Under the pieces are notes generated by a model. The model was not told the DNA's origin. It saw nothing but the letters and a program-made list of their open reading frames with translations, and made no database searches. DNA of 64,000 nt from contig JBHGNT010000003.1 in NCBI GenBank assembly GCA_043228905.1, positions 18,476,001-18,540,000 of the forward strand, in the 5' to 3' direction. The first letter of the stretch is position 1. Each line of letters opens with the position of its first letter. The translations under genes were made by a program, and so were the position numbers. This DNA is from Azolla caroliniana. Its lineage: Eukaryota; Plantae; Polypodiophyta. Positions 1-64,000 of the stretch are shown piece after piece.

Positions 1-221
1 AGAAATTATTATTGCTCATACAAGTTGAAATATGACTTATGGAGCCAAAGAAACACTTTGATACAATGCATGCGGTGTTGATAAGTGACGCCCTAAGTTC
101 GACAATTTTACTAATGAATGGTAAAATTGAAAATGGGAAAGGTTTCATGCAATGTATATGGAGCTAATAAGTGATTAAAAGAATTTTACAAATCGATGGT
201 GCAATTAAAAGTGCACATTTT

Positions 222-305
222 GTTTGTTTGTTTGTGTGTGTGTGTGTGTGCATGTGTGTGTGCGTGCGTGCGTGTGTGAGAGAGATATAGAGACAGAGAC
301 AGAGG
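222..305. repeat. Compound microsatellite (GTTT)n-(GT)n-(GA)n
   Basis: Directly visible simple repeats. Confidence 0.9.
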
Positions 306-1441
306 GCCTTTGATCATATTCGACGATCCTTTCCACACATTTTGACCAAGCAAAATCCTTGTACGAATTTCTCTCACAATCCATAATGTGCACTCTCGAT
401 TGAATATATTTCATTTGTTCGGTGGAATTGGAACATAGTAGGCATAGATTTCTTTCATGCCCATATGTATCAATTTAGTGTAGATGTGTATCAATTTAGT
501 GTAGATGTCTCTAACTGGAGTAAGCCTATCCTTCTTCAATTGGGTTTTTGCACATATGGAGAATATTGAAACGATGCCTCATTTCCAATTTATTTTCCAA
601 TTCTTGAGGTATTGGGGGCTATGGTTCAATTGGAATATGCGGAATGCCTTCACTTTTGATTTGCAAGTTGGGGTGAGAAAATATGTTATAAAGTTAAAAG
701 GACTTCTTTTGTGGCAGTTGACAGTGCTAGAGAGTCACGAAATCTCAACAATGAAGAGAGAGAACTCTACAAGGTCACATATCATCATATTCGCCATTTG
801 AATCGGTGTGTAGGGTGGCATTGATTTTGGAGTCATAATAGTATTTAGATCCCTCAAATGGTTCTATACTTTCTAATAATTTAGTCATGGTGGTGATTTT
901 TTCTTTCGTAATGAAAGCCATTATTTGAGATAGATAGATAGATAGATTCTGTTATCATTTTCGGAGGTCAAATATGACCTGTAAGACCAAAAATATTACA
1001 TTTCACGTGATACGTGTGAAAGTGAGTAGCGACCTTGATGTTCAAGAACTTTACCAATGAATGTTGCATTCAAGAGTGCACATTGTGGTTGTTAGAAAAA
1101 TTTGTGCAAGGATTGGGCTTGGTCGAAGATATGCAGAAAGCATGGTCAAATATGATAAAAGGTAGACCAGTGTATCAAAGTGTGATATTGAGACTCTCGA
1201 ACCTGTTTAGGGCAAAGTGTGTATAGTTGACCACTCTCATCACTTGTGCCCCAATGTCCTGTCTCACATCGCAATGCATGTGAGCTAAGTCACATGGAAG
1301 CAATGGTTTGAATGGCAGATCTCGGCCTCACTAGCTTCTTCCTCAGAATTCTGAATGGAGTGGATGGGGATTGGAGATTGAGGCAAGTACCACGAAGCCG
1401 ACTCGGTGAAAACGAACTCTCAGCTTACTCGGATGTCCTTC

Positions 1442-2558
1442 TGTTACGGGCATGACCATATAATATCCCGTGGTGAGAATTTACCGTAGTATTCTATACA
1501 CGTGGATAAGTGTGAGGGTTAAATGAGAGTGTAAAGAAGGGGAGGATTGCTTTTCATCCTCGGGATTGAGACAACCCATTAGGCCAAGTGTGAACTTGCC
1601 TTGGGGCCTTGGGTATCGCTATAAATATGAGGCCTAGTTACCCTCATATCATCATCTATTGACTACGTCGAGACTCTGTTTTTGTGGTGGGTTAACTCTT
1701 GTAGCGAGCACAACCTCACAATTCTAAGACATTGTCTATGGGTAAGTGCGCTAAGTTAGCCCCACGGTTTTGTGGACCTTTTGAAGTCCTCAAATGCATT
1801 GGTTCATCAACCTATCATCTCACTCTTCCCGATGACATTGAAATTCATCTAGTTTTTCATGTAAGTCGTCTAAAAGAACTTTTGAAGAAACTCTGGTTAC
1901 TTTTGAAGAATTATCTTCTAAACCACATGTACCAGAAAGAATTCTCATTGTTAAAACAAAAAAACTGTGTACAAAAATAATATGAGAATTTAAAATTGAA
2001 TGGATAAATCTATCAAAGATGCCACATGGGAAGGTGAAAATACTCTTAGAACTAACTTCCCTAACTTTCCCTTGCAAGAGTGCAATGTTTTAAAGAGGGG
2101 GGGGAGTATGTACAAGCATGACCATATAATATCTCGTGGTGAGAATTTACCGTAGTATTCTATACACGTGGATAAGTGTGAGGGTTAAATGAGAGTGTAA
2201 AGAAGGGGAGAATTACTTTTAATCCTGGGGATTGAGACAACCCATTAAGCCAAGTGTGAACTTGCCTGGGGGCTTTAGGTATCACTATAAATATGTGGCC
2301 TAGCTCATTTCATGATCTTTTGGCTATGTAGAGACTCTGATGTTGTGGTGGGTCAACTCTTGTAGCGAGCGCTCCAATAATAGGTACGACTCGACGCCAC
2401 GACGGTGGTATGGGACGCCAATCGAGGCTCGAGTCCGTCTCGATCCCTTCGCTTGGGGGTGGTTGGGTGGATGGGCACCCTTCTTTCTCTCTCTCCTTTC
2501 TTATGTTTATCTATATTTTATCCTTATCATATGCTTACGTTAGATGTAAAATCTAACA
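1442..2558 (+). mobile_element. Internally deleted Ty3/gypsy chromovirus: partial 5' LTR 1442-~1711, integrase C-terminus plus chromodomain remnant, PPT, 3' LTR 2109-2558
   Basis: Direct repeats at 1442 and 2109; TG...CA ends; 5-bp TSD CCTTC (1437-1441 and 2559-2563). KLAPRFCGPFEV...HLVFHVSRLK (GPF motif) and a KIEWINLS..DATWE chromodomain-like remnant across frames. PPT AAAGAGGGGGGGGAG before 2109. Confidence 0.88.
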
Positions 2559-3379
2559 CCTTCGATCAGGGGTTATAACACTTATAACCCTTTTGCTCAT
2601 CCGAGTAGTCGACAAGAATGCATTTCTCGGCTTTCGTGTGTAGCTTCCTCCGCTCCTCCTTCGGCACATGCACATATGCAATGCTACCGAAAACCCTCAA
2701 GTGTGCCAAGTTTGGCTTCATCCCGAAGTACAGCTCGCGTGGTGACACTCCTCCATTTGCAGAATTCTAATTTTGCAGGTATATCACCGGCCTGACAGCT
2801 TCGGCCTGGTAAAACTTTGGCCAATGCTTCTCTTCAAGCATCACCCTCGCCGCTTCTTCGGTCGTCTGATTCTTCCTTTCGGCCAAGCCATTCTGTTGTG
2901 GTGTGTATTTGTAAGAGAATTTGTGTCGAATTCCCTCCTTTTGTAGCTAGCTAGAGAACTAGTAAGAAAAGTACTCTTTTCCGCCATCGGTCCTGAGGCA
3001 CTTGATTTTTTGGCCTATCTCCTGTTCGACAAGGCTCCTCACCATCAAGAAGCAAGAGAAGACTTCACTTTTCTTCTCAATTAGGCATGCCCAGGTATGC
3101 TGAGTGAAGTCATCGATTAAGGTAACAAAGTAATGACTTCCACCGATGCTCACGTTCTGCGCTAGTCCCCATACATCCAAATGGATTAAATCGAGATTGT
3201 TTCATCTTCAATTTCTTTCATTTGGGAATGGAAGTCAATGATCCATCCCTAATTGGCAGGCTTCACAAACATAGCCCTTTCCGCCATTGAATTTTGGCAA
3301 GCCGCTATCGTGAAAATCCGTCACTATGTGCGGATCGTGAGGCGGAACCGCCGAGGTTATGGACGGGAAGGAAATAGGG

Positions 3380-4225
3380 CTCACACGCACAACACAAGCA
3401 AGGCTTACACAAACAAGGCACAAGTATTCGAACGTGTTTGTGAAAAGAAGAGGTGCATGGGCAAGCCCGAATCAACCCCTAGTCATAAAACGAACAAATG
3501 CATGCGAGGAGGGCTTACACACGGACACACAAGGAACTTACACAAACAAGGCATGAGTATTCGAATGTGTTTGTGAAAAGGAGAGGTGCATGGGCAAGCC
3601 CGAATCAACCCCTAGTGACAACGCGAACGAATGCACGTGAGGAAGTCTTACACACGGACACACACGAGAGCCAAAGTTTTGAATGCCTTTGTGAAAAGAG
3701 AGGTGCGTGGGCAAGCCCGAACTCTCCCTTGTTACAAAATACATGTGAACACACAAGCAAGGTTTACACACGGGAGATACAACTTCGAACGCCTTTGTGA
3801 AAGGAGAGGTGCATGGGCAAGCCCAAATGATCCCTTGCCACAAGTCGCACGAACACACAAGCAAGATTTACACTAACACGCAAGACACAAAAGTTTGAAT
3901 GCCTTTGTGAAAGGAGAGGTGCATGGGCAAGCCCGAAATGCTCCCTTGTCACAAGACACACAAACAGATAAGCACAAATGACAATAACAAATAAGACACG
4001 TAAGTTTGAATGCCTTTGTGAAAGGAGAGGTGCGTGGGCAAACCCGAAATGCTTCCTTGTCACAAGACACACAAACAAATAAGCACAAATGACAATAACA
4101 TATAAGATACGTAAGTTTGAATGCCTTTGTGAAAGGAGAGGCGCATGGGCAAGCCCACAACGCTCCCTTGTCACAAGACACACAAACAAATAAGCAAAAA
4201 TGATGATAAAATATAAGATATGTAG
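3380..4225. repeat. Tandem array of about 7 units of ~107-133 bp inside the solo LTR
   Basis: Recurrent core GCCTTTGTGAAAGGAGAGGTGCATGGGCAAGCCCGAA near 3440, 3573, 3691, 3798, 3908, 4018 and 4129. Confidence 0.9.
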
Positions 4226-4486
4226 GTGAAACCAAACATTTGTTTATTGCAATATAGTAGATTCTTTTAGAAAATAAGAATCAATTTTACAACGGGTTTG
4301 ATATGAATATAAGAGATAATTTATAAAGGAAGGGGCAAGAGAGGTGGAGGAAAGAAGAGAGTGGAATATAGAAGAAGGTGATTCTTCGTTGATGATGCTT
4401 CTCGATGTTGTTTACTGTTGGGAGACAGGTCCCTCCAGATGGGAAGGGAGAAGAACAGTGCTGATGAGCAAACTCGGCCGAGGCCG

Positions 4487-4700
4487 AAACCGGATGACGA
4501 GTACCCGGCTACGGAGAGCCGGATGGTGCAGACCCGGTGAGAACCGGATGAGGAGAACCCGGCTACGGAGAGCCGGATGGTGCAGACCCGGTGAGAACCG
4601 GATGAGGAGTACCCGGAAACGGAAGACTCGGTGAGAACCGGATGACGAGTGCCCGGCAAGATCCGGATGATGCGGGCCCGGTGAGGAGCGCTCTCCGGAT
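4487..4700. repeat. CCGG-rich 54-bp tandem repeat inside the solo LTR
   Basis: GAACCGGATGAGGAG(T/A)ACCCGGCTACGGAGAGCCGGATGGTGCAGACCCGGTGA units starting at 4487, 4541 and 4595, then degenerate. Confidence 0.9.
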
Positions 4701-7700
4701 GAAGAGACATATTCGTAAATATGTTTCTGAGAGTCCATCGTGGCTATATTTGTAAATAGCCGAAAAGTCATTCTAGTATAAATATGACTTAAGGCAAACT
4801 TTTGTAGTTGTTGTTGTCATTCTTGTTGGTGCAAGAAGAGAGAGTGCGTAACAGTGTACAGAGTGAGAGAGAGAGAGAAAGAGTCGAAGGTTTCGTATCT
4901 CTGTTGTAACCGCCGACTGTGGCGAAGATAGCAAGCTCGAGGTCATTGCCTCGGTGCTCCACCATTGTACATTCTTATATATACTGATAGTTTGGAGTCT
5001 GTGGACTCCCATGGTTTTTTTTCCCTCTCAGGGTTTTCCACGTTAAACATTCTGTGTACTCTTATCGCCTTTGAGTCGTGTGTTTCAGTTCCTGTTTTCT
5101 ATGTATGATTCTAAGCTCGGTTGTGGCCGAGCGTTGCGCATAGGGAGCGTGCAGTTCTTGTCATTTACCCTTCTTCTTTTGCCTTCCAATTGAGTAGATC
5201 TTCCGTGTTCCTTCTCCCTGCCCCCCTTCTTCACTAGAATAAGCTCTTATTTATAGGTTTAGGATTGCTTGCCTTTTCCCCTTAAAAAAAAGCTTGTCTA
5301 CATGAGTCGACTTTTCTTTTCCTCACTATTTCTGTTTTCTAGCCCCAAATTTCCCATGCAAGATATTCTTGGAAAGGTCTTTGGGTTAGTTTTCTTATAA
5401 ATCTTTTCTTTTCTAATTTGGACATCTGATGAAGAAATTATGAGCTTTTTTCTCTACTGTGCTCCTCATATCCACGCGTGCTTCTTCTTTTTTTCTCCCC
5501 ATCTTTTTCTCTACTTTTGAAAACCACTTCTAACTTAATATTCATCATTATTTATAGTAAGGTTCAATCCTTTGACCATTTATTTATAAGGAATATCTTT
5601 GGAAAATGAAAAAGTATTTTTGCTACCAATAAAGTTGACTTCACAATACTAGTTTATTTGAACTACTATTGTACTTCTTTTCGAGGGTGGTTTCACACTA
5701 TGTATTAGAAACATCACGACACCGCAGGAAGTTGACATGGCCGAACCGCTTGTGGCACAAGTCAATATCCGATTCGACTTTTTTCCCTTTCACAAATATA
5801 GCGGTTCCGACATTGTTTGTTTTGAGGATGAATATCCTCCCTTCTCGGCACCTTTGCGCGATGATCTTGGCTTCTTCTTCGATAAAGCATCTGAGATGAG
5901 TAAATTGAACTTCCATGCCTTGGTCGACAATTTGTTCGACCAATACCCGGTTCTTTGTGATTGTCAGCACATGCCAACCATTTCACATGATTCCCTTCTG
6001 GCCGACATGGCTCAAGGAAACATCTCTGTTGTGCTGGATGTTCCATGTACATCATCTTATTGTTTGTGTGTGCTCATCAATGCACCCGAGTGGTTTTCTT
6101 CTATAAGCAACATCGATTGAAGCTCGAAAAACGAAGGCGTATTCTCCCTTGTGTAGACTACTGTTCGGAATGCTCCGAACTTCAACGCCAACCCTTCGAG
6201 CCTGACCATCACCATCTCGTCCTCCTGGACATTCACGTTGACGGAGTTGAGGGAGTCACAGATCTCCTTGATTCGGGTTGTATAATCGGCCACAGATAGA
6301 TCTTTCTGTCGGACATTACTGAGCTCTTGCCTAAGCTGCAACTTCCTAGCCATTGTGCTAGTGGCGAAAATATGTTTGAGATTTGCCCACGCGTCCTTTG
6401 GCATCTTGGCATCCCGAATGTAGCTCAAAAGCTGGTCACTCACACAAGATGCAAAGCAATACAAAACTCTGCTCACCGTCTGTTCCCAGGCTGGGAAATC
6501 TTTGTGTGTCGATTCAGGTGCTGCATCATTAGCTCCTTCGACATAACTCCAGTAACCGTGCCCAAGCAGGTATTGGTGCATTTTGTAAGAACATGATGCG
6601 TAGTTGTTCCTATCGAGCTTTTCGGTCAAAAGCGAGCGTCCCATACCTCTGTCCATGTTCTTGTATTTCTTTTCCGAAAACAAGAAACTTTGTCTCTGTC
6701 TTGTTCGCTTGCTTTTCTGTCGGCTGCAGAGAGGTCTCAACCCTCGTGCATTGATACCATGTAAAGAATACGATTGTGGAAGCGTGTGTGATAGACACCG
6801 AACCGAGTACACGGCCAGTGTTCGGAAACTCAACAGTTAGGTAACCACAAAGAATGGTGAGAGACAGAGACAGAGAGAGCAGACAACAAAAGTTTTATTT
6901 CGAATAATGAGCACTCTGTATATACAATGTGCTCAATGAGTACTTTTTATACAAGCCCTTGACAAGTGGGCTAACACAAGTACCATCAATACTTGAATGC
7001 TCATACACAATATTCCTTTCGGAATCCTTCCTACTCGGCTCACGACCCTCGGCTCTCGGCTCTCGGCTCTCGTCTCTCAACTTCTTCAACTAATTCGATC
7101 CTTGTTGAGCTTGTCTCTCAAAAATGGTGCTATAGTATTTTCGAAAGTCAGCTCATCCATAAGCTCCCTTACCATTTATTTTTTTTCTGCCCATGCACTT
7201 ATCTTTGATTCCATTATACATCCAAATAGTTTTACCATTAGTGAGCCAACTATGATGGTTTGATAGTTATTTATATTAAGGCTTTCTTATGTTCTCCTTC
7301 TCCTTCTCTAACTTGGGAGTTCTAGGGTTTTGGGAGTGAGTGAATATGAGGCTAGAGTCTGACCTCCTCTCCATCTTCATCTCTACTTGGTTAGGTTTTT
7401 CTTCACCACGTCCGAGCCACCAAAACGTCCAGAAAAAATCGTGGGGAGAAGACAGAGTCCGGTACAATGATCAAGGAAGGAAGCCCGAAGTAGCACAGGG
7501 CACCCCACATCAACAAGAAGTGGCATTGCCGTTGATTATGGATCAGCTCATCGAAGACCACAAAGTTTGGATCTTTATCATTTAGTTATTGGGTTTGGAT
7601 TCAGGTTGCTTGGAGAGGCGGAAAAAAGAGGAGCAAGGCAAAGAAAGCATGTGAATCGAATGAGGGCATAGTGTGAAGAATGAGAGACGTAGTTGGTGCT

Positions 7701-7748
7701 ATGCAACGGAAGTGAGCTCTGTGTGTGTGTGTGTGTGTGCATGTGATG

Positions 7749-7780
<32 letters not shown>

Positions 7781-10263
7781 CTCTAGACAAGAAAACTATA
7801 TATTACATCCAACAATAACTAAGTTACAAAAGGTTGGTTTAAATACCAACTGATCTAGGGCAAGTGCCCTTTCTACTAATTACAAAAATATCCTAGTACA
7901 ATGTCCACTAACTAGTGTGAATACTATCTTTATGGGAAGTTGAGTTCGATTCTCAACATGCCCCTTCGAACACAACTTCCAGATGTCGAAAATTTGTTCC
8001 AGTTCGGTTTTCTTTGATTTGGATGAATCGGCTTCCGGTTTTTTGAAATCTTTGGCTTTTCGGCTTCATGCTCGTTGTTCGTCATACTTCTGCTTCTTGG
8101 CTGCTTCCATGTCACCTGTCGTACTCCCCCTCAAGCTCGGCAATGTAGAGATTGTGAGACCAAGGCCCAATGCAAATTGTGCGAGCTTGTCGACTCCTAA
8201 GGCCTTCGTAAAGATGCCAGCAATTTCAAGGTTCGTACTAATATGTTGGAGATTGATTTCGCCATCCTGAATGCGCTTGCGAATGAAGTGGTTGTCAACT
8301 TTGATGTGTTTAGTCCGCGCGTGGAATATCGGGTTCCGAGCGAGATAGATGATGCTCATGTTATTGCAATAGAGGCGAATTGGATCCATGATGGGAACGC
8401 CCAGATCCTTCAAGACGCGTTTGAGCCAGACAGCTTCGCACATGGCTACTAACGTGCCCCTGTATTCGGCCTCTATACTCAACAATGCGACTGTTAGTTG
8501 CCCCTTGCTACACCAAGAGATTGCTCCCCTGCCGAGAGAGAAAACAAATCCGGAGGTTGAACGTCTATCGGCCTTATAGCCTACCCAGTCCGTGTCTGTG
8601 TACCCTTTGAGTCGAATAAGCGTATTAGACTTATACATGATGCCGTAATCCATCATCGTACTGACATACCGAAGTATCCTCTTACCACAATCGAGATGAT
8701 CATTTTGTGGGTTCTCCATGAATTGGCTAAGTAGGCTGACTGAATAGCTGAGGTCAGGTCGTGTGATGGTTAGATAGATTAAGTTGTCGATCAGTTGTTG
8801 ATACTGAGTTGGCTCGTACTCAGTTGTACCCGAATCGACCTCGAGCTTGAGATTTCAGTCGAGAGGGTAGACATAGGTTTGCACTTAGTCATTCCGAACT
8901 TGTAGAGTAAGTTGAGAACGTAGTGCCGTTGAGAGATCAATATCCCGACTGGTGTCTGAATTACTTCGATACTGAGGAAGTAATGGAGCTTGTGCATATA
9001 TTTCATTTTGAATCTGCTGGATAGTAGTGATTTAACCTTATTAATCTCGACAAGATCCTTTCCTCTGATGAGTAGATCATCCACGTGTAGGATGATGACA
9101 ATTGGGTTGTGCGACTCGTTTCGGATGTACATGGAGTTGTCTTATTTTGACATTCGAAAGTCAATTTATTGAAGATATTGATTGATCTTCAAATGCCAAG
9201 CACATGGTGCTTGCTTAAGGCCGTAGAGTGGCTTCTTTAGTCTAAATACTGCTCTCGGATGATTTTTCGATTCGAAACTAGGGTTTGAATCATGAAGACC
9301 TCCTCTTATAATTCGCCTTGGAGGAAGGCGTTCTTTACATCAATCTATTGGAGATGCCACCCTTTCACAACTGCGAGTGCAATTACGGTCCACACAGTCG
9401 TCATCTTTACCACCAAGGCAAAGGTCTCGTTGTAATCGACTCCATGCGTTTGTTCGCATCATTTTGTGATGAGTCGTGCTTTGAAGCGATTTACTATGCC
9501 ATCGGCATTATATTTGACTTTGTAGATCCATCTACAATAGATTGCTTGCTTGTGTGGTGAATGGGGGATGAGATCCCATGTCTCGTTTTGGTTAATGCCT
9601 ACATTTCTTCATTCATCGTGTCGACCCACCGCAGGTCCTTCACGGCTTCGGAAAGGGTTTTCGGCTCTCATATTGTTGCTACTTTCATCATAAAGGCATA
9701 GTGATATGCCATATATTCATGGTAGCCAAATCGGCTAACTGGGTTCTTGTCTCCAGTGGAGCGACTGAGCTTCTCGTTTCCAGAGGCTATGGCTTTCTTT
9801 GCTCCATTCGTCTGGATGATCAAGTCAACTCTATTTCGATCGGATCTTTGTACTTTGGCATTTTGGCCTTCTCTTTTTCCAGGTTCTGACTCGGCCGAGA
9901 TGTGCTTCGATCGCTCAATGGCTCTTGTGGTCCACTAAATCGAGTCATGATCGGACTTTCTTCGAATATGCACCTGAGTCAATCTTCTTCTTCTGTCTCT
10001 CGTTCAGCCAATTCCGGGTCAATTGGGGTCGGAATCGGAATCATCTTCAATTCATACCAGGATGCCGACTCGTTGAAAACGACGTCTCGACTTACTCGAA
10101 CTTTTCGGGTAGATGGGTGGTTGTAACATTTGTACACCTTTTGTTAGAGTGAGTACCCCACGAGGATACATTTCTCCAACTTCGGGTCGAGCTTTTGTCG
10201 CTTCTCGTCGGGAACATGCACGTAGGCGATTGAGCCGAAGATCCAAACATGTGATAAATCCGG

Positions 10264-13200
10264 TGTCGCGTTGCTACGCGCGTGCGTGTAGAATAAGGCG
10301 GGACCACAGGGGTCTCGGACGAGGTAGTAGTAGGAGAAGGAATAAGACACAAAATGGAAGCTTAGCTCAAGAGGAGAAGAGAAAGAATAGCACAATAACA
10401 TAGAATAGACGGAGGCAAGATATTTAACAAGTTAGTTTAAGGAAACATAAACGCTTTACAATGGTGGCCGCCATGGCCGCACCAAAACGACTATGAGAAA
10501 AACCCTAGAAGAATAAGCAAGTAGCGAAGTATAGTAAAACCCTAAAGGAAACCCAAGAAGAAAACCCTAACCAAAACCCTACAACCGAATAGGAAACCCT
10601 CGACCTAAGTGGTATGCCTCTCTCTCCCTCAAAATAGGCAACCCCTTCATAAGTGACCCCTCCCTTCCTTTTATAGCCCAAGGAGGGAGGGACCTTACAA
10701 TGTGGGATAAAATTTCCCCTCTCTTTCTATACACCATATCCTAGTATACATGTGCACATGTTGCACACCACCGACTTGCCCATTCCACCCCGGTTTCACA
10801 CTATAGCCGGAAATCTTCACGACATCCACCCCCACCAAACCGCACATCCACCGGTATGTGCTAAGAAAGGAAAAGGGTGAGAGATTTCGGCGACAATGAT
10901 CAACTGGGTCTTTCGCCTTACCGGCACCCAATCGTCTTGCCGGTCCCTTGCCGGCGCCGATCCGTCTTGCCGGCTTCTTACCAGCCCCGACCCGTCGGCT
11001 CCATCCGATCCACCACGTCCACCGCGTGTCCCCGAACCGGCGGCTCCATCCGATCCGCCATATCCGACGTTCACACCTTCTTCTTCGACCGGCCCTCTCG
11101 AGCGTCGTTGCTGACCCGGTTGCTCTTCCTTTGTCCGCCATGCATGCCCTTCGATTGGGGCCCCGGTAACTTCGGTTGTACGCCCGATTCCGTGCCTTGC
11201 ATGCCGCGTATGTCCCTCCGTCGGTTCGATTGTCTCTGGGTCCTGAACACCTCCGCGTGCCAACTCTCTCCGCTCCGTGCTCGCCTTCCATAGGCTCTTC
11301 CTGTGTGCTATTATCGTTCCCCAAATACGCATTCGTTCTTCGGTCCTTAGGCGACCCTATTACACGCTCCTCACTTCCCCCTTGCTTGTCTGCTCTCTCG
11401 CCGTAGAGCATACCATCATACCGATCTTCGTGTCGGTGTCCTTCGCGGCTCTTGTTACCACTTTGCCTCGACTTGCGCCCTCCTGGCCTCGCATGTCCTC
11501 CGGGATGCCACGCTTTCTCTTCTCGGCGTGTACCCCTTTGTTCTCCGCGCACCATCCTTCGCTCTCGCCACCCATTCGCCGATCCCGGCACCTTACGGCT
11601 TCGTCTCTCGTCGCGTGCTTGCCTCTCAAAGGCTCGACCGGTCCGCCGTTGCCGGTCACTCATTGCCGCTCTTCTGGGTGCATGCTTACTTCTTGGCCCT
11701 TCGCCGGCCATAGTGCATGCTCCGTTTTACACCCTTCACTCACCGTAGACCCGATCTCCGCGTTGGCCTCTTCTCCCTTTGTTGCCGTAGCCCATTCCGA
11801 CTCGGGCTTGCCGTCTTGGTCCCGCTCGTCCATTATTTCGTACCAGATATCTGCACCAGTTTCCGACTCCGCATCAGCCTCTAACTCCTCACCGCCACCC
11901 GCCGTCTCTTCGGTCTTATGTTGATCCGCAACCGCCGAAGTCTCAAGAATAGGTGTGGAGGGTTCCTCTTGCTCTCGGTCTTCCACCAAGCCGTAGTCAT
12001 CATGCCCGCTTGGCCTCCTTCTCGTGCTCACCGGCTCCCACCGCTTGTTGTGGCTCATACGCCTCGGCCTCCAATCATGCCGACTTAGCCTTCGCCTGGA
12101 TCGGTCTCGGCCGATCGAGTTCTGGTTTGGTCGGCTCCCTTCCATAATCATAACCGACCGGTACATGTTTGTCCGTACAAATCCGGCCTTGCCGGCTCTT
12201 CTTCGGTTCGGGCTCGGTTGACCGGACCCCGCTCCAATCTTCTTCCGCGTCGTCTTCTGGTCGTGTCGGATTATCGACCGGTTCATCTTCCGGTCGGGTC
12301 GGTTCCCGACTCTCCCTCTTTGCCGCTCCCGACCTCTCCGTCGGTCCTCTTGTATATGCCCGTTCCGGGCCTCGCATCCTCATCTTCGTACGTGTTCGCT
12401 CCGGGCCACGCCTCCTCACAACCACCGCCCTTCTCTCTGGTCTTATGTTGGCATTCGAGCGTAACCGTCGTAGTCTCCGGTCTCGATGTCGAGGGGTCTT
12501 TCCTCCGTCCGCTATGACCTTCCTCGTCGTTGTTTCGGTCGTCCGCTTTGCCGCCGCCACCTTCCGTCTCTCCGGTCTCATGTGGGCTCTCGGGGCCGAC
12601 CGCTGAAGTCTCTAGAATAGGTGTGGGAAAAGTCTCGGTACCATCACTCGCCGATGTCATGTTTGTAGCCACCTTCGTTCGGACGCCGTGGTCCATGGCT
12701 ATCTCGTCCCCGGTTACGCAAGCCTCGGTTATGCTTGCTACCTCCTCGTCCTCGTCCTCGTTGCCGTCGTGGTTGCCCGCCTTGCCGCCACCACTGCCCG
12801 TCGCTCTAGGTCTCAGACCGGCACTCGGGCCGACCGCCGGAGCCTCTAGGACTGGTGTGGGTAGGGACCCGGCACCGCCGCTCGTTGTGTCCGTAGCCAC
12901 CTTTATCCGGACGTCGTTGTCCGTGGCTACCCCGTCTCCAATCGTGGAAGCCTCGATTACGCTTGCCGCCTCCTCTTCCTCAATCTCCTTGCCGTAGCCA
13001 CCTTTATCCGGACGTTGTTGTCCGTGGCTACCCCGTCTCCAATCGTGGAAGCCTCGATTACGCTTGCCGCCTCCTCTTCCTCGATCTCCTTGCCATCGTC
13101 TTGGTTGCCCGCCTTGCCGCCGCCACCGTTCATCACTCTAGGTCTCACACCGGCTCTCGGGCTGGATGCCGGAGTCTCTAGAATCGGTGTGGGTAAGGTC

Positions 13201-14611
13201 CCGGCACCACCGCTCGTCTCCTCCCTGGTCGATGTTTTGGGCCATCGTGTCCCGAATCCTCGCCCACTCTCGAAGTGGTGCTCCCCGCTTCGTAGTCACC
13301 GGCCTCGTCCATGGCCGTCCCTTTTCTGCAAGACGAGAGGGTCGCTTGCCCTGCACCCTCTCCCACGTCATCGCCGTTGCACGCTCTTCCGGCCTCCGTA
13401 TAGGCCCCATCGTCGACGCATAGGGAGGCTTCTTCCTCCGCATCCTCAGATCGTCTCCGGCCCGACTCCATAATAAGCCCTTCTTTAGCTTCGAACTTCA
13501 CCTTCACGCTCTCACACGCCTCCCATACCAACGCCTCTAGGTCGTACTCCTCCGGTTGATTGCGCGTCGAGCTCTCTTCCGACGGTAGTGCGTAGTCGCT
13601 CACCGCCCTCTCTTCTCCTCTGCTCGTGGGCCACGTTGTTGCCGACCGCTCCCCATCAGGTTGCCGGCATACCCACTCCGGTTTCGCGTATCCGTATCGT
13701 CCAATAGAGCTCCCTCAAAGGCCACCCACGACTCATGAGCTTCTCATAGCTCCTTGACCTCCTTGTGCACCGATACGGCCGCCACTCGAGGAAAATACTC
13801 TAGCCGCATCGCCTCGTCCACGCCCCCTTTCGCCATCTCAGCCTTGTAGGCTCCCAACATTTTTAGGACCTCATTCCCATTGAACCGGCCGACTCGATCG
13901 ACCACCCTTTCGACGGCTTGTTGAGCCGCATCTCGCTTCACCATCTTCCGTTCGGCTTCCATCACGATCTTTGCCATCATCTCCTCGAAGTCGAAGTCTT
14001 CTTCCATCTCCATGCTCCCTTGCCGCCCTTCACGTCGGGTTTACCAAAGATGTCGCGTTGCTACGCGCGTGCGTGCGTGTAGAATAAGGCGGGACCACAG
14101 GGGGTCTCGGACGAGGGAGTAGAGGAGAAGGAATAAGACACAAAATGGAAGCTTAGCTCAAGAGGAGAAGAGAAAGAATAGCACAATAACATAGAATAGA
14201 CGGAGGCAAGATACTCAACAAGTTAGTTTAAGGAAACATAAACGCTTTACAATGGTGGCCGCCATGGCCGCACCAAAACGACTATGAGAAAAACCCTAGA
14301 AGAATAAGCAAGTAGAGAAGTATAGTAAAACCCTAAAGGAAACCCAAGAAGAAAACCCTAACCGAAACCCTACAACCGAATAGGAAACCCTTGACCTAAG
14401 TGGTATGCCTCTCTCCCTCAAAATAGGCACCCTCTTCATAAGTGATCCCTCCCTTCGTTTTATAGCCCAAGGAGGGAGGGACCTTACAATGTGGGATAAA
14501 ATTTCCCCTCTTTCTATACACCATATCCTAGTATACATGTGCACGTGTTGCACACCACCGACTTGCCCATTCCACCCCGGTTTCACACTATAGTCGGAAA
14601 TCTTCACGACA
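10264..14611 (-). mobile_element. Non-autonomous gag-only (TR-GAG-like) LTR element A of the tRNA-Trp gypsy group; LTRs 10264-10824 and 14051-14611
   Basis: Two highly similar 561-bp LTRs TGTCGCG..CACGACA. TSD CCGG (10260-10263 and 14612-14615) splits the copia 2 integrase motif EKKPDLSH. Gag remnant 13744-14013. PPT on the minus strand just right of 10824. No pol motifs seen. Confidence 0.92.
14029..14046 (-). promoter_or_regulatory. Primer-binding site complementary to the 3' end of tRNA-Trp(CCA)
   Basis: Plus strand TTCACGTCGGGTTTACCA versus the plant tRNA-Trp 3' end TTCACGTCGGGTTCACCA (recalled); 4 nt (TCTT) from the LTR. The same PBS occurs at 51246-51263 (-) and 59601-59618 (+). Confidence 0.8.
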
Positions 14612-17472
14612 CCGGCTTCTTCTCGTGTAGGGTAACCTCATGCACGCCAGATGTTGTACACCGGTTCATTAGATATACGATTGTGTTAGGCACTTTTGCC
14701 CAATATGATTTTGGCAGGTTCTTCTCGTTCATCATTGCACATGCAACCTCTATTATATGTCGATTCTTTCGCTCGGCTACTCCATTTTGTTGAGGTGTGT
14801 GCCTGCATGAGAATTCTCGTCATATTCTTCCTTTCAGAGATATATTGTAAACTTGTCGGAGAAATATTCTTTGCCTCTATCCGATCGAAGGCAGCATACA
14901 TACCGACCTGTGGCTTTTTCGACTACGGTTTTGAGCCTTTGGAAGTGGCCTAACACTTCGCTCTTTTGTTTCATCGGGTAGATCCAAGTGTGCCTAGAGA
15001 AGTCGTCAATGAACGTGACGTAATATCGGCAACCACCGAATGTTGCCATTTGGACTGGTCCCCACACATCTGAGTGTACTACATCCAGGATCCCTTTGCT
15101 CACATTCTTCTCTTTCGGGAATGGATATCAGTGTTGTTTTCCGAACTGGCATGCCTCGCATACGCCCATAATCTTCTTCTCGGTAAAGTTCTGGAGTCTG
15201 ATTATGACTCCTTTCAATTGCATGTTTTGGGGATTAATGTGACCAATTCGCTTGTGCCACAGTTTCAAGTCGGTTTCGACTTTAAGGCCTTGTGCATACA
15301 TTGTCGACTTTACCTTGTTTGATTCGAGGATAAACATTCTACCTTCTCGACGACCGTGAGCGATGAGGCGGCCTTCTTTTTCAATGAAACACCATTCATC
15401 ATTGAACCGCACTTGCATCCCTTGTTCAACAATCTGGCCTATCGGGAGCAGTTTTTTAGTGATGGTAAGGACATGCAAGACATTTTTGAGGTAGGTTTGT
15501 TTGCCGTCATTCTCGAATGGGATGTTTCCAATGTGCTGTATTGAATGAGTCGTGTCATCGCCTGTTTTGACATAACCGGGCCGATCGGGCTTTCGTAATT
15601 CTCGAAACCAATCTTCATGAGACGTCATCTGATTGGACGCTGCTGAGTCAACAAACCATACATTATCCGAGTTTGAGGTGCTTGTCTCACCTTGTGTCTC
15701 ACGAATGCGCTTTGTGCCTCATCATAAACATTCCGCCACGATCATCATAGTCGGGATTCAAGGCGTAATTCGTAAGTTGTCGGTTGGTCGAGGCCGACTC
15801 TCGTTTCTTCTTTCGGCACTCTTCGTAGCGGCCAATTTTTCCATAGTACCTGCATTCGATCAGACTGTTACGATTGCTCGGTCTGGCAGGATATCTCCCC
15901 CTTCTGCTGAACTCTCTGCCTCGCGTGTTCGAGATGTCTTGTCGGTGGTAGATGTTATATTCTCGGATCGGTTGACCCTATTGGCCTTGGCCGAATCGAC
16001 CTTTGTTTCCTCAGCCGCATTCTCTTCCCTCATCCGATTGCGAGTAGAGCACCTGACCATCGTGTGCATTATTCCTTTGTCGAATGTGATTTTCTTCGAC
16101 TAATAGTATCGATTGAAAATCGAAAAAGGAGGGAGGGTTCTCCCTCGCAAGGATGGCCAATCTGATCATGCCGAATCGAGGTGTTAGGCCACCAAGACAT
16201 ATTTGCACCATTTTGTCATCATCGATGATGACATTGATTGACCCGAGGGCATCACACATCTCCTTGATCTTCAAGGTATAGCTGGTGATCGACATATCCC
16301 TTTGTTGCATGTTGTTTAGGTCCTGTCGAAGTTGGAGCTTTCATGCAGCCGTATTGGCCGAAAAAATCTTCTTTAGATTTCCCCAAGCTTCTTTCGGCGT
16401 TTTTGAATCTCGAATATAGCCGAGCATGTGGTCATGAATGCATGATGCAAGGCAATACAACACACGGTTTGCGGCTTGCTCCCACATTGGGTAGTCAGCA
16501 TGTGTCGAGTTGGGTTGCGTTTTGTGAGCTCCCTCAATGTCGCTCAAGTAACCTTGTCCGACAAGGTACTCATGCATCTTGTACTCCCAAGATGCGAAGT
16601 TTGTCCTGTCCAGCTTCTCTGTAGGAAGAGTGCTTCCCATCTGAGTATTCATGATGATTCCTTCCCTGTTTTGAACCGGTTCTGTTGATCGTTGATGTGT
16701 AGCACAACACAGTCGATTAGGCTTGATCAGATAACCACACGCTCTGATACCATGTGAAGAATGAGAGCTGTAGTTGGTGCTATGCAGCGGAAGTGAGCTT
16801 TGTGTATGAGTGTGTGCAGATGATGCAAGAGAGAACGAAAAGAAAGATATATTAACGTCTTCTAAGGCCAAATTTTTCCCGTGAGAGAGAGAACTCTAGA
16901 AAAGAAAACTGTATATTACATCCAACAATAACTAAGTTACAAAAGGTTGGTTTAAATACCAACTTATCTAGGGCAAGTGCCCTTTCTACTAATTACAAAA
17001 ATATCCTAGTACAATGTCCATTGATTAGTGTGAACACTATCTCTATGGGAAGTTGAGTTCGATTCTCAACACATAGAAAGCGATAATAGTAAAAGGTGTA
17101 TCGTTGTTCATAAGTTCTTCCCCCCATTGTATTTATTGTTCCTTTGTACTCATCTTTGTAATCACTACTCATAAAAACCATTGTAATCATTTTTTCCATT
17201 GTTGTTATGAACCTTAATGCATGGAAATATAATCTTGCAAAACTTTGTATTTTGAGGGACCTTAATCTTCCCTCTTGTTGTTAAACATGTGTACTTAGCC
17301 TAATGTTGAACCAATCACCGCAAAAAACATCATGTTGTGGAGAGAGAGGGAGGGAGGTCAAAATGCGACATCGACAAATTGAGCCTTAGATTCTTGGCTA
17401 ACCTCGAGTCTAAGCTACCCTCAAGTTTGATCTAAACTCGACTCTAAGCTACCCTCAAGTTTGATGTAAACC

Positions 17473-20400
17473 TATTGAGTGACAAGCTCAACATTGGGTG
17501 CGTAATACGGTGTGTAACCCACTGTGTAGACTGGGTGCATAAAACAGTACGCATAACGTGGCCATATCGGTGTGTAAACCAAAAGTCCGTTAGTATGGTA
17601 TTCCTTGTAAGGAATAATTTTGGGAGTTAGTGTAGTAGGCTCATTTATGAGCAGTCAAGTACTGTCAGTACTTGTGTCAACCCAATAGTTAGGGCTTGTA
17701 TAAAAGGTGCTCACTGAGCACGAAGAATGTACAGAGCCTCATTATTTTGAAATAGAACTGAGTTGTCTGCTCTCTCTCTGTCTCTCCATCTCCATCCCCA
17801 TCTCCATCTCTATGTTTTCTGAGTTTACCGAACTGTTTTATTTCCGGACTGTGTACTCTACGTTTACGCACACGCTTCCACACACGTATTCTTTTACATG
17901 GTATCAGAGCGCGAGGGTTGAAGTCCTCTGCAACCAATAGAGACATAGTTGAGTTGTTTCGGAAAAGATAAGACAGCAACATGGACAAAAGAATGAGAAG
18001 CTCCCTACCGACTGAGAAGCTCGACAGGAACAACTACGCATCTTGGTCATACAAGATGCACTAGTACCTGCTCAGTCACGGCTATTGGAGTTATGTCGAA
18101 GGAGCTAATGATGTAGCACCCGATTCGACACAGAGACTTTTCGGCTTGGGAACAAGAGGCAAGCAGAGTTCTCTACTGCTTTGCATCCTGTGTGAGCAAC
18201 CAGCTATTGAGCTATATTCGGGATGCTAAGATGCCAAAGGACATGTGGGCGAATCTCAAAAAGATTTTCGCCCCAAGCACAACAGCCAGGAAGCTGCAAT
18301 ACGCCTTCGTTCTTCGAGCTTCAATCAATAGTGCTCGTGGAGGAAAATCACGTGGGTGCATCGACGAGTACACACGCCGACGGCAAGATGTTGTACACGG
18401 AGGAAGATAGGCCTCGTGGTCATGGTGGACGAGGCGGATCGGCGCGCAATGGAGGCGGCCGACAAGAGCAAAACAAGCGGCATAATCGAAATGCCGACAG
18501 CAGTTCCGGACCCTCCACAAGCAGGGGGAGTCATGGTGGCGGTGAAAGCCGGCAAGAGAAGGCCGCGTCAAAATGTTGGTATTGTGGCAAGAAAGGCCAC
18601 AAGGCGAGCGAGTACTGGAAAAAGAGAGCCGATTCGGACAAAACCAGATCGAGCCGAAGAGACATAAAGATGCGTCAGAGATCGCACTACGCAGAAGGCT
18701 CTGAACGAGCCGAAAACAAATCAGGCCCAGCCTTCGTAATGAAGCACAAGGCCAATTCTATGGCTGTAAACACTTCAAAATCAAGCGAGGTGTGGTATGT
18801 TGATTCCGGAGCGTCAAATCATATGACGAGTCATGAGGAATGGTTCTCGTACTTGGAGAAACCGGAATCGCAAGGAGTGGTCGAAACGGGAGACGACACT
18901 CCGCATACCATCAAACATGTCGGCGAAGTTCCCCTCAATTTCATCGGGTAGAAAGGGAAACTCATGAACGTGTTGCACGTCCCAACAATAACGAAGAACT
19001 TGGTGTCGGTCGGTCATATCGTCGACCAGAGAATGCAAGTTCAATTCACGCATCTTGGCTGCTTCATAGAAGAGGAAGGCAAAGTAATCGCGCAAGGGCA
19101 CCATGAAGGGAGGATGTTTATCCTCGACACTAATCAAGTCGGAACCACGTTGTACACGAAAGGACAAAAGGTTGAATCTGATATCGACCTATGGCACAAG
19201 CGGTTCGGCCACGTAAATTTCCCACGACTTCGTGAGATGCAGACGAAGAACATTGTTTTCGGCCTGCCGAAATTTCGAGGCCGTAATGGCCAAGTCTGTG
19301 AAGCATGCCAGATGGGAAAACATCACCAACTTCCATTCCCCAATGAGCGTAATCAGAGCCGTAATCCGCTCGACTTGATCCATTTGGATGTGTGGGGACC
19401 GGCACAGAACGTGAGTCTTGGGGGAAGTCGTTACTTTGTAACCTTCATCGACGACTTCACTCGGCACACGTGGGTATGCATGATCGCGAAGAAGAGAGAA
19501 GTCTTCGTGTGTTTCCTGAAAGTGAAGACACTTGCAGAAAGGGAAACAGGGCGTAAGATCAAATGCCTACAGTCCAATAGGAGAAAGGAGTACTTTTCTG
19601 ACCAGTTCACAAGTTATCTACAGAAGGAGGGAATTCGACGCGAATTCTCGTGTAGATACACGCCGCAGTAGAACGGCGTGGCCGAGCGAAAGAATCAGAC
19701 AATCAAAGAAGCGGCCAGGGCAATACTTCAAGAGAAGCATATGCCAAAATTCTATTGGGCTGAAGCCGTGAGGACGGTTGTCTACCTGCATAATTGGACT
19801 TCTGCTAATGGAGGAGTGTTGCCACATGAATTGTATTTCGGGAAAAAGCCGAACTTAGCACACTTGAGGATTTTCGGTAGCATTGCATATGTGCATGTGC
19901 CGAAGGAAAGGAGGAGGAAGCTGGATGCCAAAGCCGAACAGTGCATCTTAGTCGGCTATCCAAACGAGCAGAAGGGGTATAAATGTTTTAACCCCCGAAC
20001 AAAGGAAGTACGCGTAAGTTGAGATGTCGTGTTCGACGAATCCGCTTCATGGTACCTACCTTCACCTCCAATACCTCACAACTCCGCTTGAAGAACCGAG
20101 GAGATGGTTTACGCAAGGGCAAGAAGAAAATGCCGGAATACGACTTTGGCAGTGCCGAGTCATATCGGAACGAGTCTAACTACGGGCAAACTGAAAAGGA
20201 ACCTCCACGAAAGAGGTCAACAGTAGCTGAAAAGGTCGTGAAATCGGATAATCACGAATTATGTGGATCTACCCGCCTCAAGAACCCCGTAAAGAGATAT
20301 GGGTATAATGAGTACATGGCGCCCATTACGCGTACATGACGCGACTGGTGGAAGTGCATGAGCCAGAGAGCTACGCAAAAGCGGCGAAAGACGCAAATTG

Positions 20401-22852
20401 GCGTGCCGCGATGAAGGAAGAGATGCGCGCTTTGACTGATAAAGAGACTTGGGACCTGGTTGATGCACCAAAGGGTGGGTGTATAAAGTCAAATACAACA
20501 CGGACGGCTCTGTCAACCGATACAAGGCCCACTTAGTGCCGAAAGGCTACGCGCAGAAGCACGGCGTGAACTACGACGAGACCTTCGTGCCTGTCGCGAA
20601 GATGACACTACCATGCGGGTTCTGCTAGCTGTAGCTACGGCAAAGGGGTGGCACTTACATCATATGGATGTAAAGAACGTGTTCTTGCAAGGTGATCTTG
20701 AGGAACAGGTGTACATGGTACAGCCCCCCGGATTTCTATCCGAACAAAACACCTCGGTCATTTGCCGACTGAAGAAGTCACTCTACGAACTTAAGCAAGG
20801 CCCGCGAGCCTGGAATGCGAAGATTACGAAATAATTGCGTAGGATGGGGTTTACGACGTCGAAATTGGACTCTTCACTATTTTGTTCGACAAGGTCCATA
20901 TGGACCGGTAAGTCTTCTACTTTATGTTGATGATTTAGTCATCATCGGTGCCAACCTGGACGAAATCCATCGCATAAAGTCTCAGCTTGCGACATCATTC
21001 AACATGAAGGATCTTGGATACCTTCATTACTTCCTCGGGATCGAAGTGATCCGCACCCCCGAGGGCATATTGATCAGCTAGTGTCATTACACGCTGAATA
21101 TTCTCTTCAAGTTTGGGATGGCAGATTGTAAGCCCATCTCAACCCCTCTGGACAGAAACGTAAAGCTTCGTCGAGATTCGGGAAAGGCGTGCGACCCGAC
21201 ACAGTTTCGACAAATTGTCGGAAGCCGCATCTATTTGACGATTACTCGGCCATATCTCAACTACCCGGTCGGCTTAATCAGTCAATTTATGCCGTAGCCT
21301 ACGGCCAAACACTTTCAGTGCGTGCAAAGGATATTGCGATATGTCAACGGCACAAAAGACATGGCGTTGTTGTATCAGGCAGGCATAGTCGAACAGTTAG
21401 TCGGCTACATGGATGCCGATTGGGCCGGAAACACCCATGATCGTAGATCCACATCCGAATACGCATTCTCTCTAGGAAGTGCAGCGATCGCGTGGAGCAG
21501 CAAAAAGCAGCCGAAAGTGGCACTGTCGAGCACGGAGGCCGAATATGGAGGGGCGGTTGTCGTTACGTGCGAAGTCATTTGGCTGCAACGGCTATTACGG
21601 GATCTACATGTAGAGGTGTCTAATCCAACGATGATCTATTGCGACAACCTCAACAATATCCTCCTTGCGAAAAACCCCATGTTCCACGCTCGGACCAAGC
21701 ACATTGAGGTGCACTACCACTTTGTCCACGAGCGGGTCCTTTCAGGTGAAGTCGAACTAGCGTATGTTCTGACGGATCGGCAGGTTGCCGACATCTTCAC
21801 CAAGCCTCTTGGTCTCAACAAGTTACAGCATTTCTTGGGTGAGCTAGGGTTGCGTCACCTCAACACGCCGAACTTGAGGGGGAGAAAGGAAGAATAGGAA
21901 CAAGAGCATGAAAGGAGCGGAGGTGTTCATCACGGCGGAAGTAACCGTGACGCAGAATCGGATGAAGAATTCGATTTCGGGTCGGCTGAAGAAGCCGAAG
22001 AAAAGAGCAAGGGCCATAAGCGTAGGGAAAAGCCGAGGATAGCCAAATCAGGGGGAGATACAGCCAAGAAGGGCGTAAAGGACAAGACCAAGACGTGGTC
22101 TGATGTAGTCAAAGGCCTAAAGACAGGAGACGAATTGGAGATAGCCAATTCGGATGAGAGCGGAATTGAATCAGAAGTGTTCGATTCAATCGGAATATTC
22201 GATTCGGATACGCTGAATCAACTAAAGGCCATGCGGAGAAAAGGGCGGCGAAGGACATGCCGACATTGCGACAGCAAGGGAGCTGAGAAGGGCCGAATGA
22301 GCAAACGAGTCGACCAGAAGGGTCGAAGCGCGCGAAATCGAACAGGTCGAGGAGCGCGAGCGAGGCGTGAAGCCAGAAGGAACCGGAGCGTAGATCTGGA
22401 AGAGCAGACGGAACCTCAAGTTGAGCTTGACGGGGGAGTGTTGAGTGACAAGCTCAACATTGGGTGCGTAATACGGTGCGTAACCCAATGCGTAGACTGA
22501 GTGTGTAAAACAGTACACATAACATGGCCATATCGGTGCATAAACCAAAAGTTTGTTAGTATGGTATTCCTCATAAGGAATAATTTTGGGAGTTAGTGTA
22601 GTAGGCCCATTTATAAGTAGTCAAGTACTGTCAGTACTTGTGTCGGCCCGATAGCCAGGGCTTGTATAAAAGGTGCTCACTGAGCACGAAGAATGTACAA
22701 AGCGTCATTATTTTGAAATAGAACTGAGTTGTTTGCTCTCTATCTGTCTCTCCATCTCCATCTTTGTGTTTTCTGAGTTTACTGAACTGTTTCATTTTCG
22801 AACTGTGTACTCTGCATTTACGCACATGCTTCCACACACGTATTCTTTTACA
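17473..22852 (+). mobile_element. Ty1/copia element 3, near full-length and degenerate (LTRs 17473-17898 and 22439-22852)
   Basis: Paired LTRs; TSD AAACC/AAACG; PBS TGGTATCAGAGC 17899-17910. Gag zinc knuckle CWYCGKKGH, protease WYVDSGASNHM, integrase 18964-20022, RT (YVDDL) 20613-21081, RNase H 21322-21897, PPT ~22430. Confidence 0.95.
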
Positions 22853-23943
22853 AAACGTGAGTCTAAGCTACCCTTGGGTCTAGGCTAACCTCGACTCTAG
22901 TGGGTCTTCGAGTGCAGCGAACATTTGACACGTGCAACAAACTCAAAGGTCATCAACACCGAGCTTCCTCATCATTTGCCTATTGTTGACCCATTTCATC
23001 CTTCATTTCCTTGACGCTCAAATTCCTACCACTCACACAAACCTAATTACAAAACGCGTCAGCTACTCTCATGTTATCCATGAAAACAAATTTCCTCATC
23101 TACCCTCATGTTTTTTACAAACGGCACAAATTGTTACACATGCACTTTGAAACAAATACACATGCAAATGTGCACGCACGTAAGAAAAAATCACATAAGG
23201 ATTCATAGTGTTATAATTATTTACATGTCCACTCACATGCACATTTTTTACACACATACACCATTATACATCGAAAGCACACATTTCTATGCACATAAAC
23301 ACTAAGCTTCGCACAAGAATGCTCATTAAGCATCTTCTTGGGCATATACACTTGTACACCACCCATCCACAACCACTTGTAAACCTTCCACATCACAATT
23401 AGAAATCAATAAATTATTTGACCTATTTATGAGTTATATTTCAAGTTCTAAGAGCGTTTTTGGGTCACACTATAACCATATATATTATACATTATCATCA
23501 TTATGTAGGCAATAAAAAACCTCATATTAAGAAAGTATGACTAAGAATTTGTTTAACTTTGTTCTAACTTCTACCTTTGCGATTCATGTGTAGACCTACC
23601 AAGTGTACACACATCTATGTAATGCCAATATTGGCTAAACCATTTCAAGGAATCTATTCACAAAATGCAAATATTCTCTAAACTATTTCAAGTCTTAATT
23701 ACTCATGCCTTAGTTTAAATTGTTATCAATTTCATGGAGACTAAAATAAAATTGTACAATGTTTTGTTTTCGTATTTCTTTTATAGTATAACCCCAAGAC
23801 AATGAAATAGATTATCAAGGTAAGATTTAGTTTCATCCATGTCAACACATCCACTTGGGACATATAGAGCACCAGAAAATATTAACAAGGAATAAGCAAA
23901 ATGGAGGCAAAGAAATATACAAAAGTATGTAAAGAATGTTCTA

Positions 23944-24330
23944 TTATCGGTAATGCATGTTGAGAAAAGTAGATGGTAATATTGGGAGTGGTAGAGGGAA
24001 GGGCGCATAACAACCTTCTTCCATGGAAACTTTGATTACCATCTTAATCCACATGGTACTACATCTTTTAATGGAGGCCAAAAAAGAAGTGATTCCTCTT
24101 TCTCTTTTAGACACATGACAAAGATGCAAAATATGCAACTTTCTCCTCCTTCCAAGCCTAATGCAATATCTCCTTGCTTGTCGAATTCTTCGTCTTTGAA
24201 GTTTTAATGGTAGTGCACAAACAGTAGCTTCTACTAAACCATCTACGTGGGGAAGTCTTTGATATCCATGCTTGTCTATGGAAACGCAAGTAGAAAATGA
24301 TGACTTTGTGAAACCCTTGAAGCTAGACAT
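23944..24330 (-). CDS. Candidate single-exon small basic protein of unknown function (128 aa from the ATG at 24330)
   Basis: Open frame in AT-rich non-TE DNA with AAAAATGTCT start context. Contains GYQRL, an Arg-rich RRRIRQARRYCIRLGRRRKL segment and an FPLPLPILP tail, resembling uncharacterised small plant proteins. CT-repeat (minus strand) upstream at ~24626-24664. Confidence 0.45.
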   Translation of the reverse strand: MSSFKGFTKSSFSTCVSIDKHGYQRLPHVDGLVEATVCALPLKLQRRRIRQARRYCIRLGRRRKLHILHLCHVSKRERGITSFLASIKRCSTMWIKMVIKVSMEEGCYAPFPLPLPILPSTFLNMHYR

Positions 24331-24622
24331 TTTTTGAAGATTAAGACTCAACGCCACTTTAAAGGCAATAGGATAACACACTCACAAACCATAGACTCTT
24401 ACAGATTCTAGCAAGACATATGCAACTCAAGCACATCCCTTTGGAATGTTGTAGAGAACCATATGTTTAATAGCAAGCGCAAGGATTAGACATTTAATAT
24501 TTAATGTAAGATGGATTTAAAACAATTTTATATATGAAAGAAGTGAGTCACACAAGGTGTGTGGAGGATGATTGCTTTTGGTGTGTCTTATGTTACCCAT
24601 ATAGAATACATGAGTAGGTTGG

Positions 24623-24667
<45 letters not shown>

Positions 24668-26343
24668 AGGGTCTATTCTTTCGACAACATGATATATAAG
24701 AGAGAAGAATATGCTTTGTTTCGATGAAATTAAACTATACGCTTCCGGATTTTGGATGTGGCATAATGTTATCTGTCCCACTCAAAGATGGTCATTTTCA
24801 GGTATGTATAAGGAATTTCAACACAATGCTCCTTATTCAAGATTGTCAAAATACTATACAAATTCCCTCTATTTATATATTTATACATATTATATTGTTT
24901 CCCTCCGGTCTAACATTATTATTTATAGAGAGTATTTTGGGAATTTAGCTAAAACTTGAGGGGTAATTGGGGTGAAAATTCTATTGTACATAAAATCAAT
25001 AGCATTGTTGTTATCAGGTATCAACTCATTATGATTTCATTAGGTATTCTTTGAAGGCATTAAGTCCATTGCAAACTGATTTGGAACAAGGCAAAATGGA
25101 ATGGAATATGACAAATCAAATGTTTGGTCTTGATTGGAATTCGATTAACCATCAAAAGGAATACACAGATCTACAATTACATCAATGTTATTATTGGTGC
25201 TCAATAAAATTAAATACAAGTTTCATCGACTCCATCAAATCTACTAACACAAAGTGATATTACTACAAGCATGTGCCACAAACATGTCCATCTACGACCA
25301 ACAAGAGGTATAATTAGGAGTATACGTGAAGGAGTATATGTGACAAGTTTTATCAACTCGTTGAAACTACTACTCCCAAGAAATATTATAATGTGTATGT
25401 GTAACAAACACTTCTGTTTACATATCCCATCTTTTACTCTCATTTTTCTTAACTTCACCACATGCCACATTTTGTAACATCACTTGCACAAGTTATGAGC
25501 TTAAACAAGAGCATCCATATCAATTAGCTGCGTCCCTCCACCCACTATAATAACCTGGACATAAACAAAAAATGAAAACATAGAGAAAAGTAGAAAATAA
25601 ACAATTCCAACTATGTCACTTTTCAATTGATGGCATTATAACATGCATCTCGTCTCAATTTCGTTTTTGGGTGCACAAGACCATATTTAAGACAAGCAGG
25701 TTCCACCAAGTCACTTCTATGTGTTAGCTCAGACAACTCAACACCTACACTCTCTAAGATTAAAACAAGCTGCTTCAAAATAAAGCATTTCAACAAACTA
25801 AGATATCCTATCAATATCATTGTTTTCAAGATATCGTTGGTTAGATTTGGACACCAACTAATGTAAGGTTCCTTTCACAATCATTGGTAAGATTTGAACT
25901 CAAATCAATCCCTAATCAAATTTAAAAAAACTTCAATGATCAAAAGTTACTTCTAAGATTTGCAACAAGATTTGAAAATATTAGATTCAAGGTTCACTTC
26001 CAACATCATTGATAAGATTTCAACAAACTTCATGACAGTTGCCCAAATCAGGGCAATTTCCATTAAATTTTCTCTTAATTGGACAATTGGCAATTTTTAA
26101 AAAAGAAAAACAACATGACACAAAAATTCAGTATCAAAGCTCAACAAACATAGCAAAATAATATTTTGTTTTTTATGTACTCCAATTTGACTTTTTACAT
26201 AAAACTACATACAAAATTATTCTTTTAACCTATATACATTTCCAGTGCCTGTGGCAACCTTTGCTTGCTTAACAAAAACATATACTGTAACAAGTGTAAC
26301 ATGACAAAAGAGGAAACCATGTCACAAACATTTCTGTATTTTA

Positions 26344-29300
26344 TTAAAATGGTTTGAAGTGCTCCAAATCTGGATGTGTTCCACCAGGGGGCCTCCTTGT
26401 TCTAAAACCACTTCTTTCAATTAGATGATTGCTTTCATGATAATAACAAGGGAAAGCACCTAACTACCCAAGCTTTTTACACATCTACCAAAATAACCAA
26501 AACATCTTACTACCAGAATAGCCATCCATAATAGTAAATTGTGTAAAACGTTGGGCCATTCTGGCAGATATCCAAAACACTAGGGGTAGTTTGGTGGTGT
26601 TCCCTAAACAAAACTCAAACTCTATAATACATAAAAAACGTTACCCAGTGAAACGATCAGGCTCAAAACCGGGAATGCCAGGAGGTCCAAAGGGATCAAA
26701 TCTGGCTCCTTGTGGTATCGTCCCTCTATTAGATATACACATAAAACAAGCTGGAGGTTACTACCTTTTGTATATAAATATAACATGTAAAGACCATCTG
26801 CATGGTACCATATTTGCATGTGACACAGACAGAGAGAGAGAGAGAGAGAGAGAGAAAAGTCTGGAAGAAAAGGAAAAATATGTCTGAAATTGGTTACCAC
26901 GGCCAGTTATTCTCATGATCATATGAAAATTCATGGAATTCTGCATGTTCTTACAGGTAAGTGGTTAGTGTATCGCTATAATAAGCAATTAAGTTGTTTC
27001 GAGCTTTCATTGTTTTTCTTTACAGTCATATGGCCTGGAGGTTTGAGCTGATCAGTTGTTCCTTTATCCGGCCAGTACCAGAAGGCATACATTCAATCAG
27101 TTGTACATGGATTAGTGAAGGCAAATGATGGCATCCAATAAGGGTTGGAACATGGCAGAAATAAACCCAAAATAGAAATGTTCTTTAAATTTTTTGCAGG
27201 AGGCTGGCATGACCTTTGAGACCAAAGTTACAGCCATCATCTTATACATGATATAGACCATCAAATATACACACTAATGCCAAAAGGGAAGAGAGATAAT
27301 TGTGCAAGCCATGGTCAATGCAGAAGGCAACATCAGGAGTTCCCAGAAGACAGGTTTATTAGTTTGCTTATTGCAAGGAGTTCTTGGAGAAAGTTGTGTT
27401 GTGTGATAAATGAAGAAAGAGAACTAGTACAATGGCATATGCAAAGAGATGCTGAGGATGATATTTTAATGTCCTGGAGAGACCAGAATAATGGCATAGA
27501 GGACCCTACAAGCATTAACAAGAAAGCCCCCTCTGCTCATGTAGAAAGCCCCCTCTCCCAATATGCGGCTCATATATTTCCATAAGGTCCCTCAGAAGCT
27601 TAAATAGAAAGCATACATATGTGCATGAGAGGCAGGGTTGGTGTGTCCAACTTGGAGAAGTTTTACGAGGTGGTTGTATGTGGTCAATAATGTGAAGCAT
27701 TGTTTGATGGTGCTGGATCCTTCACATTGTAGTGAGAGGTGGAGATGCTCTTTACCGTACGATATGATTAGAGAGAGATAGAAATGAATGTGATTAGTAC
27801 GATGTGATTAGAGAAAGAAAACTAAATAAATAGACAGGTAAAACTTAAAATAATAGAGAAGTGAGTATAACAAATGAGACAGGCTGCGGATATGGCAGTG
27901 AGCCACTCAGGTAGATTAGTATTGACAATGAGAGAAGAAAAGATGAGTTGAATGTAATCAATGGATATACTGTTAATCTTACATGGAACTACACTATTGG
28001 AGATATTGGAAATAGAAGATCATTGATTGTTGTTGATTAGTCACCAACAACTTTGAGACAATTTTGCACTACCATATGTTTTTATGTGTGGGACCATATG
28101 CACTCCTATTTCCCCAACATGTGAGTGCAAAATCTAAGATACATGATACGTACAATGCAAAAGAAATGAATAAACAAATAAAGATTAGAAATTTTGAAAT
28201 ATATATGCATTACAATCAAGTGCAAATCCATCGTTAAAGAGAAATAAACAAACAAATACAACTTCAAAATACGGAACGGAAATGAGTTTATTACAAGAGA
28301 GTGAAAATATATATTATGTGATAAACCCATGACAAAGAGAAATTAAAACTGGCATGTGGAACTTCAAGAGAGCACTAAAAATCAGTCAAACCACTAATTT
28401 AGCCATAAACTCACAACCTAAGAAATCTTACATACACAAAGAAACATCTCCTTTAACTAAAAATTCACAAGCCGAGCAATCTTATATACATGGAGAAACA
28501 CCACCATAGCTTGAACCCACGAAGACCTAACTTCACATCCAGCATATTAGATTGCTGTTGAACGAGGAAATTGAAACCATGTTGGGAACAGAGACTGGAA
28601 CCCCTTTCAGTATTTCTTTATTGATAATTAATTAATGGAATAAAATATAATAAGGTTAAACCCAGACCCTAAAACCACAGCCTATTTCAACAACTTAAAC
28701 CTGCATGTAAAGGTTTCAAGGTTCTTCCCATTGAGCATGTTAGAAAAGAGAGTAAATAAGCTATGTGCCTTACCAATTTCAGCATTCTAAATTGACTGTC
28801 CATTAGCTCTAAAGGTCAGTTTTGATCAAACGGCATTTGTGTAAATAAAGCAAATCTGGAACATTTTCTTATCTCTCACCTCTTCAAAAAATATCTTAGT
28901 CAACTCACTCGTAACTTTTAAGTGACTTTATGTAGGGCCTAATCTAAAATGGCTTTATAAGGAATGACTTTACAATCAGACACAACTCCACACAATTTGG
29001 AACCCAGTACCAACATAACTGACGACAATTGCTCCTTTGGACTAGGGATTGAAACTTAACCATTCCCAATTGGCAAGGAAATGTCACATTAACCAATCTC
29101 AAGGGTTCCGGGAGGGGCAAGCAATAAAATAAGGTACAGATAAAAAGAAATAGTTAATATATAACGTCATAAAGAAGAGCAAAAATAGCACCTAGTTGTG
29201 ATAGAAATAAACAAACTAATAGACCTTTATGATATAGAAATATGAGTAGAAATCTAGAACATAAAGCCCATCTTCAACAAAACAGGGATTTGTTATCCAC

Positions 29301-32300
29301 TACTTTATATATAGTACTGACTAGAAAATCTCACAAACAAAAAACTGTAAAAGAAAAATAGATGGCAGCTTACCTGCCATCCTGTGGAAATCCTGAGATT
29401 CCATAACCTCTATCAATACCCCATCGTGGATCATGTGGTCCTGAGAGTAAGAAGCATATGGTTTCATTTTTTAGCATTAGTATTTTTCGAAAGGTTGATA
29501 AGGGTTTCCAAAAATACATGATTTTATAATAGTTTCATACATAATCACTTACCAAGAAGCATACCACCACCTCCAGGATCGACCCTGCAATAAATAGCCA
29601 TGAAATATATGAGATAAAGTAATGAAACATAGTGCAAGGAGGTTAGCAAAATACATTAATTTGGAAAAAAATTGTGATTAAAGTACCTGCTTGGGTATAC
29701 ACCAGCTCCAGGTCCGGGGAATAAATCACTGCCTCCCATGGCTGGAACTGGAGGATATCTGAGCCTGACATAGAAAGAAACACAATAACTAAATAAAAGG
29801 ATGATGTTTTCTAGTGCCATGTAAAAAGAAAACAGGCATTCCAAGATGTTTGCAATTTATGGTTAATGAGTGCAGTTAATCAAACAAGAAAGGCCTGAAA
29901 CATAACTATCAACACACTTCTGTTCAAGTGAAAAGAGAATTAAGCTTTTAGATAGCCTACTGGTATTCATGGAGCTCATTCTAGATAGCATACTAGATTG
30001 GGCATATTGTAAAGTGCAGTTTAGAAATACGAAAGCAAGACAATACACTTATGCTCTAGTGAAAAGATAAGAAAGTTTCTGGATAGTCAACTGGAGTTCA
30101 TTGAGCTCATTCTAGATAGCATGCTAAATTTCAGCATGTTACAAAGCGCAGTTGAGAAATGTGAAAGTAGAATAATTAATACAGAGTTTTGGAATTTTGG
30201 ATTTTCAGTCTATTTTCGTATTTTTGTTATTTCATAGTTTTTATCATGAGAATGTAAATCCGAGAGACTGTAATCAAGTTATATGAATAGCCTCTATGCC
30301 TTCATATAACCATGCATGTATTTAAGGCCTACTATTGAGATGCATACCAATTCCATAATAATATAGATCCAGAATAAAGTCTACTATTACGTAAAGCATT
30401 AAATGCTCAGCAATGAAACGTTGGATAATTTGTGAGGCTTCTACATATGCAATATTTCATTGCAAAGAAATTTGTAACTCTGACAGTGAAGGTCTTGCTC
30501 CCAACCCATTAAGCTCATTATCAACCACAATCAGGGATATCCTCCATCAGTGTAAGTTTAACATACCCATCTAGAAACCTGCAAGAAATTGTCATTTTAT
30601 ACATAGACAACAGAACGACCATCTTCAGCTATATAATCCAAGGAAGAACCGGGCGTAGCCATTTCTCACTGTCAAATTTTTGGTTTGTGAATATTTTTCA
30701 ACTTTTTAGTCTGCTCTTTCTGGTGTCCCTTTTCTTCTTAGTTTCCAGATTAGCTATTTCCTTAAAATTAAGGTTTCTAATGGGCTCCAAGAAAGCATCA
30801 CCTATCCTTAGAATACTGTAGCATATTAGTTTGGAGAAGAGAATGAAATGAGGTGAAAAGGTGAGACTAGGACTAATTTCATCCCCTTGACCATAAACAG
30901 GACATATACTGATGACGACTGTTGATACAAGAGATTCCTTAGGAAGAGTAATGACGGTGATTGAAAGTCTAATTTCGAGTTATCTATCATCCTTTTTTTT
31001 ACCATACCTATAATTACGAAATTTTGATATTGAAAATGTATTAGGTTTCCTATTTCCATTCTTTTCAAGAAAGGTAAATGCAAACAAAAATACATTTTTG
31101 GCATCTTTAATGTGCAAATCGCTTACCCAGGTACAGATGGAGGTGGCTCTTCAATAATCCCACCCCTGGGAACCGTACTTCCTTCAGTGCTATAATCTCG
31201 ATAAATTTCTTCTTTTCTGATAGAGCATCATCAATAGAAATTATGATAAAGAAAGAGACCTATGGCACAATATATGAGCCAATGGGACAAGTAAAGCTAT
31301 CAAAAGTTTGGGTTACAAACTCATAGTTACTACAGTTAAAACGTTTATAAAAATGGAAAGATTTTGCCATCATAGAGAGGTAATTACCTCGATGTGCTTG
31401 GAGTCTCTTTGGTAACAACAAGATGGGAAAGAAGATGAGAGTTTATTTTCTCAACAAGCTCATTCAGATTCTTATAGAGTTGTCCATAGTTTGGGCTTTG
31501 GACGCCTGTCACATAATCTCCAACCCTAGCACCTCAGAAAAAACAAACGGTTAGGCAAGACAAACTTAGAGCAGGATCACACACACTAAGATTTGGTATT
31601 AAAAAATACTAAATGCCTTGAATTCTAGTCTCATGCACCTTAAACAAAATGAATTAAACTAGGAAGCTTCAAAAAGTTTGTATTAAAAAAGGAGAATATT
31701 GAGTGGTCAGTGCTCTTGAAATTCTTACCACTCAATTTCTTTGAGATTTAGTACTTTTAGAGAATAAAAAGAAACTGTTTAACTCATGAAACACAGAAGT
31801 AATAGTGAGACAATATTTGATCAATTAAAATTCTAACTGTAAACTCATTACAAATGCAGTGGATCATGCCTGTCAGTAGTAGAAAACCTTCTTCAGATGC
31901 AGTACACTGAGAACAATTTCAGAATTTTTTCCTTTGCTAGATAGCTAGGTTTAAGTTCTCATGCATGAAATAGTAGTAAACATTGCAAAAAAGTACCCAT
32001 GATTTATATATTTCAATTGGATTTTGTTCCCAATGAACTGACAAGTTCAACAATTCAACTGCCATTTTAGCGAATGAGAACACATTTTTCGCAAACATTT
32101 ATTCAACAATATACCTGATCTCAAGATGAAGAGGCTCCTTATCTTCATCCCTATCACCAGGTAAGGCATCTATCATAAGCTTGTCACCCATAGCTATACA
32201 TTTCACAAACACAATCTTGCATAGATTGGGTTGATCAACACCCGAATAATGGAAAGCATAAGCACCATCAAATTCATTCCATCCTTCAATACCCACTTCA

Positions 32301-33284
32301 ATATTCTCACCATCTCCACCTACATAGAAGAGAAAACCACTTATCGAAAACGTGATATTGTCATCAGCAATCACGACAATACCAGTTATTGCAAATGCAA
32401 AATTGCCATCAACAATCACGAATCCACCACTTATAGCAAATGTAACATTCTCATCAACCGTCATGAAAACTGTAGATATTGTGTACGTTTTTACAAGCTG
32501 AAAATGATGAAAAGGATGGCCATAGAAAATGCTTATGTGTTTATCTACATTAAAACTTGATTTATGAATAAAAAGAAACTATGTGAGTTCAAAAGAATGC
32601 AAAAATATTAATTAGTGACTACTGTGTTTCGGTGATGTGAAGAAACAATCAGTCATAAATATTTTCCCTTACCTAGACCAGAAATAACATTCTATGTTTC
32701 TCCAGAGAATTTGGTGAAATTCTATGCATAAACAAACGGCTCATATTCAGAAATAATGGAAAAAATCTCAACCAATATGTATCTTGGTTGATTGAAATGA
32801 GAACTTGTATTCAAAATTATTTTGATGTTCTCTACTAAATAGGTAAATTTGATGTATACACATTGAGTATACATGTTCCGGTATAAATGCTATATATACA
32901 GACATACATCTGTGTATGCATGTATACATTATATATATATATATATGAAATACACGCTATGAGATGTATGTATTTATGTATGTATGTATGTATGTATATA
33001 TGTATGTATGTATGCATGTATGTATTTGTGTGTGTGTATGTATGTATGTATGTATGTATGTATGTATGTATGTATGTATTTGTGTGTGTGTGTGTACGTA
33101 TGTATGTTGTGTATACATGTACGTTACCTGGTAGGTTTGTGCGAGAGCCGGTGGCGGTGAGCGAGAACCCAGCAGAGAGGAAAGCGGCATGGACGGCAAA
33201 GGCAACAGGATCATGAGGTGATGATGATCGAAAAAGGGGCCTGGCGGCCCGAATCACACCCAGAACGGCCCCTTCTGTTGCCAT
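26344..33284 (-). CDS. PI31: Proteasome inhibitor/regulator PI31 (PSMF1) homolog, 301 aa (305 with microexon). Exons: 33284-33128, 32319-32115, 31525-31388, 31216-31127, [30578-30567], 29764-29687, 29584-29553, 29440-29374, 26725-26645, 26401-26344
   Basis: All junctions are GT-AG and phase-compatible (906 nt without the microexon). FP-domain N-terminus MATEGAVLGVIRAARP..DPVAFAVHAAFLSAGFSLTATG, VGIEGWNEFDGAYAF, VKCIAMGDKLMIDA. Pro-rich C-terminus SDLFPGPGAGVYP, GGMLLGPHDPRW, PQGARFDPFGPPGIPGFEPDRF, THPDLEHF, matching plant PI31 motifs. Confidence 0.95.
32900..33120. repeat. (TATG)n/(TA)n/(TG)n microsatellite in PI31 intron 1; a second (TATG)n tract lies at 33401-33485
   Basis: Directly visible. 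Confidence 0.9.
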
Positions 33285-33447
33285 GTTCTTCTGTTTCGCC
33301 CCTCCCAAACTCTTCCTTGGCCCTCTTCTCCTGCTCCTGCTATCGAATCAAGCCTTCCTTTGAACTCTGCTTCTTGCTGACTCTGTACTTACAACCTGCG
33401 GTATGTATGTATGTATGTATGTATGTATGTATGTATTTATCATGTAC

Positions 33448-33478
<31 letters not shown>

Positions 33479-34146
33479 TGTATGTAGCTCGTGTCTATTC
33501 TGCATCAAATCATAAAGAGGGCTGACGAGGGAATCGCGGCCATAGACGGTGTAGGTCGCTTAGAGGAAGGCGCGTGCGATCTGCACCGTCAGATTTCGAT
33601 AAGGAAGAACGCGCAAAAAAAAAAGTTGTCAGAGGTCGCCCAACTCTGAATCGATGGTCGCCCAACCCTGTCAGAGGTCGCCCAACTCTGACTGTTGCAA
33701 GTCGCCCAACCATTTTAGGTCACCCAACCCTGACATTTGCAGGTTGCCCAACCGTTGCAGGTCGCCCAACCAAATGTATCATTTCGACCAAAATCTTCAA
33801 ATAAGCTTGTTCATTACCCTTAAAACTTACAATAACATATCAAACAATCACAAAATCCAACCTTAAATTATTCAAAATCGACGAGCTTTACCATACTTAT
33901 GTTAAAACAAATAATCATATTAAAACATAAAAGTTAAAAGTTAAAAAACATAAAACTTATAACAGAGAACGTAAATCCACTTTAAACACCGTAAACCCAA
34001 ATCAAAGGATGACATACTTGAATAAGGAAACTTAAAACATAAATCAACATATGACATACTCCCAAATGCACTCATAAATCAACATAAATCCACTTGAAAC
34101 ATTGTAAACCCAAATGCACCGGTCCGCAAAACCACCCAAGCTATGT

Positions 34147-36261
34147 TTATGGCTCATCTAGAGATGATGGCAAGATGCGACCACAATTCTTGCAACAATC
34201 AACATTTGAGTCCCTTGATCTAAAGGTCAAGGCATCGCAATGCAAGCATCGCATCTTCTCTGTTGCACATATTGGCAACCGCCTCCTAGCTCGACTTGCG
34301 CCTCTTTGCATTTTTCTTGTGTGTGCCTTGCAAGTGTTTGGGGAGCTGCCAATAAGATCTTGTGAAATGTTGATTGATGCTCCCCTTTTTGCACCAATTG
34401 CTTGCTTACGCCCTATGGATCCACGGTCTTCTTCATTGGTTGGTTTCGGTGCACCTAGGTGATACACTAGCGTCTGACCTATTTCTTCAATGGACTCCAT
34501 ACATGCCAAAATTGTTGCACAGTTGAGGGATTGTAACCCTTGCCTAAGACATTGAATAGCCCCCTCAACCGTTTGTATTTTCGACTCCCATTCCTCCATT
34601 TGTGATGTTATAGGGTTTGTCTCCTCGATTGGTTCTACCTCTGTCTCCACTTCCATCTCTGTGAAATGGTCATTGCGCATATGGGTTGCATGATCTATAA
34701 AAGGCAATGACCCACATAGATGTGGCATGTGCCTCTCAATAATCATCCTGATGCCGAGTATATGCTTACATTTACTCGTAGGGTCTTGGCAATCACAATA
34801 TGAACATTGGAGCGATACATTATACCATACATTCGGTTTTGTCAAGCTCAATATTTTAAACCAATATCGGGGCTCGTCCACAATATGCATTGTCGCATCA
34901 TTAGTTTCATACCTCTCTAGTAGCCTTTCGGCCTCTTAAAGTCTTGTTGTTTGATCCCTACAATTTGCACGTGGTGCAAATCTACCACTCTCACATTTTT
35001 CTTGTCGTTGCTTGTACCATTCAATAACAGTACCCCCGATGCAAGTGCCAGTTTGACTGTCCCCAATTAAAACATGCACAAGATCGGTAATTGATCGGTT
35101 TATCCTCCCTCTTAAGGCATTATATTTGATAAACTGCCAATGTCTCTCCACGAGATTGGTAGTGTCAACATGTCCGTAGTTGAACATTCTACCAAATTTG
35201 GGCCACAGTTTCCTCCACACACATGTCAAGCCACACCATCCTCCTTCTATATATTGCCAAACACCTGGCTTGTTTGCATATTCTACCTTTAACTCCTCAC
35301 ATTGGGCATTGAATGTGGATTTCGTAATGCATTGCATGAGTTGGCACATCCGATTATAAAGATGGTTTCTCTCAGTTGCACTTACCTTTGGCAACAAATT
35401 GTCCAACCATGCTTTTTTTGCGTGGAAGTGACACAACAAAAGTCGACAATGTGTTTGCGACCTTTGCCCATTTGTAACTATCCAAGATAATCGGTCTGTT
35501 GCAACCACATTACTTATGGCATTATATGATGTCCAACTTTTATCGATGACTATGGCATTTGGCCTCACATTGGGCATCCGTGCAAATATGACTCTCAAGC
35601 AAGTTTCTAAAGCTACTTGCTCATGGTTAGACCCCTTATCAGAACTACATATCATGTACCATAATGGGATACCAACTCCCATGGCATTTGGGGCCACAAC
35701 TGCATATAATGGCAAGCCAAATTGGTTTGTTTTAAACGTGGAGTCGATTGCCCAAGAGTTGTTTATTGACAATCGCTCACACATCTCTAACATCCATTCA
35801 TCTTGGAGCACCAAGATGAACGGTTGCCTTGCGGGAGATCCATATTCACCAGGCAAGTAGGGTTGGACATGAGCCACCTTCCCAAGATCTCGGAGGGCAC
35901 AAGCATCTTGCATCATCAAAGACCAATCAACCCCTGACATGGCACTCCCAATTGTTAACTTGTTGGCCATGTTATTGACCTCCTTTGGTATCATAAAGAA
36001 CCTATAACTCACAAGGTCTAATGGACTAGCCTTGGACTTATGATATGCTTCCTTACGCATGCTCATCCGTGCCACATGTCGTGCGCAACCAACATCAAAA
36101 AGGTCATCTCTACAACAACTTATAACATTTGGGGCCATTGGCTCATAGTCTTCGGATGTAGACGAATCCAAGTCTTCATCGATGGTTGCGGAGTATGGTG
36201 ATGCATAACCATCCTCAGAATCATACAAGGACGTGATGAAATCTATTTCATTTTGATTCAT
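34147..36261 (-). pseudogene. MULE DDE transposase with SWIM zinc finger (~704 codons), broken by one in-frame TAA at 34936-34938
   Basis: WAIDSTFKTNQFGLPL, IVIDKS, LCHFHAKKAW and TTNLVERHW motifs; SWIM-type CDC..CKH. ORFs 34936-36261 and 34147-34890 are in the same frame, joined by EAERLLERYETNDAT. Confidence 0.88.
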
Positions 36262-36284
36262 CTCGACAACTTGGTTTTCTTGTA

Positions 36285-36960
36285 GTGATTAATCAGAGGT
36301 AATTTAAGCTAGAGAATGTGATAAAGTAAATTTGATTAAGACAGAGATTATGATTAAGATAGAGACGACGTTTATAAGAATCTGATTAAGCTAGAGAATG
36401 TAATTAATTGAACCTGATTAAGCTAGAGAATGTGATTAAGAGAATTTGATTAAGACAGAGATTATGATTAAGATAGAGACGGTGATTATAAGAATCTGAT
36501 TAAGCTAGAGAATGTAATTAATTGAACCTAATTAAGATAGAGAATGGGATTATAAGAACGTGATTAAGACAGAGAATGTGATTATAAGAACGTGATTAAG
36601 GTAGAGAATGTTATTATAAGAACTTGATTAAGACAGAGAATGCGATTAATTGCTTCGGATTAAGATAGAGAATGTGATTAATTGAATCTGATCTTAAAAT
36701 AGAGAATGTGATTAATTAAGATAGAGAATGTCTTTTAGGAACTAGGAGTTGTGTGAAATTAGAATTTACTAATAAGATAGAGAAAGGATTAAGAGATGAT
36801 TGGTTAAAACGTCAAATCTATTGGAGATCACAACTTGAGAAACTTTTAAAACAACAAATCAACTTTAGATCACAACTTAGATTGGTTGAAAACAACAAAT
36901 CACCTTTAGATCACAACTTGTGATTGGTTTAAAACAACAAATCAACTTGAGATAAACACT
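36285..36960. repeat. Dense tandem array of short motifs (TGATTAAGATAGAGAATG variants, then AGATCACAACTT/AAAACAACAAATC units) inside the MULE
   Basis: Directly visible, immediately upstream of the transposase ORF. Confidence 0.9.
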
Positions 36961-37051
36961 TGTTGTAAACAACATTTCCATTAATAAGTAATCGCAATAT
37001 ACAATGAGTCGATTCTCGCTATACAAAATTTGTGTGGATTCCAAAATATAG

Positions 37052-39161
37052 TTACAACATCAGCTCTATAGCAAAATTTGTGCTGAAAACAACATTCACA
37101 AAATTTACAATATGGAGCCACCGGTCACAAGTGCAAATCCTAGTACCCTTCGTGCCCACTCGTCCATATGATTCTGAAGTGAATCCACTTCGTGTTTGGT
37201 GAACCACATCTCTGTGCCCTATCACCAAATATGTATAAGAACACATCTATACACAATCCACATGAATAAGGCATTGCAATTACACTTACAAAAGTCGGAG
37301 ATATCCATCCTTGTAAGAACTCCCCCACCAACATTTGGATAGTCTTCATGACGTAAAAGCCACAATCCCAACAATTTGGCTGAGTTGGGATGTGCAATAC
37401 ATGATGTTGACCCTCGGGCATAATGGTGTGGTCTGACGGTTCAGATGAAATTTCCCGAATCGCCAACTCTGCCATTCTCCGCACGTTGTCAGTTGCTGCG
37501 TTGTTCAATGGATCGCAGAAGACTACTTTGCTAGTTAGCTTAGAAAATTTCTGTCGCATCTTCGTCCACAACACCCAATGCCCGTCAAGCACGATCGGAA
37601 TGAACATATAATCACATTCAAACACCTTCCTAAGGATGGCTTGCCCCTTCATCGTCTGTTGGTGTAGCGTCACCCATAGTGGGTCGACGACGGTGAAGTG
37701 TTCTGTCACCTCGAGTGGCAACGAATACTCCATCCACAACATGAATAAGGTCATAGTCCACGTCGATGCCATTTCACGACACTTGCACATGGTCTCAAGA
37801 TCTGACTCGGTAACGTCAAGGGCCAAATCGAGACGTTGGCAGGTCAGTTGGTACCTAAATGCATAGAAATATGTAGTTTGAGTAGGTACATCACACCCCA
37901 TGTCAATTAGTAGGATACTAGTTTATATTTCACATAAACCCTACCTGGAAAAGTGTTTATTTGGTGTTTGGATCCATAACCTTATGCCCTTGCCATGCTG
38001 AATTTGAACTATGGCCACATCCGGTGCAGTGTCATCTGAATCTGATGTTAGGGAATAAACATCAGTGTGTGACTCGACCTCCTTCCGTCGGACTGGCATC
38101 TTTTGTCGTCTCCGTCTCGGTGGAGTGGACACACCACCCTCATATGGGTTTAGAGCCTCATCCACATCCGTGGACACACCTTGTGGTTGGGTGGATATCC
38201 CCGCCTTTTTACACTGTTTCACCACAATAAGACACATGTTATTATCTGAATTCTACCAATAAACCCTCCAACACATATATGAAATGAAATCCTTGCTCAT
38301 ACTTACATAAGAATCCAAACTGGATGATATCTTCTTCGTCAACATTTCCAAACGCTCATCCTTTTTGGAGTCGTATATGGCCATCTCATTGTCCATAAAT
38401 TGCGCCACGAACTCTGCCTCTGTGTCAAGACGGAGTTCAGACGGAATAGAGTGGTACCTCGAAACAACCCTAACCTTCAACTTCCGGATATATGTTTGCC
38501 GATTTCTGTTGTACTTGATTTTGGGGTCCATGAATCTTCTGAGTGATCTCTGACACTCATAGCTATTAAAGCATACCCCCGGAATACCCTCCCTCCTCCT
38601 CCTCTATATGCATCCCTCGTGGTAGGACTATGTCTATTCCATGTTCCCTGCGTAAATGTGATTCCATGTCACTTTTTTTGCGATACCACCTTGGCGAGAG
38701 GCGGCAATACTCAGTATAGATACACGCACGGGCCTTGTTCCTATTTGCATCTCTTCCAACCTTATACAACGAGTCTGGGTGAGGAGCATTTGTTCCTTCT
38801 GTATGTGTTACATATTTAAGATTGACATAAAGATTGGCATAAAGATTGACATATTGGAACGACACCAAATCCACATACCATTTGGAGGAGCATCTTGGTC
38901 AAATGTTGCCATGGCCTGTAGGGGCTCGATCTGAGGCGTATGTGTTTGATCCATTCTGTCCCCACTCGTACACATGTTGGCTGACGAACTTCGCCAATGT
39001 CTTCTAACGAAGACCCTTTAACAAATCACGAGTCCACATACATGCATCAAACCCTAAACCAGTATTAGGGGAGATTGGTTCGTGACATACCTCTCTTGAG
39101 TTGGATATATGTCACTGTTATCGAAATCCCACCAATCTTTGTACTTGGACTTGGAAGCCAT
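37052..39161 (-). pseudogene. MULE-borne multi-exon Ulp1/SENP-like (peptidase C48) gene with an N-terminal C2H2-like motif; degenerate
   Basis: Catalytic motifs FIPIVLDGHWVL (His), VFCDPL (Asp) and PTQPNCWDCGFYVM (Gln/Cys) in 37290-37855. Upstream pieces with GT/AG borders (ATG 39161 MASKSKYKDWWDF; 38566-38800 C-x5-C-x15-H-x4-H; 38305-38531; 37945-38253). Exon model tentative; at least one frameshift. Confidence 0.7.
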
Positions 39162-42100
39162 CTACCACCATTCAAGTAATCAAACCTTTTTTGAATTTAA
39201 TACTCAAACACACACAATATTAAGTTTAAGCAAGCAAATCATTAAACCCTAAACCCGAAACCCTAATCCCTCACTTCCAAATCTCCCCATATGTTATATC
39301 CTACTTATCATGTTGCAATAATTAGATAAAGCAGGAATGAGACTCAAATCCCAATGTCCTATAAAATGAGTGCTTTTTACATGATTAAGTTTGTCTAAGT
39401 TGTAAGAATTGATTGTTTCAACCTCATATTTAATCAAGAGACATGAAGTTTTGGGGACTTAAGGGAGATGTGATTTCTTAGAATGCCAAAGCTTGTTAAG
39501 TACCTACCATTTAGGAAAAGAAACACAAAGACATTGACACTAGAATGCATAGTGATGATTGGAGAAAATGCTCAGCTTACATTATGACGAATAAGCAGTT
39601 CAGAAGAGGAGGAGGAATATAATGATGATGGTGGTGACCATCCCTGTATGTAAGGATTGTGTGCAAAACAACAGATGAAGGTTAAATGATTTAGTAAATG
39701 TGGTTTGTCCTAAGAGGAAAAGTCGAAAGATTAGAATGAGAATGCTTTTGGTAAAACGTGGATGATCTAGGAAAGAGAAAATGAATGAAAAATGAGACAT
39801 CTTCAGTAAATATTGGTTGATTAAGAAGAAGAAATGAAGATGAAGATGTGTTGCAGTGAATGTGGTTGATGTGACCTCTAAGAAAAAAAGATGAGGATGG
39901 AACAATGGCAATGAAAAATTGGTTGATGTAACGTCTAAGAAGAAAGGATTATTACGATGGAAAAATGGCAATTAATGAAAGTGTGTTTGGAAATCTGGCT
40001 GACTTAACTTCTAATAAATAAAAGAGGGAAGATGGAAAATGGCAATGCTTTAGTGCCATTGTTACACATTATTGATGGCACAGAGCTATCTCTGGGGATT
40101 GACAATAAAAGAGAGTTAATTGAATCAAAGCCAGAGTCTCTGGTGTTGGTAAACTAGAGAGAGTACAGGATTAAAGAAGTAAGAAGGTTTATGAAGAGGG
40201 GGTAAGGCTATTGATGATGGTATGGAACCATGATTATGATGATGAGTGAATGTGTAATTGATAGAACATAAGATAGTTTTCCTTCCGTTATGTAGAGGTT
40301 GCTTGCATGCCGCTCAGCGAAAAGTGTTACACATTCTTGAAGAAGATTAAAAAAATGTGGTAATTGATGTGGATGATCTTAGGGGGAAGATTGAAATACC
40401 CCTTTTTGAATCAATCAAACCAAGGATTGAGACAATTCAAATGCAGCTTCGTGATTATTATTACTATTTTTTCCATTTGTTTTGGGGGGATAATAGTGAT
40501 GGCATATCCATGTTTTGTACCTTAACTATGCAGTTAAAAGACTCAGGATGCAATATCGAATACTGCTACCTTATTCAATGCATAGATTTCATGTCTGAGG
40601 TAGAGCCTTCTACATTGCAGGCCGCCTGACGCCCAAATCTTTCCCGGCAAAAGAAACCTGTCAATCTCGTTTGAAAAAATGAGAGATAATGACAGGTTTT
40701 AGGCTTTTATAGTCATCGGTTGGGCGACCTACATCTTTTATTGGGTTGGTTGGGTGACCAACTCATTATAAACCCTAAAGCAGTTGGGCAACCTGCTTAA
40801 ACTGGTCACCCAACCGCTTTAAAAATAAACGGTTGGGCGACCTGCATCTTTTATTGAGTTGGTTGGGTGACCAACTCAATATAAGCCCTAAAGCAGTTGG
40901 GCGACCTCTGCACAACTTTATTTTTCGCGCCTTCTTCATTATCGAAATTCGACGATGCAGATTGCACGCGCCTTCTCTAAGCAACCTGCACCGTCTGTGG
41001 CCGCGATTCCCTCACCAACCCTCTTTATGATTTGTGTCATAATAGACATGTCGGTATGTATGTGTATATGTATAAGAAAAGCCTCATATTCATTTCCATT
41101 ATATGAGAAAAGTCTCCTCTCCCTACTCCACTTCCATCCATTAAGAAGACCCCATTCCATTCCTTTTGCTTTTCCTTCACACATCTTCCGGGGGCAGGAA
41201 ATGAATGGTGACTGAGTGCCCCGTCTCTGCCCTCGCCTCACCTTGCCTATTCCTTTCCAAAGTCTTCTCGCGTTTCGTAAAGAGCCACTCGCACCGAGAG
41301 AGACTCTGATCTGGTATAGACCCTTCGCATACTGCAAATGTGCCATCCTCATCTTTGTTATCCCCTGGCACTTTAAGTCTTTCATGGTTCTTCGTGTGGT
41401 ATGTCTTCATATCCTCTTTTGGCTCCATTCCCATATCAACATTTACGTCTCCTCATGGCACTTGCTTGTTCAAGCCCACATCGACAATAAGGCTCATTGT
41501 AGTCCGTGTTATCCGACCCTAATCATGTCCCATCTCATCTTGTGTCCTCACTCCTAAGACATCCGCTTTGACCAACATGTCCAAATCATGCACATGATAA
41601 TGACAAATGACCAAAGGAACTATATTGTTAGGCTAAATGAAAATGGGAGAAGATGAAGATATAAGTTTAAATATGAATGAAGTGGTGAAAAATTCATGCT
41701 AAAATTAGTTTCGAGCTTCTTAAAGACATTAGTCTAGAAGTCACTAGTAAACTTGGAATTTCGATCACTAACAATATTCATCGCAAAGCCATAAAACTAA
41801 AATAACTCATCAACAAATTGATAAGACAATTATTGAGTTGTTACCATGGTTTTTGTATGAATAAATCTAGCCAATTTCATTAATCTATCAACGACAACCC
41901 AAATGGCATCGAGAGCAGTGTTGGGCAAAGTCCTAGGAATAGTGTCAATGTTCTAGTTAGGTTGGAACTTTTGTTGACTAATGTGATGGGGAGCTGTAAC
42001 TAATTCCAACTACAATTTCTAGAAAAGCAGAATCTAGCTAGTGTCGTGGAAATCTGCAAGTACGTGTCAAAAAGGGGCAGGACCACGGGGATCTTGGACT

Positions 42101-44407
42101 AGGGAGTAAGAGAAGGGAGAGAAGTTTGGGAGTTCAACCGAGAAGGAAGAGAAAGATTAAGATCCAAGAGATTACGATAAGGGAGAATAAGATTTAAACA
42201 AGACAAGATTCATTGAATGATTATATTACGAAAACACCACATGAATTACAGCCATGGCCGTGTAGGCCTAATGTAAACCTCTAGATGAAACCCTAACTGG
42301 ATAGGGGAAAAGAAAAAGGAGAAGAAGAAGAATGAAACCCTAAAACGAGATCCTAAAACCCGAAACCCTAAAACGAAATAGGGATAATTTAAACCCTAAT
42401 GGTCTACCCCGAAACAACAAAATGGCGACCCCTCCAAAAGTGACACCTCATTCCCTTTTATAGTAGTAATGGGTGAGGCACATTACAAAAAGAGAGGCCA
42501 AATATTCCCTTCTTTCAATGAGGGATATTTGCCTTGATCTTAGGAGGAGAGATTGATGGGGCCTTAACTCCCTCTCCTCACACTTTCACACACAACCATA
42601 CCCTCTACACTGGTACTTCCATCATTCATGCACTCCCCCTTTAGTCTACACGTGCATGAGCCCTTAAGTACACATCACCTTTATACTTCACAAACTTTGT
42701 AGTGCACTTTTAGCACCTTACATTTTACCCTTCCTTTCACATTTGTTACTTATTCTTATTTTACAAATTCCCTAAGTACATGTGCAATGTTGCACATCCC
42801 GCTTTATTCATCCCGCTTGGGTTTTCTCACCATAGTCGAAAATCCTCATGACATCCAGCCCCACCAAACCGCACATCCACTGGTATGTGCCAAGAAAGGG
42901 GAAGAGGTGAGATTTTCGGCAATGGTTATCAACCGGGTTCCTTTGTGTCCTCGTTGACCTCATTCGACTTCGTCTTCTACTTCGAGCATGCCCATCCTTT
43001 CCATACGAACCATCATAGCCTCCCGATCCACCATATCCGATGCTCGCACCTTCCTCCATGGTCAGTCGTAGTAGACCTCCCAAAAGATGTTGCCGATCCG
43101 ATCACTCTTCCTTTGTCCGTCGCATGTGTCCTCCGATTGGACTCCAGACCACTCTGACCGCATGTCGGATACCATCCCTCACGCACCTTGTATGTTCCCC
43201 CTTCAACCCGATCATCTCCTCGTCCCAAGCACCTAGGCGTGTCATCTCCCTTCGTTCCGCGCTTGCCTTCTGTAGGCTCTACCCATGCGTCGTTGTCAAC
43301 CTCCGATTACACACTCGTTCCTAGGTCCTTGCGTGACCCCCGCTCCTCATATTGCCCTTACCCATGGTGCTCTCTCACGGTAGAGTGCACCTCCATCCAG
43401 ACATCCGTGTTGGGGTTCTCCGCCACAGTGTCCTCCGTGGCTCTCGTTACCGCTTCGTCGTGATGCACACCCTCTTGGCCTGCTCGGCCCCATCCATCCT
43501 TCGGGATGCTGTGTTTGCTCTTCCCGATGCGTAGCCCATCGTTCTCCACGCACCTCCTCTGTTTCCCTAGACACAACCCTCCACTCATGCCGATCACACT
43601 CGACTCGTTCCGTTGATCTTGGCACTTCGTCGCGACGTCCTTCGTCCCTGTTTGCCTCTCAAAGGCCTGACCTGATTACTATTGTCGGTCACTTGTTATG
43701 GCTCCTCTGGATGCATGCTTGTTTCTTGGTCCTCGAGTGGCCGTAGTGCATGCTTTGTATTTTGCCCTTCACTCATCGTAGTCCCAACCTCAATGTCGGC
43801 CTCTCCCCCTTTCATTGCCATAGTCCCTTCCAACTCCGATTGACCCTCTTGGCCCCCGTAGCATACCGTAATGCTTCGATCACCTCCTTCGGCACCCTCC
43901 TCTGCTTCGACCTCCGACTCCTCTCCACCACCCACCGTCTCTTCGGTCTTACGTTGATCCGCAACCGCCGAAGTCTCAAGAATAGGTGCAGAGGGTTCTT
44001 CTTGTTCTCGGTCTTTCATCGAGTCGTAGTTATCACGCCCGCTTGGCCTCCGCCTCGTGCTCACCGGCTCCCACCTCGTGTTGTGGCGCGTTCGCCTCGA
44101 TCTCCAATTGGGTCGGCTTGGCCCTTGTCCAGATCGGTCGGATTCCTTCCGTATTCGTACTCTACTGATACGGGTTCGGCCGAGTCGGCTCTCTTTCGGG
44201 TCGGGCCTGGTCGATTGGCCCTCACTCCATTCTTCTTCCTTGTGGACCGGAATTCTGACCGGATTGTCTTCCTTTCGAGTCGGATTACCGACCGTGTCGT
44301 CTTCCGGTCGAGTCGGTTCCTGACTCCCTCTTCTTTGCCGTTCTTGGCCTCTCCATTGAACTCCGCCACCGGTTACCCCCTTACCTTGCCTCTTTGTCGG
44401 CCCCCTT

Positions 44408-47400
44408 TGTTATACATGTACCCCCGATACATGCTAAGTGTGAAAAGGCCAAAACTGGTCTTCCACTTAGTAGTGTGGGGAGAGAGAGAGAGTGAGTGAG
44501 TGTGAGTGAATGAGTGAGTGTCTGCTTCCTCTCTGTGGCTTTTTCCCCCTTTTCTCAGTTGTAGAGATTCACTACCTCTTCATCTCTGTTGTAACCTCCA
44601 CCCTGTTGTATCTATTGAACCCCATTGTTGCTCGCCCTCTATTCCTCTCGTGCATACTAGAACTAAGAAGGAGCACCAGTCCTTCTTCATCCTTTATTGT
44701 CCGTGTATTACGATCAAGAGCAGAACAAAAAATTGTCTCTTGATTTTCGCTCTATCGATTGACAACAGTGGTATCAGAGCTTGAGAGACAACGAGAAGAA
44801 GCTTTGGAGTCGGAAGCAACAAGCGTATGAGACTCGTAGTGGCGTAGGAGATTCGTGTGGCGAGCGTTGGAGTATCGGGGTCAGTTGAAGCATCTACCTA
44901 CTGTTGGGAATCTCCAGCATCTTCGACATTGAAGAAAGGAGTCGGTTATTCACAGGTATTTCCCTTGGTTAAACTCTTTGTTTATCCATCATATGCAAAA
45001 CATTTTTTGGGCAGAAATAAGTTGTGGTGGGAGAGACCCCTGCCACATTTGCAAGAGAGATTTGGGGTTAGTGTGAATGCATAGCAAAGCAGATGCCTAC
45101 AATTTGTGATTTAAGAGATGTATGCTAGTAAATATCGCTACCACATCTGGAAGAAATACTTGGGGTTAGTGTGAATGTATAACAAAGCAGATGCCTACAG
45201 TTTGTGATTTAAGATATGTATGCTAGTAAATATCGCTACCACATTTGGAAGAAATACTTGGGGTTAGTGTGAATGTATAACAAAGCATGTGCCTATAGGT
45301 TGTGATTTAAGAGATGTATGCTAGTTAATATTGTGGACATCTTGGAAATTATATGTCTTTCATTGATGCTTATTATATGCAAGAGTGGTATCAGTCCTCT
45401 TTGACAGTTCACAATTGATATTTTGGAAGTTGTATGCTTTCAGTGGTGCGTGTTGCACGAAATATTGGGTATCAATCTTTGACAGTTTGCCATAAGCTAG
45501 ATGGTTACTAGTTTTTTTGTTGCCCAATCGTTGCCTGATATTGTCGTTCACTCCCATGGAGTCTGAAATGTTGGATGTATCTAGTAGCACTTATGTTGCT
45601 CGCAATAGTTCAAGTAAGAACTATTCATTTTTGGGAAAAGATCATATTGAGTTCTGGAAATTTGATGGATCTAATTTTGCTTTGTGGAAGAATCATATGC
45701 GTGACGTATTGGTTCAAAGAAAGCAAACGAGGCCCCTAGGGGGCAAAGAGAATAAGCCGAATGACATGGATGATGATGATTGGGAGGAACTTGATGCCTT
45801 AACCATGTCCACTATAAGACTGCACTTGGCGGATAGTGTCTACTTTACTGTTTTAGATAATCAAAACTCCGAAGAACTTTGGAAAAAGCTATGCAATACC
45901 TATGAGAAGGAGACTGCAACTAACAATGTGTATTTGATGTGAAAGCTATATGACCCTCGTATGAAGGATACATATAGTACTGCGTCTCATTTAAATCAGT
46001 TTGATGCATTATGGTCATAATTGCAAGCTCAGAAAATGACCATGGATGATGAGTTGAAAGCTGTATTTTTGCTATGCACATTGCCTAGCTCATGGGATAC
46101 ATTTTGCACCGCTATTAGCACTACTGTACCAAACGGGAAATTGGTGTATAATGACATAAGTGGAGCACTATTGGGTGAAGAAATACGTAGGAAATCTATG
46201 GTTTCCTCACAAGTTGGAGATGCATATAATGTTCGAGATTCTGGTTATGGTAAAAACCAGCAACGTGGTAGAAGCCATACCAAAAGTAGTCATGGAAATC
46301 ATGACAAAAGCAGAAGTAAATCTAGGAAGAGACTTGTGGAATGCCACTATTGCCACAAGAAGGGTCATATTAAGAAAGAATGTTATGCATTGAAGAACAA
46401 AGAAAAGGAAAAGGGCAAAACTCATGGTGATGGGCATGTTAAACAGTTGACTAGTTCATCATCTTCATTGAAGATAGAGGAAATAAATGTCGCATGCGAT
46501 GATGGTGTTGACATCTTGGTCATGGATGATGTTGCTACCTATGCTAAGGCTAATATTGCTCATGCGCTTGCTCATACATGGTTGTTGGACTCTGGTGCTT
46601 CATTTCATGTGACTCCACATAGAGAGTGGTTCACACGATATGAAGCTAAACCACTTGGTACAATACAACTTGGAGATTCACATCAGTGTGATGTGATTGG
46701 CATCAGAGATGTCATGGTACAATGTTTTGAAGACTCTTAGTTTACCGTACAAAATGTACGCCATGTGCTTGAGCTAACTCGTAGCTTAATGTCTGTTGGA
46801 CAGCTTGATAACATTGGTTTTAAAGTGATTTTTGCTGCCCAATCCTTTCGTATTACGAAAGGAAATATGGTTATTGCCAAAGGGAACAAAGTTGGTTCAC
46901 TTTATCCTTTAGTTGTCCATCAAAAGGAGCATCTTTTGACAGTTACAGAACAACCTATGACTTGTATTTGGCATGGCCGTTTAGGTCACATGTCTCGTAC
47001 TAGAATGGAAACATTATCACGTTTTGGCTATTTACCTGTGTTATCATTTTCAAAAATTTTAGTTTGTGCGCATTGTCAATATGGTAAACAAACTAGAAGT
47101 GTGCATTAGAATTTTAATTTTGATTCATCTACTCAAGCCTTGGATCTAGTTCATACAGATGTATGTGACCCTATGCCTACTAGATCATTGGGTGGAGCTT
47201 TGTATTTCGTTACATTTATTGATGATGCCACAAGAAAGGTGTCGGTGTATCCCATAAAGGGAAAGGGTGATGTATACCCCATTTTTAGAAAATGGCTTGC
47301 CTTGGTTGAGACTGAAAAAGGAATAAAGCTTAAGGCTTTACATTCTGATAATGGAGGTGAGTATACCTCTCATGAGTTCAAAGATTTTTGTGTGTCTAGA

Positions 47401-50114
47401 GGCATACATAGAGAGTTTACTGCCCCTTACACTCCGGTACAAAATGGTGTGGCAGAAAGGATGAATAGAACCATCCAAGACAATGTTGTTTCTATGTTGC
47501 ATCATGCAAATCTGCCGCAAGGTTTTTAGGCTGAAGCAGTTTGGACAACAGTCCACGTGATAAATCTATCACCTAGTACTGCCAAAGGCTTGAAAGTGGC
47601 ACAAGAGCTGTGGACAGGAAAAACCCCAAACTATGATCATCTTAGGGTATTTGGATGTGAATCATATGTTCATGTTCCAAAACAATTAAGGCAAAAACTA
47701 AAATTTAAGAGTAGGAAATGTATTTTTCTTGGCTATGGTGTAGATGGTCAATTTGGATATCATTTGTGGGATCCTGAAACACGCATTATAGTCAGAAGTA
47801 ATGATGTTGTTTTCAATGAAAAGATTATGCATAAGTAGCCAATTAAGGAAGTGGAAGTGAGGAAAGTGGCATTTCAAGATGTTACACCCTCTATTAGTGT
47901 GCAAAAGGATAACCCCACACCTATGCTGAACAGTCCTATAAATATTCACCCATATGAGGATGTCCACAATGAGGACACGTGTACAACCTGAAAACAGTTC
48001 GACTCCGGTTCAACAACCAGTGAGATGATCTACTCGTGTCTCTAGGCCACCTACTAAACTCACGGACTATGTGATGTTAACGGATGCTGGTGAACCCTCT
48101 TGTTATAAGGAAGCTATTTTGGCCAATGATCATGCTAAGTGGGAGTGTGCCATGCAAAGTGAATTGGATAGTATTCATAAGAATGATACTTGGGATTTAG
48201 TACCTTTGACAAAGGACAAGAAAGCATTGCCATGCAAGTGGGTATACAAGCACAAGTATACATCTGATAGTGTTTCCCCAAAGTATAAAGCATGCTTGGT
48301 TGCCAAAGTTTTCAAGCAAGAACATGGAATTGATTTTGATGAAACCTTTTCTCCTGTAATTAAGATGACTACATTACGTATGTTGCTTTCATTGGCTGCA
48401 AATCAGAATTTGGAATTAGTCCAAATGGATGTGAAGATTGCCTTTTTACATGGGGACCTTGATGGGGACATTTATATGGAACAACCAGAAGGTCATGAAG
48501 TCTCAGGAAAAGAACATTTGGTATGTAAACTCAAGAAGAGTTTGTATAGGCTTAAGCAGTCCCCTAGATTATGGTACCAGAAGTTTGATGCTTTTATGGA
48601 GACTCAAGGATATACTAGAAGCAATGAGGATGCATGTCTTTATACAAAAAACTGTTCAGATGGGAGTTTTATCACATTGATACTATATGTTGATGACATG
48701 CTTATTGTTGGTAAAAACAAGGATGAGTTATCCTCATTAAAGAAAAACTTGGGCCAGAATTTTGACATGAAGGATTTGGGAGATGCAAAACATATTCTTG
48801 GTATGCGTATCACTCGTGATAGGAGTAAGCGATGCATTTACTTGTCTCAGGCTGAGTACATATCGAAAGTGCTCAAGAGGTTTAATATGGAGAATGCAAA
48901 GCCGTTGAGCACTCTATTGCCTAGATATGTAAAACTGAGCACATGTGATTGCCCCACATCTGATGAGGACAAGGAATTCGTGTCCAAGGTTCCTTATCAA
49001 TACGCAATTGGGAGTCTTATGTACGCCATGGCAGACATTGCATTTGCAGTGGGAGCAGTAAGTCAATTCATGTCAAATCATGGTAAGAAACATTGGGATG
49101 CAGTCAAGTTGATACTGAGATATTTGAGTGGCACTAAGCATAAGTGCCTTTGTTTAGGCAAAGGGGATGCCTCTATCATTGGATACACAGATTCTGATTA
49201 TGCTGGATGCACTGACAATAGGAAATCTACTTCAGGGTACATCTTTCAGATTATGGGAGGTGTTATTTCTTGGAGATCTCATCTTCAAGATTGTGTCGCA
49301 TTGTCAACAACAGAGGTTGAGTATGTTGCAGCCAGTGAGGCATGTAAGAAGCAGTTTGGCTGTCTCGATTAGCTAGTGACATGGGTATACCGCAACATGT
49401 ACCCAAACTGTTTTGTGATAGTTAGAGTGCCATTGCTTTGGCTAAGAATCCGGTATATCATGCGAAGACCAAACATATTGGAGTGCGATACCATTTCATT
49501 TGGGAATGCATAGCTAATGTTTGTATTAGCCTTGAGAAGGTTGTTTCTCGCGAAAATGTTGCAGATGCATTGACTAAGGCCTTAGCCTTACCACAAGATG
49601 CATTGGAGTATTGTTGTTACTTGATGGGAATTAGTTAGTGCCTTATGTTACACACTTGTCGTGTACATTGTGTAACATGCCCATCATGTGGGAGGTAGGT
49701 CTAGGTCTTGTATAGGTCAACCTTTCATTATTTGTACTCCTAGTTTTGGCCTTTTAGTGGGAGATTGTTATACATGTACCCCCGATACATGCTAAGTGTG
49801 AAAAGGTCAAAATTGGTCTTCCACTTAGTAGTGTGGGGGGGGAGAGAGAGAGTTAGTGAGTGTGAGTGAGCGAGTGAGTGTCTGCTTCCTCTCTGTAGCT
49901 TTTTCCCCCTTTTCTCAGTTGTAGAGATTCACTACCTCTTCATCTCTATTGTAACCTCCACCCTGCTGTATCTATTGAACCCCTTTGTTGCTCGCCCCCT
50001 ATTCCTCTCGTGCATACTACAACTAAGAAGGAGCACCAGTCCTTCTTCATCCTTTATTGTCCGTGTATTACGATCAAGAGCAGAACATACAATTGTCTCT
50101 TGATTTTCGCTCTA
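44408..50114 (+). mobile_element. Ty1/copia element 4 (Tnt1/Tork-like), degenerate; LTRs 44408-44767 and 49766-~50114 (3' end clipped)
   Basis: PBS TGGTATCAGAGC 44769-44780. Gag KFDGSNFALWK, zinc knuckle CHYCHKKGHIKKEC, protease WLLDSGASFHV, integrase 47140-47838, RT-RH 48071-49638 (LYVDDML). PPT before 49766. 3' LTR lacks its last ~13 bp and has no matching TSD. Confidence 0.92.
45061..45340. repeat. Three ~98-bp tandem units in the copia 4 5' leader
   Basis: TTGGGGTTAGTGTGAATG..GCTAGT repeated at ~45062, 45160 and 45258. Confidence 0.85.
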
Positions 50115-51291
50115 AGACAAGTGTCGAGGGATCTTGTCTTTGTCCGCTACAAACTTCCTCATTCTCCTTGTGGTCGTCTCTAGAACTGGTGTGGGCAAAG
50201 TCCTGGCACCATCACTCGTCGATGTCATGTCCGTAGCCACCTCCATTCACGTTGTTGTCCATGGCTAATCCGTTCTCGATTACACAAGCCTCGATTATGC
50301 TTGCCTCCTCCTCGTTCGATTTTTCGGGCAACCGTGTCCCGAAACTTCCACCCACTCTCAAAGTGGCGCTCATTGCTCCGTAGTCCCTGGCCTTATCCAT
50401 GGCCGTCCTTTTTCCGCAAGACAAGAGGGCAACTCACTCTGCACCCTCTCTCATGTCACCATTGTACACTCCTTCGGCCTCCACATAGACCCCGTCCTTC
50501 GTGCATAGGGAGGTGTCTTCCTCCGCGTCCTCCAATCCTCTCGAGCCTGACTCCATAATAGGCTCGTCTTCGGCTTCGACCTTTGTCTTCAAGATCTTGT
50601 ACGCCTCCCGTACCAATGCTTCTATGTTGAGCTCCTCCAAACCATTACGCGATGAGCTCTCCTCCGGTGGTAGTGCGTAGTCACTCACCACCCTCTTCTC
50701 ACCTCCGCTTTTGGGCCGTGTTGTGACCGATCGCTTCTCATCATGTCGTCGACATGCCCATTCCACTTTGGTCCAATCCTCGGTGAGGCCGTGTGCTCCA
50801 TAATCATCTTCGAGCTCGAGTAGAATGTCCATCCTTTCCTCCCGATGGACCGACTTAAAAAATAGTAGGACATTGTCCACCCCCACCGATCTTCGATCCC
50901 GCTTCGAGAGTTGAGCAAAACGAGCTCAAACTCTTGGAATGCTTTCATTGCGCCCCGATGGGCCTTCACGGATGCTACCCATTCGTCGAACTCGCGCCGA
51001 CCTTGCCCCTCCGGTTTCTCATACCCGTATGCCTCGCCTACCTCCCTTGTCGTCATCTCGGCATTGTAGGCTTCTAAAAATTTCGAGACCTCGTTCCCAT
51101 TGAAATGACCGACCTTCTTAACCACGCTCTCGATGGCTTGTTGAGTCGCATCTCACCTTTCTCTTTCCTTCGAAAAATTCATGATCATGCTCAACATCAT
51201 CTCCTCCAAATTTTCTTCCTCCATCATCATTCTCCCTCACCGTCCTTCACGCTGGGTTCACCAAAGATGTCATGGAAATCCGCGTATACGT

Positions 51292-52330
51292 TGTCGTGAA
51301 AAATCCGTCACTACGTGTGGATCGTGAGGCTGAACCGCCAGGGTTCTAGATTGGAAGGATTCGAAGTTTGCACTAGCTTTAACGAGAAAGTATTTAAGAT
51401 AGATTGAAAGAGAATGAGATAAGATAGAATGCTTGACTTTAGATTGAGAGACATTGAAATGGAGAGAGAGATTAAGATTGAACCCTTGACTTTAGATTTG
51501 AGGAACAAGATATATCATCAATTGGATAACGAATTTTCTTCTTCTTAAATTTTTGATTAATACCTAGCTTGTTTTTCTTTTTTATCCACTCTTTTATAGA
51601 TGCCCCCATGCATATGATGCATGTGAGGGCGCAAGACATGCATGTAATGCACAAAATGCATGAGATGCATGTTTGCCATTTGGCGCTCATGCATTACATG
51701 TGTTGCATGATAACCATGTCACTCATTCAAGCTCTCATGTATGAGAAATTACATGTGAAAGTATAATGATAAAAATATAACTTAAAAAATAACTTGACTT
51801 TTTCGTTTCACATTGAAAATCTTCAAGACACCATGCGTCACGATCAACCTATCCGACCAACCCAACCGATCCGTCTGTCCGATCCCGACCGATCCAATTC
51901 CGGTTCCGTCCGTCCAGATCCGATTTCGGTTCTCCAAAACCATTTTGAACAACTTGGTTGAATCCATTCGTCCAAGTTATACAACCCAACCTTTTTGTGC
52001 TCCTACCACATAGATGAAATATAAAGAGATATGGCCCTACTTATATACTCTTGAATCCTAATGGTGTTTCTATGTGGGATATCTCATAATTTTGTTTTCC
52101 TCCTTTACTTCTCAAACTTCACACTCACATAACTTGACACTAAGTTGTCCATTTCACATGTAGTAAAATGCATTCGGAAGCTCTTGAAGACATCCATCTT
52201 TTCGTACCAAGATATTAAACTAATATAAAATAGTATCTTCACTATTATTGTTTCATATTGTGTGAAGAACCACACTCGATTTTGTATGTTCCTCGCAATT
52301 TTCACACCAATGCCGAAAATCATTAGGAAA
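51292..52330. mobile_element. Solo LTR of the TGTCG group nested in the LTR of element B
   Basis: Start TGTCGTGAAAAATCCGTCACTACGTG, as at 3306. End TTTCACACCAATGCCGAAAATCATTAGGAAA aligns with the LTR end TTTCACACTATAGCCGGAAATCTTCACGACA. Flanks ACGT (51288-51291) and ATGT (52331-52334); the host LTR resumes in register. Confidence 0.68.
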
Positions 52331-53459
52331 ATGTGTCGAAAAGGGGTAGGACCACGGGGGTCTTGGATTAGGGAGTAAGAGAAGGGAGAGAAGCTTGGGA
52401 GTTCAACCGAGAAGGAAGAGAAAGATTAAGATCCAAGACATTAAGATAATGGAGAATAAGATTTAAACAAGATAAGATTCATCGAATGATTATATTACGA
52501 AAACACCACATGAATTACAACCATGGCCGCGTAGGCCGAATGTAAACCTCTAGATGAAACCCTAACCGGATAGGGGAAAAGAAGAAGAAGAAGAATGAAT
52601 GAATGAAACCCTAAAACGAGATCCTAAATCTTGAAACCCTAAAATGAAATAGGGATAATTAAAACCCTAATGGTCTACCCCGAAACAACAAAATGGCGAC
52701 CCCTCCAAAAGTGATCCCTCACTGCCTTTTATAGTAGTAAGGGGTGAGGCACATTACAAAAAGAGAGGCCAAATATTCCCTTCTTTCAATGAGGGATATT
52801 TGCCTTGATCTTAGGAGGAGAGATTGATGGAGCCTTAACTCCCTCTCCTCACACTTTCACACACAACCACACCCTCTACATCCGTACTTCCATCATCCAT
52901 GCACACCCCCTTTAGTCTACATTTGCATGACCCCTTAAGTACACATCACCTTTATACTTCACAAACTTTGTAGTGCACTTTTAGCACCTTACATTTTACC
53001 CTTCCTTTCACATTTGTTACTTATTCTTATTTTACAAATTCCCTAAGTACATGTGCAATGTTGCACATCCCACTTTATTCATCCCGCTCAGGTTTTCTCG
53101 CCATAGCTGAAAATCCTCACGACACCGGTTCATATTTTTCAAACCAGCCATTTATGCATTTTTTCCTTTAAATCGTTTCCCCCACTTTCCAAGTTTCCCC
53201 CTTTCCCCCCTAAAACATGTAAAGACCCCCTTTTTTTTGCAAGAGCTTCATTCTCCATTTGGTCTTGTTTCACCATAGCTACCAGGCCTCGAGATACTCT
53301 CTCTCTCTCTCTCTCCTTCTCTCTCTCTTGATTTTGACAAGCTATGGCTTGAATCAAAGCTCACAACAAGATATATGATATGATCTAAGAAGATTAATTC
53401 TGTAATTAACGAAAGCTAACAAGTTTAAGAGGTATCCTTCTCTTCGGGTTTGGTCCTAC

Positions 53460-55860
53460 AATGGCAAACACTCATAAAGCGGCCACAAAGTTCAGGAGTA
53501 TGATCGATAATGAGCCAAGATCACCAAAGATTCTTGATGCCAATGCAATAATGGACAAAATGTTTATGAGTCACTTGATTTCTCTTCAAGAAACCATGAG
53601 CAAGCCAGGTGAAGAGATTAGGACACTAATGAAAGAGAATACTAAGCTCCAAATTTGTTGTCATTGAGAAAGAAATTCTTAAGAAAATAGTTGCAAAACT
53701 TGAAGATGAGATTCAAGAAAGCTTCTTTTGAAATAAATGAGGGCTTTAACAAGATTGAGTTAAAGGAAGCATTAAAAGAAGAAAAATTGGACATGATGAG
53801 GCGGGATGTAAGTGACATAAAAAATGTATGTACAATGAAGTCATGGGCCGATGTATGTAGTGGGCATGTGGTATCAAAGTCATCTATTATGCATGTGATG
53901 AGTCAAGAAATGAATATAGAAAGCATAGATGTCCGAGAATTGAAAGAACATGGACGACGATCAAAGAACATCTTCATCCGAGGGATTAAAGAGGAGAGTG
54001 TGGAAACACATGCATCCCTCGCAACGGCCATTGTTGAATTCTTTAGCATGCATTGTGGTATTTTGGATGTGAAAGTATGTGGGGCACACCGAGTTGGGAA
54101 ACATGGTGTTACTCGCTCCAGAGAAAAACCTATTGTATGCACAATGACAGATGATACAAAGTGGAGGATAATACTCGAAAATAGTTGGGTATACCTCAAA
54201 GGTACGCAATGCTTTGTGAGTGAAGATCGTAATATCTCACTACAAAATGGTTGTCAGAAAGCATATGAAGAAAAATTGAAAAATAAGGTTAAGGATGTGC
54301 CTAAAGACTGAAATGTAGGCAAATAGGGACACGTGATCTATGAGACTAAACCATGTCTTCTACGATTATGCTTTTGGAATTACAATGGATACCCATGGAA
54401 TGCGGGATTTGGAATAGAGGAGTTCACCGATGACTCATATACCACACTCCTTGTTGAAACATGGGAGCACGATACTCAAAGGATTCAAGGTTTAAGAAAC
54501 TATAATGTACACTCTTTGATATGGGAGAAAAATCCAAGACAAAGAAGAGGACAAGGAGGGGTGGCCTGTTTGATTAAGAAGGAAATAGAGAAATATTTGT
54601 CAATCATAAAAAACGATGAACATAAATGCTACATATGGCTCAAAATAGAAACACCTAATGATTTGCCCACTTTTGAGGTTGGATGTTACATTCCTCATCA
54701 AGATTCTAACTTTTATGTTTGTTTGGATAAAGATCAAGCATTTGCCAATCTAGAAGATGATATTGTTTATTTCAAATCCAAAGGGGAACCTATTGTCTTT
54801 GGTGACATGAATGCTCGTACAAGAAGTTTCCAACTTGATGCACAAGTATCTTTAATGCCACATATCTCAAGGATGCAAGAGGATATGCAAATGTATAGCC
54901 GCTCTTCTAACGATGAAGAAAAGATCTAGACCAATTTGGGAAGTTACTCCTACAAATGTGCAATAGTACCATATTGCTTATTGCAAATGATGTTTCCTTA
55001 TGGCCCAACACTAATGGTTTTACATGTAGAAAATGCAATGGAAATAGTGTGATTGACTATGTGCTACTTTCCGAAGGTATGGACACCGGAATCCGATCAT
55101 AGGGCTTTATGTATTGACCTCAAATGTATGCATAGGTTTAATTGTGAGGACATTGAAGATAATAAACAACCACACTTGAGCATGAGCCTTAAGTGAGTGC
55201 CCATGTATTCCAAGATGGTTGAGGATATGTTACAAATGACAAAGTTACAACAGGGTTATAACATAGGGCTTTATGTATTGACCTCAAATGTATGCATAGG
55301 TTTGATTGTGAGAAGGGCATTGAAGATAATAAACAACCACACTTGAGCATGAACCTTAAGTGAGTGCCCATGTATTCCAAGATGGTTGAGGATATGTTAC
55401 AAATGACAAAGTTACAGCATGGTGCCACACTAGAATGCAAATGGGAAGCTTTAATTCTCTCATGTACAAACAAATGCTTTTCGACAAACCATACATCTTG
55501 GAAATGCACCAAGAAATTTAGTTCAAAGGAAAAATGGTTTGATAAAGAATGTTGTGAAGCTTGAAAGTGCCTTATGGTTTTGGACATGTAGTTAAGGATA
55601 TAGCTAAGGATAAAGAAAATTACCAAAAGCATTTGCATGAGTATAAAAGGCTTATTCAAAGAAAGAGAAGAATATGGGAAATTACTCAACAATTTCTCCA
55701 AATGCAAGAGAAAGCACATGCATGTGCTAAATTTTGGGGATATCTAAAGGGGAAACGTGTTGAGAGTTATGGTAACTTAACTCTTCATAACTTGTTTATG
55801 CATTGTAAGAATTTATATAAGTTATCTCTTGCCGAAAAGATAATGTGTTATTGTTCTCTT
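53460..55860 (+). mobile_element. Non-LTR retrotransposon (LINE) fragment: ORF1 plus APE endonuclease of ORF2; RT absent before copia 5
   Basis: ORF1 RRSKNIFIRGIKE..AHRVGK..KPIVC..VSED. Endonuclease FWNYNG, LVETW, GGVACLIK, VFGDMNART, SVIDYVL; KWFDKEC linker. 164-bp tandem duplication at 55098/55262. Confidence 0.8.
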
Positions 55861-55879
55861 TCACATATGTCTCCCTTCT

Positions 55880-58302
55880 CGTTAAGAATCAAGCTCAACT
55901 TGTGTGAACATGTGTTTATGAAGAAAAGGACGATGTGTGAAAAAGTGTGTGAGCACACTTTATTGTACTCCATGTAGTTGTCAAGTGTTAATGTGGTCAA
56001 AGAATATTATATATTCTTATGAAAAAATCGTACTAAAGTGGATATCTTTATTAGATTCTACCAACACATTTAATATGGTAGTCCCTTGAGGACTTGTATA
56101 TAAAACCCCCTTTGCCCATTTTGTTTTGTTGATGATCATTAGTTAATTAATATAGCTCTCTTATGTGCATAAGCTGTCATCCCCCTATTGTATGTCTTCT
56201 TATTTTCTGGTTATTCTCTCTAATTCCTTCTCTTGCTTATACACTCACTCTCTCTCACACACACTATGCTTCTGAATACTCAACTCTACTAGAGTCAGAT
56301 TCTTTACATGGTACCAGAGCATGAGGGTTAGAGATCCTTCACTGAGCTCTACCATTGAAACTGTGTCAACAGCTAGAGACGTTGTTTCAAACCAGCTATT
56401 GTCGCTGTAGCGTTGCACGGCAAGAGGCTCACGTTAACAAGAGCATACAAATCAAGCTAAATCAGAGAGATGAATGCACAAATGGATAACGCACTTCCAG
56501 TAGAGAAGTTGGACAGGCACAACTACGCATCTTGGGAATATAAGATGCAACAGTACTTAGTTGGGCAAGGGTATTGGAGTTATATTGAGTGAGCTCAAGA
56601 AACAACCCCCGATATTATAAATCCCAACTACCCCACATGGCAGCAAGGCGCCAGTAGGGTAATGTATTATTTGGCAACATGTGTGCAAGATCACATGTTA
56701 AGCTATATTCGAGATGTGAAATCCCCAACAGAAGCGTGGAAAAACTTGAAGAAGATTTTCGCGACTTCAACCACAGGGAGAAAACTTCAACTCTGGTAGG
56801 AGTTGAACAATATTCGGCAAGGGGAAATGTCCGTGACCGACTATACCCTCTGGATCAAAGACTTATGCGATTCACTTGGCTCCATCAATGTCGCAATTGA
56901 TGATGACGAGATGGTGCATATCTGCCTTGGTGGCCTTGCACAAAAATATGGCTCATTTCGAAATGCCATAACAATAAGGGAGAACCCCCCAAGCTTTTTC
57001 GACTTGCAATCCATGCTAATGGTTGAGGACAACCATACACGGTCGAAAAGCATGACATCTGATGGGCAGATGCTATATACACATGATGATCTTGGTCGAC
57101 GTAATGGTCGTGGTCGTGGAAATCGGGGGAGGAATGGCCGAGGAAGAGATGGACGAGGTCCACAACAATTTAATTCGAGACAGCAAGAAGATCGAAACAA
57201 CCGAGGGAATTCCGACAGGAAAAGGGGAGCTTCCACCAACCTGCATCAACCAGGCAGAACCAACAAACTGAGTGCTGGTATTGTGGAAAGCCCGACCACT
57301 TTGAAGTCGAGTGTCGAAGAAGAAGAATGACTCAGTTGCCTCATCTCGACAACAAACAAACTATGTTGTGATGGCTGACCTAAAAAACAAAGGGTAGATG
57401 TTTGTTATGCGACACCAAGCGAATAACATGATAGCAAGTGTTTCCCAACCTGATGATGTCAGGTTCATGGACTCAGGTGCCTCAAATCACATGACAAGCC
57501 ATCAAGAATGGTTCATGAATTTGAGGGAACCTGAGAGACCCGATGTGGTGGAGATCGGTGATGACTCCACACACATGATTGAGCACATCAGAGATGTGGC
57601 CCTTAACAATCACGACAACAAGGGCTACATGAAGGATGTACTGCATGTCCCGACAATCACAAAGAATTCGGTCTCAGTTGGCCAAATTGTTGAGCAAGGA
57701 ATGCAAGTACGATTCAACCAGGAAGGTTGCTTCATTGAGGATAAGGGTCAACTTATCGCTCATGCAAGAAGAGAAGGTCGCATGTTTATTCTTGATGCGA
57801 CTAAGGTGAACACAACAATGTATGCAAAGGGACTCAAGGACGAGTCTGATATTGAGTTGAGGGTTGGCCATGTAAACCTCTGTAAACTACGATCAATGCA
57901 AACAAAAGGGGTTGTGCACAGATTGCCACGATTACTTCGAAACATCCTGATAATGAATGTGAGGTGTGCCAACTAGGCAAGAAACATAGGCATCCATTCC
58001 TAAGTGAAAGAAATGTGAGTAAAGGCTTGTTGGACGTCATCCACTCAGATGTATGGGGCCCAACTCAAACAACGACAATCGGTGGGTGTAGGTACTTCAT
58101 TACCTTCATTGACAACTATTCGGGGCATACTTGGATATGCTCGATGAAGTCAAAAAGTGAGGTCTTCTCCCACTTTCTCAAGTTAAAGAATCGCTTGGAA
58201 AATGAGACGAATCGCAAGATTCGATGCTTACGGTCTAATGGTGGCCAAGAATACTTCTCAACCGAGTTCAAGGCATTTCTAGAAGAGAAGGGGATTCGCC
58301 GG
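55880..58302 (+). mobile_element. Ty1/copia element 5, 5' part (LTR ~55880-56308, PBS, gag, protease, start of integrase), interrupted by the gypsy at 58303
   Basis: PBS TGGTACCAGAGC 56309-56320; gag 56471-57330; MDSGASNHM; HSDVWGP..FIDNYS..RSNGGQEY. Related to copia 2. Confidence 0.88.
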
Positions 58303-58614
58303 TGTCGTGTGAATCTTCACACACTATGTAAAAAAATAATGAAATAATTATTATAGATTAGATTAGTAGCTTACTATAGAAAGATGGATATACTCAGAGC
58401 TTCAAAACGTATTTTACTATATACAAAATGGAGAAATACATATCAAGTTATGTGAAAATGAAGTTTGAGAAGATAGGGAAATTAGAACTATCCCACATAG
58501 ATAGGAAACTTAAGGCCTTGGCTATATAAGCACCTTGAGCTCCCTCATTTTTCATTTGTGCTAAGAGCACTTTGGCCACTTTGTCTTGATGGATGATGGT
58601 GGCCAAGTTCCCAA

Positions 58615-58990
58615 AAACCGGAAATCGGCCGGTATGCAAACCGGAAACTGGCCAGTAAGCAAAACTGGAGTGCAAAAATCGACCGGTATGCAAATCCGGA
58701 AACCGGCTGGTATGCAAAACGGAAATCAGCCGGTAAGCAAAACCGGAATTCGGAAATCGGTTGGTATGCAAATTTGGAAACTGGCCGGTATACAAAACTG
58801 GAATTCGGTCGGTAAGCAAAACCGGAACCGGAACCGGTTGGCAAGAAAATCGGAACTGGCAAGGAACCGGAACCGATCAGCAATCAAACCGAAACCGGCC
58901 GGCAAGCAAAATCGGAACAGGAATCGGCAAGCAAAATTAGAACCAGCCGGCGAGGGATTTGGCGATCGGGCGGAACCGGCTACCAGACGA
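58615..58990. repeat. CCGG-rich degenerate tandem repeats (AAACCGGAA.., CCGGTATGCAAA) in the gypsy LTR
   Basis: Directly visible short repeating units. Confidence 0.85.
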
Positions 58991-61900
58991 GGTTGGACGC
59001 GGACGGACGGAAGATTGGATCATGCAACAAACTAAAGTAAAGTGAAGAGAACTAAAGTAAAGGCCATGTGGACGCAAGCAACTAAAGTTGGAGTGCATGC
59101 AAAAAGTAAAGGTCATGTGGACGGTCGCATGCAACTAAAAGAAAAAGCCATGCAACAAAAAGTGGACATGTAGATGATCAAGGGAGAACTCCATATAAAA
59201 TTCCATTTTTTTTCCTACACTCATGCTCTCTCCATATTATCTTAATTGTTTTTCTTTTCCTTCAGAGCTCTCTTATCTTATCGAAGCCAAGAACCCTAAA
59301 TTTCCTTACGGAAGTCATAAACCCTAATTTTCCCTACGGAAGCCATATAATTTTTCTATTGAATCCATATTTAGTTTCTTCTAATATATTATTCTAGTAA
59401 TCTCCATAAGCTAAACATTTGTAATCCCAATCTTGGGATTGATTGTAATCTTTCTTTTCCTTTGTTAATGAAATTTGTCAATCTTTCTTATTTCCGTTAA
59501 TTGTTAAAAATATAAAAGCACGAATCCGATATCCTCTGGTCGGAGGCCACGGGGTCCTGCCTCAAGTTCGCGTGTCCTCGTCGTATTTTCGCGACATCTT
59601 TGGTGAACCCAACGTGAAAGAGGTGGTAGGGAGGATATCAAGTGCAACGATGGCTTGCACAAGTGGAACTCAAGGAGAGGAATTAACGAAAGGCATGGTG
59701 TCCATAGTGGAATACATGCTGAAGGTGAGAGATCGAGAAGCTCTAATCGACAAAGCTGTTGATCGTACGGTTGAGATAGCCGGACAATTTGGTGGCAAGA
59801 ACATCACAGATTTTCTTGCTACCTATCAGAACGAGATGCAACAAAGGGATGTCAATGATCTCAAACAAATTTCTAGCTTCAAACGTGTGGTGGAACCAGG
59901 GATCCGCGAGCACGTCATGGAGATCCAAAACGAGCATGCAACTTGGGTGGAGTTCGAAAAGGCGCTTCTCGTTGAATACATGCTTGAAGACGCATCACGG
60001 ATGACTCAACATACGCTAATGTCTTGGATTAAGAAGAAAGGAAAGAATATGTGTGCATCTGGAGTATATGCCGAATTCGACCAGAAGTATAACCGACTTC
60101 CGAGTGTTGATCAACAAGTTATTGATGGAGATAAAGTTCTACTATTCCTGAAGGCAGTGGATGCGAAAGATCGGCATGAATTGGGTAACTTTTGGAGGAT
60201 GAAACACAACCAAGTGGCTTGGTAGTGAACTGGGTGGCAGTGAAGAAGGCTTGTAGTCGTCTTGATAAGCGTCGACAACGGCAAGAGGAAATTGATATGG
60301 AGAATCCACAATCGTGGAGGAGGAAGGCACCTCTTACGATCGAGTCTAACAAGCCGTTCAACAATTTCGATAAGAAAGCAATGGAGGAGTCTATAATCGA
60401 AGAGCTCTCCAAGAAGTTTGAAGCGGTATCGCTAGCCAACTTAGGTCAACGCGGGCCTAAGGGAAAAGAAGCGTATAGATGTGTGTGGTGTGATAGCTTC
60501 GAACACTCACGAAGGGAATGTGTCGACTTGCATGATGCGATCCGCAAGAATGTCATCTATTTGGACGGCAACACGATTCACTCAAGCGAGACCCGGAAGC
60601 CACTACGAGTGAACTTCGAAAGAGGTGGGCTGAAAAAGATTGTAGAAGAAGAAGATGCAAGGCATGTGGAAGCTATGCACTATGCCGCTTCGGCTGGGAT
60701 ACGAGTTGGAAAAGAGAATCTTAAAAATGATCAAGCCAAGAGCTGGGTTTTGGCCAACAGTCTTCGAGTGCGAAGAAAAAGGAAAAATCAATTCGGAGGA
60801 TCTAAAACTTGCTGACCGAAACGTGCGACGAGCTACCGGATGGTCAGATCCAATCGATGAAAAAAGAAGCTTTGCAGAGGTTGTGTGTGACACCTATGAA
60901 GCCCTTGTCGAAGAGAAGAGGAAAAGAACCGGTGAAGAAGGTGGCACATCAAAGCGTCCTAACACGAGGAGCGGAGGGAAAGAAGGGCCACCCCAACCTA
61001 TCCCAAGAAAAGAGATTGGTGAAACAAACATGAAGCCCGGTGGATCGAACCAACCTGCTCGGATGGAAGTCGAAGAATCAACGAAGAAAGGAAAAGAACG
61101 AGCGGCACCGACTTACAAGCTAAGGTCGGACATAGAACAAACAACTAACTTGCGGAAGGTCCTTGAGGAGAAGGTTTTAGATAGTCATGTCGACCTTACC
61201 TTGAGAGAGCTACTTGGGATCGCGAAGAAGGAGTTCCATGATACTATCATGGACCTTATTAAAAGGAAGCGGCAACAATATGATGAAGAGGAGGTGAAAA
61301 CAAGTGCCATAACCATGGCAAGATCGGAAGAGGAGGAAGAAGAAGAAGTGGTGGCGGAATGCCATTACTCTCGGCCTCATTGGGCAAGAGAGACAACGGA
61401 GACGCTGGTAAAGATTGGGGAGAAGAAAGAGACCGTAGTCGCTTTGATTGACCATGGCTCAGAGATCAACCTCATGTCGACCGAGTTCTACAAGAAAGGA
61501 AGATGGCTGATTAATACAAACCACGGATGGAAGATTCGAGCGATGACGAAGGCTGCAGAGGACTTGTACGGAGCTTGCCCCAACGTTAAAGTCACGATCG
61601 GGGATGTGGAGATTGATCAACACTTCTTTGTGCAAGACTCGGCTTCACATCCTGTCATCCTAGGACAACCGTATATAACATCGTCCCAGATGGAGACCAA
61701 GGTGTTCGATAATGGAGCAGCCTTCGCGCGCGTCAAGAGTCTTGATAGTAAAAGATCTGTTCAATTCCTGATGGTGCGAGCTAATCATGAAAGGAACCGA
61801 GATAGCCTTGGAGGCGAATCCTCGGATTTTTAAAGCAGACTATTGAAGCATGGGGCACAAATAGTTCGAGCAATCATAAGTCCCCACAAGGAAGCAGAGT

Positions 61901-62772
61901 GCGTGGATTGCAAGGAGAAGCAACATGCGTCACACCTAGCGGCGCATGCAAACTAAGACTACTCAACAAGAAGGAAAAGTGTTAGATACAAGACTTCGAG
62001 GAGGTGCTGAAAGAAGAAAGCATAATCGAAGAAGAAGAATTCGTGTCATATATTCTAGAGGAAGCCTCATTTAACGACACCATTGGCGAAATCGAGGAAG
62101 TCGTGGACTTGAGCTATCCTCACCATCAACATGTGATTTCGGTTAACTCCGTCAACATGTATACTATCATCGATGAATATCGTCAAGGCATCTTGATAGA
62201 GGAAGCCGAAGTCAACACAAAATATAAAACTGTGGATAGGAAGATCAAGCCAGTTGCAATTCCGCTACCGGAAGATAGCTAGCAAAAGATGAAGGAAGTT
62301 GCAAAAGATCCAAGCTTAAGGAACCCAAATACAATTGGTCACGTCTTCACTGAAGAGACAAAGGGAAAGCTACGGGTTGGAAGGGAGGATTTCCTCCTTC
62401 CTGAAGAGGAGCAAATGTTCCGCGAAATGCTTCAAAGACATGGGAAGGCTTTCTCATTTTTCCCACAAGAAATCAGATGTGCGAATCCAAGGATGGTAGA
62501 ACCAATGGTGATCTTCACGGTGCCGCATGTGCCTTGCAATTTGAAACCGATACCGGTTCCGAGAGCACACCTACCGAAGTTGATCGAGCTCTTAAAGGAG
62601 AAGGTGAGGATGGGAATTTTGGAACCGTCGAACGCTCCTTATTCTAATAGATGGTTCACGGTGCCAAAGAAGAATGGATCGTTGTGATTCATTCAAGATC
62701 TTCAACCTGTCAACAAGGTGACAATTCAGAATTCTGGAATCGGTCCGAGTGTGGATGAATTTGCCAAGGCGT

Positions 62773-63841
62773 TGTCGCGAAGTTTCGCGCATGCGTGTAG
62801 GAAGAGGCGGGACCACGGGGGTCTTGGACTAGGGAGTGACGGAGCGTAGGAAGTTGTGCTTCACCATTTCCGAGGCATCCCAGATGCACACCGGAAGCAA
62901 CCGAACGGGAGAGAGAAAGAGAGAGAGTGCGCGCTTGACACCGACTCACACCCACACACACACACACCACGCCGACCGAACTCACGCCCTTATGTATAGA
63001 AACGGAGGTAAGAGAACACCAAAACACCCACACAAACACTGATACGCAGAACCCTCAAGCAACCGAACGGGAGAGAGAAAGAGAGAGAGTGCGCGCTTGA
63101 CACCGACTCACACCCACACACACACACACCACGCCGACCAAACTCACGCCCTTATGTATAGAAACAGAGGTAAGAGAACACCAAAACACCCACACAAACA
63201 TTGATACGCAGAACCCTCAATGCATATATTACAAGACTAAGATACAATACTGGTATCGAGCCCGACCTAAGTAGCTCAGGTTACAACAGTCGTCTACTGC
63301 CAAGCCGCCGGTCGGGGAGCTCTTGAGCTTGTCGTGCCGAGCAAGGTCTTGCACAGAGAACAGGTAGAAAACAGGAACACGAGATGCCAAGGCTCGATAC
63401 TCAGAACGACGAAGAGGAAGAAGCAGAGGCAAGAAGAAGAAAAACGAAACCCTAAACAAGAGAAAAGAAAGAGGAAGAGAGAATGTTTCTTCCTCTAACG
63501 GTATACCCTACTACCAAAATGGGCAACCCCTTCACCAAGGGCACTCCCTTCCTTTTATAGAACAAGGAGAGGGATCCGTAGCATCGAGGGGTAAATCCCT
63601 TATTACATGGGATTCTTGTCCCGACTTGATTACTTTCGGCACCATAAAGGCGCCCTCATTATTCACACTAAATGTACAAGGGTGAGCGCACATGCTGCAC
63701 CCCGCCGATGTAGCCAATATTTCCCGGTAAAGGCGCCCTCATTATTCACACTAAATGTACAAGGGTGAGCGCACATGCTGCACCCCGCCGATGTAGCCAA
63801 TATTTCCCGGTTTCCGCCTCTGGCCGAAATTCTTCACGACA
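62773..63841 (-). mobile_element. Solo LTR of the TGTCG group inserted in the gypsy RT, with internal 162-bp and 83-bp tandem duplications
   Basis: TGTCGCG..CACGACA ends; TSD GCGT (62769-62772 and 63842-63845); the RT reading resumes (FAKA|FAGRSIYS). GGACCACGGGGGTCTTGGACTAGGGAGT shared with the element B LTR. Duplications at 62895/63057 and 63645/63728. Confidence 0.9.
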
Positions 63842-64000
63842 GCGTTTGCGGGCCGGTCCATCTACTCCATCGACGATCTCTACTCTAGCTATGATCAATT
63901 CCAGTTGGCGGTCGACAGTCGTGACATTACAACCATGAGAACTCCAATCGGGTTGGTGCGGATGTGTACCTTACCTCAAGGCGCAACGAACTCGGTGGCT

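What the first reader, a model, noticed from the sequence alone, without database searches (positions are those of the whole stretch)
3302..63845. A tRNA-Trp-primed gypsy group that appears to integrate specifically at CpG (4-bp NCGN target duplications)
Seen: six independent insertions with TGTCG..CGACA-type ends, all flanked by 4-mers centred on CG. They are CCGC/CCGC (3302, 5722), CCGG/CCGG (10260, 14612), CTAG/CCGG (42038, 53125), ACGT/ATGT (51288, 52331), CCGG (58299; right end outside the window) and GCGT/GCGT (62769, 63842). Both mismatched pairs differ only by CpG-deamination-type changes (CG>TA, CG>TG), implying the target CpG was or became methylated. Five of the six sit inside other retroelements, whereas the copia and chromovirus TSDs here are 5 bp with no shared motif. 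Established: most plant LTR elements make 5-bp TSDs with weak specificity; CG-centred 4-bp targets are known from some insect errantiviruses (ZAM/Tirant, CGCG). Inference: the integrase reads (methyl-)CpG, steering the family into silenced TE chromatin and away from genes without needing a chromodomain.
Basis: partly seen in the sequence, partly recalled or inferred. Interest (0 to 1): 0.85.

Follow-up and report, generated by a model that had tools for sequence, protein, structure and literature searches.

The report
Phygy-type plant retrotransposon inserting at CpG
These jumping genes land almost only on the DNA letters CG, but this is the published habit of the Phygy family of plant retrotransposons, to which they most likely belong, and it is likely read from DNA sequence and bendability rather than from methylation.

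Summary
All six insertions and their flanking 4-mers check out, and the sixth closes with CCGG 332 bp past the window. Elsewhere in the genome, 185 of 224 non-redundant LTR termini have CG at the centre of the flanking 4-mer (5% background; copia control 1 of 24). All 37 perfect duplications are 4 bp and CG-centred. It is not new: Neumann et al. 2019 (REXdb) define the non-chromovirus Phygy lineage by 4-bp NCGN duplications, a tRNA-Trp primer site and 7.7-10 kb length. This family matches those features and has Physcomitrium, Riccia and Adiantum relatives; placement against labelled REXdb sequences could not be run. The methyl-CpG reading is not supported. The integrase has no chromodomain or MBD, and the motif is VCGB (TCGA 0 of 140, 14 expected). 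Nesting in TE coding DNA (44%) equals that of random VCGB sites (42%), so CpG density alone accounts for it. Small additions: the VCGB refinement, the wider host range, and a conserved predicted -1 frameshift (GGATTTT plus pseudoknot) between protease and RT.

The parts
3302..5725 (-). E1: solo LTR 3306-5721 with internal tandem repeats, TSD CCGC/CCGC, inside a copia coding region
   Evidence: no gag or pol match
10260..14615 (-). E2: 4.35-kb non-autonomous element, LTRs 10264-10824 and 14051-14611 (12 substitutions in 556 bp), Trp PBS just left of 14051, PPT at 10825-10840, TSD CCGG/CCGG, inside copia 7672-17071
42038..53128 (-). E3: non-autonomous element, 3' LTR 42042-42853, 5' LTR 51268-53124 (split by E4), weak gag relic near 50731-50922, copia nested at about 44408-50114, flanks CTAG/CCGG
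   Evidence: empty site not found
51288..52334 (-). E4: aged solo LTR 51292-52330 inserted at ACGT 21 bp inside E3's LTR, TSD ACGT/ATGT
   Evidence: sister LTR at 42062 carries ACGT once
58299..64000 (+). E5: internally deleted autonomous-type element: 5' LTR 58303-59596, Trp PBS about 59601-59618, broken gag-protease to 61833, RT from about 61812; ends 332 bp past the window with CCGG; inside a copia integrase gene
61824..61886 (+). Predicted -1 frameshift signal between protease and RT: slippery GGATTTT, stop, stem 61837-61844 with 61860-61867, loop TGGGG complementary to CCCCA at 61882-61886
   Evidence: not tested by experiment
62769..63845 (-). E6: solo LTR 62773-63841 inserted in E5's RT, TSD GCGT/GCGT
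   Evidence: 43 hits to uninterrupted RT copies with one GCGT

Best explanation
The six insertions belong to an abundant Ty3/gypsy non-chromovirus family, most likely of the known Phygy lineage, whose integrase duplicates 4 bp centred on CG (motif VCGB) and likely selects that site by DNA sequence and bendability, not by methylation. Shown: 4-bp CG-centred duplications, avoidance of T before and A after the CG, tRNA-Trp priming site, and a gag-protease / RT-RH-integrase layout ending in an SH3-like domain and a short acidic tail. Inferred by analogy with foamy-virus intasomes: a 4-bp stagger needs a sharp bend at a central pyrimidine-purine step, and side chains of the catalytic core and of the C-terminal domain loop add the base readout that narrows this to CG. 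Inferred: the pol-less elements and the LTRs left as solo copies were inserted by the same integrase, supplied in trans. Because TEs in this genome are CpG-rich and gene regions CpG-poor, the sequence rule by itself sends most copies into other retroelements.
For: 185 of 224 termini CG-centred; CG at offsets -2 and -4 in 0 of 224; 37 of 66 pairs perfect at 4 bp and none at 3, 5 or 6 bp. 37 of 37 perfect pairs CG-centred; copia control 1 of 24. Among 185 CG-centred termini, T at the first position 8 and A at the last 8; TCGA 0 against 14.2 expected, ACGT 27 against 7.5, ACGG/CCGT 47 against 14.9. TE-protein overlap: insertions 97 of 222 (43.7%), random VCGB sites 253 of 600 (42.2%), random positions 161 of 600 (26.8%); repeat hits 120 of 222, 369 of 600 and 267 of 600. 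Window gene region 113 CpG in 10.5 kb against 2128 in 53.5 kb. REXdb row: Phygy, 186 elements, 4 bp (100%) NCGN, tRNA-Trp 81%, 7656-9968 bp, no extra domain. Here 11 of 12 paired RT-selected copies are 7.5-8.4 kb. Eleven P. patens proteins are 51-63% identical over the protease region and form one clade. Pfam finds no chromodomain, MBD or extra RNase H; best fold matches are foamy-virus and Ty3 integrases. YR flexibility and Ala188/Arg329 contacts: PMC4422553.
Against: No labelled Phygy RT/RH/INT sequence could be compared (REXdb FASTA too large), and the tree has no labelled outgroup. Insertion flanks are slightly more CpG-depleted than VCGB-anchored windows (o/e 0.88 against 0.97, naive p 0.005; inside the block-bootstrap range 0.87-1.04), and fewer lie in CpG-poor DNA (9 of 222 against 428 of 5951, p 0.08); both lean weakly to a chromatin or selection effect. 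Flanks hit copia coding DNA more (28% against 17%) and the family's own coding DNA less (14% against 23%) than the null, which I did not explain. No methylation data were seen. The integrase model is moderate (mean pLDDT 68, pTM 0.42) and has no DNA, so no contact residue is shown.
Confidence: 0.8

Rival explanations
1. The integrase prefers methylated CpG (directly, or because 5mC eases the bend), which steers the family into silenced TE chromatin without a chromodomain.
For: Strict CG centre. Flanks slightly more CpG-depleted than the VCGB null and fewer in CpG-poor DNA. Phygy-labelled elements are enriched at centromeres in a liverwort (PMC12885004 passage). Methyl-CpG targeting exists in CopiaMBD (PMC6673714 abstract).
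Against: TE nesting equals the sequence-only null. No MBD or chromodomain. The TSD transitions are post-insertion, with no strand asymmetry (CA 15, TG 12, p 0.70). ZAM-group elements target CGCG (PMC5408687) in a fly that has lost DNA methylation (PMC6673714).
Confidence: 0.12
2. Sequence readout picks VCGB, while a separate tether (for example the acidic integrase tail binding a chromatin protein) or purifying selection sets the regional bias.
For: An acidic tail follows the SH3-like domain in all 47 of 50 aligned integrases where the GPY/F motif was located. Small deficit of insertions in CpG-poor DNA and excess in copia coding DNA.
Against: Regional statistics are close to the sequence-only null; the tail sequence is not conserved beyond its charge.
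Confidence: 0.25
3. The CG signal is an artefact of misplaced LTR boundaries or of CpG-rich surroundings.
For: LTR ends are themselves CG-rich, two window ends are decayed, and most loci came from top hits to window LTRs.
Against: Termini were called from inner probes without looking at flanks; CG is fixed at one offset; uninterrupted paralogues carry the 4-mer once; hand-picked stretches give 13 of 17; copia control 1 of 24.
Confidence: 0.01

Closest known systems
Phygy (REXdb non-chromovirus Ty3/gypsy clade of Physcomitrium patens; Neumann et al. 2019, PMC6317226)
   Same: 4-bp NCGN TSD, tRNA-Trp PBS, about 8 kb, no chromodomain, no aRH, polyprotein fills the internal region; P. patens proteins are 51-63% identical over the protease region.
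   Different: Another host genome, with the host copies on a branch of their own. The motif resolves to VCGB. The ORF layout, 'ND' in REXdb, is here gag-protease then RT-RH-INT in the -1 frame. Pol-less 4-5 kb derivatives are common.
TatI (OTA/Tat subclade, REXdb)
   Same: 4-bp TSD and tRNA-Trp PBS.
   Different: TatI carries an additional archaeal-type RNase H (100%); none is found here. No NCGN motif is listed for TatI.
ZAM/Tirant errantiviruses of Drosophila (PMC5408687)
   Same: Gypsy-group elements with a CG-centred 4-bp palindromic target (CGCG).
   Different: They have env and AGT-type termini. This family has TG..CA ends and no third ORF, and GCGC/CGCG-like sites are not favoured (GCGC 2 against 4.4 expected).
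Prototype foamy virus intasome (PMC4422553)
   Same: 4-bp TSD, central pyrimidine-purine step, best structural match of the modelled integrase.
   Different: PFV preference is weak and accepts any YR step; here it is nearly always CG.
CopiaMBD of arthropods (PMC6673714)
   Different: It is a copia element with a captured MBD; no MBD here.

Membership tests
Phygy | 4-bp TSD with NCGN motif | tested here: met
   185 of 224 termini; 37 of 37 perfect pairs
Phygy | PBS complementary to tRNA-Trp | tested here: met
   17-nt match to host tRNA-Trp(CCA) plus CCA in L122; one or two changes in window copies
Phygy | Length about 7.7-10 kb, polyprotein spans the internal region, no extra ORF | tested here: met
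   11 of 12 paired RT-selected copies 7.5-8.4 kb; ORF lists of L122 and L125
Phygy | No chromodomain and no aRH domain | tested here: met
   Pfam scans of 2 host polyproteins, their C-termini and 8 homologues; short acidic tail only
Phygy | RT/RH/INT phylogeny inside the REXdb Phygy clade | tested here: inconclusive
   Labelled references unreadable. Protease-region tree of 40 rows links host, P. patens, Riccia and Adiantum proteins but has no labelled Phygy or outgroup
TatI | Additional archaeal-type RNase H | tested here: not met
   One RNase H only in host polyproteins
Selgy | tRNA-Ala PBS, about 5 kb | tested here: not met
   PBS is tRNA-Trp; full copies about 8 kb
Chromovirus (Tcn1, CRM, Tekay, Reina, Galadriel) | Chromodomain at the integrase C-terminus | tested here: not met
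Methyl-CpG-reading retrotransposon (CopiaMBD-like) | MBD or other known methyl-DNA reader domain | tested here: not met
   None in Pfam scans or among the listed fold matches
Methyl-CpG-reading retrotransposon (CopiaMBD-like) | Preference for methylated over unmethylated target | not testable with these tools
   No bisulfite or biochemical data; the indirect genomic null shows no excess

The most novel reading that the evidence does not exclude
An old lineage shared by mosses, liverworts and ferns has an integrase that itself senses 5-methylcytosine at the bent central CpG, giving heterochromatin targeting with no reader domain, and makes RT-RH-integrase through a pseudoknot-driven -1 frameshift placed after the protease.
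Probability: 0.12. Interest if true: 0.65.

Novelty: new member of a known kind. Interest (0 to 1): 0.22.

Why it matters
The CG preference is already in print, so the finding mainly confirms it in another genome with numbers. It is useful as one of few sequence-selective plant LTR integrases: the VCGB rule and many young copies make the sequence-versus-methylation question cheap to test in vitro. It also shows that a plain CpG rule can bias insertion into TEs and away from CpG-poor genes with no chromatin reader. The predicted -1 frameshift after the protease fills an 'ND' in the reference table.

Tried and rejected
No labelled Phygy reference was obtained: REXdb Additional files 1 and 3 are too large to read, and the P. 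patens RLG2 transcript cell was cut at 400 letters and not informative. These unseen supplements bear on the membership claim and on whether VCGB is visible in the REXdb TSD list. The pol homologue search gave Riccia, Adiantum and unnamed environmental hits, with no named P. patens protein in the best 120; the gag-protease search gave them. The empty site of E3 was not found in the genome or in four public runs. Run search: no RNA holder listed. The host clade is not settled: one PI31 exon gave 3 hits, the best named one Sphagnum at 66% over 50 aa. The protein atlas gave generic gypsy integrase clusters only. The first copia control had an off-by-one probe and was redone. Four of 66 automatic pairs were mis-paired and dropped before the mismatch count. 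Strand asymmetry of TSD deamination as a sign of prior methylation: none seen, and it would be a weak test. Literature searches: 'NCGN + retrotransposon' 3 papers, one relevant; 'Phygy' 18; methylated-DNA integration 4, none on Phygy; frameshift + moss 10, none on Phygy by title; CG dinucleotide + Physcomitrella 0. The library lacks most subscription journals.

Full report
Observation. Self-alignment, ORFs and Pfam resolve six insertions. E1 (3306-5721), E4 (51292-52330) and E6 (62773-63841) are solo LTRs. E2 (10264-14611) and E3 (42042-53124) have two LTRs, a PBS and a PPT but no pol. E5 starts at 58303, carries gag, protease and part of RT, is internally deleted, and ends 332 bp past the window followed by CCGG, so its duplication is complete. 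E1, E2 and E5 sit in copia elements, E4 in E3's LTR, E6 in E5's RT. Uninterrupted paralogues carry the 4-mer once (43 hits for E6, 5 for E4, 4 for E2, 1 for E5, none found for E1 or E3). E3's CTAG/CCGG is plausible but unproven.

Genome-wide test. I fetched the top 30 loci for each of five window LTRs, 20 RT loci and 20 ten-kb stretches around long-ORF copies, and called termini from 24-nt inner probes without reference to the flanks. Of 355 termini, 72 faced a PPT, 50 a PBS and 233 faced outward; 9 duplicates were dropped. CG is central in 185 of 224; CA 15, TG 12, TA 3, other 9; flank background is 5.1%. Of 66 automatic pairs, 37 match perfectly at 4 bp and none at 3, 5 or 6 bp. After dropping 4 mis-paired ones, 62 of 62 have CG on at least one side and all 37 perfect pairs are CG-centred; a copia family gives 1 of 24. 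Forty 10-kb stretches picked by hand across 21 contigs give 13 of 17, two of the misses sharing one flank. These are samples, not a census.

The motif is narrower than NCGN. Among 185 CG-centred termini the first base is A 81, C 62, G 34, T 8, and the last is A 8, C 25, G 70, T 82. Per insertion (140 of 167 CG-centred), TCGA is 0 against 14.2 expected, CCGA/TCGG 3 against 25.5, ACGT 27 against 7.5, ACGG/CCGT 47 against 14.9. So the rule is a symmetric VCGB with no strong signal further out.

Anatomy. The PBS matches the host's own tRNA-Trp(CCA) genes. Young copies are 7.5-8.4 kb (11 of 12 paired), with a gag-protease ORF and an RT-RNase H-integrase ORF. The integrase ends in an SH3-like domain and a short acidic tail. 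No chromodomain, MBD or second RNase H is found. A model (mean pLDDT 68) matches foamy-virus and Ty3 integrases best. Relatives are in Riccia, Adiantum and P. patens; in a protease-region tree of 40 rows (1 dropped) the 11 P. patens proteins form one clade and the host copies another. The host is probably a non-seed plant; that is inference.

Does it read methylation? Sixteen of 30 TSD mismatches are transitions at the central CG and 11 more are transitions at the outer bases, but these arose after duplication beside a silenced LTR, and LTR pairs show the same bias. The better test is a sequence-only null. Insertion flanks overlap TE coding DNA in 97 of 222 cases (43.7%), random VCGB sites in 253 of 600 (42.2%), random positions in 161 of 600 (26.8%); repeat hits are 54%, 62% and 45% (library of 13 natural ORFs; control windows drawn from 40 stretches, so not independent). 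The window's gene region has 11 CpG per kb against 40 elsewhere. Nesting therefore follows from CpG density. Against this reading: flank CpG o/e is 0.88 against 0.97 for the null (inside the bootstrap range 0.87-1.04), CpG-poor flanks are 4.1% against 7.2% (p 0.08), and copia hosts are over-represented. Selection, age or a weak chromatin effect could each give that. No methylation data were seen, so a methyl preference is unsupported, not excluded.

Mechanism. In retroviral intasomes a 4-bp stagger goes with a flexible central pyrimidine-purine step, and PFV Ala188 and Arg329 contact bases at and beside the site (PMC4422553, abstract and passages). CG is such a step. I infer bending plus base readout by the core and the C-terminal loop; no contact is shown here. 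ZAM-group elements reach CGCG specificity (PMC5408687, passages) in a fly without DNA methylation (PMC6673714, abstract and the text that follows it in the outline).

Comparison with what is known. Neumann et al. [quoted passage not shown] Their Additional file 5, read whole, lists Phygy with 186 elements, 4 bp (100%) NCGN, tRNA-Trp 81%, 7656-9968 bp, no extra domain, organisation ND. Phygy also dominates in 4-bp TSDs and nests in other elements in PMC6911290 (passages), and is reported in a liverwort (PMC12885004, passages). PMC7466625 (passages and one supplement part) did not link a named P. patens family to Phygy. Four structural features are met; the defining RT/RH/INT placement could not be run. 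TatI, Selgy and chromoviruses each fail a tested feature.

Side result. In 16 of 20 long-ORF loci the gag-protease frame ends DF-stop at GGATTTT, and in 14 of those 16 a frame of 1090 aa or more continues in -1. Fourteen distinct copies (2 of 16 dropped: one unrelated, one deleted downstream) keep an 8-bp stem five bases after the heptamer's following codon region (96% of cells paired, 2 pairs changed on both sides), and 13 of 14 keep a loop able to pair over 5-6 bp with a downstream CCCCA. G_GAU_UUU is a known -1 shift site in an umbravirus, and the same review lists only +1 cases for plant LTR elements as of 2003 (PMC5009743, passages). The sequences are related and coding, so the covariation is suggestive only. 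My search found no paper on this for Phygy.

Verdict. Real, strong, and already described at lineage level: a new member of a known kind. Interest 0.22. The methyl-CpG reading keeps about 0.12.

Noticed in passing
window 61824-61886 and loci L115-L133, L032, L230, L248, L255: Conserved GGATTTT slippery site, stem and loop-downstream pairing (predicted H-type pseudoknot) between protease and RT; also kept in diverged subfamilies whose pol stops within tens of codons.
   Followed up: partly
window 10264-14611 and L003/L004, L012/L013, L015/L023, L018/L020: A group of 4.2-4.8 kb pol-less elements with intact ends and clean VCGB duplications, likely moved in trans.
   Followed up: partly
L061 (G000:C16:795418-797633) and L190: Family LTRs inserted directly beside or inside each other, sharing a VCGB 4-mer; the LTR ends are themselves rich in target sites.
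   Followed up: no
L224-L263: About 11% of random 300-bp windows hit this family's proteins, so the family is a large part of the genome; GC and CpG vary widely (104-868 CpG per 10 kb).
   Followed up: partly
G000:C8:17796786-17823371 and C16:4989495-5105657: Tandem clusters of tRNA-Trp-type 3' ends: 16 copies at about 1.2-kb spacing on C8 and 19 on C16; the six loci checked elsewhere are tRNA-Trp genes.
   Followed up: no
window about 29370-33290 (-): Intron-rich PI31 proteasome regulator gene in CpG-poor DNA, free of these insertions.
   Followed up: partly
window about 34150-37920 (-): MULE transposase and Ulp1-like protease ORFs with a 32-bp-period repeat between them.
   Followed up: no
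window 1442-2370: Small element with two ~260-bp direct repeats 666 bp apart and a purine tract before the second (TRIM-like); ends not resolved.
   Followed up: no
L019 (G000:C12:16982231): An LTR end joined directly to telomere-type CCCTAAA repeats at an interstitial position.
   Followed up: no
window 41690-41960: Decayed copy of a very high-copy repeat, with many differences from its relatives, left of E3.
   Followed up: partly
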